A stretch of 64,000 bases of DNA, taken from positions 73,885 through 137,884 of the forward strand of contig CAVXJS010000022.1 in assembly GCA_963762145.1 (NCBI GenBank), written 5' to 3'. Below are positions 1-64,000 of this stretch, piece by piece. The stretch is from an uncultured Candidatus Rokubacteria bacterium. GTDB taxonomy: Bacteria; Methylomirabilota; Methylomirabilia; Rokubacteriales; CSP1-6. The position numbers were made by a program, and so were the translations under genes. The notes under the pieces are model-generated. The model searched no databases and was not told where the DNA came from. It worked only from the letters and a program-made list of their open reading frames with translations. Numbering within the stretch: the stretch's first letter is position 1; every line of letters starts with the position of its first letter.

Positions 1-30
1 GCGATCGTCGCATGCGGAGGATCGACTCCC

Positions 31-483
31 TCAGGCGCTCCGGCGACGCATCATGGCGGCGCGGCGGCAGGTCATCACCACATCGCCGTGCTGGTTGCGC
101 GCCCGGTGCTCGAAGATCACGATGCCCCACTGCGGCCGCGACTTCGACTCCCGCTTCTCGACGACCTCGGTCTCCGAGTAGATGGTGTCGCCGTGGAAGA
201 CCGGCTTCGGGAACTCGACCTTCTCGAAGCCCAGGTTGCCGACGGTGGTGCCGAGCGTGGTCTCGCCGACGCTCAGGCCGACCGCGATGCCGAGCGTGAG
301 CAGGCTGTTGACGAGCGGCTTGCCGAACTCCGCCGTCTGGGCCGCGTGGAAGTCGACGTGCAGCGGCTGCGGGTTCATGGTGAGGCAGGAGAAGAACACG
401 TTGTCCGACTCGGTGATGGTGCGTCCGGGCTGGTGCTTGTAGACCTGACCCGGCTCGAGCTCCTCGAACAGCTTGCCCGGCAT
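31..483 (-). CDS. MaoC-like (R)-specific enoyl-CoA hydratase / acyl dehydratase (hot-dog fold)
   Basis: 150-aa [29 protein letters not shown] ... FHGDTIY pattern is typical of MaoC-family dehydratases. Recognised by family resemblance only. Confidence 0.8.
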
Positions 484-517
484 CGTCTTCTCCGCTCTCG
501 GAGCTGGGCGGGACGGC

Positions 518-1231
518 TCAGCGCGCGGGAGCGCGGACGGCGTCCAGCTCCGCGAGCACGCGGGCGCTCGAATCCACCCTCCCGAGCAGCCGCTGGAAGT
601 TCTGGCACGCCGCCTCGTGGAGCGGCCGGCTGGCCGCGCCGCAGCCGTCCTCCACGAGCAGGCAGCGGAAGCCGCGGTCGGCCGCGTCCCGCGCGGTGCC
701 CTCGACGCACGAGTTGGTGGACACGCCGGTGAAGACGAGCTGGTCCACGCCCCACGCCCGCACGAGCCGCTCGAAGCCCGAGGAGTGGAACGCGCTCATC
801 GTGGTCTTGTTGAGCACGGGCTCGTGCGGCCGGGGCGCGAGCGCGTCCAGGATCTCGTGCTCGCGCCGGCCCCGCGTGTTGCCCACCGCCTCCGCCATCG
901 GCCGCATGTGGGCCGGCAGGTCGCTGTAGTCGGGCAGCTCCGAGCCCACCGTGAGGAAGACCACCCGAAGGCTTCGCTCGCGGAATGCGGCGAGCAGCCG
1001 CTGGATGGTGGGAACCAGCACCGTCTCGATGCGATCGAAGCGCTCGGTTCCCTGGGCCTCGCGCCCTTGATCCTTCAGGAGCCGGCCCAGGCCCTCGTGG
1101 CGCGAGCCGCTCGCGTACTGCATGTCCACCACCACCAGCGCCACCCGGGCCGGATCGAGCTGGAAGCCCGGATTGAACTGGCTGCGCATAGTCCGGCGAC
1201 CCGCAGCCGGAGGCGAGGGGAGCGGATACAT
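518..1231 (-). CDS. isochorismatase-family cysteine hydrolase
   Basis: 237-aa [12 protein letters not shown] ... [17 protein letters not shown] motifs are typical of the isochorismatase/cysteine-hydrolase family. Alternative start at 1189 (MRSQF). Confidence 0.8.
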
Positions 1232-1242
1232 GATCCGTGGCT

Positions 1243-1278
1243 CCCTCTCCCCTCTGGGGAGAGGGCCGGGGTGAGGGG
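1243..1278. repeat. REP-like GC-rich palindromic intergenic element, copy 1
   Basis: ccctctcccc-tct-ggggagaggg followed by ccggggtgagggg, lying between two minus-strand genes. A near-identical element occurs at 17091-17125. Confidence 0.6.
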
Positions 1279-1307
1279 CTCACAGCGGGACGGCCATGGC
1301 GGCGGGT

Positions 1308-2739
1308 CTAGCAGGCCGGACGGCGGAGCACGGCCGGGTCGATCCTCCGCGAGACCCACTGGCCATCGCTCGGGCTGCCGAGCAGACGGCCGCGCTCCGC
1401 GATGATCTTGCCGCGAAGCACGGTCATGACGGGCCAGCCGGAGACCGCCCAGCCCTCCCACGGGCTGTAGTCGGTCACGTGGAAGTCGTCGCGGGTCAGC
1501 GTCTTGCGGATCGTCGGATCGATCAGGACCAGGTCCGCGTCGCTGCCCGGGGCGATGACGCCCTTCTTCGGGTAGAGCCCGAGGATCCGCGCCGCGTTGG
1601 TGGCGGTGACGTCGGCGAAGCGCGTCAGCGACATGCCGCGCTTGACCACGCCCTCGGTGTAGCCGATGCCGATGCGCGCCTCCGCTCCGACGTTGCCGCC
1701 GGTCACGTCCTCGATGGTGCGGCCCTTGAGCTTGAGCTCGAGGCTCGTCGGGTACTCGTCGGTCGCGAGCGTGGAGAGCCCGTCGTGCACGAGCCCGTTC
1801 CAGAGCGCCTTCTGGTCCTCGGGGAACTTGAGCGACGGGTAGGTGTGCGAGCAGAACCCGCGCGGGGTCTTGTAGTACTCGGCGTTGAAGCACGCGTACT
1901 GGTGCAGCGTCTCGCCGTAGACGGGCAGGCCCTGCGACCGGGCCTCCGCGATGGACTCGACGCCCTCCTGCGCGGAGACGTGGACGAAGTACACGCCGGC
2001 CCCGGTCGCCTTGGCCAGCGCGGTCGTCCGCCGGAAGGCGAGCAGCTCCGAGAGCTTGGTGTGGACGAGATGGAGGTTGCTCCCCTCCATGCGCCCTTCC
2101 TCGCGGAAGCGCTCGTAGTTGAACTGGACCAGGTCCTCGTCCTCGCCGTGCACGACCATGATGCCGCCCGCCTTCGCGACCTTCTCCATCGCGAAGTGGA
2201 TGCGCCCGAAGTCGATGCGGTTGCCCGCGCGCTTGGGATGCGGCGGCAGCACGTTGGTGGTGAAGACCTTGAAGCTCGGGTACCCGGCCTGCACCGCCTC
2301 GCCGATCTGGTCGAAGACGCGGATCGGCAGCGCCCCCGCGAGCGTGAGATGGAAGGCGTAGTCCACGTACGAGTTGCCCTTCCACCGGCTCGCCCGCTGC
2401 TCGATCACGCGGCTGAATATCGAGGCCCGGCCGCACGTAGGCGAAATCGATGTGGGTGGTGGTGCCGCCGCACGCCATGCCCTTCGTGTCGTCCTCGGGG
2501 CCCAGGGTCATCGCGGGCTGCTCGGGATGCGACATGATGCCGTGGGCCAGGTGCGCGTGAGGCTCGACCCCGCCCGGCGAGACGATCTGCCCCGCCGCGT
2601 CGATGACGCGGGCGCCCTCGGTGGGCAGCGTGCCGGACGCGCCGATCACCGCGATCCGCTCCCCCTGCACGCCCACGTCCCACAGACCGACGCCCTGCGG
2701 CGTGATGACCTGCCCGTTGCGGATCACGAGATCGAGCAC
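1308..2739 (-). pseudogene. D-hydantoinase/dihydropyrimidinase (cyclic amidohydrolase) with one apparent frameshift
   Basis: The N-terminus (MLDLVIRNGQVITPQG...VEPHAHL...GGTTTHIDFAYVRPGLDIQ) is in the frame of ORF 1075..2739. The remainder (RVIEQRASRWKGNSYVDYAFHL... to stop at 1308) is ORF 1308..2408. The frame switch lies between about 2409 and 2425. Confidence 0.75.
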
Positions 2740-2786
2740 GGAAGGAGCCTAGCCCAGGTGACGCGCGGCCGTCAACGCTCGCGCGC

Positions 2787-4204
2787 TCACTGCAGCACCG
2801 GCCGGCGCCGGTGCCACGCGGTCGCGCGCTCGTAGGCCTCGCCCAGCCGCAGCAGCGTCGCCTCCTCGAAGGGCCGCCCCACGAGCTGCATGGCGAGCGG
2901 GCGGCCGTCGGCCGTGGCCCCACACGGGACGGAGAGCGCGGGAACGCCGAGCCCGTTGAACGGCCGCGTGAGCCGCGAGAAGCGCCCCATGCGGGCGATC
3001 ACGTCGGCCGACGCTCCCGCCTTCGCATCGGCGAGCGCGGGCGCAGGCTCCGGGATGGTAGGCGTGACCAGCACGTCGATCCGCGAGAAGACCGAGTCGA
3101 GGAACTCGCGCGTGAAGCGGGCGCGCAGCCGCTGGCCCTGCAGGTACTCGTAGGCGCTCACCATGAGCCCGGGGGCCAGCCGCTCACGCACCGCCGGCTG
3201 AAGCTCGCCGGGGCGCTCCTTGAGGAGCCGCGAGTGCACCGCGGCGCCCTCCGCGCGCACCATCGGGTTGCTGCACAGGCCGACGAGCGGCCCGGGGTCC
3301 GGCACCGTCACCGGCTCCACGACGGCACCCAGCGTCCGGAGCGCGCCCACCGCCTCCGCGAGCGCGTCCGACACCGCCGCGTCGAGATGCTCTTCGTAGA
3401 AGCCGCCGGCCACGCCCACGCGCAAACCCTTGACGCGGCCGTCGAGCGCGGCCAGGTAGTCCGGCACGGCCCGCCGGCTCGACGTGGCGTCGAGGGGATC
3501 GTGGCCCGCGATCAGACCCAGCAGGAGGGCGGCGTCGCGGGTGGTGCGGGCGAGCGGGCCCACGTGATCGTACGACCACGAGAGCGGCATGACGCCCGCC
3601 CGGCTCACGCGGCCGTAGGTGGCCTTGAGCCCGACCACTCCGCAGCACGCCGCGGGCAGCCGGATCGAGCCGCCGGTATCGGTGCCGAGAGCGCCCGCGG
3701 CCAGCGCCGCGGCCACCGCCGCCCCCGAGCCGCTGCTCGACCCGCCGGAAACGTGGCCGAGCCGCCACGGGTTCTGCACGTCTCCGTGATGCGCATTGTC
3801 GCCGAAGGGACCCAGCGCGAGCTCGGTCATGTTGAGCTTGCCGAGCGTGATCGCCCCCGCGGCCACCAGCCGCGCCACCGCGGTGCAGGGCGGCGCGCCC
3901 ACGAAGTAGTCGGCGGTGCGGGTCCCGCAGGAGGTGGGCAGGCCCGGGATCAGGCAGAGATCCTTGTGGGCGAGCGGGACGCCGTGGAGCGGCCCGCGCC
4001 AGGCGCCGGCGGCGGCCTCGCGCTCGAGCGTCCGCGCGGCGGCCAGCGCGCCGTCGCCGTCCACCGTGATGAAGGCGCGCAGGGTGGCGTCGAGCTTCGC
4101 GATGCGGTCGAGGTAGGCGCGGGTCAGCTCGACCGGCGAGAGCCGCCCGCTCCGGATCGCGGCGGCCAGCTCGGTGATGGGGGAGAAGAGCAGGTCGTCC
4201 ATGA

Positions 4205-4208
<4 letters not shown>
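2787..4208 (-). CDS. amidase (amidase-signature family, GatA-like)
   Basis: Intact 473-aa ORF with the GGSSSGSGAAVAA / GTDTGGSIRLPA amidase-signature block. Confidence 0.85.
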
Positions 4209-4911
<703 letters not shown>

Positions 4912-4915
<4 letters not shown>

Positions 4916-5647
4916 CGCCGCCCCTCCACCGCCCCCTCGCCCAGATAGGCCTCCACCACCCGCGGGTCGCGCGCCACCGCCGCGGGAGCGCCGTCGGCGA
5001 TCTTCTCCCCGTGGTGCAGGACCACGAGGCGGTGGGACAGGGCCAGGATCGCGCGCATCACGTGCTCGATGATGAGGAGGCTCACCCCGCGCTCGTGGAT
5101 GCGGCGGATCAGCCCGATGATCGCCTCGATCTCGGTCGCGTTCAGCCCCGCCATCACCTCGTCCAGCAGCAGCAGGCGGGGCCCGGTGGCCAGCCCGCGC
5201 GCCACCTCCAGGCGCTTGCGGTCGGCGAGCGTGAGATTGCGGGCGGGCACGTCGCGCCGCGGCCCGAGCCCGACGAACTCCACGATCTCGGCGGCCTGCG
5301 CGCCGGGCCGCGGCGACGTCACGCGACCGGTTGAAGGCGCCCACCATCACGTTCTCGAGGGTGGTCAGCCCGGCGAAGGGCTGCACGAGCTGGAACGTCC
5401 GCGCGAGGCCCAGGCGGCAGATCGCGTGGGGCTTGAGCCCGACCAGGGACGCGTCGTCGAAGGAGATGGCGCCGTCGGTCGGCGTGTGGAAGCCCGCGAT
5501 GAGGTGGAACACGGTGGTCTTGCCGGCGCCGTTGGGTCCGATGAGCCCGACGATCTCGCCCGGCGCGACCGTGAGGTCGAACCGGTTGACGGCCTGCAGG
5601 CCGCCGAAGCGCTTGCTCAGCCCGCGGACCGCAAGTCCCGCGCTCAT
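4912..5647 (-). pseudogene. livG: LivG-like ABC transporter ATP-binding protein with one apparent frameshift
   Basis: The N-terminus (MSAGLAVRGLSKRFGGLQAV...GPNGAGKTT...ENVMVGAFNRSR) is in the frame of ORF 4205..6478. The C-terminus (AQAAEIVEFVGL...LLLLDEVMAGLN... to stop 4912) is ORF 4912..5322. The switch lies at about 5310-5335. The start overlaps the livM stop (ATGA). Confidence 0.8.
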
Positions 5648-6597
5648 GCCGGACGTCCCGACGCGCGGCGGCTCCGGAGCCAGCCCATGAGCCCGTTCGG
5701 CAGGAACGAGATGACCAGGATCAGGATCAGCCCGTAGAGCATGATGTCGGCCCCCGCCCGGCCGCGCAGCACCGCGCGCGTGATCTCGGAGATCGGCGTG
5801 AGCACGAAGGAGCCCAGGAGCGGGCCGGCCACCGTCCCGGCCCCGCCCACGATGGCGGGCAGCAGCCCGCCGATGGAGATGGCCGGCCCGAAGGTCAGGC
5901 TCGGATCGATGTAGGCGAAGTACTGCGCGTAGAAGGTCCCGCCCAGCGCGGTGAGGAAGGACGACACCGCCATCGCGGAGAGCTTGGTGGCGAGCGCGTT
6001 CACCCCGGAGGCCTCCGCCGCGTCCTCGTTCTCGCGGATCGCGGCCAGCGCGTAGCCCATGCGCGAGCGCTCGATGGCCCGGCAGATCAGGAGCGCGCCC
6101 AGCACCATCACCAGGATCACGTAGTAGTAGGGCAGCTTGCCCGCGAAGAGGAACTGCAGCGGGGCCGAGCCCCGGCTCGGCACCACGAGGCCGAGCGAGG
6201 AGCCGACCGCCTTCCAGTTCACCGCCACAACCCGAAGCATCTCGGCGAACGCCAGGGTCACCAGGGAGAAATACGGGCCCCGGAGCCCGTACCGGAACGA
6301 GAGATAGCCCGCGAAGAGGCCGAACGCGGCGGCGAGCGCTCCGCCCGCGATCATGCCGAGCCAGGGGGTGACGCCGAGCTGGAGGAAGAGCAGGGTCGAG
6401 GTGTAGGCCCCGATCCCGAAGAAGGCGGCGTGACCGAAGGAGAACTGCCCGCCATACCCTCCGAGGATGTTCCAGCACGCTCCCAGATAGCCGAAGAACA
6501 GGATGCTGATCAGCACCTCGAGCCCGTACTTGGGCAGAAACGGCGGGACCGCCACCAGCAGGGCCAGCCCGAGCGTGATGGCGAGTCTAGCGACCAC
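5644..6597 (-). CDS. livM: branched-chain-amino-acid-type ABC transporter permease (LivM-like)
   Basis: Intact 317-aa polytopic membrane ORF in operon position between the livH-like and livG-like genes. Confidence 0.9.
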   Translation of the reverse strand: MVARLAITLGLALLVAVPPFLPKYGLEVLISILFFGYLGACWNILGGYGGQFSFGHAAFFGIGAYTSTLLFLQLGVTPWLGMIAGGALAAAFGLFAGYLSFRYGLRGPYFSLVTLAFAEMLRVVAVNWKAVGSSLGLVVPSRGSAPLQFLFAGKLPYYYVILVMVLGALLICRAIERSRMGYALAAIRENEDAAEASGVNALATKLSAMAVSSFLTALGGTFYAQYFAYIDPSLTFGPAISIGGLLPAIVGGAGTVAGPLLGSFVLTPISEITRAVLRGRAGADIMLYGLILILVISFLPNGLMGWLRSRRASGRPA

Positions 6598-7459
6598 GCC
6601 GTCCTCCGAACAACCCTTCCGGGCGCAGGAGCAGCACGATCACGAAGAGGCCGAACACCACGAGCTGCTTGAGCGAGCCGGGCAGGAAGGCGGCGCCCAG
6701 CGACTCGGCCAGCCCCACGATGAAGCCGCCCAGGAGGGCGCCCAGGAAGTTCCCCATGCCACCCAGCACCACGACCACGAAGGCCATGATGTTGAAGCTC
6801 TCGCCCACGTCGGGCGCCACGTAGAAGAACGGCGTCACGAGCGCGCCCGCCACCGCCACGCACGCCGAGCCGATGCCGAAGGCCACCCCTCGGATGCGGG
6901 AGACGTCGATGCCGACGAGCATCGCGCCCTCCGCTTCCTCGGAGAGCGCGCGGATGGCCTTGCCCGCGTCGGTCATGCGCAGGAAGGCCCACAGGGCGAG
7001 CGCGATCAGCACCGCCCCGACCGCCGCGATCAGCCGCGGCACCTCGACGAGCACGTCGGCCACCATGAACGACGCCCCCGAGTAAGCGACGCGCACGGTC
7101 CGGAAATCGCCCTGCCAGAGCACGAGGGCCAGGTTCTCGAAGAAGAGGGCCAGGCCCAGCGTGAGCAGGAGCTGGTTGTGCTCGGCCGCGGCGCGATTGG
7201 GCTCGATGACGATGCGCTGGATGAGGAAGCCGATGCCGAAGAAGAGCGGCCCGGTGACGAGGACCGAGAGGTACGGATCCACTCCCAGCAGCACGAAGAG
7301 CCAGTAGGAGGTATACATCCCGAGCATCATCACCGCGCCGTGGGCGAAGTTGATGATGCGCAGCACGCCGAAGACCAGCGAGAGCCCGCTCGCCACGAGC
7401 CCGTAGACGCCGCCGAGCAGCAGGCCGCTGACGACGGCCTGGAAGAAGAGCCAGGTCAC
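6587..7459 (-). CDS. livH: branched-chain-amino-acid-type ABC transporter permease (LivH-like)
   Basis: Intact 290-aa polytopic membrane ORF (MTWLFFQAVVSGLLLGGVYGLVASGLSLVFG...). Confidence 0.9.
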   Translation of the reverse strand: MTWLFFQAVVSGLLLGGVYGLVASGLSLVFGVLRIINFAHGAVMMLGMYTSYWLFVLLGVDPYLSVLVTGPLFFGIGFLIQRIVIEPNRAAAEHNQLLLTLGLALFFENLALVLWQGDFRTVRVAYSGASFMVADVLVEVPRLIAAVGAVLIALALWAFLRMTDAGKAIRALSEEAEGAMLVGIDVSRIRGVAFGIGSACVAVAGALVTPFFYVAPDVGESFNIMAFVVVVLGGMGNFLGALLGGFIVGLAESLGAAFLPGSLKQLVVFGLFVIVLLLRPEGLFGGRRGR

Positions 7460-7469
7460 CTCGCGGGGA

Positions 7470-8711
7470 CTAGCCCTTCCACTTGGGGACCGGGAACACC
7501 GGCTTGGCCTCGACGAAGCGCGCGGGGCCCACCACCACCGGCTTGCCGCCCTGCACCTGCAGCAGCGCGGGGGTGGCGTTGACGTTCTCGCCTGCCTCGT
7601 CGAACTTGATCGCGTCCTGGGTCAGGATGTGGTCGGTGAGGTTGGTCTTGCTGATCGCGTCGCGGACCTTCTCGCGATCGGTCGAGCCCGCCCGCTCCAG
7701 CGCGTCCTTCAGCACGAACATGACCTGGTAGCCCTGCACGCCGTGGTTGGACATGACCGAGTTGAAGCGCTTCTGGTACGCCTCGAACACTGCGCGCGAC
7801 CGCGGGCTCTGCGGGTTGTGCCAGTAGTTGCCGTCGAAGAGCTGCTCGGTGAGCTCTCGGTTCTCGGAGATGAACCGGGGATTGGAGTACGCCGCGTTGG
7901 CCAGGCCGACGAGGGCGTTGGCCCCGATGCGGAGCCTGGCCGCGGTCTCCGCGATGATCTTGGAGTCGCCGTAGTAGCCGCTGATCAGCAGCAGGTCGGG
8001 CCGCGTCGCCTTCACCTTGGACAGCTCGGCGGTGAAGTCGGGCGAGCGGAGGTTGTAGGGTACGCGCTGCACCAGCTCGTAGCCCATCTTGCCCGCGAAG
8101 GCCTCCACGTGGTTCCCCATGGTGGTGCCGAAGTTGCCGTCCTCGTGCATGATCGCGACGCGCTTGACCGGGGCGCCCGCGCTCTTGGCCATCTCGATCA
8201 TGTTGCCCACCGTCAGGGTCGCCATCGCCCGCGCGTTGGGCTGCATCCGGAAGGAGTAGCGCAACCCGCCCTCGAGCACGTTGTCGGCCACCGTGGCCAG
8301 GAGCAGGAACGGAGTCTTGTTCTTCTCGGTGACCTGGCGGACCGAGAACGCGACGAGGCTCGAGAAGGGCCCGATGATCGCGGTGACACCCTGGTCGATC
8401 AGGCGCGCCGCCTCCGAGTTGCCCAGCTCGACCTTGTTCTGGGTATCGCCCGGGAGGAGGACGATCTGCGCCCCGCCGAGCGACTTGATGCCGCCCGCCC
8501 CGTTGATCTCGTCCACCGCCTGCAGCAGCCCGTTGAGCGCGAGCTGCGCCTCGAACGCGAGCGGCCCCGTCACCGGGAGAATGTAGCCGACCTTCACCTC
8601 GCGGGATTGCGCGCGGAGGATCGCGGGCGCGACGAGGGTGGCGGCGCCCGCGGCACCGATGCTGGTGAGGAACCGGCGCCGGCCGATCCGCGTGGTGGTG
8701 TCGTTCGACAT
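7470..8711 (-). CDS. periplasmic substrate-binding protein of the Liv-type ABC transporter (Tat signal)
   Basis: ORF 7470..8765. The likely start is MSNDTTTRIGRRRFLTSIGAAGAATLVAPAILRAQS at 8711, with a GGAGGA RBS 5-10 nt upstream. Type-1 periplasmic binding fold pattern. Confidence 0.9.
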   Translation of the reverse strand: MSNDTTTRIGRRRFLTSIGAAGAATLVAPAILRAQSREVKVGYILPVTGPLAFEAQLALNGLLQAVDEINGAGGIKSLGGAQIVLLPGDTQNKVELGNSEAARLIDQGVTAIIGPFSSLVAFSVRQVTEKNKTPFLLLATVADNVLEGGLRYSFRMQPNARAMATLTVGNMIEMAKSAGAPVKRVAIMHEDGNFGTTMGNHVEAFAGKMGYELVQRVPYNLRSPDFTAELSKVKATRPDLLLISGYYGDSKIIAETAARLRIGANALVGLANAAYSNPRFISENRELTEQLFDGNYWHNPQSPRSRAVFEAYQKRFNSVMSNHGVQGYQVMFVLKDALERAGSTDREKVRDAISKTNLTDHILTQDAIKFDEAGENVNATPALLQVQGGKPVVVGPARFVEAKPVFPVPKWKG

Positions 8712-9117
8712 CGTGTCCTCCGGAGGGATTTCGAGTGGGTGGATGGCGGCGAGCCTAGCATCCACCTCCTACCCTGTCAACGCGCACGCCCTCTTCCGAG
8801 CGCGTGGAAACCGCCACGACAGAAGCACGAATCCCCGTTGCGGAATCGCTCCATCGCGAACGCGAGCCTCGTGCCTCGCGCGACGACGCGCGCGAGATCG
8901 CGCGCGCGAACGATTGATGAGCCCGCGCCGAGCCGGCCATCGCGGCCGTCTTCGCGCGCGGTCCTCCACCCGCGCTCGCGGTGAAGGTGGCGGCCGGGAA
9001 TCGGCATCCTCGGACGTACGCTTCACGGTCTTCGGGGAGGGCCGCCGCCCTGCGCCACGACCGGCGACGGCCTGGTGCGTCGTGACGCAGGACGGCCGGG
9101 CCAGGCCGGCTGCCCGT

Positions 9118-9177
9118 TCATCCACAGCTATCCACAGGGTTTCCCGCATCCCCAGCCTACCCACATCTTGGGGATAA
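9118..9177. promoter_or_regulatory. cluster of DnaA-box-like 9-mers
   Basis: TCATCCACA (9118-9126), CTATCCACA (9128-9136) and TTATCCCCA on the minus strand (9169-9177) are each one mismatch from TTATCCACA. CTACCCACA (9157-9165) has two mismatches. Confidence 0.4.
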
Positions 9178-9321
9178 CCTGGCTCAGGACCCCTACTCCT
9201 GGGGGGTGACGCAGTACGGCCAGAAGCCGAAAAGGTACATGTTGACTGGGGTTTGCGCTTCGACTAGAGTACCCCCTGTTCCCCCGCTACATAGACCATC
9301 CCCACGGAGGCGGATCGGTTC

Positions 9322-10452
9322 ATGATCACGGTTCCCGCGCACCGCGTGAAACAGTTCGGGGTGGAGTTCTTTCAGGCGTCCTTCTCGGCCAAGGACATCG
9401 ACCGCCTCGTGAAGTTCGAGGTCCTGGGCTACAGCGGGGCCGAGGAGCCCCCGAAGGGGAAGCAGCGCGCGAACCGAGCGCGGGTGAACTGGGAAGCGCT
9501 CGAGAAGCGGATCGGCGAGAGCGAGACCGCCTACCAGCGCCCGGTCATCCGACGGAAGATCGACGAGCTCGTGGGCTACTATCGCGATTGCAAGGACGCG
9601 GGGACCCTGCCCGCGATTCCCGGCGCGGTGATCATCACCTCGGAGAAGCGCTTCACCTTCACGCCGATGGCGAGCCAGCACGACCTCGGCCTGCTGCAGA
9701 TCCCGGAGGAGCACGGCGTGCTCCGCGTGCTGGACGGCCAGCATCGCCTGCTCGCGCTGCACGCGCTGACCCAGGCGGGGGAGAACCTCGGCATCGAGGT
9801 ACCCGCGGTGCTGTTCGACCGACTGGACGCGCGCCAGATCGTCGAGCTGTTCGTCACCATCAATGCCAAGCACACGCGCCTCAATCCCTCGCACATCGTG
9901 AGCCTCGCCGGGCGCAAGCTCTACCCGGATCCCAACCAGGCTCTCGCTCACGACGTGATCCGCTCGCTGAACGAGGACGAGACCTCCCCGCTCGCGGGCG
10001 ACATCAAGATGCTCGGCACCGGCCGCGGGCGCGTCTCGCAGGCCCCGCTCGCCGAGGAGATCGTGGACTTCCTGGACGCGGTCGAGAAGATCGGGGGCGG
10101 CGCGCGCATGAACGAGGTGCGCCACCACGCCAAGCGCTTCTTCCTGAACTACATGAAGGCGGTCGCGGGCGTGTTCCCGACCGCGTGGGCCGGCCGCAAG
10201 TACTCGATCAAGACCGGCGCAGCCCTGCGCGCGTTCATCCGCGTGGCGCCCGACGTCATGGCCCGCGCCCGGGAGCTCAAGCGCGACGCCTTCGACTTCC
10301 ACGCCATCCGCGAGGCGGTGAAGCCCTGGGGTGACCGCCTCAAGGACCGCCGCTTCGAGACCGAGGGCGAGTGGAAGAACAAGCTGCAGGGCGGGACGCG
10401 GGGGACGGTCGAGGCGCTGACGCGGGAGCTGCGGGAGGCGCTGCGGAACTAG
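9322..10452 (+). CDS. DGQHR-domain protein (DndB-like, ParB/sulfiredoxin-fold family)
   Basis: Intact 376-aa ORF with a GGAGG RBS upstream. Literal DGQHR motif at residues 138-142 (nt 9733-9747). It also has the upstream YQRP motif and the FVTINAKHTRLN block characteristic of DndB/DGQHR proteins. Confidence 0.8.
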   Translation: MITVPAHRVKQFGVEFFQASFSAKDIDRLVKFEVLGYSGAEEPPKGKQRANRARVNWEALEKRIGESETAYQRPVIRRKIDELVGYYRDCKDAGTLPAIPGAVIITSEKRFTFTPMASQHDLGLLQIPEEHGVLRVLDGQHRLLALHALTQAGENLGIEVPAVLFDRLDARQIVELFVTINAKHTRLNPSHIVSLAGRKLYPDPNQALAHDVIRSLNEDETSPLAGDIKMLGTGRGRVSQAPLAEEIVDFLDAVEKIGGGARMNEVRHHAKRFFLNYMKAVAGVFPTAWAGRKYSIKTGAALRAFIRVAPDVMARARELKRDAFDFHAIREAVKPWGDRLKDRRFETEGEWKNKLQGGTRGTVEALTRELREALRN

Positions 10453-10539
10453 TTCGCTCCTGCCCGCGGAGGGCTGTCAGCCGTTTCGGCGCTGGCGCAA
10501 CGCTGGCGCTTCGAGCTACCGGAAGCTTCCTTATCTAAT

Positions 10540-10564
10540 GCGGGGGCCCAGAAATGGCCCCCGC
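10540..10564. terminator. hairpin between convergent DGQHR gene and greA (possible bidirectional terminator)
   Basis: 9-bp GC stem gcgggggcc / ggcccccgc with a 7-nt loop. No clear U-tract. Confidence 0.45.
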
Positions 10565-10589
10565 ACTCCCCCAGTTGGCGGACAACCGT

Positions 10590-11075
10590 TTACTGCGGCG
10601 GCTCCAGCTTGAAGTTGGCCGCAAGGATATCGAAAGTCTTCTTGCCCGCCGGGAGCGTGGCGGTCACCGTGTCGCCGACCTTCTTGCCGATGATGGTGCG
10701 GGCGAGCGGGGACATGATCGAGATCAGGCCGCGCTTGGGGTCCGCCTCGTCCGATCCCACGATCTGATAGATCGCCTCCTTGCCGTCCTCGTCCTCGAGC
10801 CGCACCGTGGAGCCGAAGGTGACCCGATCCCCGGAGGTCGGCGGATCGATCACCTCGGCGGTGCCGACCTTGGCCTCGAGATCCGAGATGCGCGCCTCGA
10901 TGAAGCCCTGCCGCTCCCGCGCGGCATGATATTCCGCGTTCTCGCTGAGATCGCCGTGGGCCCGCGCTTCCGCGATGGCCCGCACGATGCTGGGGCGCTC
11001 CTTCTTGAGCCGCTCCACTTCCTCCCGCAGGTGCTCGTAGCCCGGGCGCGTCATCGGCGTGCGCTGAACGCTCAT
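10590..11075 (-). CDS. greA: transcription elongation factor GreA
   Basis: 161 aa. The coiled-coil N-terminus carries [15 protein letters not shown]. The C-terminal domain follows the GreA pattern. Confidence 0.95.
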
Positions 11076-11626
11076 GACCCGATCACCTCATCGCTCCGCT
11101 TCACCTCGGCGAGGAAGCCGTTCAGGCTCCCCAGGTGCGTGCGGTGGACCTGATCGTGGGGGATGACCGCGCCGTCGGGCCCCTTGACGTCCATCGCCGC
11201 GGTGGCGTCGGATAGCAGGGTCACCTTGAAACCGCGATGCGCCGCTTCCCGGGTGGTGGTGTCGCAGCACATCTGGGTCATGAACCCGGAGACGATCACC
11301 CGCTCGATGCCGAGCTTCCGGAGCGCGGACTCGAGCGGCGTGTTCGTGAACGAGCCCGGGAGGTGCTTGGTGATCACCGGCTCGCCCGCCGCGGGGGACA
11401 CCGCGTCGTGGATCGCGAGCGCCGGGCTGCCCGGCACGAAGGTGGCGGCGCCGGGCCGCTGGCTCTCGTGCACGATGTGGAAGACCGGCATCCGGCTCGC
11501 GCGCGCCCATCGCAGGGTCTCCGCGATGCGCGCCACCGCCTTCGGCCCGTCCGGCAGCACGACCTTGCCGATCGGGGCGAAGTACTCCCGCTGGGCATCG
11601 ATGATGAGGAGCGCGGTCTTGTCCAT
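11072..11626 (-). CDS. isochorismatase-family hydrolase
   Basis: 184 aa starting [16 protein letters not shown], with [17 protein letters not shown]. It is embedded in the chimeric 830-aa ORF 11072..13564. Its stop overlaps the greA start. Confidence 0.85.
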
Positions 11627-11643
11627 CGCGGGGCCCTCGTCGT

Positions 11644-13564
11644 TCAGCGGGTGAGGGTGGCGGGCTGCCCGCCGACCTGAACCTTCGAATCCGCGAGCCG
11701 GCCCCGGATCCAGTTGTCCCACGCGAGCGCGCGCTTCTGCTCGAGCACCTGCTTTTCCAGCTCCGCGCGCTCCTTCTCGAGACCGTCGGGGGCGGCCGCC
11801 GTGCGCTCGAGCGTCTTGACCACGTAGACACCCCCGTCGGCGCGCACCGGCTCCGCGACCTGGCCCGCGGGCGTCTGCAGCGCGGCCACCAGCACGCCGC
11901 CGGGCAGGCTCCCCCGCTCCTTCGGTGGATCCGAGCGCGAGAACATCGGAATGCTCCCGGTGCTGAAGCCGTCGGCCTTGGCGGCCGCGCGCGAAATCAC
12001 CGCCCTTGCCCAGGGCCGCCACCAGGGCCTTCGCCTTGTCGGTCACCTGCTGCTCGGCGCGCTCCCGCTTGATCGCTTCCACCACGCGATCCCGGATCTC
12101 CGCCACCGGCGGCACCCCGGCCGGGATCTGCTGCTCGATCTTGACGATCGCGATGCCGCCCGCGGTCTTGATCGGGGTGGAGACCCCGCCCACCGTGAGC
12201 CCGAAGAGGGTCTCGTCGAGCGCCGGATCGCGACCGGCCTCGCCGAGCGCGTCGCCGCGGCCGAAGGTGGCCTCGTGGGCGTCGAGGCCGAGCCGCTTGG
12301 CCTCGGCGCGGAAATCCTTGGCCGACAGCAGCGCGGCCCGCACCTCGTCGGCCCGCGTCTGCGCGGCCTGCTCGCTCTTCTGCGCGGTGAGCATCTCCTT
12401 GATCCTGGCCGCGACGTCCTTGAGCGGAGCCTGGCCCCCCTCCTTGATGTCGAGCACCCGGATCGCGTGATAGCCGAAGGGGGTGCGAACCGGAGCCGCC
12501 GAGATCTCACCCTTCTTGAGCGCGAAGGCGGCCTGCTCGAAGGGCGCCACCAGCTCCCCCGCCCCGACGAAGCCCAGGTCGCCGCCCTGGACCGCGCTGG
12601 CCTTGTCCTCGGAGATCTCACGAGCGAGCTTGGCGAAGTCCTCGCCACCCTTCGCGCGCTTGATGACGTCCTCGACCTTCGCCTTCGCCGCGTTCTCCGC
12701 GTCGCTGCCTCCCACCGGGGGCACCCGCACGAGCACGTGGGACACCCGCAGGCGCTTCGGCTCGTCGAACTCGGCGGCGTGCTCCTTGTAGTAGGCTTCC
12801 ACCTCCGCGTCCGACACGGTGACCGCGGCCTTCTTGGGGCTCAGGATCACGTACAGCAGCTTCCGCCGCTCGGGCTGGCTGAACTGGGGCTGGTGCGCCT
12901 TCACGTAGGGCTCGAGGTCGGCGTCGGCCACCTGCACCGAGGCCATCACCGGCTTCACGTCCGCGTAGGCCCACGCCGCGCGCACTCGCTCGTGACGCTC
13001 CCGGTACGCGTGCTGGACCTCCTCGTCGGATACCTTCACGCCCTGCTTGATCAGGCCTTCCATCTTGCGGCGCACGAGCTGCCGGCGAACCTCGTTCTCG
13101 AACTCGCCCGGATCGAGCCGAAGCTGCTTGAGCACCTTGATGTACTCGTCGCGCGAGAAGCGCCCGCCTTCCTGGAACTCCCGGATCTGCTGGATGGTGG
13201 TGCGCAGCTCGTCGTCGCTCACGAGCACGCCCTCCTTGACCGCGCCCTGGATCACCACCGCCTCGGTGACGAGCTCGTTGACCACCTGCTGCGAGACGCC
13301 GAGCCGCTCCGCGAGCTCGGGGGTGAGGCGCTGACGGGACATCCGCTCGTAGGCCGCGATGGTATTGGCCTGGGCGCGACGGAACCGCTCGAAGGGGATC
13401 TCCTCGCCGTTGACCACCGCCACCGAGTTGCCGGGGACGCCGCTCGAGGGCCCACTGCCCCAGTAGAAGAGCACGCCCGAGGTCAGGATGAAGACCACGA
13501 CGACGATCAGGAGCACGATCTTCAAGCTCCTGGCATATTCGCGCATCATGCTGATCACTGCCAC
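11644..13564 (-). pseudogene. ppiD: PpiD-like periplasmic chaperone / parvulin-type peptidyl-prolyl isomerase with one apparent frameshift
   Basis: N-terminal TM anchor, SurA-N-like region and a parvulin block (VSHVLVR...[21 protein letters not shown]) are in the frame of ORF 11072..13564. The C-terminus is in ORF 11644..12000. The frame switch lies at about 11985-11995. Confidence 0.75.
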
Positions 13565-13635
13565 GACCTCCTAGGAATTGGTGAACGCGGTCGAGGCCTT
13601 AGCCTACCACAGCCCGGGAGGCGCCCCGGCCGGCC

Positions 13636-15021
13636 TCAGGCCTGGAGCAGGCGCTGGATCAGGGGCAGGGCGAAGTAGATGACGAAGGCGATCGCCGCCC
13701 CGTACATCATCGGCGCCACCTCGCGCCCGCGGCCGCGAACGAGCTTGATGAAGCAGTAGCTGACGAAGCCGGTCCCGATCCCGTTGGTGATCGAGTAGGT
13801 GAACGCCATCATGGTCAGGGTCAGGAGGGCGGGGAATCCCTCCTCGAAGTCGTCGAAGGGGATCTCGCGCACGAGTCGGCTCATGAGGTACCCGACCACG
13901 ATGAGGGCCGGCGCGGTGGCCTGGGCCGGGACGACCCCGGCCAGCGGCGCGAGGAACAGCGCGAGGAGGAAGCAGACACCCGTCACCACCGAGGCCAGCC
14001 CGGTGCGCGCCCCCGCCGCGACGCCGGCCGCCGACTCGATGTAGGTCGTGGCCGACGAGGCGCCCGCCGCCCCGCCCGCCACCGCGCCCAGCGAATCCAC
14101 CAGCAGCACCCGATTGAGCCGCGGCAGACGGCCGTCGGGGGTGAGCCAGCCCGCCTCGCCCCCGATCCCGATCACGGTGCCCATGGTGTCGAAGAAGTCC
14201 GAGAGCATCAGGGAGAAGATCGTGACCAGCGCGGTGATGAGGCCGAGGCGGACGAAGACGGAGAAATCGAAACCGGCGCCCACGCTCGAGAAGTCGGGCA
14301 GCGCCACCAGCGTCGTCGGCCACACCGCCTGTCCGGGCAGCGGAAAGGCGCGGCCCGCGGTGCCGGAGTTGACCGCGATGGCGAGCGCGGTGGTGGCCAG
14401 GATGCCGACCAGGAGCGCCCCGGTGAATCGTCGCGCGGTCAGCCAGACGGTCAGCAGCAGGCCGAAGAGCGCGACCGCCACCGGCGCGGCGGTGAGATCG
14501 CCCAGCGTGACCGGGACGCCCGTCGGCCCCGGCTTCACGATGCCCGCCGCGCCGAGCCCGATGAAGAGGATGAACAGCCCGATGCCGACGCCGATGGCGC
14601 GCTTCAGGGTCGTCGGGATCGCGTGCATGATCGCCTCGCGGAATCCGGTGAGCACCAGCACCGTGATCACGAGCCCCTCGAGCAGCACCACGCCCATCGC
14701 GGCGGTCCACGGCAGCTTGAGCGTGGCCACGAGCTGGAAGGCGACCACCGCGTTGATCCCCATCCCGGAGGCGATCGCGAGCGGGTAATTCGTGGCCAAC
14801 CCCATGGCGATGGTGAGCAGGCCCGCCACGAGGCAAGTCGCGGCCTGGGTGGCCGCGAACGACGGCCCCTGGCCCGCGAGCGCGGGGATGCCCGCGAACG
14901 AGAGGATCGCGGGATTCACGAAGATGATGTAGGCCATCACCATGAAGGTGGTGAGGCCGCCCCGGACCTCGCCCCCCACCGTCGCGCGCCGCCGGCTCAG
15001 CTCGAACCAGCGCTCGAGCAC
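13636..15021 (-). CDS. NCS2-family (AzgA-type) purine permease
   Basis: Intact 461-aa polytopic ORF. The N-terminus MLERWFELSRRRATVGGEVRGGLTTFMVMAYIIFVNP is typical of adenine/guanine/hypoxanthine permeases. Confidence 0.9.
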   Translation of the reverse strand: MLERWFELSRRRATVGGEVRGGLTTFMVMAYIIFVNPAILSFAGIPALAGQGPSFAATQAATCLVAGLLTIAMGLATNYPLAIASGMGINAVVAFQLVATLKLPWTAAMGVVLLEGLVITVLVLTGFREAIMHAIPTTLKRAIGVGIGLFILFIGLGAAGIVKPGPTGVPVTLGDLTAAPVAVALFGLLLTVWLTARRFTGALLVGILATTALAIAVNSGTAGRAFPLPGQAVWPTTLVALPDFSSVGAGFDFSVFVRLGLITALVTIFSLMLSDFFDTMGTVIGIGGEAGWLTPDGRLPRLNRVLLVDSLGAVAGGAAGASSATTYIESAAGVAAGARTGLASVVTGVCFLLALFLAPLAGVVPAQATAPALIVVGYLMSRLVREIPFDDFEEGFPALLTLTMMAFTYSITNGIGTGFVSYCFIKLVRGRGREVAPMMYGAAIAFVIYFALPLIQRLLQA

Positions 15022-15024
15022 GGG

Positions 15025-15855
15025 TCAGTCGCTCTCCGGGTCCGCCACCCGCGGGAGCGCGACGCCCTCTTCCGGCACCACCCGCCGGGCCACCGTGAGG
15101 AACCCGGTGTGGGCGACCATCCGGTGGAACGGCCGCACCGACGTGCCGTCGATGTTCCACGGCCGCAGCAGCGTCTCGAAGGTCTCCACGAGCGCGTAGC
15201 CGCGGTGGCGCCGGAGCGTCTCGGTGAGGGTGTGGGACTGGATGATCGTCGGCAGGTAGGACAGGAAGATCCCGCCCGGCCGCAACACGGTGGCCACCAG
15301 ATCCACGAGCTTCCAGGGCTCCGGCAGGTCGAAGACCGCGCGATCCACCGGCTCCTCCTCGGGGAGCCCGTCCTCCACCGGGCGGATCCGCACGTTCAGA
15401 TTGCCGACCTCGCCCATGCGCAGGTGGATGTTGGCCAGCGCGCGGCGGCAGAAATCCTCGCGCTGCTCGTAGCTCACCACGCGGCCCTCGGGGCCGACCG
15501 CGCGCAACAGCGCGAGGGTGAGCGCGCCCGAGCCCATGCCGGCCTCGAGCACGCGGGCGCCCGGGAAGATGTCGGCCCAGAACATGACCATGGCCAGGTC
15601 CTTGGGATAGATCACCTGGGCGCCGCGCGGCATGTCGAGCACGTACTCTGCCAGCGTGGGACGCAGCGCGAGATACCGCGTGCCCTTGGAGGTGCGCACC
15701 CAGGAGCCGTCGGGGTGCCCGATGATGGCTTCGTGGGTCACCCAGCCCCGGTCGGAGTGGAAGGTGTCGCCCTTGCGGAGCAGCAGGAGATGCCGCCGAC
15801 CGCGCTGGTCGATCAGCAGGACCTGCTCGCCGTCCTGAAACTTATCCAGCGCCAC
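15025..15855 (-). CDS. trmI: tRNA (adenine-N1)-methyltransferase, TrmI/GCD14-like
   Basis: 276 aa with an N-terminal beta domain and the SAM motif VLEAGMGSGALTLALLRAVGPEGRVVSYE. Confidence 0.8.
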   Translation of the reverse strand: MALDKFQDGEQVLLIDQRGRRHLLLLRKGDTFHSDRGWVTHEAIIGHPDGSWVRTSKGTRYLALRPTLAEYVLDMPRGAQVIYPKDLAMVMFWADIFPGARVLEAGMGSGALTLALLRAVGPEGRVVSYEQREDFCRRALANIHLRMGEVGNLNVRIRPVEDGLPEEEPVDRAVFDLPEPWKLVDLVATVLRPGGIFLSYLPTIIQSHTLTETLRRHRGYALVETFETLLRPWNIDGTSVRPFHRMVAHTGFLTVARRVVPEEGVALPRVADPESD

Positions 15856-17071
15856 CGGTCTTGGGATCCGGGAGGAACAGGGCGACCAGGAAGCCGGCCA
15901 GGGGCATGACCGCGGAGATGCCGAGAGCCGCCGTGAGCCCCCAGTGATCGGCCACCCATCCGAGCGCGCTCGCGCCGACGCCGCCCGCGCCGATCGCGAA
16001 GCCGACGATGAGCCCGGAGGCCATGCCCGGATGCTTGGGCAGGTAGGCCTGGCCGAGCACCACCGACACCGTGAAGGTCGAGACGAGCACGAACCCCAGC
16101 AGGGCCAGGAGCACGAACACGAGGGGGCCGCCGCTCACGAACAGGAAGCCCATCGCGAGCGGGGTGGCGAGGAGGAACACGCTGACCACGTAGCGTCGCA
16201 CGCCGACCCGGTCCGCGATGGGACCGGCCACCAGGGTGCCGATGACGCCCGCGCCGAGGAACACCGCGAGCAGGGTGCCGACCAGCCGCGGATCACCGTG
16301 CAGCACATCCTTCCAGTAGAACGGCATGAAGGTGGTGAAGCCGAGCTGCGTCCACGAGCGGATCGCGACCACCAGGATGAGCAGGCTCATCGCGCCCACC
16401 ATGGTCTGGGCGCCCGCGGCGCTCGCCCGGTCGCGGGCCACCGCGGGTGGCGGCGCGGACAGCCGCGGCAGCACCGCGGTGAGCAGCCCGGCCATCAGCA
16501 GCCCCGGGACCAGCATGCCGAGGCTGCCCGGCAGGCCGTAGGTGGTGAGCAGGACCGTGAGCAGCGGCGGGCCCAGCGCGATGCCGATATTGCCGCCGGT
16601 GGAGAAGATCGAGACGCCGGTGGCCTTGCGGTCGCCCGCCACCGCGGTGGCGGTGCGGTAGCCCTCCGGATGATACGCGGCGACGCCGAATCCGGTGATC
16701 ATCACCAGCGCGAGCACCGCGCCGTAAGACGGCGCCAGCCCCAGAAAGCCCAGGCCCACCGCGGAGAGCAGCACCGAGATCGGCAGCAGCCACCGCCGCG
16801 CCGTCTTGTCGGCCAGGTAGCCGAAGAGCGGCTGGATCAGCGACGAGGTGATGTTCGCCGCCAGGACGATGAAGCCGGTGGCCGCGTACGAGAGATTGAG
16901 CGCGTCCTTGAGGAACGGCAGGATGACCGGGAACGAGCCCTGATTGATGTCGATGACCATGTGGCCCAGGGCCAGGAATCCCAGCAGCCGCATGTCCGGC
17001 TTGACGCGCGCGGCGGGGGCGGCGGCCGTCGCGGGCAGGGTAACGGCGGCGGCCGAGGAGTCGGGAGTCAT
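15842..17071 (-). CDS. MFS transporter
   Basis: Intact 409-aa ORF with about 12 predicted TM segments. Resembles Fsr-type MFS proteins. Confidence 0.85.
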   Translation of the reverse strand: MTPDSSAAAVTLPATAAAPAARVKPDMRLLGFLALGHMVIDINQGSFPVILPFLKDALNLSYAATGFIVLAANITSSLIQPLFGYLADKTARRWLLPISVLLSAVGLGFLGLAPSYGAVLALVMITGFGVAAYHPEGYRTATAVAGDRKATGVSIFSTGGNIGIALGPPLLTVLLTTYGLPGSLGMLVPGLLMAGLLTAVLPRLSAPPPAVARDRASAAGAQTMVGAMSLLILVVAIRSWTQLGFTTFMPFYWKDVLHGDPRLVGTLLAVFLGAGVIGTLVAGPIADRVGVRRYVVSVFLLATPLAMGFLFVSGGPLVFVLLALLGFVLVSTFTVSVVLGQAYLPKHPGMASGLIVGFAIGAGGVGASALGWVADHWGLTAALGISAVMPLAGFLVALFLPDPKTGGAG

Positions 17072-17090
17072 AGGGGCCTATGCTACACCA

Positions 17091-17125
17091 CCCTCTCCCC
17101 AGCGGGGAGAGGGCAGGGTGAGGGG
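17091..17125. repeat. REP-like GC-rich palindromic intergenic element, copy 2
   Basis: ccctctcccc-agc-ggggagaggg followed by cagggtgagggg. Same architecture and orientation as 1243-1278. Confidence 0.6.
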
Positions 17126-17150
17126 TCAGATGCCGAGGGGTCAGATGCCG
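17121..17150. repeat. perfect 15-bp tandem duplication spanning the gcdH stop codon
   Basis: aggggtcagatgccg occurs twice back to back (17121-17135 and 17136-17150). Confidence 0.85.
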
Positions 17151-18313
17151 AAGGCGTCGAGCCCGGTGATGTCGCGGCCCACGATCAGGGTGTGGATGTC
17201 GTGCGTGCCCTCGTAGGTGTTCACCGTCTCCAGATTCATCATGTGCCGGATGATCGGGTGCTCGTCCACGATGCCGGCCGCGCCCAGGATGTCCCGCGCG
17301 AGCCGCGCGCCGTCGAGCGCCATCTGCACGTTGTTCATCTTGGCCATCGAGATCTGCTGCGGACGCACCCGGCCCGCGTCCTTCAGCTGGCCGAGCCGGA
17401 GACAGAGGAGCTGGGCCTTGGTGATCTCGGTGATCATCCAGACGAGCTTCTGCTGGACGAGCTGGAACGAGCCGATCGGCTTGTCGAACTGGATGCGCTG
17501 CTGGGAGTACTGCAGCGACCAGTCGTAGCACGCCATCGCGGCCCCGATCGCCCCCCACGCGATGCCGTAGCGCGCCTGGGAGAGGCAGGACAGCGGGCCC
17601 TTGAGCCCCTTCACCCCGGGCAGCTTGTTCTCCAGCGGGATGCGGCAGTCCGCGAAGGCCAGCTCCGAGGTGATCGACGCCCGCATCGAGAACTTCCCGT
17701 GGATGTCCATCGTGCTGTAGCCCGGCGTGCCCTTCTCGACGAGGTAGCCGCCGATCTCGCCGTCGTCGCCCTTGGCCCACACCACCGCCACGTCGGCCAC
17801 CGAGCCGTTGGTGATCCAGAGCTTGGTCCCGTTGAGCACGTACTCGTCGCCCTTCTTCACGGCGCGCGTCTTCATCCCGCCCGGGTCCGAGCCGTGGTCG
17901 GGCTCGGTGAGGCCGAAGCAGCCGAGCGCGGCGCCGGACTGCAGGCGCGGAAGCCACCGCTCCTTCTGCGCGTCGGAGCCGTAGCTGTAGATCGGATACA
18001 TGACGAGCCCGCTCTGCACCGAGGCGAAGGACCGCAGGCCCGAGTCGCCGCGCTCCAGCTCCTGCATGATGAGCCCGTAGGCCACGTTGTCGAGGCCGGC
18101 GCAGCCGTAGCCCTTCAGCGTGGCGCCGAACACGCCCATCTCGCCCAGGTCCTGCGCGAGCTCCATGGGGAAGGTGCCGTCGCGGTGGTGCTGGCTCACG
18201 ACGGGGAGGAACTTCGCCTCGACCCAGTCGCGCACCGCGTCGCGCATCATGCGCTGCTCTTCGGTCAGGAGCTCGTCGAAGCCGTAGTAGTCCACGCCGC
18301 GGAACTTTTCCAT
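17141..18313 (-). CDS. gcdH: glutaryl-CoA dehydrogenase-type acyl-CoA dehydrogenase
   Basis: 390 aa starting MEKFRGVDYYGFDELLTEEQ. GCFGLTEPDHGSDPGGM and the C-terminal YEGTHDIHTLIVGRDITG are typical of GcdH. It lies inside chimeric ORF 17141..18832. Confidence 0.9.
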   Translation of the reverse strand: MEKFRGVDYYGFDELLTEEQRMMRDAVRDWVEAKFLPVVSQHHRDGTFPMELAQDLGEMGVFGATLKGYGCAGLDNVAYGLIMQELERGDSGLRSFASVQSGLVMYPIYSYGSDAQKERWLPRLQSGAALGCFGLTEPDHGSDPGGMKTRAVKKGDEYVLNGTKLWITNGSVADVAVVWAKGDDGEIGGYLVEKGTPGYSTMDIHGKFSMRASITSELAFADCRIPLENKLPGVKGLKGPLSCLSQARYGIAWGAIGAAMACYDWSLQYSQQRIQFDKPIGSFQLVQQKLVWMITEITKAQLLCLRLGQLKDAGRVRPQQISMAKMNNVQMALDGARLARDILGAAGIVDEHPIIRHMMNLETVNTYEGTHDIHTLIVGRDITGLDAFGI

Positions 18314-18339
18314 AACGCTGTCCTTGCTCGGGGCTGGGG

Positions 18340-19747
18340 TTAGAGGTTGGTGGGGTGCGCGGGGCGGTCCTCGCCGAGCGCCTCGTTCAGGGCGCGGGCG
18401 AGCTGCTGATCGTGCTCGTGGCTCATCGCGAAGATCCGGCACTGGGCGACCTTGCCGGGCAGGTACTTCAGCAGCTCCTTGAGCGGCTCGGCCGACACGC
18501 TGCGGTCCGCCGCGTCGTACACGTAGATCTGCCGGTCCTTCATGCCGATCGGGTTCAGCGGGCGCGGGTCCTGCTGGGCCATGTCGATCTTGAACGGGAA
18601 GTTGCGAAGGCCGGGCGGCAGGCAGATCCTTCACCCGCTGCTCGACCTCCTCCGCCTTCATGAAGCTCTGGCCCCGCCGCGGCTCGAAGAGATCGAGGAC
18701 CACCTCATGCGACATGCGCCACTTGAGCCGGCGGTCGAGGATCTGCCGCCACTCCCGGCCGAGGTCCCGGCGCTCCCCGTCGTCGGAGTGCTCCCAGCGC
18801 GCGACCTCCTCGAGCAGCGTCCACTCCGTCATGTTGCAGGTACGGCTGGAGCTCCTTGTTGAGGTCGTGGGGGAAGATCAGCCGCATGGTGTCGCGGAAG
18901 ATGTCCTTGAGATGCAGGTCGATGCCGCGCGTGGTCCGGTGGTAGTAGACGTTGGTGTAGAGGTAGAACCGCGCGTTCAGGAACATGATGAACGCCTGGA
19001 TCCCGCCGCGGTCGAGCGTGAGCCCCTTCTCGCTGAAGAAGGAGTAGTACATGATGCGCTCGATGTCGATCGGCCCCACCGCGACCCCGCACATGTAGGA
19101 GTCGCGCAGCACGTAGTCCATGTTGTCGGCGGTGTAGATGCCCGGAGAGCAGCGGCTTGAGATGCGCGAGCCAGCGCGGATGCTCGGCGGTGGGAAACGT
19201 GTAGCTCTTGCCCATCAGGTAGCAGATCCACTCGGGGTCGATGCGCTCGCCGCTCTCGAAGGGGCCCGACGGGCTGCGCCGGAGCCCGCGGATCAGCTCG
19301 CCCAGCTCCTCCCGGATGATGCGCTGGCCGACCTTCTCGTGGGTGAGATCGAAGTCGGCCAGGAAGTTGTCGTCGAAGAAGTGGCCGAAGGGGCCGTGGC
19401 CCACGTCGTGGAGCAGACCCGCCACGCGGAGCAGCTCCTCGAAGAGCGGCGCCGACGGCGCGTCGGAGAACTCGGCCTTGAGCGAGGCGTGGAGCTGCTG
19501 GGCGAAGCGCCCGGCCAGGTGCATCGCGCCCAGCGAGTGCTGGAAGCGGCTGTGCTCGGCGGCCGGGAATACCCAGCGCGCGGACTGCAGCTGCGGCACG
19601 CGCCGCAGGCGCTGCATCCACGGCCGAGTCGATGAGGTCCTGCTCGGTGGCTTCCCCGGGGACCCCGTCGGGCCGCGTGTAGAGGATGTACTGATGAATG
19701 GGGTCGGCGATGAGACCACGACCCTGGTAGGTGTCCACGCCCTTCAT
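18340..19747 (-). pseudogene. HD-domain phosphohydrolase (SAMHD1/dGTPase-like) with at least 4 frame disruptions
   Basis: One continuous homologue is spread over ORFs 18977..19747, 18829..19719, 18705..19121, 17141..18832 (N-terminal part) and 18340..18582. HD motif HSLGAMHLA...LLHDVGHGPFGH. Switches lie near 19622, 19142, 18837 and 18625. Confidence 0.7.
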
Positions 19748-19761
19748 GGCTAGAGCCTAAC

Positions 19762-20788
19762 CTACTTGTCGGAGGTCCGATAGAAACGGTAGCGATCCAT
19801 CGGCCGCACCGCGATGGCCTCCGTCGCGCCGGCGCGGCGGACGGTCACCCGCACGTCCTGATCCATCGGCGCCTGCCAGAGCTCGCGGTAGAAATCCTCG
19901 CGGCTCGCCACCTGCCGCCCGTTGAGCTGGACGATCACGTCGCCCGCCCGCAGGCCCGCGGCCCGCGCCGGGCTCGAGCGGCGACATGCCGGCCACCACG
20001 ACGCCGCCGTCCACCGACTCCGTGTAGAGACCGAGCCAGGGCGCGGGGCGCGCGGCTCGTCGACGCGGCCCTGCGCCAGCAGCTCGTCCTTGCCGGCGAG
20101 GAACTTGTCGATCGGGATGGCCAGGTTGACGTGGGGCGCCTCGCCCAGGCGCAGCGAGGTGACGCCGATCACGCTGCCCGCGGCGTTGACGAGCGCGGCG
20201 CCGCCGAAGGCGGCATTGTACGGGGTCACGATGAAGGCGCGGTCCAGCATGTACTCCCAGGCGGCCGCGAACGGCCGCACCGCCTGGACCCGGCTCGGGG
20301 TGGCCACCAGGTCGCCGTCGTCCGACACGCCCACCGTGCCGGTGGTGTCGCCGGCCGTGACCATCGTCGAGTCGCCCAGGGTCGCGGCCGGCCACGGCCC
20401 GCGGCCCTCGAGCTGGGCCACCCCGACCCCGACCTCGAGATCGAGCCCGACGAGCCGCGCGGGTACCTTGCGTCCGTCGCGGAGCGAGACCTCGATGCGT
20501 GAGGCGTCGAGCAGGACATAGCTCACGGTCAGGAGGTAAGCCCTGGTCGGCGTCGAAGATGACGCCGCTGCCCCAGCGCTCGACGCCGAGCGTGGCCGCC
20601 GACGGCCGGTCACGCGGCACCTCTACCCGGAGCCCCACCACCGCCGGCTCGACGCGGCGGATCTGGGAGGCGAGTGGAGAGATCTGACGCGGGTCGAGGC
20701 GGCGGTCGGCGTCGCGGGGCGCGGCCGCCGCGGGGAGGGCCAGGGCCAGCAGGCCGACAGCCGCCCAGCGGATCGGCGCGCGCGACAT
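19762..20788 (-). pseudogene. DegP/HtrA-like S1C-fold protein with PDZ domain, catalytic triad apparently replaced, at least 3 frame disruptions
   Basis: Signal peptide MSRAPIRWAAVGLLALALPAAAAP. GSGVIFDADQG-YLLTVSYVL parallels DegP GSGVIIDADKGYVVTNNHVV. The PDZ-like C-terminus contains GLRAGDVIVQLNG. Frame switches lie near 20540, 20050 and 19975. Confidence 0.65.
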
Positions 20789-20793
20789 GCCGG

Positions 20794-21795
20794 TTACCTC
20801 GCGGTGTACTGCGTCTGGTAGTACTGCCGGAACGCGCCCGACTTGATGGGCTTCCACCACGCGTCGTGCGCCCGGTACCACTCCACGGTCTCGGCCAGCG
20901 CCTGGTCGAAGCTCGCGGCGGGCGCCCAGCCGAGCGCGCGGACCTTGCTCGAGTCGAGCGCGTAGCGGCGGTCGTGCCCGGGCCGGTCCGCCACCGGCGT
21001 GATCAGGCTCTCCGGCTTGCCGAGCAGGCTCAGGATCCGGTGCGTGAGCGTCACGTTCTGCACTTCCGCGGCGCCCCCGATGTTGTAGATCTCGCCGTCC
21101 ACGCCCCTTGCGGAGGACGAGGTCGATCGCCGCGCAGTTGTCGAGCACGTAGAGCCAGTCGCGCACGTTGCGGCCGTCGCCGTAGAGCGGCAGCGCGCGA
21201 TCCTCGATCGCGTTGGTGACGAAGAGCGGGATGACCTTCTCCGGATACTGGTACGGCCCGAAGTTGTTGCTGCTGCGGGTGACGAGCACGGGCAGGTGAT
21301 GGGTGGTCCAGTAGGCGCGGGCCAGGAGATCCGCGGCCGCCTTCGAGGCCGAGTACGGATTCGACGGATTCAGCACGTCGCTCTCGCGGGCCGCGCCCTC
21401 CGCGATGCTCCCGTACACCTCGTCGGTGCTCACCGCGAGGAAGCGGCCGATCTTGAGCTCGCGCGCGGCCTCCAGCAGGGTGAAGGTGCCGGTCACGTTG
21501 GTCCGGAGGAAGTCGTCGGCGCCCAGGTTCGAGCGGTCCACGTGGGTCTCGGCCGCGAAGTGCACGACCGCGTCCATCCCGGCCATGGCCTCGCGAACCA
21601 CCGCGCGCGTCGCAGATGTCGCCCTTGACGAACCGGTAGCGGGGATTCGTCTCGACGTCGCGCAGGTTCTCGAGATTCCCCGCGTAGGTGAGCTTGTCGA
21701 GATTGACGACCGCGTCGCCGGGATGGCGCGCCAGGACGTGGCGGACGAAGTTGGAGCCGATGAAGCCGGCGCCGCCGGTGACGAGGATCTTCATC
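20794..21795 (-). pseudogene. rfbB: dTDP-glucose 4,6-dehydratase with 2 frame disruptions
   Basis: [18 protein letters not shown]-terminus (frame of ORF 21051..22160). The middle part carries the YSASKAA catalytic motif (frame of 19757..21601). The C-terminus is ORF 20794..21102. Switches lie near 21610 and 21107. Confidence 0.8.
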
Positions 21796-21796
21796 C

Positions 21797-22351
21797 TATC
21801 CCCGGGTGACGTCCCAGATGTCGGCCCCGGCGAAGTCCCAGGGCAGCCGCCCCTCTTCGGTCTGATCCGGATCCGCCGAGAACTGCACGTCCACGAAGTA
21901 GATGATGCGGCCGCGCGATGGCCGCGAGGTTCTTCACCCCGTGGGCGACCCCGGGGGGGATCCGCAGCAGCCGCGTCTGGCCGTCGCCGAGCACGATCCG
22001 GCGCTGGGCCCCGTGCGTCCGGCTGTGGGCCCGCACGTCCAGCAGCACCACCAGCATCTTGTCGCCGGGCGGCACGAACCACACGTCGGTCTGGCGGCGG
22101 TGCAGGTGAAACGCCTTGATCACGCCGGCGTCCATCTCGCTGTAGTTCACCTGGCGGCACTCGAAGCCGGGCAGCGACGCCGGGATCCCCTGCTGCAGCC
22201 GCGCCAGCTCCATGAAGGACCCGCCGTCGTCGGTGAACCGCTTGAGCTCCACGACCTGCACGCCCTCGATCTCGGGCGCGGCCCCGTAGTCCTGCAGGGC
22301 AAAGGCCCGCTTGGCCGCGTCGCTCAGCTCGATCGGGTCGCGCGAGGCCAT
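21797..22351 (-). pseudogene. rfbC: dTDP-4-dehydrorhamnose 3,5-epimerase (RmlC-type cupin) with 1 frame disruption
   Basis: MASRDPIEL...[11 protein letters not shown]...[27 protein letters not shown]...[12 protein letters not shown] is in the frame of ORF 21791..22816. The C-terminus [36 protein letters not shown] is in another frame and ends at stop 21797-21799. The switch lies near 21905. Confidence 0.7.
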
Positions 22352-23412
22352 CAGATCAGACCCACCTCGCTGCGATCGCCCAGCATGAAGTTGAACGAGC
22401 GCGGCTTGGACGCGGTCCGGTGAATGGACACGTTGCGCCCGATCAGGCTCGACTCGATGCGCCCGCCCACGTCGGTCACGCTCGCGCCCTCGAGGATGAT
22501 GGAGTGCTCCACCTCGCTGGCGCGGAGCACCACCCGGTCGCCGATCGACGTGAACGGGCCCACGTAGGCGCTCTCGATGACCGCGTCGCGGCCGATGATC
22601 GCCGGCCCGCGCACCGTGCTCTTGATCACCCGCGCGCCCGCCTCGATCACCACCCGGCCGACGATCTCGCTGTCCTCCACCGTCCCGTCGGTCCGGGGCA
22701 TCAGGGTGTCCAGGATGATCCGGTTGGCCTCCAGCATGTCCTCGAGCTTGCCGGTATCCTTCCACCAGCCCTCGATGATGTGGGGCCGTACGATGTGACG
22801 CTGGTCGATCAGCCACTGGATCGCGTCGGTGATCTCGAGCTCGCCGCGCGCCGACGGCTTGATGGCCTTGACCGCCTTGAAGACCGTCGCGTCGAACATG
22901 TAGACGCCGACCAGGCCCAGGTTGGAGGGCGGATCCTTCGGCTTTTCCACCAGGCGCACCACCTGCCCGTCCTTCAGCACCGCGACGCCGAACTGGGTCG
23001 CGTCGGGCACGGCCGCGAGCAGGATCTGGCAGTTGGGCTTCTCGTCGCGGAAGCGCGTGACCAGGGGCTCGAGACGCTCACGGATCAGGTTGTCGCCCAG
23101 GTACATGCAGAACGGCTCGGTGCCGAGGAACGGCTCGGAGACGAGCACCGCGTGCGCGAGGCCCAGCGGGGCCTCCTGTTCGATGTACGTGATCGACACC
23201 CCGAACCGGCTGCCATCCCCGACCGCGTCGCGGATCTCCTGCCGGGTGTCGCCGACCACGATCCCGATCTCCCGGATCCCCGAGGCGGCCAGCGCCTCGA
23301 TCCCATAGAAGAGGATGGGCTTGTTGGCCACCGGAACGAGCTGCTTCGCCGAGGTGAACGTGATCGGACGGAGACGCGTGCCCCGGCCCCCGGAGAGGAT
23401 TAGCCCTTTCAT
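22351..23412 (-). CDS. rfbA: glucose-1-phosphate thymidylyltransferase (long form with C-terminal left-handed beta-helix)
   Basis: Intact 353-aa [35 protein letters not shown] nucleotidyltransferase motif. Its stop overlaps the rfbC start (ATGA). Confidence 0.85.
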
Positions 23413-23489
23413 TTAGCGGCCAAGTATAGCAGTCTTACCCAACCGCCACTAGCCGCCCTACCGGGCTTGCCAGATCCGACCGGAAAGGG

Positions 23490-23498
23490 TGGTATTAT
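23490..23498 (+). promoter_or_regulatory. possible extended -10 promoter element (TGgTATTAT) upstream of the rhodanese-MoeB gene
   Basis: tggtattat lies 42 nt upstream of ATG 23541, in the rfbA/moeB-like divergent intergenic region. A GGAG RBS is at 23531-23534. Confidence 0.3.
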
Positions 23499-23540
23499 GA
23501 ACGTACTGAAATCGCTGAGACTTTCATCCAGGAGCGGGTG

Positions 23541-24761
23541 ATGGCGACGTTGAAGGATATGCTGGCAGACGCCCGGCGGGTGGTACCCGAGCAGGGGCCG
23601 GCCGAGGTCAAGAAGCGAATCGACGCCGGGGAGCCGCTCGTCCTGATCGACGTCCGCGACCCGGACGAGTACCGCGACGGCTTCATCGAGCCCGCGACGA
23701 ACATCAGCCGCGGCTTCCTCGAGTTCCGCATCGGCGGCGCGGCGGCGGATCCGACGACGCCGATCGTGCTGTACTGCCAGAGCGGCCTCCGGTCGATGCT
23801 CGCCGCCAAGGCCCTCCGCGACCTCGGCTACGAGAACGTGACCAACCTGCAGGGCGGCTTCCAGAAGTGGGCGCAGTCCGGCCTGCCGGTGGCCAAGGAC
23901 CGCCCGATGAACGCCGAGCAGATCCAGCGCTACAGCCGTCACTTCCTGCTGAGCCAGGTGGGCGAGAAGGGCCAGCGCAAGCTGCTCCGCTCGAAGGTGC
24001 TGCTGATCGGCGCGGGCGGGCTCGGCTCGCCGACCGCGCTGTATCTGGCCGCGGCGGGTGTCGGCACGATGGGCCTGATGGACGGCGACGTGGTGGACGT
24101 GTCGAACCTGCAGCGGCAGATCCTCCACACCACCGCGAACGTGGGGCGGCCCAAGGTCGAGTCGGGCACCGAGATGATCCGGGCGCTGAATCCGGACGTC
24201 AACGTCATCCCGCTGCCGACGCGCATCACCGTCGACAACGTGATGGACATCATCAAGGACTACGACCTGGTCATCGACGGGTCGGACAACTTCGACACTC
24301 GCTACCTGATGAACGACGCCTGCTACCTGGCGGGCAAGACCAACGTGCACGGCTCGATCTTCCAGTTCGAGGGTATGGCCACCGTGCTCGCCCCGAACCA
24401 GGGCCCGTGCTACCGCTGCCTCTACCCGACGCCGCCGCCCCCCGGGCTCGTCCCCAGCTGAAGCGAGGCCGGCGTCCTGGGCGTGCTCCCAGGCATCATC
24501 GGAGTGATACAGGCCACCGAGGCCATCAAGGTGCTGCTCGGCATCGGCGAGCCCCTGATCGGCCGGCTCCTGACCTACGATGCGCTCGGCATGCGCTTCC
24601 GCGAGGTCAAGCTACGCCGCGACCCCAAGTGCCCGCTCTGCGGCGAGCACCCGACCATCACGGACCTCTCGATTCACAGCGGCACCGCGGACGGCTGCGC
24701 GGTCAGTGACAATGGCCATACCGCGCCCGCGGCCGCACCAGCCGCGACACCGCGCGGGTAG
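23541..24761 (+). CDS. rhodanese + MoeB/ThiF-type adenylyltransferase fusion, interrupted by a single in-frame TGA (24459-24461; Sec candidate or nonsense)
   Basis: ORFs 23538..24461 and 24483..24761 share one frame. The N-terminal rhodanese has the active-site loop CQSGLRS. The ThiF/MoeB Rossmann motif is LLIGAGGLGSP, and the zinc motifs are CYRC...CPLC. The TGA falls where PSC(A/S)E(A/G)GVLG has its Cys. Confidence 0.75.
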
Positions 24762-24803
24762 CCCACTCCCGCGCGATCATCGCGGCGGCGCGCGGCCGGC
24801 CGC

Positions 24804-25049
24804 TCACGCCGCGCGGATTCTCATCGGCGCGGCCACGGGCTCCTGCTCCCGCGCCGCTTTCACGATCACCCGGCCACGCTGGGGAAGGCCCTCCGCGCGG
24901 TCGAGCCACACGCTGAGGGGATAGGTATCCTCACTCGCGCAGGCCGGACAGCGGCGGGAGAGCGATCCATCGAAGACGGCGTTGCAGGCCAGATCTAGGC
25001 AGAGGAGAGCGGACTCCAGCTGGATCTTGAACGAGCTGATGGGCTCCAT
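24804..25049 (-). CDS. hypothetical small protein with two Cys pairs (zinc-ribbon-like)
   Basis: 81-aa ORF with a GGGGAGGA RBS directly upstream. Cys pairs CLDLAC and CPAC. No recognisable family. Confidence 0.45.
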   Translation of the reverse strand: MEPISSFKIQLESALLCLDLACNAVFDGSLSRRCPACASEDTYPLSVWLDRAEGLPQRGRVIVKAAREQEPVAAPMRIRAA

Positions 25050-25234
25050 GAAATCCTCCCCGCGGGGCTGGTCGTGCGTGCGTTCCGAGTGAGCGCCGAT
25101 TCCTCACGCGAGACGCTGACGGCAAGAAGTAAGCCACCGGGAGACCCACACGAAATCCCTGGGTTACGTTCTCGAGCCCCGCACGGCGGGCTGGCGTTTC
25201 GCCCGAGCGAGGACGAAATTTCGGGCAGGAAGCA

Positions 25235-25258
25235 GCGCGCCTGCAGGGATTCGAACCC
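25235..25258 (-). repeat. orphan copy of the 3' end (acceptor strand + T-arm) of tRNA-Arg
   Basis: gcgcgcctgCagggattcgaaccc matches 26274-26297 at 23 of 24 positions. No cloverleaf can be completed around it. Confidence 0.6.
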
Positions 25259-25307
25259 AGCCGGCGAATGCTACCCAGTAAGCGCAACTTTTCATGACGA
25301 CACTCGC

Positions 25308-26252
25308 TCAGCGGGATCGTCCCGACGCTCGGCGCAGCTTGTCGAGGAACGACGCCGGCATCTCGTGCCCGAGCTGCTGAGCCTTTTGCACGTCCTGCCA
25401 GGCCCGTTCGTGGTCTCCCTTGCCGTAGTAGGCGACCGCGCGGTTGCCATAGGCGTCTCCGAATCTCGGCGCCTGCGCGAGCGCCGCGCTCAGATCGGCG
25501 ATCGTCCGATCGTACTGCTTCGTCGCGACGTGGATCGTCCCGCGATCGTAGAGCGCGCTGGAATCGGACGGATTGAGCTCCAGGGCCCGGTTGCAGTCGG
25601 TCAGCGCACGGTCGAATTCGTCCAGGACGATGTAGAGGAAGCAGCGGTTCGTGTACGCTCGCGAATATTCCGGGTCCAGTCGGATCGCCCGATCGAAATA
25701 CGCGATGGCCTCCCGATACTTCTTCGCCTTCTTCAGTCGGACACCCCGGTCGAAGACCATCGCGGCATCGGGGGACGGCCTGAAGATCGTGAAGGCGCCG
25801 GTGGCGACTCTCTGACCGTCGACGAAGAGATTCACCCGGTAGATCCCCGCGGTCCAGCTGTCGACGTTCCGCCAACCCCAGCTGTGCTGGTGATACGAGC
25901 TCGTCCAGCCCGGCTCGACGGAGGTCTGATTCGTTTGCCGGGCCAGGATCGTGCCGTCCGACCGAGACCAGACCTGCTCCACCGAGAAGCTCTTCCGGCT
26001 CGTCGGGGCGGGGTGGTCGAGATTGAGCTCCCAGGCGATGAAGCGGGCCGACGCCCGCTCAAACCAGTTCGCATAGACGCGTTTGCTGCGGGGCGTGTAC
26101 TCGTATGGTGTCTCGAAGAACCGCACCAACGTGACGCGGGCGTCCAGCGATGGTATGAAGCCGGTCGGGCCCTGGGCCCGCGCCGCCGGCTGGATAACGG
26201 GGAGCAGGGCGATGGTCACCACGGCGAGCAGCGCCAGCCGGATCGGGCTCAT
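25308..26252 (-). CDS. secreted TPR-repeat protein
   Basis: 314 aa. Signal peptide MSPIRLALLAVVTIALLPVIQPAARAQG. The C-terminal half has 3-4 TPR units (AIAYFDRAIRLDPEYSRAY..., ALTDCNRALELNPSDSSAL...). Confidence 0.8.
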   Translation of the reverse strand: MSPIRLALLAVVTIALLPVIQPAARAQGPTGFIPSLDARVTLVRFFETPYEYTPRSKRVYANWFERASARFIAWELNLDHPAPTSRKSFSVEQVWSRSDGTILARQTNQTSVEPGWTSSYHQHSWGWRNVDSWTAGIYRVNLFVDGQRVATGAFTIFRPSPDAAMVFDRGVRLKKAKKYREAIAYFDRAIRLDPEYSRAYTNRCFLYIVLDEFDRALTDCNRALELNPSDSSALYDRGTIHVATKQYDRTIADLSAALAQAPRFGDAYGNRAVAYYGKGDHERAWQDVQKAQQLGHEMPASFLDKLRRASGRSR

Positions 26253-26271
26253 GCGGCCTCGAAGCTTGGAT

Positions 26272-26348
26272 TGGCGCGCCTGGAGGGATTCGAACCCCCG
26301 ACCCTCGGCTTAGAAGGCCGATGCTCTATCCAACTGAGCTACAGGCGC
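26272..26348 (-). tRNA. tRNA-Arg (anticodon TCT), CCA encoded
   Basis: Manual cloverleaf: GCGCCTG TA GCTC AGTTGGATA GAGC A TCGGC CTTCTAA GCCGA GGGTC GGGGG TTCGAAT CCCTC CAGGCGC G CCA. Confidence 0.95.
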
Positions 26349-26350
26349 GT
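26310..26350. repeat. left 41-bp direct repeat (att site) of the integrative element = 5' half of tRNA-Arg
   Basis: ttagaaggccgatgctctatccaactgagctacaggcgcgt is identical to 56103-56143. Confidence 0.9.
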
Positions 26351-26357
26351 TAGGTAC

Positions 26358-27569
26358 TTACGATACACCGGGCGAGGGCGACCCGCCCGACTCGAAGTTT
26401 TCTCGAAGTTCCGTAAACCTTACGCTAGCCGGGACCAGGCGCTCTACGGCCTCTTGTAGGTGGTCCGGGGCGAGGTGGGAATACCTCTGGACCATCCCCA
26501 GAGTTCGCCACCCGCCGAGGGCCTGGATCGACCGGAGGTCGACTCCAGCCATGACTAGTCGCGACGCGAAAGTGTGCCGATTACAGTGCCACGTATAGCC
26601 ATCCAGGCGACTCGCGTCCCTTCCGGCCGCCAGTAAGGTCGCCCGCGCGCGCTCGACGGCCTTAGGGAAGAACTTATCAGGCTGCTTATGTAGGCACGCG
26701 AAGACGGGTTCCTCCGGATCGTTCGGCGTGCGCCGCATCGCCGCAAGATCGAGCAGAACAGAGCGGACTATCGAATTCATGGGAACCTGCCGAGTGTATC
26801 CAGTCTTGGACTGTCGCACGCGTATTTGTTGGACAAGAACATCTATGTCCTGCCATTCCAAGGCGAGTTGTTCGCCCCAACGAAGACCCGTGTGGACAGA
26901 AACAATGAACAGAGGTTGAAGGTCAGGGTGGAGGGCATCACGGACTATCCGTTCCTCTTCGCCCAACAGGAACTTGATCCGACCCTCAGGCTCCTTGAAC
27001 TTCCCTACGCCCGTTACAGGATTCGTAGTCGCATGACCGTGCCGGATGGCCCGGTTGAACATGGCATGCAATAACGTCCGATATCGGTTCCGGGTGGAGT
27101 GGGACCGCTCCTGGAGCAACCCGTCCAGAAAGCTATCTACGTCGCGAGGAGTGACCGCATCGAGTTTCATTCCGCCGAAAGCCTTCTTCATCAAGTCGAC
27201 ACGGCTTTCCTCGGTGCGCCATCCGCGATGGTGCAGCTTCGACCAAATGAGGTACTGCTCACCATACTCACCAAATGTCACGCGGCGGGCCTCGGTCTGG
27301 CGCTCCGCTAGTGCGCGTTCTCGTGCCCTCCGCCGCTCCTCCTTCGGGCACCAACCTGGCTCGTCATGGGCCCTCGCTCGTCGAGCGTGGTATGCGCGCA
27401 AGGCAACGCTTTTGATCGGTCCGGCCTTCTCTTGATGGATATGGCCAACCGCGCACGTATATCGAATGCCCCATTCCTCGGACGGATGACGGAACAAACC
27501 GGGAGGGGCCTGGTCCTTCTTACGGGTCGACCAACTCCGGTGACTGCGGGGCACCTCATCACCGTTCAT
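26358..27569 (-). CDS. tyrosine recombinase / phage-type integrase
   Basis: Intact 403-aa ORF. Catalytic region TGLRWGEQLAL...HCNRHTFASRLVMAGVDLRSIQALGGWRTLGMVQRYSHL (R..HxxR..Y). Its stop lies 9 nt from the tRNA 5' end. Confidence 0.9.
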   Translation of the reverse strand: MNGDEVPRSHRSWSTRKKDQAPPGLFRHPSEEWGIRYTCAVGHIHQEKAGPIKSVALRAYHARRARAHDEPGWCPKEERRRARERALAERQTEARRVTFGEYGEQYLIWSKLHHRGWRTEESRVDLMKKAFGGMKLDAVTPRDVDSFLDGLLQERSHSTRNRYRTLLHAMFNRAIRHGHATTNPVTGVGKFKEPEGRIKFLLGEEERIVRDALHPDLQPLFIVSVHTGLRWGEQLALEWQDIDVLVQQIRVRQSKTGYTRQVPMNSIVRSVLLDLAAMRRTPNDPEEPVFACLHKQPDKFFPKAVERARATLLAAGRDASRLDGYTWHCNRHTFASRLVMAGVDLRSIQALGGWRTLGMVQRYSHLAPDHLQEAVERLVPASVRFTELRENFESGGSPSPGVS

Positions 27570-27638
27570 GGTTTGCTCGTGGACCGGGGGCCGGTAGGCC
27601 TCGTGGGATCAACCATCTTCTATAGGAGCCCACACGGT

Positions 27639-28271
27639 TCATCTCGCGCTCTTTTTCAGCATTCGCCTATTTCGCATCCTTTGCGAGCACACGCTTGAGC
27701 AGTATATCTGCCGTTTACTCGCTACTAACCACGCACCGCATTCCGTACACGATCGGAGTCGTGATCCGGACACTAAGATAAGATTGAACAGGCCTCTCAC
27801 GATCGCCCCTCCCTCATCATCCTCCCAATAGAGGAGTGGTCGGCCCACAGACCGCCCCCGTTCGCGTACAAGAAAAACCCGCCCTTGCGAAGGGACAGGC
27901 AAACGCTCACCGGCAAGGTAAGTCTGAATGGCTTTCCGGAGCGTGGCATGGATCGTCCGGATCTTCTGGTCGGCTAGTGGTCCAACTGTCACTCGATAGC
28001 TCGAATCACTAGGTATCAAAACCCGGAGGCCGTAGCCGAGGGACTCCCGTTCTGCTGAACTCAATTCTTCAAGATCCAATTGAGCGAAAGCGACAGCCCA
28101 TCTAAGCTGAGCCGTCGGCCTTCCGGGCATTTCCTTCTGAGCACGGTCCATCTGGTGCCGATACTCCTGCACTTCGGACCACGATGGGCGCCTCGCGAGC
28201 CGGACGCGTGATCGGCCTAAGGCCTGCGATAGGGCTCGTCCATTCCTAGTCTTCCCGCCCATAGGCTTCAC
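27639..28271 (-). CDS. hypothetical protein with C-terminal CxxC...YCSxxCxxRxRxRR zinc-ribbon tail
   Basis: 210-aa ORF between int and the Xis-like gene. C-terminus CTECGAWLVASKRQIYCSSVCSQRMRNRRMLKKSAR (CGNR-like topology). Confidence 0.55.
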   Translation of the reverse strand: MKPMGGKTRNGRALSQALGRSRVRLARRPSWSEVQEYRHQMDRAQKEMPGRPTAQLRWAVAFAQLDLEELSSAERESLGYGLRVLIPSDSSYRVTVGPLADQKIRTIHATLRKAIQTYLAGERLPVPSQGRVFLVRERGRSVGRPLLYWEDDEGGAIVRGLFNLILVSGSRLRSCTECGAWLVASKRQIYCSSVCSQRMRNRRMLKKSAR

Positions 28272-28360
28272 CCCTCCCGATCGCTCCCGATCCCTCTCAA
28301 TCGCTCTTTATCGTTCCCTCTCTAAGTCTACCGCCCTACGGCGTCTATGTAAAACAGTAT

Positions 28361-28390
28361 TTAACTTCGGTACGATAATCATACTATAAT
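28361..28390 (+). promoter_or_regulatory. possible sigma70-type promoter of the xis/replication operon
   Basis: TTAACT (28361-28366), 18 nt spacer, TATAAT (28385-28390), in an AT-richer divergent intergenic region. A GGAAGGAG RBS precedes ATG 28436. Confidence 0.3.
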
Positions 28391-28435
28391 CGTCTTACGA
28401 TCGCTAAGACCAATCTCGTTCGGAAGGAGACGCCT

Positions 28436-28657
28436 ATGAAACAATCCATGAATCTCGAGGAAGCTGGAAAATTTATAGGGGTCTCCCCGCACACGCTCCG
28501 GGTATACGCGCGCACGGGGCGGGTGACGCACTTCAAAATCGGCCGCAGACTCGTCTTTGATCGAGCCGACCTTGAAGAATTTCTCGCCACAAAGAAAAAG
28601 CCAGCCCACATTGCGCCGGCAACGACCGCAGGACGTGGTTCGGGCCGCAAGCTCTAA
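28436..28657 (+). CDS. excisionase-family helix-turn-helix DNA-binding protein (Xis/AlpA-like)
   Basis: 73 aa. LEEAGKFIGVSPHTLRVYARTGRVTHFKIGRRLVFDRADLEEFL matches the excisionase/MerR-like HTH pattern. Confidence 0.8.
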   Translation: MKQSMNLEEAGKFIGVSPHTLRVYARTGRVTHFKIGRRLVFDRADLEEFLATKKKPAHIAPATTAGRGSGRKL

Positions 28658-28846
28658 ACGGCGGGAGTGCCGCCGTGACTTCCGCGCCCCAACCATGCTC
28701 TGCGCGTACCTCGACACAACGGTCCCAAGCAAGACTCGGTTCTTGGGGATACTACCCAACTTCCACGTCTGGAGGGCCATGCGGATGTCAGGGGCCGACC
28801 GCGAGCGGCTGGCCGGGCGAGGGCCGGACCACGCTCGGAGCCGACC

Positions 28847-30055
28847 ATGACTAGGGACGACCAGATCACGGTTTCAGCTACACGTTCGGCCCGAGCGTAT
28901 CTGAAGGATGGGTTCAAGGTCATCCCAGTGCCCGCGGGTAAAAAGGGCCCACGTATTAAACGATGGCAAGAACTCAACATCTCGAGGCAGGAGGTCGCCC
29001 AACATTTCAACGCTCGCAACAACATCGGGGTGCTGCTAGGCGCGAAGGCAGACTGGCTCGTCGACGTCGATCTGGACGCCGATGAGGCGGTGACAGCGGC
29101 AGAGGCTTTCTTGCCCAAGACGGGCTGGGTCCACGGTCGCCCGGGGAAGCCGAGGTCTCATCGGTTTTATAGGGCCAAAGGCGTGAAGACGAAGCGGTTC
29201 ATCGATCCGAAGGGCCAGTGCCTCGTCGAGCTCCGGAGCACGGGTTGCCAGACCCTTGTCCCGCCAAGCCTTCATCCTTCCGGGGAGCGTTACCGGTGGG
29301 ACCAGCAAGGCAAACCGAACCGCGTTCCGGCCAAAGAACTCTACCAGCGTGTCGCCCGCGTGGCCGCCTGCACGCTGATCGCGCGGAGCTGGCCGAAGCG
29401 GGGAGATCGCCACTCCTGTGCGCTGGCCCTCGCGGGCTTGCTTCTCGGGGCGGGTTGGTCGGCCAAGCAGGTCGAACATTTCCTCGCGACGGCCGCTCGG
29501 ATCGCGGGCGACGAGGAGTATAGGAAGCGGACCAGCGTTGTCCGGGATACCAAGAAAAGGCTGTCGATGGGCAAGCCCGTCACCGGACGTCGTGCGCTCG
29601 AGAAGATCCTCGGCGCTTCGGTTGTCCATCTCATCTCGGATTGGCTCGAAGCTACGCCGAATCCTGCGAAGGGCCCTCGCGACCGGAGCTCGGAAAACCG
29701 TGATTTCAACCTGACGGCCGTCCGTCTGCTCGAGCTGGATCAGCCTCAGCGTCGGATCGTTGAAGTCAAGGCCGAGATCGCAGGTGCGGTTGAGACATTC
29801 CACGTCCTCCCGGCTGTCGTGAGGGATGCCAAGAAGTTGGCCAGCGTCATAGCGGATCGCCCAGGGGAGATGCTCAACAATGATGATCCGCGACTGGTCC
29901 GACTTCGTCACCAGATTCCTAGCATTCCGCGCGTTCACGCCGTCTCACAACTCGGCTGGACGGCCACACACGACGTCTTTATGTACGGTACGCGTCCCCT
30001 GCGAACCGCCGGCTTCCATGGGGAGGCTATCTTTCTCACCGGCGAGACACGGTGA
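28847..30055 (+). CDS. bifunctional DNA primase/polymerase (Prim-Pol, AEP superfamily) domain protein
   Basis: 402 aa. The N-terminus YLKDGFKVIPVPAGKKGPRIKRWQE...NIGVLLG...VDVDLD...HRFY follows the Prim-Pol N-terminal domain pattern. Confidence 0.8.
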   Translation: MTRDDQITVSATRSARAYLKDGFKVIPVPAGKKGPRIKRWQELNISRQEVAQHFNARNNIGVLLGAKADWLVDVDLDADEAVTAAEAFLPKTGWVHGRPGKPRSHRFYRAKGVKTKRFIDPKGQCLVELRSTGCQTLVPPSLHPSGERYRWDQQGKPNRVPAKELYQRVARVAACTLIARSWPKRGDRHSCALALAGLLLGAGWSAKQVEHFLATAARIAGDEEYRKRTSVVRDTKKRLSMGKPVTGRRALEKILGASVVHLISDWLEATPNPAKGPRDRSSENRDFNLTAVRLLELDQPQRRIVEVKAEIAGAVETFHVLPAVVRDAKKLASVIADRPGEMLNNDDPRLVRLRHQIPSIPRVHAVSQLGWTATHDVFMYGTRPLRTAGFHGEAIFLTGETR

Positions 30056-31260
30056 TGTCGGCCGTACCGGATCTGGACCCGAAGGGAACACGACAAAAGC
30101 AGTATCACTACCTGCGAGAGCTATGGAAAGAACCCATGGGTCGCTTGGTGCTCGCGCTGTCGGCAGCATCGCCAGCCCTCGAGCTCGTTGGCGCCCCGAC
30201 GACCGTCTTTCACCTCGCGGGGCCGACGGGGATCGGCAAGTCCTGCTTGTTCCGGCTCGCGATTGCTGTCTACGGAAACCCGGGCGGGTCACTCCTGCGC
30301 TTCGATGTGTCGAAGGACACGCAGAACTACATGGATGCGCGACTCGGCATCGTCCGACATTTCCCCGTCCTAATTGACGAGACCACGTTGCTTGATTCTG
30401 ACGCGATCAGCAAGCTTGCCTACAATGTGGCGCTGGGCGCAGATAAGGGTCGGCTCGGCGGAACGGACAAGGGCTTTACACCCACTGATCCCAATCCCTA
30501 TCGCCTGGTGGCCCTAATGTCGGGCGAGCATTCCATCCGCGACCAAGTTGAGCATAGCGGTGCGACGGCGCGAATCGCCGAGATCGTTCTGGACAAGCCC
30601 ATCTTTGAAGTTACCGAGTTGCGTCGGTGGTATCAGCGTGCCGACTACCATCATGCTTGGATCGGCCGCGACCTCATTCAGAGCGTGATCACGAGGTACC
30701 AGGGGGACGAGACCAATCGGTGGGCTCGGCTATTCAAGCTCTACAACCGCATCCACCAGAACACCGCGAAGTGGTGTCACAATCACGGGCGGGTGATTGA
30801 TTTTCTGGCCGTGCTGCAGCTTGGATTCGTCCTAATGTATCGCCAGCTCATGATGAAGTTCCGGCCCCTCCGACACGGAGAGCTGAAGACGATCCGTGGG
30901 AAGGCGCGCACATTTGCAAGGCAGATCTATGGGCAGCTCAACCTCGTCGTTGGGGTCGATCACGTCCTGAATGAGATCCGGCAGCTTCCGAAGATCTACC
31001 GGTGGGTGAAGAAGGGTCTCGTGCCGCTCCGCATCCTCGAGCCCGTCGCCATCCGTCTAGGGATGGTTCAGCGGGGTCGGCTCACCGCGATGCTGAAGAG
31101 ACACAATATTAGTTCCGGCGTTCAGCCCCGGCAGATCCAGTTCAACAAGACAGCGGCCCGAATTTCTTGTCGCTGTGTCCTGCTGACCACGGAAGGTATG
31201 AAGCGCCTTTCGGATAGGTATGAACACAACCGAGTCTTCAGGCGGAGGAGACTAAGCTGA
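30052..31260 (+). CDS. DUF927-like P-loop NTPase (SF3-type helicase partner of Prim-Pol)
   Basis: 402 aa overlapping the Prim-Pol stop. Walker A GPTGIGKS, Walker B PVLIDETT. Position and size are typical of DUF927 helicases. Confidence 0.75.
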   Translation: MMSAVPDLDPKGTRQKQYHYLRELWKEPMGRLVLALSAASPALELVGAPTTVFHLAGPTGIGKSCLFRLAIAVYGNPGGSLLRFDVSKDTQNYMDARLGIVRHFPVLIDETTLLDSDAISKLAYNVALGADKGRLGGTDKGFTPTDPNPYRLVALMSGEHSIRDQVEHSGATARIAEIVLDKPIFEVTELRRWYQRADYHHAWIGRDLIQSVITRYQGDETNRWARLFKLYNRIHQNTAKWCHNHGRVIDFLAVLQLGFVLMYRQLMMKFRPLRHGELKTIRGKARTFARQIYGQLNLVVGVDHVLNEIRQLPKIYRWVKKGLVPLRILEPVAIRLGMVQRGRLTAMLKRHNISSGVQPRQIQFNKTAARISCRCVLLTTEGMKRLSDRYEHNRVFRRRRLS

Positions 31261-31327
31261 CTACGCTCTCAGAGGGTACCCCCAGGCTCGGCGTACACAG
31301 CAGAACCACAAACAAACGAGACTTATT

Positions 31328-31450
31328 TGGGGAGAGAGGAGAGACAGTGGAGAGAGAGAGAGAGAGAAAGAGAGAGAAGAGAGAAGAGAGAGAAGAGAGA
31401 GAGAGGGAGAGAGAGAGAAGTCAGAGAGAAGGGAAGGAGACGAAACGGAA
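31328..31450 (+). repeat. polypurine (GA-rich) tract, copy 1
   Basis: About 120 nt that are almost only G/A on the plus strand (ggagagagaggagaga...gagagagagaag...). The ORFs over it (MERERERKREK...) are low-complexity artefacts. Confidence 0.9.
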
Positions 31451-31464
31451 AGATCCTAGCAGGA

Positions 31465-31575
31465 CTGATTGGGACCCTTCCACCAACGTAGTCAGCGTAG
31501 TCGGCCCGCATTTCAACATCGCGATTTGGTACCCGTTCCACCAACGTAGTTAACGTAGTTGGTTCGCGTCCCAAC
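31465..31575. repeat. two tandem ~54-bp iteron-like units (putative replication origin of the element)
   Basis: Unit pattern ctgattgggtacccttccaccaACGTAGTcaACGTAGTcgg..cgcgtcccaac at 31465-31516 and 31522-31575. Each contains a tandem 9-mer (C/T)A(A/G)CGTAGT. Confidence 0.65.
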
Positions 31576-32044
31576 ACTACATGAATCAGCTATGCCTGTC
31601 TGCGCCTCGCCGATTCTTATAGCCGATCCGCGCCTCGCGACGGCGAGAAGGGGGCTCGAGGAGGGCTGGAGCACCCCTAGGACCAACGATCCATTCGGCC
31701 CTCCTAGTCTCGCCTCTCCCCGTGATCTGACCCTTGGTTTACAGGCGGTTTCGCCCCTTAGGGGAGCGTTGAGCCTTACTTCGTGAAGTGAACGTCAGGT
31801 TCCGCTCACTGTTTGGAGGATAGACAAATGCGCCTCAAGAGACCGACCTCGTTATTTTGCCTTGCACCTCGGGAAAGGAGGGACGCCGAACAAAGTGGCC
31901 AGAGAAACGTCTTCGTGACTTCCTCGGTCCTCAGGCTGCCAAAATACTTCGTGCTGGTCGGAAGGACGCGTTTAACCATCCCAAGACTCGCTTTTCCCAA
32001 AGACGCCCAAGTACCCGAAGACACCGCGTAGGGCGCTACTAGAC

Positions 32045-32491
32045 ATGTATAGTGGCAATCTTTACACTTCATCCTTCAAGCGACTCCTTCGTCGACTGCT
32101 GAGACATGGGGTCTATGTGCTAGTACTCACAGGTGGCCACGGCTTCGGACATCCGCAGGAGCGGAAACGCAAGTACGATGCTCATCTTCCTGCTATCGCG
32201 CCCGTCTGGAGAAAGCACCTCCCAGTGATACTCGAGGATTTCATCACTCGAAACCGCATCAGGCGCGTATTTATTGCCTGCTCACAATCCTATGCCCGTG
32301 TTTTGAGTAGCGGATCTGATAAATGGGCATCCCGGGTCTCCGTTTTCTGTTACACGCCGCGTACACGCCCTGGTAGGGGAAATCGGGCCTCGGATATCGC
32401 CGCTCAAAACCGGCACGCGATCCGAGCGTTGGCCAAGTCAGGCAAACCAGACAAACGATGGAAGCGTGGTCCTAAGCCTGACCTGAGCTAG
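32045..32491 (+). CDS. hypothetical protein (possibly DUF6884-like, N-terminus may be missing)
   Basis: 148-aa ORF in a visibly lower-GC segment. MYSGNLYTSSFKRLL...VLVLTGGHGFGHPQERKRKYD pattern. The family assignment is only a weak recollection. Confidence 0.4.
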   Translation: MYSGNLYTSSFKRLLRRLLRHGVYVLVLTGGHGFGHPQERKRKYDAHLPAIAPVWRKHLPVILEDFITRNRIRRVFIACSQSYARVLSSGSDKWASRVSVFCYTPRTRPGRGNRASDIAAQNRHAIRALAKSGKPDKRWKRGPKPDLS

Positions 32492-32807
32492 ACCGTCTTC
32501 TACTCTTTTCCGGCTCGGAGTTCGAGGCTCGTGGGTGTTGCCCGCTGCAAGGGCTAGGATCGACCCAGCGATTCCTACTTGCCTGGCTTGACACGATTCG
32601 CAGGCTGATGGACGATCCGGCAGGGCAGGTTTCTGGGGGTCAAAAAGTGGTGAATTCGGGTATTCCGCTGCTATTGCAAATCCGCTAGGCGGGCTAGTAT
32701 GTCGGCTATACCCCCTCACATTCGAGTAGCGTTCGTCTGAATTGCTCTGGCTTAGCCAGTTTAGTTCCTCAAGCTGGGAGACATCCGCGATCAAAGCCAC
32801 CGGATTC

Positions 32808-32912
32808 TTGAAGAGACACGGTCTTAGCTCCGGTGTTCAACCCCGCCAGATCCGTTTTAAGAAGACGGCGGCCCGAATTTCCAGTCGCTGTGTGAACCGC
32901 CTTTCGGGTTGA
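32808..32912 (+). pseudogene. 3' remnant of a second, diverged DUF927-type helicase gene
   Basis: Translates to LKRHGLSSGVQPRQIRFKKTAARISSRCVNRLSG*, parallel to LKRHNISSGVQPRQIQFNKTAARISCRCV at the end of 30052..31260. Confidence 0.6.
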
Positions 32913-33008
32913 TAGCAGCCCGTGTCCTCGCCTTCAGACGAGTGACTACCCTGACTACGCTCCCGGAGTCGGTACCCTCGAGCGTGAGCATACAAACACA
33001 CACTCAAA

Positions 33009-33060
33009 ACCAGAGAGAGAGAACGAGAGAGAGAAAGAAGAAGGACGGAGAAGGAAGGGA
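33009..33060 (+). repeat. polypurine (GA-rich) tract, copy 2
   Basis: aaaaccagagagagagaacgagagagagaaagaagaaggacggagaaggaaggga. Same relative position as copy 1. Confidence 0.8.
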
Positions 33061-33080
33061 CACATCATAATAGCGGCTAG

Positions 33081-33134
33081 CTGATTGGGTACCCTTCCGC
33101 CAACGTAGTCAACGTAGTCGGCTCGCGTCCCAAC
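33081..33134. repeat. third iteron-like ~54-bp unit
   Basis: ctgattgggtacccttccgccaacgtagtcaacgtagtcggctcgcgtcccaac. Confidence 0.65.
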
Positions 33135-33235
33135 CCGACATGGCGCCGTCAGCTTGCTTGCAGGTGAACTCGAATGTGGGAGAAAAGTCCGTGGTTCTAC
33201 CCCTTCTGCTCCTAGGAGATGTCCGTTAGAAGGCT

Positions 33236-33850
33236 ATGGAGTCGGCTATGCCCGTCCGCACCTCGCCGATTCTTACAGCCGAACCTGACTTCGACGAGCT
33301 CGACAAGGTCTACCTTTGGGGGTTACAGGTCTTTGGAGACCGCCCCGGGCCACACATGGCGGCCTTCCTAGGTTTTGGCGCCGATGGTGATCAAGAGGGA
33401 TGGGAGACGTTTCTCGCAACAGCAGAAAGGATCTTCAACGAATACGGCGACCTCCCATTTGTGCACTGGAGTCAATATGAGCGGGTACGTCTCGACGTCT
33501 ATCTTGAACGGTTTGGAGATCGGCGCGGCATAGGGGGCCGAGTTCGGGCGAATCTGTGTGATCTCCTCCGCGTAACCCAGAATGCCGTGGCTCTTCCGCT
33601 CCCGAGTTACAGCCTCAAGGTGGTGGAGAAGCACGTCGGCTTCGAACGGAAACTCGTGGACACTGGCGGGGCGTGGGCCATCGCGAAGTACATCGAGGCA
33701 GTGGAGACTGAAGACATTGCGCAGCGTGCTGCTCTCATCGACGAGGTTCGCGCATACAACGAAGAGGACCTAGCGGCCACATGGGCAGTTCTTCGGTGGC
33801 TCAAGAGGAAGACCGCGGCCCAGCAATTCCGCTCGTATTACGTGCCTTAA
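33236..33850 (+). CDS. RNase H-like / PolB-exonuclease-like domain protein (RNase_H_2-type, as in C-termini of RecB-family TM0106-like nucleases)
   Basis: 204 aa. PDFDELDKVYLWG...FVHWSQYERVRL...PSYSLKVVEKHVGF...YNEEDLAATWAVLRWL motif order. Confidence 0.65.
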   Translation: MESAMPVRTSPILTAEPDFDELDKVYLWGLQVFGDRPGPHMAAFLGFGADGDQEGWETFLATAERIFNEYGDLPFVHWSQYERVRLDVYLERFGDRRGIGGRVRANLCDLLRVTQNAVALPLPSYSLKVVEKHVGFERKLVDTGGAWAIAKYIEAVETEDIAQRAALIDEVRAYNEEDLAATWAVLRWLKRKTAAQQFRSYYVP

Positions 33851-34306
33851 CATTTCCTAACCGGCACTTCATAGTCAGCATCAGTCAGCGCTTTCCCCTC
33901 CAATCTACTGTCGCATTCGTTCTCGTGCCTCTCTGATTTGCTCGGCGGCGTGCTTCTTCTCGAGGCGCTCGATCTCCGCGGCCTTCGCCTCGTCCATGCT
34001 TGCGGGCTCGATGTCGACCGTCCCATAAAGTTGGCGGAGTCGACGGGCTCGCACCCGGGCGTGCTGCTCGTGGGCGTGTTCGCCACACTCCCCGATTCGC
34101 TAGCTCCGCGCCTCGCCCTCCCGGGCGGCTTCCCGCCGCACACGCGCCGGCTGCTGCACGCTTGGCCGGCCGAGGGGCGTTGCCGCAGGCGTTCACGCTA
34201 TGATCCGTCCGACCCCCCAGAGCGGTGCGGAAGCCCTGGAGCGTAGCCACCTCATGTCTGCCCCTCCAAGTGCTCCACGCGGTGGCCAGAAGCCGAACGT
34301 TCGGCT

Positions 34307-34496
34307 CTGATAGACTCCCTGCGGCCGGTCTGCGAGGCCTGCGGAGGGCCGCGGGAGCCCCGGAAGCGCGAGCATCTCGGATAAGTGCCGGGCCGCCTTG
34401 AGTCGGCGGCACCGCAAGGATGCCCAACGGACCCGCGATGAGACGATCCGCACCCTCTCGGAGACCGCCCTGGAGAAGTTGGGGGAGCGCCCATGA
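34307..34496 (+). pseudogene. small zinc-ribbon protein (CxxCG...CSDKCRxxxxRRHR tail) with apparent frameshift
   Basis: LIDSLRPVCEACGGPREPRKRE is in one frame and ISDKCRAALSRRHRKDAQRTRDETIRTLSETALEKLGERP* in the next. The stop overlaps the start of the following SBP gene. Confidence 0.35.
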
Positions 34497-35467
34497 ATCG
34501 CCGAACGTTCCTTAGCGGCCTTAGCGGCAGCCTCCTCGCCGCGCCGCTCGCCGCCGAGGCGCAGCGGCCGTCGAAGATCCCCGAGTCGGGCTCCTGAGGA
34601 CCGGCTCTCCTCCAGATCCGGCTCTCGACGCCTTCAAGCAAGGACTTCGCGAGCTTGGCTATGTCGAGGGACAGAACATAGTGCTCGACGTGCGCTTCGC
34701 CGCGGGACGGCTGGATCGGTTGTCCTCACTCGCCGTCGAGTTGGTCCGCCGCGACGTGGATGTAGTCGTGACGGGCGGGGAAGCCGCGATTCAGGCGGCG
34801 CGGGCCGCGACGCGCAACATCCCGATCGTATCGGCGCCAGCAACGATCCGGTCGGTGCCGGCCTCGTTGAAAGTCTCGCTAGACCCGGCGGGAACATCAC
34901 CGGCTCGACTATTCTGGCCCCAGAACTGAGCCGGAAGAGATTGACCTCCTCAGGGAGACGAGGCCAGGTATTGTCCGCGTGGCGGTTCTCTCCGACCCAA
35001 CGTCTTCGGGCACTGGGCGAGATCTGGAGGAAACGCAGAGCGCCTCTCGGGTGTTGGGCTTCACGCTCCAAGTCTGGACTGTGCGCGCCCCGAAGGACCT
35101 CGATGAGGCGTTTGTGGGTATGAGAAGAGAGCGTGCCGAGGCACTGATGACCCTGGCCGACCCGCTATTCACAGCATCGCGCGTGAAGATCGTCAAGCTG
35201 GCGGCGGCAACCCGTCTGCCCAGCGTCTACTACTGGAAAGATTTTGTCGATGCCGGCGGGCTCATGTCATATGGGCCGAGTCTCCAGGATCTCTATCGGC
35301 GGGCGGCCACCTACGTCGATAAGATCCTGAAGGGAGCCAAGCCGGGAGACCTCCCCATCGAGCAGCCGACGAAGTTCGAGCTGGTCATCAACCTCAAGAC
35401 AGCCAAAGCCCTCGGCCTGACGATCCCGCCCTCGCTGCTGCAGCGGGCGGATCAGGTGATCGAATGA
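34493..35467 (+). pseudogene. ABC_sub_bind-type (orphan) substrate-binding protein, multiply frameshifted
   Basis: MNRRTFLSGLSGSLLAAPLAAEAQRPSKIP start. Homologous segments lie in ORFs 34681..34929 and 34979..35467. Ends ...QPTKFELVINLKTAKALGLTIPPSLLQRADQVIE. Confidence 0.75.
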
Positions 35468-36471
35468 TGAAGCCACAAACCGCACGTGACCCAGGGATCA
35501 CACGGCGCACGTTCGTTGCGGGTCTTGCCGCGCTCGCAATCCCGCTTGATGCGAAGGCACAGCAGTCGGGACTCTCTGTGATCGGGTTCCTGAACGGCGC
35601 GTCGTATGAACTGTCTAAGCACCTCGTGCGCGCGTTCCACGAGGGCTTGGCGGAAACCGGCTATGTCGAGGGCCGCAACGTAACGGTCGAATATCGTTCC
35701 GCTGAAGGTCAGTATGATCGGCTCCCGTCACTGGCGGTCGATCTCGCTCGACTTCACGTCAACGTCATTGTCGCGACCGGCACGCCGACTGGCCTGCCGG
35801 CGAGGGCGGCCACGACGTCGATCCCGATCGTCTTCGTGACCGGCAGTGACCCGATCGAACAAGGCCTGGTCACGAATCTGAGCCGACCCACCGGCAATCT
35901 CACCGGCGCCACGACGCTTGCCGTGGAATTGGGCCGGAAGCGCATGGAACTGCTGAAGGAGTTGGTGCCGTCGGCGAAGCTCATGGGCGTGCTCATCAAC
36001 CCGACCGGTCCGAATCTCAAGGCTGTGCTGCACGACATACATGCGGCAAGCCGAACCGTTGGTCTGCCGATCCATATCGTCCATGCGAGCACCGAACGGG
36101 AGCTCGAGACCGCCTTTGCGTCGTTCGTCCAGCGACGGGTAAGCGCGGTCGTCATCGGCACCGATACCTTCTTCAATTCTCAGAGCGGAAGGCTCGCAGC
36201 CCTGACCGTTCGGCATGCCCTGCCCGCGGTCTACCAGTACCGCGAGTTTGTCGCGGCGGGCGGTCTCATGAGCTACGCCGGGAGCATCACAGACGCGTAC
36301 CGCGTCGCGGGGTTGTACACCGGGCGGATCCTCAAGGGGGCGAAGCCCTCCGAGCTGGCCGTCCAGCAGTCTACAAAGGCTGAGCTCTTCATCAATGCCA
36401 GAACCGCGAAAGCGTTCGGCCTCACGATCCAGCCCTCGCTGCTGGTGCGCGCGGATCAGGTGATCGAGTAG
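35464..36471 (+). CDS. ABC_sub_bind-type periplasmic substrate-binding protein (no cognate permease/ATPase adjacent)
   Basis: Intact 335-aa ORF with a Tat-like signal (TRRTFVAGLAALAIPLDAKAQQ). Family tail FGLTIQPSLLVRADQVIE. Confidence 0.9.
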   Translation: MMKPQTARDPGITRRTFVAGLAALAIPLDAKAQQSGLSVIGFLNGASYELSKHLVRAFHEGLAETGYVEGRNVTVEYRSAEGQYDRLPSLAVDLARLHVNVIVATGTPTGLPARAATTSIPIVFVTGSDPIEQGLVTNLSRPTGNLTGATTLAVELGRKRMELLKELVPSAKLMGVLINPTGPNLKAVLHDIHAASRTVGLPIHIVHASTERELETAFASFVQRRVSAVVIGTDTFFNSQSGRLAALTVRHALPAVYQYREFVAAGGLMSYAGSITDAYRVAGLYTGRILKGAKPSELAVQQSTKAELFINARTAKAFGLTIQPSLLVRADQVIE

Positions 36472-36475
36472 CACG

Positions 36476-36625
36476 ATGCCCGAGCTCCTCGCCGCCCTCG
36501 ACGCCTTCATGCAGGAGCACCGCCGTTGCGGCATGCTGGACGGCGGGGTGGACGGTTCAGTGGTGTGGAGGAGCTGCGAATGCGGGGCACGGATCGCTCA
36601 CTCAATCGCGGAGGGAGCCGGATGA
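36476..36625 (+). CDS. hypothetical 49-aa Cys-containing protein
   Basis: ATG 36476 to TGA 36623-36625. MPELLAALDAFMQEHRRCGMLDGGVDGSVVWRSCECGARIAHSIAEGAG. Below the ORF-track cutoff and read manually. Confidence 0.3.
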   Translation: MPELLAALDAFMQEHRRCGMLDGGVDGSVVWRSCECGARIAHSIAEGAG

Positions 36626-36708
36626 CCCGACGCTGGCCGTGCATCCTGATCGTCTGCTGCCGCGTCGAGGAGCGAGGCTGGTTGCCTTAGGCCCGTTGAC
36701 AGACGCAG

Positions 36709-37143
36709 TTGCCCTGTGGTGCAGTGGCACGGCGTGTGAGTCCCGCGAAACCATCAGCTCCTCGAGACCCGGCTAGACCCGTTCGAGTCGTCATCGCAGA
36801 TGACGATGTCGAAGTCCGCACACTGGTCGACTTCATCCTCCGGCAAGACCCGACGGTTCTTCTGGTTGGGGAGGCAGAGGATGGAGAGTCAGCCATCATC
36901 CTCGTTCGCCAAGCGCAGCCGGATCTCGTCCTGATGGACGTGATGATGCCCGGCGTCGGGGGGCTCGAAGCGACACGGCGGATCAAACGGGAGTGGCCCG
37001 AGACGAGGGTTCTAGTCCTGACTAACCTGACCGATGATGACACGCGCCGCTCGGCGTTCCTGAACGGCGCCGACTCATTCATCACCAAGCGCGACATCGC
37101 GACCCGGTTGCTCGTCGCGATCAAGGACACGATTCAGGCCTAG
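36709..37143 (+). CDS. single-domain response regulator (CheY-like receiver)
   Basis: VRVVIADDDVEVR...DLVLMDVMMPGVGGLEATRRIK...VLVLTN receiver motifs. The true start may be downstream of 36709 (TTG). Confidence 0.85.
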   Translation: MPCGAVARRVSPAKPSAPRDPARPVRVVIADDDVEVRTLVDFILRQDPTVLLVGEAEDGESAIILVRQAQPDLVLMDVMMPGVGGLEATRRIKREWPETRVLVLTNLTDDDTRRSAFLNGADSFITKRDIATRLLVAIKDTIQA

Positions 37144-37161
37144 CCATCTACTCCCTGTTGG

Positions 37162-37401
37162 CTACGACTCGGGCAGCGCCTGCTTCAAGACCCTCCAGAG
37201 CCCGTCGCAGGCGACGTGGAAGCGGAGTGTGTGCCCGTCCGACATCGCCTCCTCGTGTTCCGGCTCGCTCGACGTGATGGGCGCGTCGCATCCGTCGCAT
37301 GTCAGACCGGTGCCGTAGCCGCCCCACGTCTTGACAGAATCGGCGGTCGGAAGGATGCCCCGCCACAGCTTGTCGGTGATCCGCCGAGAGGCCTCGTCCA
37401 T
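37162..37401 (-). CDS. hypothetical small Cys-rich protein
   Basis: 79-aa ORF containing LTCDGCDAPI...FHVACDGLW. No family recognised. Confidence 0.4.
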   Translation of the reverse strand: MDEASRRITDKLWRGILPTADSVKTWGGYGTGLTCDGCDAPITSSEPEHEEAMSDGHTLRFHVACDGLWRVLKQALPES

Positions 37402-37509
37402 GGGGTACGGGACTGTACCATACGGGACAGTCCCGCAGTTGGTCTTCGCGTTAGGCTCCTACTTATGATCAGGAATTAGTCCCTCCGGAAGCTGCGAGAG
37501 TCCGCAGGA

Positions 37510-37668
37510 ATGACCCAGGCCGAGATGGCTGAACTGCTTCGAGTGCCGTTGCTCACGCTTACGAAGTGGGAAGCGGGCTCGCTCGACCAGAAGGCTAAGG
37601 CGCTGCACGGGCTACTCGCTGCTCGGGCCGAGAAGACGAACTCGCGACGCGGTAGTGCACGCCCTTAG
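37510..37668 (+). CDS. short XRE-like helix-turn-helix protein (possibly N-terminally truncated)
   Basis: MTQAEMAELLRVPLLTLTKWEAGSLDQKAK.... The in-frame upstream RKLRESAG is preceded by a TAG. Confidence 0.35.
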   Translation: MTQAEMAELLRVPLLTLTKWEAGSLDQKAKALHGLLAARAEKTNSRRGSARP

Positions 37669-37982
37669 GCCAGCCCCCGCTCTTGGGGCTTGGGCGGCTT
37701 TATCGCGTCAACAGCTCGGCGGAGCTTCTCCGAAACAATCTCGGGCGGGCGCACCTCGAGGAACGCTTCGAGTTCGGCCGGGGTGAACTCGACCGACGCC
37801 GTAGCCCCACGACACGAAAGCTTCATCGTCCACGGCTCGCCAGGCGTCGGGAGCTCGAGGCGCCCGTCGAACCAGAGTGGCGAGCCGCGGTCGAGCACCA
37901 TCCCGTGCTCGGCCAGAATGCGGCCTAATCGCTCGGTGACCCGCATCTGTGCATCCAGCACCCCGCGCTGAGTGTAGTCCAA
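37665..37982 (-). CDS. hypothetical protein
   Basis: 105-aa ORF convergent with the HTH ORF. No family recognised. Confidence 0.35.
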   Translation of the reverse strand: MDYTQRGVLDAQMRVTERLGRILAEHGMVLDRGSPLWFDGRLELPTPGEPWTMKLSCRGATASVEFTPAELEAFLEVRPPEIVSEKLRRAVDAIKPPKPQERGLA

Positions 37983-38054
37983 TTTTCTACCTCGCCCGGA
38001 GCGGCAGTTTGTTGATCGGGGTGCGTCAGCAGTAGACCCCCAGTGTGGGCGGGA

Positions 38055-38360
38055 TCAGGGGTAACATTCACCGACAGCCGGCACGCCCGGCAAATCGCCC
38101 GAGGGGGAGGGACCAACAAGCGGTCCCCCCTCGGGTTCCTGCCTGCTTGGTGCCTCAGTCTGCTTGGAGTTCAAGATCTTCCTCAACGTGTTGATTGCCT
38201 GCTGGAGCTCCACCTTCGACCAGCTCGAGAGCGCTTCCCTCGCCTGCTCGATTGAGCAAGTACACAATTTCACCGTAATCCTGCCGCACCGAATGCAGGG
38301 CATGATCTCCTCCTTACTAAGTCGAGATCGAAGCGCCGACATGTGAAGAGCAACCGACAT
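38055..38360 (-). CDS. hypothetical protein
   Basis: 101-aa ORF with a possible internal start at MPCIRCGRITVKLC. No family recognised. Confidence 0.3.
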   Translation of the reverse strand: MSVALHMSALRSRLSKEEIMPCIRCGRITVKLCTCSIEQAREALSSWSKVELQQAINTLRKILNSKQTEAPSRQEPEGGPLVGPSPSGDLPGVPAVGECYP

Positions 38361-38637
38361 GCCACGGAATTAGGCTAGATATTTCGAACTCTTGGCTGGA
38401 GGCTTCAGAGGATTGGCTGGCGGCTCAGAACCTTTGACCGAGTGATGATGCGGCATTTCTACCCGGTACCGCAACAAGACGGCCCAAGCTCGACACGCTC
38501 TTGACCTATCTCGTGCGGAGCGGGCCGGATCGTGGGCCAGCGGTCAACAACTCACGCTGAGCTCGGGCCCGAACAAGCCGTAGCCCCGGGCGGGGCCTCG
38601 TCGATCTTTACTAGTTTTTTACTCGACGGGGACTACC

Positions 38638-38874
38638 TTGGCCCGCATGGCACACCGCTGGCGGCTGACCAAGTCGAGCAGCACGACGGACCGCTGGTGG
38701 GTGACATGCAGTTGTGGCCGGTGGCGCGGCTACACCGAGACTGACGTACAAGCGCAACTACTCGCGGCGGAACATGGGCGCGAGAAGGGCACCCACGTTG
38801 TCAAGATCGAGAGCCGCGACGACTACCGCCGCCGAGCGCAGGCCGCCCGACTGCAACATCCGCGCTCAATCTAG
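38638..38874 (+). CDS. hypothetical protein
   Basis: 78-aa ORF (…WWVTCSCGRWRGYTETDVQAQLLAAEHG…). No family recognised. Confidence 0.3.
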   Translation: MARMAHRWRLTKSSSTTDRWWVTCSCGRWRGYTETDVQAQLLAAEHGREKGTHVVKIESRDDYRRRAQAARLQHPRSI

Positions 38875-39329
38875 CGCGTCGCCGAGCGCGTGTCTCACTA
38901 CGTCGTTGGCGGTGTCGGTAATGCGCGCCGAGGCAGGCTCCATGCGGTCAGAACCCTAGCTCATCGACGACGGTTGGAGCGTCCTCGTCTATCCACGCCT
39001 CACCTAGAGCGTGAATCGACTTGCCGAGCATTGACATGAGCAGGGCTTCCACTTGGTCAATGGTCGGGGGCGGGTCCACTCGTCAAGCCACTCTGTGTAG
39101 TCGCGTTCAACCCCAAGCGGTCTCCCAAGCGACGCACGCCGACCAGCACTCCGCTGTTGCGGGCTTTCGGCGGTAAGCCACTCGGCGGCCAGATTCTCCC
39201 CTGTTGAAGGCTTCCCCGTTTGACGTCTCGGAGTCGTAACATTGTCGTAATGTATCGGGGCTGACGATCTGACTTCAATATTTTTATTGGCATTCCCGAT
39301 AGGAGGCTCGACACCGGCTGGTCGAACGT

Positions 39330-39800
39330 CTAGCTCTGCGCTCCTCGTCGTCGGCCAAGGAAGTAGAAGAAGGTGCCCGTAGCCACGTTCACCAGAAGGC
39401 TGCTGATCAAGAAGTCCCAGGACCAGATCAAGCTCCAGAAGCTCTTCGGTCGCTCCACCAGCGACTCGATGGCGCGGTGCTGCTCGGGGAGAGTTCCAGA
39501 GCGTCCGTTGCTGCTGGAGCGAGGCGAGTTCCTTTTCGATGGCGCGGACGCTCTCGATGCGCGCCGCCGTCTCCGATTGGAGCTTCTCGACGAGGGAGAG
39601 GGTCTCGCGTGAGTTGGCGTTGAGGGCTTCCAGCTTCTTCTGAATCTGTCCCGCAAGCGGTGGGGTTGGTCGCTCGCTGCATCATGCCAGTGGTTACGAT
39701 CACCGACAGCGCGAATGCGGAGACGATCCACACAACGACGAGGCCGAAGTCGTAAGCCAATACCCGCCCATCTGCATCCGGTACCGGGATGCCCTCGATC
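39330..39800 (-). pseudogene. hypothetical membrane/coiled-coil protein split over three frames
   Basis: A TM segment (GLVVVWIVSAFALSVIVTTG), a coiled coil (GQIQKKLEALNANSRETLSLVEKLQSETAARIESVRAIEKELASLQQQ) and a C-terminal TM segment (FWSLIWSWDFLISSLLVNVATGTFFYFLG) lie in successive frames. Confidence 0.3.
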
Positions 39801-40303
39801 TGGTGGCCGCACCATTGGACAGCGTGAGCCTCGCGGAGCCGAAGAGATCGCACACGGCGTAGCTCTTCACCGTGACTTGACCAGGATAAGGCCCGCGTGG
39901 CGGATTCGCCTTCAGCGTCGCCGCAAGGAATTCCTGGTGAGGATCGCGAAGCTGCTCCGTCGCCGCACAGGGACTCCGTGAGTTGCACCGTCCCCGACCT
40001 CATGCACGCGACCCAAGTCGCGCAGCCATTCCACATGAAAGGCGGGTGTATGGTGCAGCTCATTAGCCGGAACGGCCGGTACCACACCAAGCGCTTTGTA
40101 CAGGGGCCGTGGGTGGCTTGTCGCCTCGCATCCAATTCTTCCCGGGAAATGTTTCCATGCGGCCCCGCATTTTTCAGAGGAGGTGAGTGCCTCTAGCGGT
40201 CGAGTGGGGCTCTGAGGTCCTTTTCATCAGGTGCCGAGCAAGGATTCGGCCCTTTCGGTGCCTGAAGCGGTAGAGGACGCGATTACAGGGACGGGGGGCG
40301 TGG

Positions 40304-40653
40304 ATGAATGAGCGGGTCGGGATGGCGTGCGACTGTGGGGCCGACATGCCGCGCCTGCTACTCGTCGCTGTAGCCGGTGTGGTCGTCAGCCTAATTGGCT
40401 GCTCCAAGACCTTGTGGATCGCCCCACCGGGCGGTAGCGAGCAGCAGCTCTTGCGGGATTCCTACGCGTGCCGGCGGGATGCCGCCACGCCACCGGCGCC
40501 CCCCCAGTGTTGCCGGCCTCCACTGGCTTCGTCCATCCAAGCCAAGGCTACACGATGGCTCCTCAGGGGCTCGGCCCCGCGCCGGGAGATCAAGCACGGG
40601 AAGAGGGGCTCGTCGCTCGTTGCATGGAATCGAAAGGCTATCGCCGCCAATAG
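40304..40653 (+). pseudogene. small lipoprotein with apparent frameshift
   Basis: Lipobox LLLVAVAGVVVSLIGC in ORF 40304..40705. The plausible C-terminus ...LVARCMESKGYRRQ* is in ORF 40468..40653. Confidence 0.4.
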
Positions 40654-40857
40654 ACGCGGGCGAGGTGTTCGACCTTCGCCCGAAGGGGAGGAGCCGCCCT
40701 GTTGAGGGTGCCGCTTCGCGTATCCCATTTGCCGGGTCACGGACATATGACTTTTATCTCGTCATGGCTTTGCAATGCACCGAGGAGCCGGCTCTGGTAG
40801 GATACCTCCCCACGGCCGCCTGAGGAGAGGCAGCGCGGCCAGCGCGGAGGAACTCCC

Positions 40858-41460
40858 ATGCGGCTGATCTTGATTGGGCTGTGTGCTGCGTTCTCGACTG
40901 CCGTGGCGGTGATAGGGCTCCAGCCCGGCACCATCGCCTTGCGGAACGCCCCCGAGGAATTCATGGCCATGCCCTGGGGCGCCAGCGAGTCCGAAGTCCG
41001 CGCGACACTCGCGGACACGGTGCAGGTCGCGGGTGCCCATGGGCCGAGACTCGGCGACTGCCAGGACTACCCCGCCTCGGATCGTGGCCTCTACGGCGAC
41101 CGCTTTTGCGTCGGCGGCGCTGCCCTCGGCGGCACCAAGATCGAAACCACGTATTCCTTCCGTCGCGGTGGGTTGGCGTCGCTACGGATGATCTTCAACT
41201 CCGATTCCTTTGATCGGATCGAAAACATCTTCATCGAGCGGTACGGACCGCCAGTGTCTGCCTTCAATGAGGAGGTCGAGCTATCAACCAAGATCAATCG
41301 CTTTCTCCTATGGGAAAGCGAACACATCAAGATCGTGCTACGGCGCTATTTGAAGAGCAGCACCCGGGGGGCCGCGACCTACACGACGGCAGGCGAACAG
41401 GCCGAGGTGATGCGCCTCGTTCACGACCTGGCCCGGCGGGATGCCGGGAAACGCCCTTAG
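40858..41460 (+). CDS. hypothetical secreted protein
   Basis: 200-aa ORF with an N-terminal hydrophobic signal (MRLILIGLCAAFSTAVAVIG). No family recognised. Confidence 0.5.
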   Translation: MRLILIGLCAAFSTAVAVIGLQPGTIALRNAPEEFMAMPWGASESEVRATLADTVQVAGAHGPRLGDCQDYPASDRGLYGDRFCVGGAALGGTKIETTYSFRRGGLASLRMIFNSDSFDRIENIFIERYGPPVSAFNEEVELSTKINRFLLWESEHIKIVLRRYLKSSTRGAATYTTAGEQAEVMRLVHDLARRDAGKRP

Positions 41461-41723
41461 CGCGGCTGCCGGTCTCTGCTTGACCACGCGCCTGATCTCC
41501 CCAACTCAGAGTCTGCCGCTTCGGGATCACGGTCGGTGGGTGCATGCACGGCTAGCCTAGCCTCAACTTCCGCCATCCGCTTCTCTACGAATCTGCCAGA
41601 GAAGCCTCTCCCGGCGTTGCCTGTTCTCTTGAGACGTGGCGGCAAATTCAGACCGGACGGGCGACATCTACACGTGTCTAGGGTCGTCTGCCGTATGCGA
41701 CCTGCTCCCCGACTCTCCTCCAG

Positions 41724-42540
41724 TCAGGAGGTGAGCATTGGGCTCGGTGCCCGGTCACGAGTGCACTGCTCGAACTCCGTTGGGGGCACGTTGCCGAGGG
41801 AACTGTGGGGCCGGACGGCATTGTAGTCCACACGCCAGGCCTCGACGATCTGGCGCGCGTGAGCCAGGCTAAGGAACCAGTGCTCGTTCAGGCACTCGTC
41901 GCGGAATCGACCATTGAAACTCTCGACGTAGGCATTCTGATTCGGCTTGCCCGGTTCGATGAAGTGCAGCCGGATGCCGCGGGTGTAGGCCCACGCGTCG
42001 AGCGCCCGGCCGGCGAATTCGGGACCATTGTCCGTGATCAACACCGCCGGGTTCCCGCGCGTTTCGACGAGCCGCTGCAGGACCTCGACGACCCGGCGCC
42101 CGCCGATCGAGGTGTCCACTTCGATGGCCAAGCAGGCCCGGGTGAAGTCATCGACGACGGCCAGGAGCCGGACGCGGCGACCGTCTTCCAGGGTGTCCAG
42201 CAAGAAGTCGAGCGACCAGCGCTCGTTGATCCGGGCCGGCGCGGCGAGCGGTGTCCCGCGGGGGACACGGCGCCGGCGTCGGCGGCGCCGCACCACGAGC
42301 CCCTCGTCTCGATACAGGCGGTAGACCCGCTTGATTCACGCGGTAGCCCTCTCGACGGAGGAGGACATAGAGCCGGCGATAGCCGAAGCGGCGCCGCTCG
42401 GCGGCCAGGCCGCGCAGCCGGTCACGCAGCGCCGGCCAGTCGGCGCGCCGCCCCTGGTAGCGGCACGTAGACCGGTCCATGCCCACCAGGCCGCAGGCCC
42501 GGCGCTCACTCAATCCGAAGCTCGCCTGCATCGCCCGCAC
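41724..42540 (-). pseudogene. IS3-family transposase OrfB (DDE/rve integrase core) with an extra, non-programmed frameshift
   Basis: The N-terminal part is in ORF 42148..42540 (…[20 protein letters not shown]). The DDE core is in ORF 41724..42296 (…WSLDFLLD…ITDNGPEF…[21 protein letters not shown]). The switch lies near 42300-42330. Confidence 0.85.
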
Positions 42541-42563
42541 CGCGATCCGCTGCGCCGCGGGCG

Positions 42564-42830
42564 TCAGGCCTTTTTTCCGACCAACTCCTTCAACGCTTGG
42601 TTATCCAGCGTGAGATCCGCGACCAAACGCTTCAGCCGGCCATTCTCGTGCTCGAGCTGCCGCAGCCGCCGGGCCTCATTGACCTCGAGGCCGCCGTACT
42701 TGGCTTTCCACCGGTAGAACGTCTGCTCGCTGATGCCGTGCCGGCGACAGAGGTCGGTCGTCTTGCCGCCCGCCTCGGCCTCTTTCAGGATCCCGATGAT
42801 CTGCTCTTCCGTGAACCGCTTCCGACGCAT
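42564..42830 (-). CDS. IS3-family transposase OrfA (HTH)
   Basis: 88 aa. MRRKRFTEEQIIGILKEAEAGGKTTDLCRRHGISEQTFYRWKAKYGGLEVNEARRLRQLEHEN. Confidence 0.9.
   Translation of the reverse strand: MRRKRFTEEQIIGILKEAEAGGKTTDLCRRHGISEQTFYRWKAKYGGLEVNEARRLRQLEHENGRLKRLVADLTLDNQALKELVGKKA
42570..42576 (-). other. A-AAA-AAG programmed -1 ribosomal frameshift heptamer of the IS3 element
   Basis: The reverse complement of cttttttc (42570-42577) reads GAAAAAAG, immediately before the orfA stop codon (42564-42566). Confidence 0.7.
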
Positions 42831-43452
42831 CGCGGGGCCTCCCCGCGGGCATCCTAAGCCGAATCCTCACCCACCTCGTGGCGGAGTTTTCGGGGAGCAG
42901 GTCGTATGGACTCTCGAATGCGATGGCAGTCCTATTCCTTGGACGATACACGGGCTTCGGTGACGCGGGAAAACGGGCCTGAAGCCGGCGGGCGACTCCG
43001 CGTCGCTGTGTCGTCTCGATTAGCATAGTTGACGCGCCGGGCTACCGCAGCCTTGAAGTCTCGGGAAGACAGTACCAGAGTCCTGGTTGTTGCTACCGCG
43101 CCACCGTGGCCTTTACGGCACCAGCATGGCGGCGGCTGGGCTCGCAATCCGCTGGCGACGAAGGCGGGGACAACCTTAGAAGAGCCCGAAGGGGCAGCCT
43201 CAAGAGGGCGGCTCCTCCCCTTCGGGCGTGGCGCCGGGCGTGCCCGTAGACACCCGGTGCCCCTCAGCGTAAGCTCCGCCGCGTGGCGCGTCATCGGCTC
43301 ACGCGACAACTGCGCCCGCCCTCATTGGGCGAGAGAAGGGAAGTCTTGGGGGTTGTTAGTGTAATAACCGCCGGCCCGAGTAGGCACGGCCACTCCTATC
43401 GGGCCCTTCTACACCATTTGGTGCGGTCCGCCACTGGCCCTCGTTTTGCTAG

Positions 43453-44022
43453 ATGATACGGATCGTGCATTTTGCCATCGAGTGTCTTACTTGGTTCGCT
43501 GCCTTATCTGTCTTGATGTCATTTCTAGAGCACCAGGTTCACCGCAGCCTGATGCACAGAAGGACTGTTTTGGGTCGCCATCTTCTGTCTTTCCACAAGA
43601 TGTTTGAACACCACGCTATCCTTCATCACGGGCAATACAGCAAGGTCTTTGCTGACAAGCCCGTTGCTGTTGGTGAAGATCGGCATTTGCGCTTGAGCCT
43701 ACGTGAGGGCTTTCTAGAGGTGCTGCCGATCGCCGCGCTTCTTGCTGTAATCTCATTGGAGGGTGCGATCATCCTTGAGATTGTTGTCTGCATGCATCAC
43801 TTCATATGGAACAAGATACACCTAGAGATGCACAAGCCCGAAAAGCGCTTCTTTAGCGATTGGGCAGTATACAAGTTTCTTGGCAGGTACCATTACCTGC
43901 ATCACAAGCACCCGGACAAGAACTTCAATGTTGTCATACCGCTTGCCGACTATGTTCTGAGAACTAACATTCGCGCCAGCAACTCGGAGTTGAATGAGAT
44001 GTATCGATTGAGGCTTCTTTGA
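43453..44022 (+). CDS. fatty acid hydroxylase / sterol desaturase superfamily membrane protein
   Basis: 189 aa in a visibly lower-GC segment. His boxes HRSLMH, HHAILHH and HYLHHKH. Confidence 0.75.
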   Translation: MIRIVHFAIECLTWFAALSVLMSFLEHQVHRSLMHRRTVLGRHLLSFHKMFEHHAILHHGQYSKVFADKPVAVGEDRHLRLSLREGFLEVLPIAALLAVISLEGAIILEIVVCMHHFIWNKIHLEMHKPEKRFFSDWAVYKFLGRYHYLHHKHPDKNFNVVIPLADYVLRTNIRASNSELNEMYRLRLL

Positions 44023-44136
44023 TCGCGTTCTGAATAGAAAGTCTCCCGCCTCCGCGCCCTCCCGCCCTCGGCCTTCGCGCCTGTGTCTCGAGGGCCGAGA
44101 GCAGCTCTGGCACAGCGGTCGGACTCCTCGATCACC

Positions 44137-44439
44137 TGATCCACCCGCAGCAGGAGCGACGGCAGGATCGTCAGGCCGAGCGTCTCGAGGTTGATGACCA
44201 GGTTGAACTTCGTTGGTTTGCTCGCCCGGCAGATCGGCAGGTTTGGCTCAGTTGAGGATCTTGTCCACGTGGGTTGCCCCCCGGCGGTATGACTCGGCCG
44301 CACTCGACCTGTAGGTCATCAGCCCCCACAGGTCAAGGAACTCGTTCGTGAAGTACACCGCAGGGCGTCGGGCTTCATTCCGCAAACTGGCTACGGCTGC
44401 TGCAGCGGTGAGCGTCTGGATCAGGTCCCGTGTGGGCAT
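44137..44439 (-). pseudogene. C-terminal remnant of an ABC_sub_bind-type substrate-binding protein
   Basis: …YRRGATHVDKILN* then, in a different frame, KPTKFNLVINLETLGLTILPSLLLRVDQVIE. It has an internal deletion and has lost the family stop codon. Confidence 0.6.
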
Positions 44440-44447
44440 ACCGTCTC

Positions 44448-44675
44448 TCAGCCGGCCGGAGGCATAGATCGTTCATTCGCTGCTCCGCGGGTGGGTCCCG
44501 GCTGGACACGTTCCGGCGCGGCGTCTGGCTTAACAGTCGAGATTAGCAGCGCGATATCTCCGTTTCGGTACGTCAAGAGAATATCGACGGCTCCGGTGTA
44601 CCGCGACCGCTCCAGGCCGTCCATGTAGGCGTTGAGCCACTCGCGTTTTGTTGGCCTCTGTTCGGCCTGTACCAT
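44448..44675 (-). CDS. hypothetical protein
   Basis: 75-aa ORF lying 4 nt downstream of ORF 44680..44895. No family recognised. Confidence 0.3.
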   Translation of the reverse strand: MVQAEQRPTKREWLNAYMDGLERSRYTGAVDILLTYRNGDIALLISTVKPDAAPERVQPGPTRGAANERSMPPAG

Positions 44676-44679
44676 GGCG

Positions 44680-44895
44680 TCAGTCCGTTAGCCGAGACAG
44701 CGCAAGCACCGCCGCCCGCCACCGAGGGCCACGCCCGGGGGTTTGTCCGTAGAGCTCCCCGAGCGATCGTGCACTGGCAGCCTCGCGCACGACGGAACGG
44801 CGCGGGGCAGTTGGAACGCGGTCCGACTCCGCGAGCTGCGCCCGCGTCAAACGCCGATTTGGACCGTGAAGCTTCTCGCCTTTACACATATCCAT
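44680..44895 (-). CDS. hypothetical protein
   Basis: 71-aa ORF. No family recognised. Confidence 0.25.
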   Translation of the reverse strand: MDMCKGEKLHGPNRRLTRAQLAESDRVPTAPRRSVVREAASARSLGELYGQTPGRGPRWRAAVLALSRLTD

Positions 44896-45043
44896 GGTGT
44901 GCGTCTCCCTAGCCCTGATGGGGCGATGGATGGAGTGACTGCATCAGAACTGTGGAATGGGTATGGCACGGGCAAGACATGCAGGCCTGCGATCTCTCCA
45001 CTAGAAGGCGGACAGCGAGTCGAAACCGATATGAACGGGCACC

Positions 45044-45255
45044 TTAATCATGCCTTGCGCTCGTCCCCACCAGCTCGCCCACTCGCGGATCCAGGTCCAG
45101 GTGCAAGGCGATGCCGTGCCGGGCCGCCCGCTCCTTGACCAGGGTGACGGCATTCTCCACGGCAGTCGGCAGGTGGAACGGGGCCGGGGTCAGCTCCATG
45201 CGACCGGCCTCGACTTTTGAAAGATCCAAAATGTCATTGATGAGCGAGAGCAGGT
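45044..45255 (-). pseudogene. fragment of a sensor histidine kinase (end of HisKA, start of HATPase)
   Basis: …HLLSLINDILDLSKVEAGRMELTPAPFHLPTAVENAVTLVKERAARHGIALHLDLDPRVGELVG then a stop. There is no sensor or ATP-binding part. Confidence 0.6.
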
Positions 45256-46056
45256 GTTGGTGAGTGCGCTGCCAAAGAAGACCGGCGCCCTTGCCCGACA
45301 AGAAGGCATCATGCATCGAAGCGTGCGCCGGCCCCGCTCAGGAGGTCGATCTCCACGCGCAGCTGGCCGACAGGCCCGGCGCGAGCCCCCACCGAGTCGC
45401 GTGTCCGCCAGATCCATGCTGACCACCGGGGCCTGGCGCCGGTTGTGCTCGGTACGCTCGAAGCGGAGCACCTGCCGCGCGACCAGGTCATAGACGCCCT
45501 AGAAGGTTGGGCCCTGTCCTATGGGCCAGTTCATCGCACCGCGCCGATGCCGAGCACCCGCTCGATCTCGTCCAGGAGTGCGAGGGGCTCGCGGCCCGGA
45601 TGGTCGAGCTTGTTGATGAACGTCAGGATGGGGAGCCCCCGAGTCCGGCACACCGCGAAGAGCTTGAGGGTCTGAGGTTCGATACCCTTGGCGCTGTCGA
45701 GCACCATCACCACGCTGTCGACCGCCATCAACGTACGATATGTATCCTCGCTGAAGTCCTGGTGCCCGGGGGTGTCGAGAAGATCAGCAGATGCCCCGCG
45801 TGCTCGAACTGGAGCGCGGTGGTGGTGATGGGGTACCCCGCTCCTGCTCGAGGGCCATCCAGTCCGAGGTGGCGCGGCGCTGGTTCTTGCCCGCTCGCAC
45901 GGCCCCAGCCAGCTCGACGGCGCCCGAGTAGAGCAGGAGCTTCTCGGTGAGCGTGGTCTTACCGGCATCCGGGTGGGAGATGATCGCGAAGGTCCGCCGG
46001 CGGCGGACCTCGGCCGCGAGGTCCGGCGGGTGGACGAGATCCCCGGTCGGCTTCAC
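45256..46056 (-). pseudogene. prfC: N-terminal half of peptide chain release factor 3, frameshifted and truncated
   Basis: [74 protein letters not shown] and PVFFGSALTN blocks are found in three different frames. It ends abruptly against the kinase fragment. Confidence 0.75.
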
Positions 46057-46682
46057 GAAGGACCCGTCTTGAGATCGGAGGCGAAACGGGTCGAGACGAG
46101 GACGAAGCGCACCGGCTTCCGGCCCGGATTCTCCCAGAGATGCGGGGTCTCCGGATCGAGGCTGACCGCGTCCCCGGCGACCACCCGCAGCACCTCGGCC
46201 CCCAAGGTCAGGCGCACGGCCCCGTCGAAGACGATCGCGAGCGCCTGTCCCGCATGCGCGTGCGGTCGCTTGCCGCTCGAGCCCCCGGCTCCGAGGGTGA
46301 CCATGACCGCCTCGAAGCTACGCGCGGCGCCCATGGGACTCAGGGCCTCGATCCGGGCACGCGACCACCAGCTCGTCAGACGCCGGCGCCGGGTCGCCCG
46401 GGTCACGGGGCGAGCGCCGCCGGCCGGCTCCCGGAAGAAGTCACCGAGTGACACGCCGAGGGCGTGCGCGAGTCGCTGGAGCGAGGCGATCGACGGTGAG
46501 GCCTGGTTGTGCTCGACCTGGGAGATGAAGCTCGGCGAGAATCCCGCCCGGCTCGCCAGGGTCCGGACCGACAGCTCGTGTGCCGTCCGCAGCCGCCGCA
46601 CGATGTCGCCGAGGTTCTGCTCCGCGCCGGTGGCCGTCGCCGCGTCCTCCGGCGGCCTCCGTCTCGCCGCTAACCTCTTCAT
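46053..46682 (-). CDS. XRE-family HTH + cupin-domain transcriptional regulator
   Basis: 209 aa. [56 protein letters not shown], then a cupin barrel. Its stop overlaps the prfC-fragment start. Confidence 0.85.
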
Positions 46683-46694
46683 CGCCTCATCCTT
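46531..46694. repeat. ~160-bp repeat, copy A (5' end of the XRE-cupin gene plus its upstream leader)
   Basis: Alignable by eye along its whole length with 47920-48081. Confidence 0.7.
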
Positions 46695-46824
46695 AGAGTT
46701 CGGGCGGGTAGCGGGCGCGCGTTTGCTGCCGACGCGCGAGCAATAGACCCCTCGGGAACTGCCTCACCGAGCGGTCAACGACAATGGTGGCGGTGAGAGT
46801 GCCCGCCAGGCAACTGTTGGACAT

Positions 46825-47646
46825 TTAGGACGCGCTCGCCGTGCCCGTCGGGGCCGGGCGAAGGCCAGCAGCGCCAGGAAACGCAGTGTTCACAGCGACG
46901 CAGTCGAACTCCACCACTCTGAGCTGAGGATCCGTGCTGACCGGAAAGATCCCGGTCACATCGAAGGAATGCTCCTTGAGGGTCCGGAGTGAGGTGAGCC
47001 AGTCCGGCATTCGGGCATAGATTGGCAGAACCGATACTTCGGTCTGAAGCGCCGCTATTGACGCGAGAGTGGTGCTGGCTCCGTTGATCACTTCCAGATC
47101 GTACCCCTGAGTGTCGAGCTTCAGGTAGACGTTTCGACAGCCGGATGTGGCTCTGATGCCTTCCATCACATCGGTCAGCCGCCTTACCTGTACAGTCTCC
47201 ACCTGGACGACCGCGTTCAGGTGCGCTAGCGTCGGAACAGTGGAGGAATCCGGTGACAGGAAGGACGTGAACGCGCTTTCGCGCATCACGTTGATCGGGT
47301 ATAGCCCACTCTCGCTTCCGAGGGCGAATCCATGGATTTTCCACAGTGCATCGTTCTTGGCTTCCGCTTCGAGGTGTTTGAGGCATGCCGGGTGGGGCTC
47401 GAAGGACGCGATGTAACCTGCGTAGCCGACCTCCATTCTCAGAAACTTGTGGTATTGCCCCCGGTTCGCCCCAACGTCGAGCACACAGTCGATGTCCAGC
47501 CTCTCGAAGAGCTCCCGGAGGTGAGTCGCGAGGGCGAGATTTTTAAGACGCCACCGCGGAATCACTTCGTACCCCGTTCGAACTGCCCGCATCAGGAGCT
47601 TAGTCAATACCTGCTTCATCTTCCGCGAAACGCCTTTGCCCAACAT
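46825..47646 (-). CDS. FkbM-family SAM-dependent methyltransferase
   Basis: 273 aa. DVGANRGQYHKFL...ASFEPHP...HGFALGSESG...YLKLDTQGYDLEVINGA is typical of the FkbM family. Confidence 0.8.
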   Translation of the reverse strand: MLGKGVSRKMKQVLTKLLMRAVRTGYEVIPRWRLKNLALATHLRELFERLDIDCVLDVGANRGQYHKFLRMEVGYAGYIASFEPHPACLKHLEAEAKNDALWKIHGFALGSESGLYPINVMRESAFTSFLSPDSSTVPTLAHLNAVVQVETVQVRRLTDVMEGIRATSGCRNVYLKLDTQGYDLEVINGASTTLASIAALQTEVSVLPIYARMPDWLTSLRTLKEHSFDVTGIFPVSTDPQLRVVEFDCVAVNTAFPGAAGLRPAPTGTASAS

Positions 47647-47919
47647 CGTTGTCCCTCATCCCATTGGAGAGTTGAAGATCTGCCAGAACACTACTCCGGC
47701 AGCGGCATTCGGTCCGGCACACACCAGCATGGCGGTCAGGCTGCGAAGGATCTCCGTGACCTTGCTCCCGGCGACTCGGCCCACGTCGCATCGCGCCGTG
47801 TCGTCTGGGGCTCCCCGCAATGGTCGGTCTCCCGCGCCCACCCGCGCCGGTGGGGCACCGAACGAACGATGGGTGCCACCGCGGCGGGTCGCGGACGATG
47901 CCCGGCCCGGGCAGCGCAG

Positions 47920-48081
47920 CTTGGCGAGAACCCGGCCCCGCCCGCCAGGGTCCGGAGCAACAGCTCGTTGCCGTCCGCAGCCGCCGCACTATGTCGCCGA
48001 GGTTCCGCTCCGCCCGGCGGCCGTCGCCGCGTCCTCCGGCGGCCTCCGGCCCACCGCTGATGTCTTCATCGCCTCACCCTT
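47920..48081. repeat. ~160-bp repeat, copy B (decayed 5' end of an XRE-cupin paralogue)
   Basis: Minus-strand translation [19 protein letters not shown]..., then frame loss. The parallel in copy A is [19 protein letters not shown]. Confidence 0.7.
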
Positions 48082-48572
48082 GAGACTCTCATACGGTGTA
48101 CAGTCCTACTTTACAGACCGTAGGCCTATGCCGCAAGTTAGCAATCGCCCTGGGGAGTGCGCCCCCGTCGATCCCGTCAATGCCGAGTACCGCAGCGCGT
48201 TCGCGCCGTTAGGCGGGCGGCTTAGGAGTCGGCACGCGGTGGTCCACGGACTCGATCAACTCACGGCGTTCCTGAGCCAGGCGCACGTCCCGACGCCGGA
48301 CATCGACGAGCGTGGCGGGCTGGCCACGCGACGGGTCCACTCGATCCCGCGGGTGGGGCTCACGGCCGCCGACCTCGAGGCCCTCGGGCTCTAGGCCGGG
48401 GCGCCCGTCGCGTCAGCCCTCCAACACCTGCAACTTGTTCAGAGGGCGGGCGGTACCCGAACTAGGCGACGCCATCGCCACACCTCGGTAGTGGCCGACT
48501 GCGAGTCACGCCAAGGGCGAGCGCAAGCCCGCGAGAAAGCACGCGGCGCCTACTGGAACGCGGCTTGCTCTG

Positions 48573-48917
48573 TTGCATGCAATGGACATCGTGCGCCTGG
48601 CCGTCATGGTGAGCCCGCTGCTCGGGGCCGCGGCGGGCTATCTCGTGGACGGCCTCACGGGCGCGACGTCGGGATTCCTGATCCCGATGGGGCCTGCTGT
48701 CGTGGCGTGGCTCTACCGTGGGTTTGACGATGCGCTACGGCCGTCGCGCCCGGCGGGACCGTCCGAGCCCGCGCACCAACCCCGTCGAGCGGGTTCGTCT
48801 CCAATGCAGGAGATCAAGGATGAGACTACTGAGGCATCAATGGCCAGAGCACGGCCGTTGCTTGGCGATAGCGTGGGCCCGAAGCGCCGCGGCGCCCGTC
48901 TAAACCGAGTGCCTTGA
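48573..48917 (+). CDS. hypothetical small membrane protein
   Basis: 114-aa ORF with two hydrophobic N-terminal segments. Weak support. Confidence 0.25.
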   Translation: MHAMDIVRLAVMVSPLLGAAAGYLVDGLTGATSGFLIPMGPAVVAWLYRGFDDALRPSRPAGPSEPAHQPRRAGSSPMQEIKDETTEASMARARPLLGDSVGPKRRGARLNRVP

Positions 48918-49238
48918 TGATCTGGGGCGAATGGACCCATCCGATCGCGCTTGTCCTGCTCGGTGCAGTTCTTCTGGTGGTCGGCCTTATCTCTCGGGAT
49001 AGGTCGTGAGGGCCGCTCGCGGCCGGCGAGGTTGATGACCAACTCGAACTTCGTCGGCCGCTTGAGCAGCCGGATGTACCGATTCCGGAGCGTATCGGTC
49101 TGCCGTCTGAGCGTGTCCACCTGCTGGGAAAAAATCTCGTACTTGCCGGCATCCTGATCGGCGAGTTGCTCGCTGAACCACTGCAGGGCCCCTAGCTGGG
49201 CCTGCAGCCCCTGACGGTACTCCTGATGGAATCGATCC

Positions 49239-49628
49239 TCACTCACGAAGAGCTTTGTTCACACACGCCATCTTGTCCTTGAGAGTCTGCCCATGCGCGT
49301 CGACTTCCGCGAGGCGCCCGCCCGCAGTCGCCGCTAGCTGCGCTGTCAGCGCCTGCTGCGCCTGAGAAAGACACTCCATCTTCACCGTGTTCAGTCGCCG
49401 GAGTTCCGCGCGAACCTGCGCATCGGAGAGCGGAGTCCCGGGGAACGTTGAAGATGCTGAACTGGGCGTCGCCGCAGCCGGTTGGGCAGCCACCCCTGAC
49501 GCTACGGCTAGGCTGACAGCCAGCCCGAGCCCCGCCACGGTCGTAGCAGACAGTAGATACGCCACGGCTGATCCTCCTGAGTTCCTCGGTTTCGTGGGTT
49601 TGGTCCGGTCGCCTTGCGGTTTGAGCAC
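49239..49628 (-). CDS. hypothetical secreted protein
   Basis: 129-aa ORF with an internal signal-like segment (AVAYLLSATTVAGLGLAVSLAVASGVAAQ). It is followed by a short ORF that runs into an SBP tail remnant ([11 protein letters not shown], about 49040-49075). Confidence 0.4.
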   Translation of the reverse strand: MLKPQGDRTKPTKPRNSGGSAVAYLLSATTVAGLGLAVSLAVASGVAAQPAAATPSSASSTFPGTPLSDAQVRAELRRLNTVKMECLSQAQQALTAQLAATAGGRLAEVDAHGQTLKDKMACVNKALRE

Positions 49629-49670
49629 CGCTATGACCTCAGTCTGCCGGCAAGATGGATGGCGCTCTTC

Positions 49671-50033
49671 TTATTGGCCCGACACATCTGGCCTGCCGGG
49701 TTCGACGCGTTGGGGCAGTTCGGGCGGCAGCAGGTCAGGCGCCGTTCGCCGGGTCGTCCTCCGGTTCAGGAGGAGCAGTTTCCGCACCACTTCCCACGGC
49801 CAGTACGTCAGCGTGCACCGCCCGAGCACGAGCACGGTCTGACGATGCCCCTTCAAGACGTCAACGTCTCGTCGCACTTCGATCTCCCAGCGGCCAGCGT
49901 CCGGGGGCCGAGCCTGCCACTCTTCCTGGCTCTTCCACTCGACGAACACTTCCCCGAAGATCGGAGCGCGCATGATCGTGTACGCGGGACCCGTTTCGAA
50001 GAGCACGTATCCCTGGGCGCTCTGGAACGTCAT
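49671..50033 (-). CDS. hypothetical protein
   Basis: 120-aa ORF. No family recognised. Confidence 0.35.
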   Translation of the reverse strand: MTFQSAQGYVLFETGPAYTIMRAPIFGEVFVEWKSQEEWQARPPDAGRWEIEVRRDVDVLKGHRQTVLVLGRCTLTYWPWEVVRKLLLLNRRTTRRTAPDLLPPELPQRVEPGRPDVSGQ

Positions 50034-50244
50034 GGCGCGAGCCTCCTCAGTCTCGAAGCCAGGTCAGAGGCAAGCCCTGTGCCAACCAGGTCCGAGACCA
50101 CTAGCCGCGCGCAGTAACCAGCGAGCCCGCCTGGGCGAAACCCACCCGCACCGTGGGATCGGTGGGATCCGTCTGGGGTGTCACTGGCGGTGGGTCTGTC
50201 TGATGGGCGACGGTGGGAGCGTCAGGAGCACGACTCACTTACTC

Positions 50245-51210
50245 TCACTCAATCACCTGATCCGCCCGCTGCAGGAGCGACGGCGGGATCGTGAGGCCGA
50301 GCGCCTTGGCGGTCTTGAGGTTGATGACCAGCTCGAATCGCGTCGGCCGTTCGACCGGCAAGTCGCTCGGTTTTGCGCCCTTAAGGATCCTGTCGACGAA
50401 GCTTGCGGCCCGCCGGGAGACGTCGGCGAGCTGTGCCCCATGGGACAGGAGACCCCCGGACTCAACGAAGTGTCTTTGATTGGAGATCGCTGGCAGGCGA
50501 TGCCGCACCGCAAGTTCCGCGGCCCGCCAAGCAGTGAGAGCGCCATCAACGATCACGGCGCCGGCGCGTTGCTTGGTCAGCGAAGAGAAGGCGGTATCGA
50601 CCTCTTGGGGCCCGTGCACATCGACAACGGAGAGTTGAACCTTGCCTCTCTTGGCTGCAGCCTGGGTCTCGTCAACCAGCGACTTTGCGAAGGGGTTGGT
50701 TGGATTGACGAGCAGGCCCACGCGCGTCAGGCCTGGGTCGAGCTCGCGAAGCAACTCTATCCGCTTCCCCGCCAGCTCTGCTGAGATCCCGGTCAGACCG
50801 GTGATGTTGCCGCCCGGGTGCCCGAGGCTCGCCACAAAGCCCGTCCCCACTGGATCTCCAGCCGACGCCATGACGATGGGAATTGTGCGAGTCGCGTCCT
50901 TCGCGGCCTGCACCGCCGGCGTGAGGTTGGCCACGATGAGATCGACCTTCAGCGCGACCAGTTCCATGGCGAAGGTCTTCGCGCGGTCCGGCCGGCCGTC
51001 GGCCGCTCGCCATTCGACGAGAATGTTCTGTCCTTCCACATATCCGTGGTCGCGAAGACCCTGACCGAACGCCTCCCGCAATGTGGAGTTCATCTCAGTG
51101 AACGTCAACACTCCGACGCGTGGTATCTTCCCGGTCTGCTGCGCCCCGGCGGCGAGCGGCGCGGCGAGGAGGCCGCCAGCAAGGGTGCCCAAAAAGGCTC
51201 GCCGCTCCAT
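50245..51210 (-). CDS. ABC_sub_bind-type periplasmic substrate-binding protein
   Basis: 321 aa from [30 protein letters not shown] (start 51210) to ...[18 protein letters not shown]. It lies inside the longer ORF 50245..51513. Confidence 0.9.
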   Translation of the reverse strand: [321 protein letters not shown]

Positions 51211-52166
51211 TACTCGATCACCTGATCCGCCCGCTGCAGGAGCGACGGCGGGATCGTGAGACCGAGGGCCTTCGAGGCCTTGAGGTTGATCACCACCTCG
51301 AACTTGGTGGGCTGCTCGACCGGGAGGTCTGCAGGTGTCGCACCTCGGAGGATCTTGTCGATCTGCGCGGCTACCCTTGGCACGTTCTGCAGTGGCGTCG
51401 GCCCGTGGGAAAGCAACCCACCCGACTCGGCGAATCGTCGGTCGTAGCCGATCGCAGGCAGGCGGCTCTTCGCGGCCACTGCCCCAATGTGTTCCAGGTG
51501 AGCCCGGAACCACACCACGTTGGGCACAAGGACGGCCTCGGCACGGGCACGCTTGGCCGCTGCGAAGAACCGGCCAAAGTCTTCCGGCCCCCGTACTGAG
51601 ATGCCTTGTATCTCAATACCAAACGCTTGGGCGGCGGCGGTCAATCTCTGCCGTCTCGCACCGACATCGGGTGCGGGAGCCGGATAGACTACGCGCGCCA
51701 CCTCGGGCAACGCTTCTTTGAGGATCTCTAACAGTTTCTCGTCATAGACGCCGAGCGCGAAGCCCGTCAGGTTCCCCCCTGGACGCGAATAGCTGGTCAC
51801 GAATCCGCTTTCGATCGGATCGGAGGCGAGGCTAAATACGATGGGAATCGTCCTGGTCGCCTCCTTGGCGGCGTTAGTCGCAGGCGTTCCTGCCGTTAAC
51901 ATGAGGTCAACCTTGAGCCGCACAAGTTCGGCCGCGAGAGTCGGGAGCTGATCTCGTCGCTCGGCATTGCGGCGCTCGACCTTGAGGTTCTGGCCCTCGA
52001 CCCATCCAAGCTCCTGCATCGCGTCCACGAAGGGCTTGGACCCGGGGTCCTGGCCTTCTCGGAGCGCACCGATTCGGTAGACCTTTCCCGCCGGCTGCCC
52101 CTCGGCGGCGAACGGCGCGGCCAAGAGGCCGACGATAGCGCGGGCGATGAAGGTCCTCCGATCCAT
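51210..52166 (-). CDS. ABC_sub_bind-type periplasmic substrate-binding protein
   Basis: 318 aa from [30 protein letters not shown] (start 52166, GGAGGGA RBS) to ...[18 protein letters not shown]. Its stop overlaps the next start by 1 nt. Confidence 0.9.
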   Translation of the reverse strand: [318 protein letters not shown]

Positions 52167-52525
52167 ATCTCCCTCCTTCACGTGCACAGACGCTGGCGGG
52201 CGTAGGCCCAGATCTTGGCCGCACACCACTGCGCCATTCCGCACATTCGAGCAGCGCGACGACCTGCGCGTCTCGGCGCTGCGGGCGCTCGAGCACCCGC
52301 GGCCGGGCTCCGCGCTCGACGACACCGAGCCGAACAGGCCGTCTGCCAGCCTGCAGCTGTACGGCAGACCGCACCGCCGCGAAGAGGCTACCACAGGCGT
52401 GCGCACGCCCTCCGGCGAGACCGGGGCTCCGAGTGAGGCTCTCAGCATGAGGCCACGAAGGAAATCGCGGCGCCCAGGAACATCTTGCGGAGCATCCGCC
52501 GGACCCGTCTTCCGGGAGACCTTCC

Positions 52526-53191
52526 ATGACGTTCCCTGAGAAGTCCCCTTTCCCGCTGATGAGCGGAAGGGGCCCTGTCCCCGAACTTCTTCAGGCAGTC
52601 GAGCGGGTCGCGCTGATGCTCGATAGCATGACGGACAGCTTCTTCGCGCTCGATCGCGACTGGCGCTACACCTACTTCAATAAACCCGCAGAGGAACAGC
52701 TCCAGGCGTTGGGCAAGAATCCGGTGAGTCTCATCGGTAAGACGCTGTGGGAGGAATTCCCGAATCCACCGGTCGAGGACGTGCTCCGGCGCGTCATGAA
52801 CGACCGCATCGCGGTCACCGATGAGCACTACTATCCTCCCCTGCGCGAGTGGGTGGAAAATCGCATCTTTCCGACACCGGATGGTGGGTTGGCGATCTTC
52901 CAGCGCTACATCACCGATCGCAAGCGGGCCGAAGAACAGCTTCGGGCAAGCGAAGAGCGTTTCCGGCGGTACTTCGACCTCGGACTGATCGGCATGGCCA
53001 TCACGTCGCCCACTAAGAGCTGCCTGGACGTCAATGACGAGCTGTGCCGGATTCTGGGGTACCAGCGGCACGAACTTCTACGCATGACATGGGCAGAGAT
53101 CACGCACCCGGAGGACCTTGCCGCTGACGTCACCCAATTCGACCGAGTCATGGCGGGCGAGATCCATGGCTATTCCATGGACAAGCGCTGA
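52526..53191 (+). pseudogene. PAS-domain sensor fragment (one PAS plus the first part of a second; no output domain)
   Basis: …DSFFALDRDWRYTYFNKPAEE…ITDRKRAEEQLRASEERFRRYFDLGLIGMAITSP…GYSMDKR*. It stops in the middle of the second PAS fold. Confidence 0.65.
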
Positions 53192-53385
53192 AAGAAGAAA
53201 GTCACCGCACCCTTCCCCAATCCTACTAGCGTCCCGCTCCCTTTGTCAGTTCAGTAACTAGCTCAAACCGGAATTGCGCTAGGCAATCGCAAAGAGCATC
53301 AATATCTCGCCGGCGCGCCTCCTGAAGCACCATCAGGTTTGCGTATTGCTCCATCGCTCTCACGCTACCAGGTTCGGTAATTTGC

Positions 53386-53874
53386 TCAGTATGCAGACAC
53401 AAAGAAATCCCGAAAATACTCGCGCGCTAGTCGAACTTCCTCGAGTGTGAACGTCATCGGATCCCTCGTCCCACGGGCGGTGTAGAACAGCGACGCGATG
53501 AAATTGCTCGCGTGCGTGACGCCTTGTCCCGGGACATTGTGCTCGAGGAAACCAAACTCGCAATTTACTGCGTTATCACGCACAGCCCACAATGCCATGA
53601 AGAAGGCATCCACAATCTGCAACCACCTGGTGAGGATCCTCAGCCCCTCGGCTGGATCCTTCTCATTGGGGACGTCCTTCCAGTACACGGCCGCATGGGC
53701 CGAAAGAAGCGCCGAATATTCAAGACTCCCGATCGCAAGTTGAAACGGTCGTGATAGCAATTTCCCGAGCTCAGCGGAGCATTGATTCGTAAGGTAACAA
53801 TTCTCGTCGAGGCGAATCCCTCGTCCTGTCGATTCCGAGAGTCGAAGGCCATGAACACCAGCTACGAGGAGCAT
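53386..53874 (-). CDS. hypothetical protein (lower-GC; may continue to ~53228 after a frameshift)
   Basis: 162-aa ORF. A contiguous alternative frame downstream reads …EQITEPGSVRAMEQYANLMVLQEARRRDIDALCDCLAQFRFELVTELTKGAGR*. Confidence 0.4.
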   Translation of the reverse strand: MLLVAGVHGLRLSESTGRGIRLDENCYLTNQCSAELGKLLSRPFQLAIGSLEYSALLSAHAAVYWKDVPNEKDPAEGLRILTRWLQIVDAFFMALWAVRDNAVNCEFGFLEHNVPGQGVTHASNFIASLFYTARGTRDPMTFTLEEVRLAREYFRDFFVSAY

Positions 53875-54405
53875 GGCGCCTCTCTCTCTAAACCATGCAG
53901 GCTCTGGAATAGACGGCAGCGAACTGTATTGACCATGTCAGCATCTCAGCCTTCCGTGACTCTGACGGGCTTGCCTCTCTCGACTGGCGTGGAGACCGCC
54001 TACGACAGAACCCGCGAGCCGACTCAATCTCAACAGACCGGCATCGAAGGTTTTTACCATACGTCCCCGCTGACGTCTCGCTGACGGTTTTCGAGGGATT
54101 AAGCGGGTAGATTAGGGATTCGTGCGGAGCTAGGAGGGAAGCAAAAGAGACGTTCCGGGACCTACTTAGCCCGCATGGGACGCTGCGCTCCACCGCTCCC
54201 AAAGCAGGTGCGCGCCAGCAAGCTGTATCACACCCTGAAGCGGGCCGCGAATCTTCATCACACTCCCTCGTTCATGGCGCCATCCCTCCGGAGGCACGCC
54301 CTGGGAGGCACCTGGTACGTTCTGACGGGTTCTAGCGAGCGATGGGGGGACGGATGAGGGGGTCGGGCCCACCCCGCGAACGACTAGAGCTCCTAGACGC
54401 CTAGA

Positions 54406-55575
54406 CTGTCCTGAGCCGGATTAGTGTTGACACTTGTGACCAGAAACAGTGAGGGCCATCTGGCCTATCGTTCCCAGAGTGAACCACCCCCTGCCAGGGG
54501 AACCACTTTGGGAGGATCGACCGATGACCCTCGAGGAGAAAGTACACGGACTGCGGCTGCATGTCATCCAGCGGGCGGAGGAGTTGGGCAATGTCAGTCG
54601 GGCCTGCCGGGAGGCGGGGATCTCCCGCGCCCTGTTCTACCGCTGGCGTCAGCGGTTGGAGCGCTACGGCCAGGACGGGGTGCATCCGCGGCGGCATCGG
54701 GCCCGCCCCGGCCGACCGGTGCAGCTGGCCCCGGAGACGGAGCGGCTGCTGCTGAGCGTGGCGGTCAGCGCGGCGACGTGGGGCGCGAGTCGGATCGCCG
54801 CTTACCTGCGCCATCGCTGGCAGCTGCGCGTGGCACCCAGCACGGTGCAGCGTGCCCTGCGGCGGGCCGGGCTGGCGACCCGCCGGCAGCGGCTGACCGT
54901 GCTCGAGCACCGCGCCCTGCAGACGGCGGGGTTGCTGACCGAGCGGACGCGCAGCACCCTGTGGCAGGCGCAGCACGGCCAGCCGCGTCACGTCGCCGCC
55001 CGCGAGCCCGGCGAGCTGGTGTGCGTGGACACCTTCTACATTGGGCAGCTCAAAGGCGTGGGCAAGGTCTGGCAGATCACGGCCTGCGACGCCGCGTGCT
55101 CCTACGGCGTCGCGTGGTTGCTGCCAGCCCACAACGCCGAGGCGGCCGCTCACTTCGTGCGTCGCATCTTGGTGCCCCTGTATCGCCGGGCGGGCTGGCG
55201 GCTGCGCCGCCTGCTCACCGACGGCGGCCCCGAGTTCAAGGGGGCGTTCGATGACGCCTGCCGGACGCTCGGCCTCCGCCACACCCGAACGAAGCCGCGG
55301 CACGCGTGGACGAACGGGTTCGTCGAGCGGCTGCAAGGCACGATCTTGCAGGAGCATTGGCGCGTGGCCTTCCGTCGGCGCTACTTCACGAGTCGAACGG
55401 CGCTCCAACGAAGCCTCGATGGGTTCATGCAGTCCTACAATCACGAGCGGCCCCATCAAGGCTACCGGGTCCGTGGCCGCACCCCCGCCGCGCTCTTCTG
55501 GGGCGCCGCTCGGGCCTGACCGCATGTCGCACTCTGGGGTGGCCAAGGTGTCTACACCATTCCGGGTCTGGACAG
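54406..55575 (+). mobile_element. IS481-family insertion sequence with 6-bp target-site duplication CCTAGA
   Basis: About 40-bp imperfect terminal inverted repeats (ctgtcctgagccggattagtgttgacac... and ...gtgtctacaccattccgggtctggacag). Identical CCTAGA at 54400-54405 and 55576-55581. Confidence 0.85.
54524..55519 (+). CDS. IS481-family DDE transposase (HTH + rve integrase core)
   Basis: 331 aa from MTLEEKVHGLRLHVIQRAEELGNVSRACREAGISRALFYRWRQR (GGAGGA RBS). DDE core …VCVDTF…LLTDGGPEF…WTNGFVERLQGT…. Confidence 0.9.
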   Translation: MTLEEKVHGLRLHVIQRAEELGNVSRACREAGISRALFYRWRQRLERYGQDGVHPRRHRARPGRPVQLAPETERLLLSVAVSAATWGASRIAAYLRHRWQLRVAPSTVQRALRRAGLATRRQRLTVLEHRALQTAGLLTERTRSTLWQAQHGQPRHVAAREPGELVCVDTFYIGQLKGVGKVWQITACDAACSYGVAWLLPAHNAEAAAHFVRRILVPLYRRAGWRLRRLLTDGGPEFKGAFDDACRTLGLRHTRTKPRHAWTNGFVERLQGTILQEHWRVAFRRRYFTSRTALQRSLDGFMQSYNHERPHQGYRVRGRTPAALFWGAARA

Positions 55576-55586
55576 CCTAGACCCTT

Positions 55587-55604
55587 CCTAGGATCGATCC
55601 TAGG
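55587..55604. repeat. perfect 18-bp palindrome cctaggatcgatcctagg
   Basis: Read directly from the sequence. It lies 6 nt right of the IS481 target duplication in a CTAG-rich stretch. Confidence 0.9.
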
Positions 55605-56102
55605 AGTGCCCCCAACGATCTAGTTCGGTAAGCTGGTCCGGCGGACCCCCCTTTGGGAACTCTGAGTCCAAGTCCGGACCAAGTTCGGGGGCTCACTCGG
55701 GCACGTTCAGAGTCACATCCGCTCAACTCGGTGAGGGAGCCTAGGATACGACTCCTCGCTTTTCGCGCGGGAATCGTGAGCGGGAGCGAGCGCGAGTGAC
55801 CTAGCTCGATATGGAGCGGGACCGATTTCGAGTCGGACCCCGACGCGCTCACCTTCCCGCAGTCCACTACAAGGCTTGAGCCTAGACCTTAGCGATGGCC
55901 GACACCGCCGCGCGGCCTGGGAGCGTAAAGCAAGAGCCCCCGAGGTCGAAGAATTCTCGAAGTACGGAGACTCGCTCAAGGTCTCTCCCAATCGGTCCCG
56001 CCGATCCCTTCGAGAGCGGACCCGATCGGAACCCTCGGGAATACTTAGCTAGAGTGAGATAGAGAAGGCCCGAGAGATCTAGGGCGAAGGGCCCCGATCG
56101 CT

Positions 56103-56143
56103 TTAGAAGGCCGATGCTCTATCCAACTGAGCTACAGGCGCGT
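56103..56143 (-). repeat. right 41-bp direct repeat (att site) = orphan 5' half of tRNA-Arg(TCT)
   Basis: Identical to 26310-26350. Sequence to its left does not complete a cloverleaf. Confidence 0.9.
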
Positions 56144-56192
56144 GCCGGTATTCTGCGGGCTTAGAGAGCGGGACGCAAGCTTCGGAGCGGTG

Positions 56193-57200
56193 CTACAGCA
56201 GGATTTTGTTCTGGGGCTTCAGCGGCGGCGGACAGTCGGTTTCGCCAAGCATTTCCCGCAGGTCTATTTCCGCGGTCCGGCACATTTGTGAGATCGGGAC
56301 GTCATTCGGACCTCCTTCAAAAGGGCTTTCGGTGCTTTCTCCGACTCGCCCCAGCGAAGTGTACATCCAGGAAATCAATACACTGAAGGGGATGACCAGC
56401 CAGACCATGTGGCCTTTCATGATCCCCTCGACGCTTTCATTGAGGCTGTCGAATTCCCGGAGCAACCCGAAGGGAAGCAGAACGCAGAACAGTTTGACGA
56501 AGAAGGAATTGATGGACGCAAATTGCCTTGGATACGGGAAATCCTTGATGCGCTCACACCTGCCTTGTAGCACGAGGAAGTCCTTGATTGACTTTTGCAT
56601 GTCAACGAACTGCGTCACGACAATCACCTGGCTGGCCAGGAGCCCTTTTATCGCTTTGCTTTGGAGGGCCATGATCTGGGTTGCCCTGCTGCCCTTGGCA
56701 AGGACCTGGGTTAGCTCCGCATCAGGGAGGAATTTCGCCAGCTCCGTTTCCAATGCCGTTTGCATTTCAGGGATGGAGTAGTACTTCAAATACTCTGCAT
56801 TGTGCGCCTTGCTCGTGCTTTCCCATGGCCGGTGCTCTCGCAGCTGATAGCGCAGTGCGGTCAGCCAGGCGAGGTGGCGATAGACAAGCTCCCGTGATTT
56901 TTCGGTACTGTCGAAAGAATCCCGGCTGATTGTTCCCCACGCCCGGCTGCTGCTTATGATGTCGCCCCATATGTATCGCGCTTCCCAGGTGCGGTTGTAG
57001 GTTTGCACGTTCTTGAAACCAACGATGAACGCGGTCGCCGTTCCCAGGAGCGCCACCACCGTCCAGGGAATACCCAGCCATTTCATGTTCCCGGTCTGGT
57101 ATGCAACCGCAGGTACGATTCCCAGGACGATCAGGACGTAGATATCCCTTCGCGTCCAATCGAGGAACTCCAAGAGTCGGTATGATTTCCCCGTGTGCAT
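56193..57200 (-). CDS. bestrophin-family (YneE/UPF0187-like) ion channel
   Basis: Intact 335-aa ORF with visibly lower GC. N-terminal TM pairs and the NRTWEARYIWGDIISSSRAWG block are typical of bacterial bestrophin homologues. Confidence 0.8.
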   Translation of the reverse strand: MHTGKSYRLLEFLDWTRRDIYVLIVLGIVPAVAYQTGNMKWLGIPWTVVALLGTATAFIVGFKNVQTYNRTWEARYIWGDIISSSRAWGTISRDSFDSTEKSRELVYRHLAWLTALRYQLREHRPWESTSKAHNAEYLKYYSIPEMQTALETELAKFLPDAELTQVLAKGSRATQIMALQSKAIKGLLASQVIVVTQFVDMQKSIKDFLVLQGRCERIKDFPYPRQFASINSFFVKLFCVLLPFGLLREFDSLNESVEGIMKGHMVWLVIPFSVLISWMYTSLGRVGESTESPFEGGPNDVPISQMCRTAEIDLREMLGETDCPPPLKPQNKILL

Positions 57201-57428
57201 GGTTGCCTGTCTTTACCAAGACCACGATCACCTTGCAAGTGGGACCGATGATGGCCCGTGGTACGATCCCATCCGCGGGGATCGGCCATGAGCTTGACCC
57301 GAGTCGGGAAACTACCGCACACAGCCCTCATGGCGGCCTGGACATTGAGCCGCAGGCTCCTGCCACTGCGCGCGTTGGCCGCAATCTTCCGGAAGTACGG
57401 TTGTGCCGGCCACCGCTGAGCCGCTGAG

Positions 57429-58349
57429 TTGAGCATTGTCGCCGGTGTCCTCGCCCTGCTCGCGGTCATGCTCCCGGCTCCCGCGAGCGCCGCCGAAGAG
57501 CGCGCGGTGCTCACGATGGTCAGCCACAACGTGCTCCACGGCGGCCCCTGGTCGGGGTTCGCCGGAGACGGTCAGCAGCTCGAGCGTCGCATGGCCCTGA
57601 TCGCGGACGAGCTGGCCTCTCTCCGCCCCGACGTGGTCGCGCTCCAGGAAGCCGCGGTGAGCCGGCGGCTCGGCGACGTGACCGCGCGCCTCGCCCGACG
57701 CCTCGGCTATCATCACGTGCACGCGCCGGCCACGTCCTACGTCTTCGGCGAAGGGATCCTGAGTCGGCTGGTCGTCGGGGCGCTAGGCTTTCGCGAGGGC
57801 CCGGCCATCCTCAGCCGCTTTCCGATCCTCGAGTCCGAAGTCTACGAGCTGCCTCGCTGCCAGAACCGACTCGATCCGCGCGTGCTGCTTCGCGCGCGGC
57901 TCGACACGCCCTGGGGCCGGATCGACGTCTTCTCCGCCCACATCTGGCGCGACGAGTGCCAGGCGCGACGCGTGACCGCCCTGGTCGCGGCAAGTCGCAA
58001 CGGGTTGCCCTCCGTCCTCATGGGCGATTTCAACGCCGTGGAGTCGTCGCCGGCGATCCGAGCCATGACCGGGGAGGCCGGCTTCATCGATGCGTATCGG
58101 CGCGCCAACCCGGACGCACGAGGGGCCACGGTGTGGCAACGGATCGACGCGCCGGAGTCGACGGCCCGCCGGCGGATCGACTACATCTTCCTGGTGCCGG
58201 GTCTCGCCTTCGCGGGCGACGTGGCGGCGAGCCGGATCGTTCTCGACGCCCCGCACCACCTGCCCGACGGCACCACGCTGTGGCCCTCCGACCACTACGG
58301 CGTCCTGGCCGAGCTGGTCGTCTCCGGGATCGGTCGTGGCTCCCCGTAA
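57429..58349 (+). CDS. secreted endonuclease/exonuclease/phosphatase (EEP) family protein
   Basis: 306 aa (TTG start per the ORF track). Signal peptide, then SHNVLHGG, DVVALQE, LMGDFN and SDHYGV motifs. Confidence 0.85.
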   Translation: MSIVAGVLALLAVMLPAPASAAEERAVLTMVSHNVLHGGPWSGFAGDGQQLERRMALIADELASLRPDVVALQEAAVSRRLGDVTARLARRLGYHHVHAPATSYVFGEGILSRLVVGALGFREGPAILSRFPILESEVYELPRCQNRLDPRVLLRARLDTPWGRIDVFSAHIWRDECQARRVTALVAASRNGLPSVLMGDFNAVESSPAIRAMTGEAGFIDAYRRANPDARGATVWQRIDAPESTARRRIDYIFLVPGLAFAGDVAASRIVLDAPHHLPDGTTLWPSDHYGVLAELVVSGIGRGSP

Positions 58350-58551
58350 GCCGCCACGTGCGTCCGCCCGATAGTCAGCATCGGCAGGTATTTACGCTAC
58401 CCGCTAGGGTCCAGCAAGGGGATGGAGGCTCGGCCCGGCGGCCTTTTTTGCCATGACGGCGGTCTGGGTTATACTCAACGCCGCCTTACCGGCCGAGCCG
58501 TTCGGCTCGGCTTGACACCAAGCGAGACGAGGGGAGGTTGACCAGGGTCCC

Positions 58552-59650
58552 GTGGTGACACGATTCCTTGATTCGACGCGAGGACGGTTGCCGCGCGCGA
58601 TCGTGCTGCTGTTCCTGCTCCTGCTCGCAATGCCCGGACCGCTCGCGGCACAGGATGCTTCCTGGGGTCTGTCGCTCGCGCCCATGGACGATCTGTCGCT
58701 GTCGCCGGGCGAGCGCGCCAGACTCGAAGCGGCCGTGCGAGGAATACCGGTTGCTGCCCGACGAATCCCGGCGATTGCGAATCGTGGATGGCGTCCGCGG
58801 ACATCACGGCAGGCACTCCCTTCCGAATCGCGCAATCAGACGCCCGGATTGCGCAGGCGACCGACGCCGACCGCCGGCGGTGGAAGCCCGGCAGCCCAAC
58901 AAGCTGCTCGGGACGATCATCCCGTTCGCGTCGGTGGGGTTGGTGGCGGCCAACTCGCTGCTGGGTTACAGCGGGCATGAGCTTTCACGTCCCAACGAGC
59001 GCTGGTTCCAGTCCAACACGAGAGACGGCGGCGCGGACAAGGCCTCCCATTTCGCCGACTACTACATCGTGGCCAAGGAGGTCGCGTTCGTCTACGAGAA
59101 GATCGGCTACTCGGAGAACGCGGCGCGCTGGTTTGGATTCGGCGTGGCGGTCACCACCGGTCTGGCGAACGAGGTCTCCGACGGGTTCACGAGACACGGC
59201 TTCTCCTGGCAAGACCTCGCGATGGACGCGCGCGGGGCCGCGGCCGCGGTCCTGGTCTCGATGACCCGCACCGAGGACCTCCTGGGAGTCCGGACGTCGC
59301 ACATCCCGGGCGACACGTACACCCACGACGTCTACTCGGCCGATCTGAAGCTCGTCGGGCTGGAGCGCCGCCTCGGTATCAAGCTCGGGCCGCTGCGGTG
59401 GCTGAACTTCTCGGTCACCTACGGGACCAAGGGCTACCGGGTCACCCCCGAGACCGAGCATGCAGCGCCAGATCGGCCTCGAGATCGGCCTGAACCTTCA
59501 GCAGATCCTGAACGACGTGGGGGTGAAGCGGAACACGTGGTGGGGCTATGCGCTCCATCTCGTGGGCGACAACGTCCGGTTCCCCTACACCGCGTTCGGG
59601 ATGCGCTACGACTTGAACCACGGCAGATGGCGCGGCCCGAATACCGGTAA
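58552..59650 (+). pseudogene. hypothetical secreted/lipoprotein-like protein (DUF2279-like) split over at least 3 frames
   Basis: The signal peptide is in ORF 58552..58980. The core (…GGADKASHFADYYIVAKEV…LANEVSDGF…FSWQDLAMDARGAAAA…) is in ORF 58568..59650. The plausible C-terminus is in ORF 59460..59741 (switch near 59455). Family assignment is tentative. Confidence 0.4.
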
Positions 59651-59777
59651 TTATCCAGTAAGGACACGAAAGCCGGCGGCCGGCTGGCCTCGAGTCTCGC
59701 GACCGTCCCCGCGTCCCGAGTGCGAGCGCCGGGCCCGGTGACCTGCGAGGGCGCCCGTAAGCAGCCACCGCCACTGC

Positions 59778-61421
59778 ATGCTCTGGAATCGCACCTGGCT
59801 GCTGCTGGTGGGCGTATTCCTGGCGTTCAACCTGCTGCTCTTCAATCACGACATCTCGCTCTGGGACGACGACGAAGCCGCCTATGCGGGCTTCGCGCAG
59901 CAGATGCTCGAGTCCGGCGATTGGGTGAATCCGCAATTCCAATGGGCGGGGATTCACCGCAAGCCGCCCTTTCATTTCTGGACGGTCGCGATCAGCTTCA
60001 GCCTCTTCGGGGTCAACGAGTTCGCGTTGCGGTTGCCCTCGGTGCTGGCGGTCTGGCTCACCTGTGCCAGCCTCTGGTGGTTTGGCCGTCGGCTGTTCGG
60101 CGAGGATCGGGCGGCCTGGGCGGCTATCATTCTGGCGAGCTCTCTGGTCATCCCCCTCTTTGGCAAGGTGGCTCTCACCGATGCGACTCTTTTGATGTTT
60201 CAAACGACCGCCGTCCTGGGCCTGCTCAACTATCTCCACCAGCCCGCATCTCCGCTGGAACCTGCTGCTCTGGGCGAGCGTGGCGCTGGGGGTTCTCACC
60301 AAGGGACCGCCCATCCTGATCCTGATCGGCGGGCTCTGGGCGTGGCTGCTCGTGTTTCATCCGCAACGACGCAACCTGATCGGGACCCATCCGTGGCTGT
60401 TCTTGCCCCTTGCGTTGCTCCCGCTCGGGGCCTGGATGTACCTGTCCTGGCTGCGCGATGAAGGGCGTTTGCTCACGTTCCTGTACGAATGGTACGTGGT
60501 GAGAAGGGTCGGGGGCAGTGTCCTCGGCCAAACGGGTCCTCCCGGCTATCACCTGGTCGTCTTGCTGATCTCCTTTGCCGCCTGGCTCCCCTTCTTGGGG
60601 ATGGCCATCGGCGAGCGCCTTCGCACGTGGCGACAGCCCTGGTCGCCGAACCAGATCGCCCTGGCGGGTTGGATGGTTTTCGGTTGGCTGTTCTTCGAAC
60701 TGATGTCGAGCAAATCGCCTTCGTATGCTCTGGCCGCCCAACCGGCCTGGGCTCTGGCCATCGCTCCGCAGCTCTGCCGCCGCGTTCCGCTGTTTCCGCG
60801 GGCGTTCAAGGCGGCGATTGTCCTGCAGGCGCTGGTATGGCTGGGAATCGTCGGCGCCCTGTCGGTCTGCGCGTATCGGTTCATGGGCGCGCAGGTCGCT
60901 CTGGCCGGTCGGGATGTTGATCGTGGTGGCGGCGACGGCCGGTCTTTGCATGGGCAAGCACCTCTGGCAATCGCACCGTCTGGGTGGCGTCTGGGTCACC
61001 GTCTTTGCGATGTCGGTGTTCACGATGCTGATCACGGTGGTGGCCTGGGTGGTGGAGCCCTCTCCCATCAAGGCGATCAAGCCGATGGTGGAAACCGCCT
61101 ACCGGTGGGCGAAGGAGGACCGCACCATCCCGGTGTACTACACCGGCCTGCGCGTCAAGCAGAAGAGGAAGAGCCTGCCGGTATACCTCTCGCGGCGGTT
61201 TGAATCCCATCAAGAACTGACGCCCGATGCACGCGGCGGCGCGCTATCTGAGCCCGGCTCCCGCGCTGTTCATCCTCGGCACGGATAGGGACGAGTTCTT
61301 CCACGCGCTCAAGTTACGGCCGGAGGACATCCCGAGCCACCGACTGCAGCGCATCGACTGGCTATCGACCGACCGTCGGCCGCGGGCGCGTCCGTTCTGG
61401 TTGCTGCGGAACTTCGACTAG
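59778..61421 (+). pseudogene. ArnT/PMT-type (GT39/GT83) membrane glycosyltransferase with at least 3 frame disruptions
   Basis: LWDDDEAAYAGFAQQMLESGDWVNPQF…HRKPPFHFW N-terminus (ORF 59778..60461). It continues in ORFs 60280..61203, 60725..61288 and 61227..61421. Switches lie near 60250, 60905 and 61225. Confidence 0.75.
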
Positions 61422-61431
61422 CCGGCTGGCT

Positions 61432-62871
61432 TCAGGATCCCGGGCGTTCCGCGCTCTCCAGATACTCGGCGTCGATGTTGATATTCCACAGGTTGTAGGG
61501 GGACCCCGGCAGCTTGAGATAGTTCCGGGCGGCGAGCATTCCGCTGTAGGCCGAGTGATCCTGATTGTTGTACTTGTACATCCCGCCGCGTCCGATCGCG
61601 GACAGATTCTGGAGCTCGTTGAGCCGGTGTTTCAGGATCTCGTAGGGCCCCTGGAAGCCCATGTAGTAGGTGGGATAGCTCTCCGACTCCCTCACCACCC
61701 ACGCCCCTTCGATCTGACCCGGCGACAGCAGCTTCAACCGCGCGAGCTCTTCGCCCGCCAGCTCGACCAGCTCGCCGTCGGGTCGCTTCCACAGCTCCTC
61801 GTGCTGGAAGGTGAAGTACTCGACGCTCAGGGCGGTCCGGTCCGGCGCGGGGCTCATCGCGGGAGAGAAGTTGTTGTAGTTCGCGATCCGGGCCATCTGA
61901 ACGTCCGGTGAGTGGACGTAGATCCACTGATCGGGGAACGGGCTGCGTCCCGATACGAGCAGGTCGACGGTGACGTGCTCCCGATAGTAGAGCGCCTCCG
62001 CGGCCTTCATCACCTTCTCCGATTCCGTCGGATCGAGCATCTGGACGAAATGGGTCATGGGGAGGCTGCTGAAGAAGTGATTGGCCTGGATCCTCACCGG
62101 CTCCCCGCCGCCGGTTCGGACGTCCACCGAGACGATCCGATCGTTGGCCCGGTTGACCGAGACCACGCGGGCGCCGAGGAGGTACTCGACGCCCGCCCCC
62201 GCGGTTTGCTCGGTCATCGCCTCGTACATTTGCCCCGCTCCGCGCACGGGGTAGTCGAACCGGTCGACGAGGGTCTTCACCGTTCCCCGCGATCCGCCCA
62301 GGAGCGAATCCTTGAGGACCTTGACGATGTCCAGTCCCTTGATCCGCTGGGCCGCCCATTCGGCGCCGATCTGATGCCCGGGAATCCCCCAGACCTTCTC
62401 GGTATAGGTCTTGAAGAACGTGTCGTACAGCTTCCGGCCGAAGCGATCGGTTATCCAATCCTCGAACGTCAACGCCTCCCGCCGGCTCGAGAAGCGCGCC
62501 GAGACGAACGACAGGAGGGCATGGGTCGATTCCACGATGCCCAGCTTCGAGACGACGTCGAATGGCTTGATGGGATAGTGGAAGAACTTCTGCTTGTGGT
62601 AGATGCGGGTCAGGCGGTCGACGGGGCGGAAATCAGATCCGAGCGTGTCGTGCCATAGCTGATTGACCTCGGGATTCTTCGTGAAGAAGCGATGCGGGCC
62701 GACGTCGAAGCGGGCGTTCCCGAACTCCTCCGTGCGCGCCAGGCCGCCGACCACTGCGTTGCGATCGATGACCAGGATGTTGGTAACGCCATGCTTGACG
62801 AGCTCGACGGCCGCTCCGAGCCCCGCGGGGCCGGCTCCGAGGATGCAGCATTCATATGATCTGTCCGTCAT
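61432..62871 (-). CDS. NAD(P)/FAD-dependent oxidoreductase (amine-oxidase / UDP-galactopyranose-mutase-like fold)
   Basis: Intact 479-aa ORF. Dinucleotide-binding motif CCILGAGPAGLGAAVEL…VIDRNAVVGGLAR. Confidence 0.85.
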   Translation of the reverse strand: MTDRSYECCILGAGPAGLGAAVELVKHGVTNILVIDRNAVVGGLARTEEFGNARFDVGPHRFFTKNPEVNQLWHDTLGSDFRPVDRLTRIYHKQKFFHYPIKPFDVVSKLGIVESTHALLSFVSARFSSRREALTFEDWITDRFGRKLYDTFFKTYTEKVWGIPGHQIGAEWAAQRIKGLDIVKVLKDSLLGGSRGTVKTLVDRFDYPVRGAGQMYEAMTEQTAGAGVEYLLGARVVSVNRANDRIVSVDVRTGGGEPVRIQANHFFSSLPMTHFVQMLDPTESEKVMKAAEALYYREHVTVDLLVSGRSPFPDQWIYVHSPDVQMARIANYNNFSPAMSPAPDRTALSVEYFTFQHEELWKRPDGELVELAGEELARLKLLSPGQIEGAWVVRESESYPTYYMGFQGPYEILKHRLNELQNLSAIGRGGMYKYNNQDHSAYSGMLAARNYLKLPGSPYNLWNINIDAEYLESAERPGS

Positions 62872-63365
62872 GGATTCCTTTGTTTGAGCGGCATGCTATC
62901 AGGCCACGCGGCCCGGTCAAGCGCCGGGCGGAACGGCCGCATCCTCTCCGATCTTCTGCTCTGCTTGCAGTAAGCACAAGATGTGGGTTGACAGGTAGGA
63001 GGAGCCACGATAGGCTGCGGGCATCATTCAGACTGGACCGGAAACAGCGACTGCCTCAAGCGAGGGTATCTCGCACAGCCTCGGGCTGCCCACTCCCGCA
63101 TCCTCCGCCCTGGGCATCACCGCAGAAGCGCTGCTGCTCGAGCTGCGGAGTTCGCGCACCGACCTCGCGCGGCTGGTCGAGGCGGTGTGGCGCGATCACT
63201 TCATGGAGCTCGTGGTGCCCCAGCAGAGCGTGGACGCCTGGGAGCGACGGGAGCCCGAGTTGTGGCGGAAGGTCAGCGCCTGGCTGGCCGAGCGGGGAGT
63301 TCCGGTCCACCGGATCTAGCGGGGACACTCGTCTCCGCGTCGCAACCGTAGGTCGTAGGGATAAA

Positions 63366-63432
63366 TGGTCGGGGTGAGAGGATTTGACCCTTCGCCTCCC
63401 TGCTCCCAAAGGCGATTCGCGCTCCACCCGCC
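63366..63432 (-). other. degenerate tRNA-Pro(TGG)-like sequence (pseudo-tRNA or att remnant)
   Basis: The minus strand reads GGCGGGTGGAGCGCGAATCGCCTTTGGGAGCAGGGAGGCGAAGGGTCAAATCCTCTCACCCCGACCA. The 3' end CACCCCGACCA and the TTTGGGA anticodon-loop string recall tRNA-Pro. The D-arm is missing and the stems do not pair. Confidence 0.35.
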
Positions 63433-63503
63433 TCGTAAAAGCCTGAGTTTCCTAAGCCGTGCCCGCAGGGGCGGGGGCGGACTCTGCACAGAAACAACAC
63501 AGC

Positions 63504-63806
63504 ATGCGAGGGCTCGGCAGCGTCTATCAGCGTGGAGAAGTCTGGTGGGTGGTGCGGCTTCTGCGACACCGGCTGGCTGGCCTTAACCTTCGAGGACCTT
63601 GCGGCCCATTGCATCCAGGACCGCGAAGACGCGGCACCACGGGAGCATGCCTCCACTGGTCCAAGAGTCGCGTGGCGAACCTCAAGAGCTTCTTCGGAGG
63701 CGTGCGGGCCGCAGAAATCACGACTCACCGAATGCGGACACCCGAGACGAGTCAATGTGTCTCTCAAGGTAGACATGCTTGCCTGAAGGCCTACAAGAAG
63801 TCCTAG
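63504..63806 (+). pseudogene. N-terminal fragment of a tyrosine integrase (frameshifted)
   Basis: MRGLGSVYQRGEVWWV… is a typical integrase N-terminus. A later …LKSFFGGVRAAEITTHRM… segment is integrase-like. No catalytic domain is seen before the window end. Confidence 0.35.
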
Positions 63807-64000
63807 CGGACTCCCGCAGCGCGGGTGTAAGTTCACCCCCGCTTGGCCGTCCTCCGCCCGGTCCCTAACGCTCCGGGAAGGGAGGTTCATCGGGGTGCTC
63901 GATTCGGGAGATCGGTGGGATGGGTCAACAGAGGCCGGATGCGGTCATAAGGGGAGTTCCGTACAGAGGCGGTTTCGTTCTCTGCCTCCTCATCGTGACG

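Follow-up and report, generated by a model that had tools for sequence, protein, structure and literature searches.

We found that a gene of a Rokubacterial genome, interrupted in its reading frame by a single TGA, most probably encodes a selenoprotein. Judged from sequence comparison, we put the probability at about 0.9 that this is an intact gene for a fusion of a rhodanese domain with a MoeB/ThiF-type adenylyltransferase, and that its UGA (24459-24461) is decoded as selenocysteine (Sec) by means of a downstream hairpin. The gene lies on the forward strand of a 64-kb stretch of DNA, which we refer to as the window. The original prediction, made from the window alone, had proposed both a Sec codon and a SECIS hairpin downstream of it, and this proposal is now supported by TGA/TGC pairs among homologous genes and by hairpin codons that are frozen at their synonymous sites. 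When the sequence was read again, the TGA, the two open reading frames (ORFs) in one frame, the arms of the stem, the loop and the 14-nt gap were all located exactly where they had been placed. We infer the decoding of the UGA as Sec from the SECIS paradigm.

Gene structure and domain content

The TGA is the sole stop between ORF 23538..24461 and ORF 24483..24761, which share one frame. Translation from ATG 23541 through the TGA gives a product of 406 residues, which had been read as a rhodanese followed by a MoeB/ThiF-type domain. The Pfam matches bear this out, with PF00581 in the N-terminal part and a nearly full-length match to PF00899 (profile positions 1-237 of 238) that runs across the TGA (Table 1). 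The product also matches NCBIfam NF006444 (‘molybdopterin-synthase adenylyltransferase MoeB’), an equivalog profile that takes in the N-terminal rhodanese, with 533.7 bits against a cut-off of 449 bits and over profile positions 4-375 of 387. The motifs GAGGLGS, CYRC and CPLC are all present, as seen in an alignment to the structures 1ZFN, 1JW9 and 6YUB, and the gene retains its nucleotide-binding motif and both zinc CxxC pairs intact, as it does the active-site Cys of the rhodanese. These data show that positions 23541-24761 hold a single intact gene, which encodes a rhodanese and MoeB/ThiF-type E1-like adenylyltransferase of 406 residues.

Two codons could serve as its start. From the sequence, ATG 23541 is likely to be the start rather than GTG 23538, because it is preceded by a Shine-Dalgarno-like AGGAG and because the N-terminal part of relatives is 306 aa long. 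The relatives begin with MKTLK, and the part of the gene before the TGA, counted from this ATG, is likewise 306 aa, the length of the truncated relatives in the databases.

Its neighbourhood comprises Rml sugar-nucleotide genes and one gene each of the HtrA-like, HD-domain and TPR kinds. A gene for a sulfur carrier of the MoaD, ThiS or CysO kind was found neither in the window nor in the seven related loci with genes listed (L001-L007); such a gene may sit elsewhere in the genome.

Table 1. Features of the predicted selenoprotein gene, in window positions. Residue numbers of Pfam matches refer to the 407-residue translation from GTG 23538, with Cys put in at the TGA.
Feature	Positions	Strand	Basis or details
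Shine-Dalgarno-like AGGAG	23530..23534	+	sequence; 6 nt 5' of ATG 23541
Predicted selenoprotein gene, complete	23541..24761	+	306 codons, UGA (Sec307), 99 codons, TAG
Rhodanese domain, N-terminal	23598..23876	+	Pfam PF00581, residues 21-113, E 7.7e-21
Rhodanese active-site Cys codon TGC	23775..23777	+	within LYCQSGLRS loop; loop conserved in every homologue listed
ThiF/MoeB adenylation domain, spanning the TGA	23931..24635	+	PF00899, residues 132-366, E 5.7e-84
Gly-rich nucleotide-binding motif GAGGLGS	24009..24029	+	sequence; aligned to ThiF, MoeB and Uba4 structures
First zinc-site CxxC (CYRC)	24408..24419	+	both Cys codons invariant in 77 genes
UGA, predicted to be read as Sec, at the catalytic Cys position of the crossover loop	24459..24461	+	alignment; TGA/TGC counts
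Two constrained codons, AGC GAG, right after the UGA	24462..24467	+	codon counts, 77 genes
Stretch frozen at synonymous sites, GTC CTG GGC GTG CTC CCA	24474..24491	+	entropy, 77 TGA genes
Putative SECIS core hairpin, stem CCUGGG/CCCAGG, loop CGUGCU	24476..24493	+	arms cctggg 24476-24481 (5') and cccagg 24488-24493 (3'), loop cgtgct 24482-24487; -10.5 kcal/mol; published bacterial SECIS model
Second zinc-site CxxC (CPLC), 3' of the UGA	24630..24641	+	aligned to the C-terminal CxxC of ThiF/MoeB
True stop TAG	24759..24761	+	sequence

The TGA codon in related genes

The TGA had been predicted to occupy the place of a conserved cysteine, the equivalent of ThiF Cys184. It does align with the Cys of E. 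coli ThiF (‘NCRTAGVVG’), of E. coli MoeB (‘TCVEAGVMA’) and of Chaetomium Uba4 (‘SCGEAGIMG’). Protein searches returned two kinds of relatives. Full-length homologues, at 73-85% identity, have 381-446 aa (mostly 394-407) and carry the motif GLVPSC(A/S/G)EAGVLG; closer relatives, dozens of them at 88-93% identity, are all 306-307 aa long and all end with ...GLVPS.

To compare the codon itself, we scanned one genome per species and obtained 80 loci, nearly all of them labelled as Rokubacteria, Rokuibacteriota or Methylomirabilota. The pairs of TGA and TGC that the original prediction had expected among orthologues are found here, with TGA at the aligned position in 76 of these 80 species-representative genomes and TGC in four, and every TGA gene keeps the hairpin. 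Counted over all sequences compared, the codon is TGA in 84/88 and TGC in 4/88. The TGA genes form one clade in which pairwise identity goes down to 76%, which indicates that the codon has persisted over a long period of divergence, and the four TGC genes group in a clade of their own. Two genomes, CAVVEU01 (L008 and L052) and DATEMW01 (L055 and L064), contain both forms; in CAVVEU01, which is among the close relatives, the Sec and Cys paralogues are on contigs 2 and 36. The comparison shows that the predicted Sec form is the norm among Rokubacteria, with a Cys paralogue retained alongside it in some genomes.

The sequence beyond the TGA behaves as coding sequence. In 88/88 sequences the frame stays open for 83-125 codons past the aligned codon, and 87 of the 88 reach a terminal stop, which is TGA in 45, TAG in 36 and TAA in 6. 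Because TGA terminates this same gene in 45 sequences, these organisms still use it as a stop codon. Downstream of the TGA, nucleotide diversity is 0.13 at the first, 0.045 at the second and 0.37 at the third codon position, a pattern that matches the one upstream (0.125, 0.078 and 0.373) and so points to the same protein-level selection after the TGA. Apart from a plain gene junction, none of the other in-frame TGAs of the window has a coding signal on both sides, and a search of the window and all loci for further selenoprotein candidates, that is, in-frame TGAs with coding sequence on both sides, returned gene junctions only.

The two codons that follow the UGA are also constrained. Among 77 genes the first is AGC in 73, AGT in 4 and TCN in none, and the second is GAG in 77/77; another Glu column, taken for comparison, has GAG in 48 genes and GAA in 29. 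We infer that this constraint is an effect of UGA context.

The downstream hairpin

The stem of the hairpin begins 14 nt after the UGA and its loop 20 nt after it, with a G at loop position 2 that is followed by a U. This distance and the GU in the loop had been called compatible with a bacterial SECIS element, and they fit the published bacterial model. As given in a 2026 review, the model has a loop of 3-9 nt, a stem of 4-16 bp, a G as the first or second nucleotide of the loop, a UGA-to-loop distance of 16-37 nt, and an energy of <= -7.5 kcal/mol. The hairpin lies within every one of these limits (loop 6 nt, stem 6 bp, 20 nt, -10.5 kcal/mol). At the gathering threshold, Rfam returned tRNA-Arg only for the whole window; at a permissive threshold, 24400-24600 gave only a chance match to an IRES, and no family fits the hairpin element.

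We measured how free the codons of the hairpin are to vary by means of synonymous entropy in 77 distinct TGA genes, using the 160 columns with a conserved codon of 4- or 6-fold degeneracy. The mean over these 160 columns is 1.10 bits. Only five have zero entropy, and these are the consecutive codons at 24474-24488, GTC CTG GGC GTG CTC. The codon after them is CCA in 74/77 genes, CCA being rare at other proline columns, and its sole variant, CCG, turns a U-A pair of the stem into U.G and so keeps the pairing. The constraint ends at the edges of the hairpin: GCN and GGN codons upstream of it and GGA/GGC downstream of it are free at their wobble positions. Accordingly, the 18-mer that starts at 24474 has 2 versions, where the gene's other 18-mers have a median of 48. 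The hairpin motif has 84 occurrences in ~680 kb, one in each TGA gene and none outside these genes. The identical VLGVLPG peptide is spelled with other codons in the four TGC genes, which lack the exact 18-nt hairpin sequence.

Folding of single sequences says less. The hairpin folds weakly above chance (z = -2.15, with 9/200 shuffles as good), and the 72 nt after the TGA fold no better than shuffled sequences (z = 0.22), with the hairpin lying outside the minimum-energy fold. Stem covariation, assessed with the marine MoeB sequences described below included, gave no pair that changed on both sides and three mismatched cells; three pairs show one-sided, wobble-compatible changes only, and pair 4 is mismatched in 3/7 of the marine sequences tested. 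Some TGC genes fold alternative hairpins at similar energy, because the LG...LPG peptide itself favours self-complementary codons. Since the hairpin is weak in single-sequence folding, the case for it rests on the frozen synonymous sites and the strict association with TGA. The significance of the hairpin lies in the comparison of genomes, not in the folding of one sequence.

Alternative explanations of the TGA

The explanation that fares best after Sec accepts the recoding and differs in the residue: the UGA and hairpin would direct the insertion of Cys by a SelB-dependent tRNA-ReC (selC*), or of Trp or Gly by some other read-through. According to the literature, tRNA-ReC decodes UGA as Cys when given a SECIS and co-occurs with Sec systems in several phyla, and Cys and Sec look the same when sequence data alone are used to identify the inserted residue. 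However, the source reports no tRNA-ReC for Methylomirabilota and finds it frequent mainly in genomes with UXXU-type hydrogenases. It is also hard to explain why a costly UGA and SECIS would be maintained across 76 species just for Cys, which TGC encodes directly, and Trp or Gly at the position of a catalytic Cys is implausible. We consider this explanation improbable and Sec the far better reading of the UGA.

It is very improbable that the gene is split, with translation stopping at the TGA and restarting at GTG 24483 to give two polypeptides that assemble. Gene callers do annotate products of 306 aa and 92 aa, but the seven codons that separate the TGA from 24483 (SEAGVLG) are conserved as amino acids. 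Their Ala and Gly codons, which precede the first possible restart, show synonymous variation only, and this argues decisively against termination and re-initiation. The full-length Cys homologues are continuous, and the break would cut the ThiF fold at its catalytic loop.

The original prediction had itself named two alternatives, a nonsense mutation (TGC/TGT to TGA) and a base-call error, and both are excluded for practical purposes by the TGA in 76/80 loci, the selection downstream of it and an independent assembly. A pseudogene, which we hold to be no more credible than a split gene, would be in keeping with the many disrupted genes of the window. The same TGA in 76/80 species, purifying selection beyond it and the frozen hairpin next to it all speak against this, and the other disruptions of the window are shifts of frame, not stops. 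That distinction had been drawn before, and it agrees with a comparison to a relative (L007, whose contig has a MEGAHIT-style name): the frame switches 1-4 times within each of the four genes upstream of RmlA (22354-23412), namely the HD-domain, HtrA-like, epimerase and RmlC genes, and never within the rhodanese-MoeB gene. Such switches are typical of long-read indel errors. An error of sequencing or base calling at 24461 is the least probable explanation of all; many indel-type errors do lie nearby in the assembly, but the TGA is confirmed by the Logan SRR19330268 assembly, an independent assembly of another run that is identical over 111 nt across TGA and hairpin, and it recurs in contigs named in the style of MEGAHIT, of SPAdes and of other assemblers. 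The contig ENA ERZ25039586 contig_2616 (202,743 nt), compared over 111 nt, also shows no difference across the recoding site.

Selenocysteine machinery and selenoproteins of the phylum

The search for selA, selB, selD and a gene for tRNA-Sec covered 64 kb of this genome (the window) and ~620 kb of flanks from related loci, and found none of them. ARAGORN likewise found no tRNA-Sec in the window and 87 loci (682 kb), and among 40 of the window's ORFs scanned with Pfam there was no SelA, SelB, SelD or sulfur-carrier protein. For the phylum, a recent review describes a MAG of Methylomirabilota with 63 predicted selenoprotein genes, and a hydrogenase paper reports Sec-type hydrogenases from Methylomirabilota; as to Rokubacteria specifically, the literature on Sec use gives phylum-level statements on Methylomirabilota only. 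A Sec form that is standard for this enzyme across a widespread lineage of soil and groundwater would fit these recent reports of a selenoprotein-rich phylum.

Relationship to known systems

A family of MoeB selenoproteins was first reported in 2005 from the Sargasso Sea, with 11 sequences (Zhang, Fomenko & Gladyshev 2005), and is listed again in the GOS analysis (2008) and in the catalogue of a 2026 review. We compared the Rokubacterial gene with this family. In both, a ThiF/MoeB domain is fused to a rhodanese domain, and in the Sargasso Sea proteins Sec stands at the identical alignment column (...PPP..LVPS-U-..AGVLGVLPG...). The DNA in the 2005 supplement reads TGA GCN GTT GCN GGN GTC CTN GGC GTG CTC CCR GGA. 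Its core, GUC CUN GGC GUG CUC CCR GG, is nearly the same as the Rokubacterial hairpin, and the two share the hairpin core GGCGUGCUCC, located in both 14 nt downstream of the UGA. The differences concern architecture, sequence and host. The rhodanese domain comes after the MoeB domain in the marine proteins, which is the order of MoeZ/Uba4, and before it in the Rokubacterial protein, which is of the PRK08762 type. The residues after Sec are AVAG in the marine MoeB and SEAG here. The stem has a mismatch in 3/7 of the marine sequences compared and none in Rokubacteria. The published MoeB proteins come from marine bacteria of lower GC content, whereas the hosts here are soil and groundwater Rokubacteria of 70% GC.

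By its sequence, the gene adds a member with another domain order and from another lineage to the selenoprotein family reported in 2005. The general picture is unchanged, since both the family and the position of Sec in it have been known since then. In our search of the literature, we found no paper that describes a Rokubacterial Sec form with an N-terminal rhodanese.

The closest Cys-containing counterparts are the rhodanese-MoeB proteins of NF006444 (PRK08762), at 73-85% identity, which have the same domain order and length and the same rhodanese Cys, zinc CxxC pairs and nucleotide motif. They differ in having TGC for TGA, followed by A or G where the Rokubacterial protein has S (S is also seen among the full-length homologues), in having hairpin codons that are not frozen, and in forming a separate clade. 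Uba4, MOCS3 and MoeZ combine adenylation and rhodanese domains as the Rokubacterial protein does, and the recoded residue falls in the column of the catalytic Cys of Uba4. In contrast to these proteins, the Rokubacterial one has the reverse domain order, a predicted Sec in place of Cys and no carrier encoded nearby.

The hairpin can also be compared with the SECIS of E. coli fdhF. Like an element of that type, it is a stem-loop that lies within the coding region immediately 3' of the UGA and has a G and then a U in a small apical loop, and its spacing, loop size and energy are within the consensus bacterial model. It has no sequence similarity to the fdhF SECIS, however, and its 6-bp stem is without the bulged U.

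A possible role for Sec307

In E. coli, Cys184 of ThiF forms an acyl-disulfide with ThiS, and the equivalent Cys187 of MoeB is dispensable, so the importance of this residue differs between members of the family. In Uba4, the corresponding Cys of the crossover loop is documented to form a thioester with the adenylated C-terminus of Urm1, which a rhodanese persulfide then attacks. The alignment shows that the predicted Sec307 takes the place of this crossover-loop Cys, which in Uba4 binds the C-terminus of the carrier.

A plausible sequence of events begins on the ribosome. While the ribosome sits on the UGA, the CCUGGG-CGUGCU-CCCAGG hairpin would recruit SelB with Sec-tRNA(Sec), which would outcompete release factor 2 and lead to the insertion of Sec. 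By homology, the finished enzyme would adenylate a carrier resembling MoaD, ThiS, CysO or Urm1, and Sec307 would attack the acyl-adenylate to form a covalent intermediate. A persulfide on the rhodanese Cys may then resolve this intermediate to give the thiocarboxylate of the carrier, as proposed for Uba4, and the thiocarboxylate could supply the synthesis of molybdopterin, thiamin, cysteine or a thio-nucleoside. Selenium might speed both the attack and the release relative to sulfur. In an enzyme resembling ubiquitin E1, selenium would, as predicted from the sequence, occupy the catalytic position, and our literature search found no experimental study of Sec chemistry at such a position.

A quite different idea is that selenium is the cargo. 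By way of a mixed Se-S or selenoester intermediate, the pair of Sec and rhodanese would then put selenium in place of sulfur on a ubiquitin-like carrier as a selenocarboxylate, which we think improbable. If selenium were the cargo, the enzyme would feed a pathway to a selenium-containing cofactor or nucleoside that is peculiar to Rokubacteria. In a weaker variant of this idea, likewise improbable, the UGA would be read as Sec or Cys according to selenium supply, through a system of the tRNA-ReC type.

Annotation of the locus

With its compact and invariant 18 nt, the SECIS core could seed searches for other selenoproteins in this lineage. The practical value of the present analysis would lie in such a core for a selenoprotein-rich phylum and in the correction of a systematic misannotation. 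Public gene calls consistently cut the gene into pieces of 306 aa and ~92 aa, so that the locus is misannotated in many genomes of Rokubacteria and Methylomirabilota.

Sec and Cys forms of the rhodanese-MoeB gene

We found that genes carrying a Sec codon at the crossover-loop Cys position (TGA-type) and genes carrying a Cys codon there (TGC-type) occur together in each of two MAGs: one of each type in CAVVEU01 (loci L008 and L052) and one of each in DATEMW01 (L055 and L064). The clade of TGC genes is separate. These pairs may represent Sec/Cys isoenzymes, or the bins may be mixed. Within the window, the sole in-frame TGA with coding signal on both sides, apart from the MoeB UGA, is at 15025-15027 (-). 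We rejected it as a Sec candidate, as it is a plain gene junction at which a TrmI-like methyltransferase gene stops and a xanthine/uracil permease gene follows in the same frame.

Assembly errors near the locus

Over the stretch that holds the TGA and the hairpin, the related locus L088 (ENA ERZ25039586 contig_2616, 202,743 nt; 314-1279) has the same sequence as the window. The N-terminal part of its rhodanese-MoeB gene is called at a length of only 221 aa, and there is one C/G difference in the upstream poly-C run (window 24443), which together again point to homopolymer errors in the assemblies. When the relative L007, which has a MEGAHIT-style contig name, was used as the frame reference, four adjacent genes upstream of RmlA were found to be broken by frame switches, with RmlA itself unbroken. 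Fragmentation of a similar kind is seen in related long contigs, and the switches look like long-read indel error. The single open frame joining SurA/PpiD-like chaperone domains (residues 6-386) to an isochorismatase domain (652-797) may likewise be a fusion produced by indel error.

Surrounding features

GC content drops from ~0.70 to ~0.60 at window 26272-31257, where a tyrosine integrase gene lies next to tRNA-Arg(TCT), with Prim-Pol and DUF927 genes beyond it; the region probably represents an integrative element that entered at the tRNA-Arg gene. The 3' side of the MoeB gene is not alike among related loci, one of which (L002) likewise has an integrase downstream. Separately, one window ORF matches DndB, a DNA-sulfur-modification-associated family.

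Features of the window, with frame breaks relative to L007
Feature	Position	Strand	Remark
Isochorismatase, second ORF	521-1279	-	
DndB match	9295-10449	+	E 2.4e-15
Chaperone-isochorismatase ORF	11075-13570	-	
HD-domain gene	within 18343-22351	-	5 pieces, 3 frames
HtrA-like gene	within 18343-22351	-	2 frames
Epimerase gene	within 18343-22351	-	3 frames
RmlC gene	within 18343-22351	-	2 frames
RmlA	22354-23412		unbroken
tRNA-Arg(TCT)	26272-26348	-	
Tyrosine integrase	26361-27608	-	
Prim-Pol	28679-30052		
DUF927 protein	29923-31257		
ABC_sub_bind (PF04392) paralogues, several	34883-36468 and 50248-52676		lower-GC half
rve-type transposase ORF	41727-42335	-	lower-GC half
rve-type transposase ORF	54440-55516	+	lower-GC half

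Follow-up and report, generated by a model that had tools for sequence, protein, structure and literature searches.

Which half of a tRNA gene does an integrative island bring with it, and what then transcribes the gene that is rebuilt at the junction? This question is raised by a tRNA-Arg(TCT) locus of an uncultured Candidatus Rokubacteria bacterium (GCA_963762145.1, contig CAVXJS010000022.1, positions 73,885-137,884, forward strand), the 64,000-nt stretch that we analysed and refer to as the window. [quoted passage not shown]

The repeat, the tRNA and the orphan half

The features that frame the island are the following.

25308-26252, minus strand: TPR gene, left flank, 20 nt downstream of the tRNA 3' end
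26272-26348, minus strand: complete tRNA-Arg(TCT) (ARAGORN, Rfam, empty-site comparison)
26310-26350: left copy of the 41-bp direct repeat, int-proximal att junction (repeat search)
26358-27569, minus strand: tyrosine integrase (int), 403 aa, reading into the tRNA 5' end (PF00589, 5.9e-24)
56103-56143: second copy of the 41-bp direct repeat, at the right end; orphan 5' half with anticodon loop, native upstream flank still attached
56193-57200, minus strand: bestrophin-family gene, conserved chromosomal right flank

The 41-mer occurs exactly twice in the window, as first read, with 0 mismatches and a copy-to-copy spacing of 29,793 bp; no third copy was found at up to 3 mismatches (0 expected from 100 shuffles). 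It spans tRNA positions -2 to 39, position 39 being the final base of the anticodon loop CTTCTAA, which bears out the claim that it runs from 2 nt upstream of the tRNA through the whole loop and ends at the boundary with the 3' stem. ARAGORN and Rfam both report a single tRNA in the window (26272-26348, minus strand; 74.6 bits with Rfam), whose 3' half (26272-26309) is unique in the window; the gene is probably single-copy. The orphan copy was correctly described as a 5' half without a 3' half: no complete tRNA was detected there, the segment scoring 15.3 bits against the tRNA model, whose gathering score is 29.

Between the integrase stop codon and tRNA position +1 there are 9 nt, confirming the gap reported earlier. 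The catalytic set R-K-H-R-(H/W)-Y is complete (R230, K255, H328, R331, W354 and Y363, seen as invariant alignment columns and also read directly). Among sequenced phages and plasmids no close homologue of the integrase was found, the best matches reaching at most 32% identity over the catalytic domain only. An identical int module is present in a second sample (ERR11630401), where the contig breaks inside the repeat.

An empty site and a canonical island at the same tRNA

Given that both repeat copies are identical, the window alone cannot tell which of them arrived with the element. A sister strain (L174, flanks 94-98% identical) lacks the 29.8 kb, and its bestrophin gene, one tRNA and TPR gene follow one another without a break. 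Its positions 1-6354 correspond to window 62443-56092 and its positions 6300-16250 to window 26350-16389, with one tRNA at 6302-6378 and the 41-bp segment present once. The predicted empty site was one in which 56103-56143 and the sequence left of 26310 form a single tRNA, and this allele has those junctions.

The right flank is chromosomal, because bestrophin orthologs at ≥75% identity number in the thousands and the flank gene order matches that of L174. This flank adjoins the tRNA 5' end in L174 and in a third sister strain (L085), but adjoins the orphan in the window. Since the complete tRNA adjoins the bestrophin flank in both strains, the native promoter side lies right of 56143, where the sequence-only reading had placed it. 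The reverse, 5'-half polarity is therefore real, as shown by the empty site together with the bestrophin flank on the orphan. At the level of sequence comparison, the empty site proves that the island, and not the chromosome, supplies the front half of the working tRNA. Judged by the same comparison, the 3' half of the tRNA is chromosomal, and we infer that the 5' half with the anticodon loop (26310-26348) is the element-borne copy. The island probably supplies the promoter of the working tRNA as well.

L085 carries an island in the same tRNA with the same 7-bp crossover in canonical polarity, its repeat beginning at the first loop base. The empty site, the reverse-polarity island of the window and this canonical island thus involve one tRNA gene and one 7-bp crossover, an unusually complete natural experiment in close relatives. 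In another contig (L086) the int 3' end, the tRNA and the TPR gene are joined, independently of the window; here int is dead, only its tRNA-proximal ~430 nt being kept and its upstream region replaced, and the tRNA is retained alongside.

Attachment core and candidate arm sites

The two core sequences are TCGGC-CTTCTAA-GCCGA and TCGGC-CTTCTAA-AGCGA, with identity ending at position 39. Three features beside them are candidate integrase-binding elements.

56098-56102, minus strand: imperfect copy (AGCGA vs GCCGA) of the anticodon-stem 3' strand, candidate core-type half-site, P' arm
26391-26410, minus strand: AACTTCGAG direct-repeat pair with 11-nt spacing, P arm, candidate arm-type Int-binding sites
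55945-55963, minus strand: ACTTCGAG-aat-TCTTCGAC pair, P' arm, 139-160 nt from the loop, matching the P-arm repeats

A related locus (L168) has an equivalent pair in each arm, at the same distances as in the window. The repeats in both arms are putative arm-type Int-binding sites.

Contents of the island

GC content falls from ~0.70 outside the interval to 0.56-0.68 inside. Besides int, the interval contains the following.

27639-28271, minus strand: ORF of 210 aa (orf210), upstream of int on the same strand and part of the conserved core module; no Pfam match
28436-28657, plus strand: HTH_17 (AlpA/Xis-like) protein, 73 aa, candidate excisionase or regulator (Pfam 1e-10; same module in ERR11630401)
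28847-30055, plus strand: Prim-Pol primase/polymerase
30052-31260, plus strand: DUF927 helicase-like protein
31335-31629: candidate replication origin downstream of the replication genes, with an (AG)n tract and iteron-like repeats of 58 nt in tandem
32793-33850, plus strand: remnant of a second, related element
36476-39328: block S, with a response regulator at 36709-37143
40677-43228: IS element with 42-bp inverted repeats at its ends, rve transposase at 41724-42296
54449-55519, plus strand: second IS transposase (HTH + rve), 0.6 kb from the right end

All contents listed from the sequence (int, Xis-like HTH, Prim-Pol, DUF927, two IS elements, lower-GC patches) were recovered by Pfam searches and GC content. 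In the remnant are the C-terminal part of a DUF927 protein (73.5% identity), the iteron region once more (80-85%) and, at 33236-33850, an RNase_H_2 gene; a diverged second copy of the DUF927 3' end, the iterons and the RNase_H start lies 1.7 kb from the first. ABC_sub_bind fragments are numerous in the interval. Block S is 95-98% identical in the canonical island of L085 at the same tRNA; no simple integrase-mediated pathway explains how islands of opposite polarity share it. By its gene content, the 29.8 kb is composite and partly decayed, with an intact ~5.3-kb core, the related remnant, two IS elements and decayed cargo. The IS elements and the many gene fragments make the present-day mobility of the whole 29.8 kb uncertain.

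Relatives of the integrase

A complete, co-oriented tRNA follows the int stop codon, at -10 to +94 nt, in 53 of the 80 metagenomic relatives of the integrase that we fetched, and the same arrangement is found in 9 of the 10 viral-contig relatives that have an adjacent tRNA. Two further elements, on contigs from other projects, are bounded by a 5'-half-type repeat. L168 uses the same tRNA with the same 9-nt gap and has a 40-nt repeat (tRNA positions 0-39) 10.7 kb upstream; its repeat copies differ by one mismatch, which shows that they differ in origin. In L027, a 6.1-kb element, positions 1-40 of tRNA-Leu-CAA are repeated. In Arg-CCT relatives the int stop codon falls 10 nt inside the tRNA (a negative gap). 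Polarity is canonical in L171/L172 and L085, whose integrases are up to 57% identical to that of the window. The crossover lies in the anticodon loop in all mapped relatives (L027, L168, L171 and L085). Polarity tracks the integrase tree; on this evidence, the integrase clade inherits the 5'-half polarity, which is not an accident of the locus, and 5'-half targeting can be heritable in an integrase lineage.

Where the rebuilt tRNA might be transcribed from

Two candidate promoters were found.

26349-26369, minus strand: conserved block GGTGTATCGTAAGTACCTAAC, candidate element-borne tRNA promoter (alignment, family-wide enrichment)
56150-56178, minus strand: candidate native tRNA promoter TTGCGT-N17-CAGAAT (read from sequence; conserved in L085 and L174)

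The candidate native promoter lies 8 nt before the orphan +1 and is now directed into the element. A strict sigma-70 consensus scan did not call it and found no promoter upstream of either tRNA copy; the consensus may not be that of the host. The conserved block lies directly 5' of the tRNA +1, spans the int stop codon and includes a -10-like TG-TATCGT. In the alignment its 21 nt are kept across loci though their int 3' coding sequence is otherwise divergent. Between -40 and -5, 21 of 51 loci have the motif TG+TAnnnT; shuffled sequences gave 3.6 ± 1.7, and of 306 control windows inside int 2 contained it. The loci are related and their counts are not independent. AT content upstream of the tRNAs rises from 0.38 to 0.58 at the motif region, and five loci (L006, L068, L049, L023, L070) have near-consensus TGnTAnnAT or TATAAT motifs. 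In L014 the block is clear of coding sequence, 67 nt beyond the stop codon. These observations lend indirect support to the earlier suggestion that the rebuilt tRNA would be expressed from within or through int. The block could alternatively be a binding site for recombination proteins.

Proposed mechanism and alternatives

The explanation that, taken as a whole, we hold with high confidence is as follows. Crossover within CTTCTAA, the 7-bp segment of the anticodon loop, would have brought a tyrosine-integrase element into the single tRNA-Arg(TCT) gene. The attP of this element, directly after the int stop codon, would hold the tRNA 5' half and loop instead of the usual 3' half, so that the native promoter would be left with the orphan 5' half at the far end (56103-56143). 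The functional gene (26272-26348) would be rebuilt beside int from the element 5' half and the chromosomal 3' half, and would most likely be transcribed from a short element promoter between, or overlapping, the int stop codon and the tRNA +1, or else by read-through from int. The interval would have grown by accretion and partly decayed, with a recent intact core (int, orf210, HTH_17, Prim-Pol, DUF927, iterons), a truncated older relative, two IS elements and cargo, and the polarity would be a trait of the clade. Such a candidate promoter would have to sustain a tRNA that is probably single-copy.

Could the integrated arrangement be an assembly artefact, in which an empty-site chromosome and a free circle (int-5' half-loop-P') were threaded together via the shared 41-bp segment? 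The same graph nodes would be expected either way, short Logan contigs of other samples end within the repeat or close to it, and an empty-site strain exists in a sister sample. However, assemblers resolve repeats as short as 41 bp, a length that normal reads and the final k-mers exceed; L168 and L027 independently show the integrated geometry, and L086 makes the int-tRNA-TPR join, likewise independently. We consider the artefact very improbable, and even if it were true attP would still bear the 5' half, leaving the conclusion on polarity unchanged. Less probable still is that the orphan is the scar of a deletion or rearrangement (e.g. IS-mediated) of a once-canonical arrangement, with no integrase crossover. 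The IS 0.6 kb from the orphan and the canonical island in L085 would fit such a scar, but several observations argue for a crossover: identity stops precisely where the loop ends, the P' arm has cognate arm-type repeats as far out as expected, the geometry is identical in L168 and L027, and the empty-site junctions are exactly those of site-specific insertion.

More weight is due to the possibility that integration occurred as proposed while the rebuilt tRNA has no promoter of its own, being co-transcribed with int or orf210-int and freed by RNase P, the conserved block then being an Int/Xis/IHF-type site. The gap of just 9 nt, negative in the Arg-CCT relatives, and the failure of the strict scan to find a consensus promoter are in keeping with this. 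Against it, the extended -10-like motif is strongly enriched exactly there, where AT content also rises; near-consensus motifs occur in five loci; L086 keeps the tRNA beside a truncated int with a replaced upstream region; and the block of L014 stands apart from coding sequence. Co-transcription seems to us unlikely, though a serious contender. A question of a different kind is whether the 29.8 kb moves as a unit with all its cargo, as one intact element, which we rate as rather improbable. The outer repeats are identical, cognate arm sites are found at both ends and the whole interval is missing from L174; yet the interval also contains the diverged second copy, 1.7 kb away from the first one, as well as two IS elements and numerous ABC_sub_bind fragments; relatives with both ends visible measure 6-11 kb, and an identical core module is found on its own contig in another sample. 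Of the initial proposal, then, the insertion into tRNA-Arg(TCT) stands on the empty site, whereas the notion of one clean element does not.

Beyond the proposed mechanism, a wider clade reading is plausible but, taken jointly, falls a little short of probable. Here 5'-half targeting would be the normal mode of a large integrase clade of uncultured soil bacteria with at least 8 tRNA identities, each element bringing a compact extended -10 promoter that takes over host tRNA expression. Polarity would have flipped repeatedly among integrases sharing at least 57% identity, each flip being an inversion of the asymmetric 7-bp overlap relative to int with the symmetric anticodon-stem core sites unchanged; hence sister strains could use one tRNA in both polarities. 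If true, what is now a catalogued oddity would become a tractable natural system in which to study the evolution of att-site directionality and target-gene rescue.

Comparison with known systems

Tyrosine-integrase islands with an upstream 5' fragment, in which the regenerated gene is cut off from its native promoter, were described by Zhao & Williams (2002), and 159 of the 3919 islands in Islander (~4% of mapped tRNA islands) are of this type. Islander calls an island of 2-200 kb where a tyrosine integrase gene is enclosed by a full tDNA and a cognate end fragment that share one orientation, a 5' fragment being upstream. In the window a PF00589 integrase lies between tDNA and fragment, the fragment is upstream on the same strand at 29,793 bp, and L174 has one uninterrupted tDNA at the site without an island. 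The island is thus a 5'-fragment ('reversed') tDNA island, the element giving the 5' portion while the native promoter stays with the orphan; with an identity block ending at the 7-nt loop and dyad-symmetric stems flanking, its site also fits the anticodon-loop sublocation class (Williams, 2002). The layout is uncommon but of an already catalogued kind. It is real, but less exceptional than had been implied, having been described in 2002 and being the majority arrangement among the 80 relatives. Island finders and annotators will set the ends of such islands wrongly if they look for 3' fragments, or for an integrase downstream of the tRNA. With integrase/att pairs of the 5'-half type, a built-in candidate promoter comes to lie beside the insertion site.

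Canonical islands of the anticodon-loop class (Williams, 2002; L171/L172, L085) share with the window the 7-bp loop crossover, the symmetric stem and an int 3' end adjoining the att core. There the stretch of identity begins with the loop and extends to the 3' end, and the tRNA, convergent with int, retains its native promoter; in the window the stretch begins at the 5' end and extends through the loop. The Islander paper cites Mx8 and SSV, elements in which attP and the int coding sequence overlap, and their att core at or inside the int 3' end recalls the Arg-CCT relatives; in contrast, int of the window ends 9 nt before the tRNA and is unaltered by recombination. The pTN3-like archaeal integrases (Cossu, 2017; Krupovic & Bamford, 2008, as reviewed in PMC8371274) likewise use the tRNA 5' half as attB and restore an intact tRNA beside int, expressed from element sequences, reportedly the integrase promoter with release by RNase P. 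The analogy is functional only, since those are archaeal plasmids and viruses reported to rely on the integrase promoter, whereas the window holds a bacterial element of a family with a separate -10-like motif. Relative to what we draw from Zhao & Williams (2002) and Islander, three things are added here: the empty site, the allele of opposite polarity at this tRNA, and the promoter-like motif seen across the clade.

Results

The repeat, the tRNA and the integrase

The exact 41-bp repeat described in the sequence-only reading occurs twice, at 26310-26350 and 56103-56143, with 0 mismatches; no third copy was found in the window at up to 3 mismatches, and none is expected by chance. Its extent on the minus strand is as had been described, from 2 nt upstream of the tRNA +1 to position 39, where the anticodon loop CTTCTAA ends. 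The sole tRNA gene in the 64 kb is tRNA-Arg(TCT) (26272-26348, minus strand, 74.6 bits; ARAGORN, Rfam), the 3' half of which is found once within the window. The copy at 56103-56143, hereafter the orphan, holds no full tRNA (15.3 bits against a gathering score of 29). Together with the adjoining P' arm, the right-end side of the att site, the orphan half has a faint tRNA-likeness (56065-56141, minus strand), with a partial anticodon stem and acceptor complement and a fold stability above that of shuffles (z = -3.0). The resemblance may have arisen by chance, or an ancestral attP may have held a whole tRNA of which this is a vestige.

Upstream of the tRNA, the tyrosine integrase gene (int) that had been proposed was recovered as a 403-aa ORF (26358-27569, minus strand; PF00589 at 5.9e-24), in which R230, K255, H328, R331, W354 and Y363 are all present and whose stop codon indeed lies 9 nt from the tRNA +1. 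The contents listed earlier were also found (HTH_17 at 28436-28657, Prim-Pol, DUF927 and two rve transposases), and GC and GC3 between the repeats are below the left-flank values.

The empty site and its flanks

Relatives were sought via the TPR gene, which adjoins the tRNA 3' end, and then via the bestrophin gene, which flanks the orphan on the right. A TPR protein search of species-representative genomes returned distant TPR proteins only, and exact flank-protein matches were uninformative ~1-kb Logan contigs ending in or before the repeat. A contig with a TPR protein 54% identical (L087) showed no synteny with the window, and another locus (L173) was discarded as too short for comparison. 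The empty site was found in a sister strain, on ENA ERZ25039586 contig_2616 (L174). Positions 1-6354 of this contig align with window 62443-56092 (94.1%) and positions 6300-16250 with window 26350-16389 (98.3%), with one tRNA-Arg(TCT) at 6302-6378, in the gap from the bestrophin stop codon to the TPR start codon, and a single occurrence of the 41-bp segment. This is exactly the join that had been predicted, of the sequence left of 26310 to 56103-56143 as one tRNA. The lower identity of the right flank hints at recombination around this hotspot. Given its lower GC3, the right flank was considered as a further island, a reading ruled out by the same flank order in L174 and by the widely conserved bestrophin, with thousands of orthologs at at least 75% identity; the right flank is therefore chromosome despite its lower GC3.

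A candidate native promoter, TTGCGT-N17-CAGAAT, 8 nt before +1, is kept in L174, in a second sister strain (L085) and upstream of the window orphan. The native upstream region thus stays with the orphan and the rebuilt tRNA beside int is cut off from it, in agreement with the claim that the intact gene is severed from its chromosomal promoter side.

Just past the TPR gene lies a 24-nt copy (25235-25258, 1 mismatch) of the tRNA T-arm and 3' acceptor end (26274-26297), so that the TPR gene, with a GC3 of 0.86 against ~0.95 in the core, has the tRNA on one side and a 3' fragment on the other. To judge from the sequence, this arrangement resembles a scar left by an ancient islet of the canonical T-loop type. 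The fragment is common to three related contigs (L085, L086 and L088), and lies inside the block contiguous with L174. Also in this flank, a rhodanese-ThiF (MoeB-like) gene (23538-24761) is broken into two ORFs of 307 and 92 aa; the split is called equally in L085, L086 and L174 and is therefore a real lineage feature, not an assembly error.

Other alleles at the same tRNA

In L085 (ERZ25039591), with flanks ~96.5% identical to those of the window, the complete tRNA adjoins bestrophin. The C-terminal remnant of a convergent integrase, most similar to convergent-clade integrases, lies 16 nt past the tRNA CCA end, followed by a 6.7-kb island (3175-9981) and an orphan adjoining TPR that consists of exactly the loop CTTCTAA and the 3' half (45 nt). 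Thus, in sister strains, a single tRNA and a single 7-bp crossover segment serve both polarities. In L086 (360-1747) a family integrase is reduced to its last ~140 codons, fused to an unrelated GAF-domain ORF, and this remnant still abuts the tRNA and TPR. Its tRNA-proximal ~430 nt are 92% identical to the window, a retention consistent with selection on tRNA expression signals. L088 has a different upstream sequence and a similar repeat-plus-block layout.

Ends and interior of the island

The P arm, on the int side of the att site, carries two AACTTCGAG repeats 11 nt apart (26391-26410), and the P' arm carries ACTTCGAG-aat-TCTTCGAC (55945-55963), 139-160 nt from the loop; the rest of the 64 kb holds a single further copy of the arm 8-mer. 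Beside the loop, the P' arm has kept an imperfect copy of the 3' anticodon stem. A repeat pair of its own occupies both of these positions in a relative of the element (L168). We infer that these repeats are candidate att arm sites of the integrase; with the stem copy, they argue that the right end is cognate to this type of integrase rather than a scar formed at random. The interior comprises the following features.

Features between the repeats (window positions)
26358 to ~31629: intact core with int, orf210 (a 210-aa ORF upstream of int), HTH_17, Prim-Pol, DUF927 and putative iterons
31335-31629 and 32996-33142: long (AG)n tracts with tandem repeats of 58 nt (CAACGTAGT-type), two diverged copies
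32793-33285: diverged second copy of the DUF927 3' end, the putative iteron region and the RNase_H_2 gene start
Right of the second DUF927 copy: ABC_sub_bind fragments and regulators
34979-36471, 44126-44275, 49028-49070 and 50245-52448: ABC_sub_bind (PF04392) copies and fragments, both orientations (repeat families D1-D3, pairs I1-I12)
36476-39328: Block S
40677-43228: IS element, bounded by 42-bp inverted repeats
54449-55519: second IS, in the right part of the interval, followed by the P' arm

The ~29.8-kb integrative element that had been proposed is bounded by 5'-half repeats and absent in L174; nonetheless, it is not one tidy element. An identical copy of the intact core is present on a 5-kb contig of another sample. 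The simplest reading of the second, diverged copy would be a tandem array of two related elements, the older one truncated. Standing downstream of the Prim-Pol and DUF927 genes, the (AG)n tracts and 58-nt repeats look like iterons of a replication origin, and the ABC_sub_bind copies suggest one cargo gene repeatedly duplicated and decayed. Block S is the only part common to the window island and the canonical island of L085 (95-98% identity, same order and orientation). Linking the two states by integrase-mediated steps alone was rejected, as every constructed path loses Block S; the block may be cargo that mosaic elements have in common.

Expression of the rebuilt tRNA

A strict sigma-70 scan at both tRNA copies found no promoter, and a terminator scan at the same places returned one weak terminator-like site (55937-55952), within chance. 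Directly 5' of the tRNA +1, however, six of seven Arg-TCT loci share a 21-nt block, GGTGTATCGTAAGTACCTGAC, which spans the int stop codon. These loci have diverged in the int coding sequence immediately before the block, and in L014 the block lies well beyond the int stop codon. Other clades have TGATAGAAT, TGATAATAT, TGTTACAAT or TATAAT in the same place. Among 51 non-redundant, mutually related loci, TG+TAnnnT was found at -40 to -5 in 21; shuffles gave 3.6 +/- 1.7 (maximum 9 of 500) and int-internal control windows 2/306. AT content upstream of the tRNAs was 0.58, against 0.38. Alternatively, the rebuilt tRNA could be co-transcribed with int, as reported for archaeal pTN3-like elements. We consider it rather likely, from these motif patterns, that the element carries its own extended -10-type promoter for the rebuilt tRNA.

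Polarity across integrase relatives

Eighty metagenomic loci were retrieved with an alignment of integrase homologs, and all were set with int on the plus strand. A complete same-strand (co-oriented, reverse-polarity) tRNA lies -10 to +94 nt after the int stop codon in 53 of them (Arg-TCT, Arg-CCT, Ser, Leu, Lys, Asn, Met and His), and a convergent tRNA in 7-11. Polarity tracks the neighbour-joining tree of the integrases, in which the window groups with other Arg-TCT co-oriented loci; viral contigs are mostly free genomes, and of the ten with an adjacent tRNA nine are co-oriented. The window flanks show no synteny with the 80 loci, and searches of phage and plasmid databases gave no close relative of the window integrase.

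Two more co-oriented elements could be followed to both ends. In L027, tRNA-Leu-CAA positions 1-40 are repeated 6.1 kb upstream, beyond int. The L168 integrase is 62% identical to that of the window, with the same tRNA and the same 9-nt gap; tRNA positions 0-39 are repeated 10.7 kb upstream, and the native and element-borne copies differ by one mismatch. This tRNA-Arg(TCT) (11279-11355) is occupied on both sides, with the reverse-polarity element upstream (repeat at 547-586) and, 6-7 kb downstream, loop-to-3'-end fragments at 18253-18301 (49 nt, 90%) and 17523-17541 (19 nt). The prophage that encodes a 57%-identical integrase (L171/L172) lies at a convergent tRNA-Arg-ACG, and its 46-nt repeat extends from the loop to the 3' end; both polarities thus coexist among close integrase relatives. 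The anticodon loop is the crossover site in every mapped case. It is established that the anticodon stem provides symmetric core sites, with direction set by the asymmetric 7-bp overlap alone.

In four Arg-CCT-targeting loci (L033, L043, L044 and L066) the int stop codon is 10 nt inside the tRNA gene, and the att core therefore overlaps the integrase coding sequence. In L026 (3298-7485) int reads into tRNA-Lys(CTT), and the other side of this tRNA holds a 4.1-kb islet without integrase, bounded by a 43-nt 3'-half repeat and encoding a C5 cytosine methyltransferase and an EcoO109I-like endonuclease, which may be a restriction-modification islet mobilised in trans.

Comparison with known systems

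Integration at the 5'-distal part of tRNA genes is on record but infrequent (Zhao & Williams, 2002; archaeal cases), and the Islander survey holds 159 islands with a 5' fragment versus 3760 with a 3' fragment. The pTN3-like integrases are described as targeting the tRNA 5' half, the integrase promoter then driving the tRNA, a mode 'seldomly encountered in bacteria' (PMC8371274). Given these earlier 5'-fragment records, the window island is a well-supported case within a known minority class. It would differ from the archaeal elements, in which the tRNA is reported to be co-transcribed with int, by the -10-type promoter of its own that we infer. The picture at the level of the clade, with its predominant polarity, flips among close relatives and a conserved promoter-like element, may be new.
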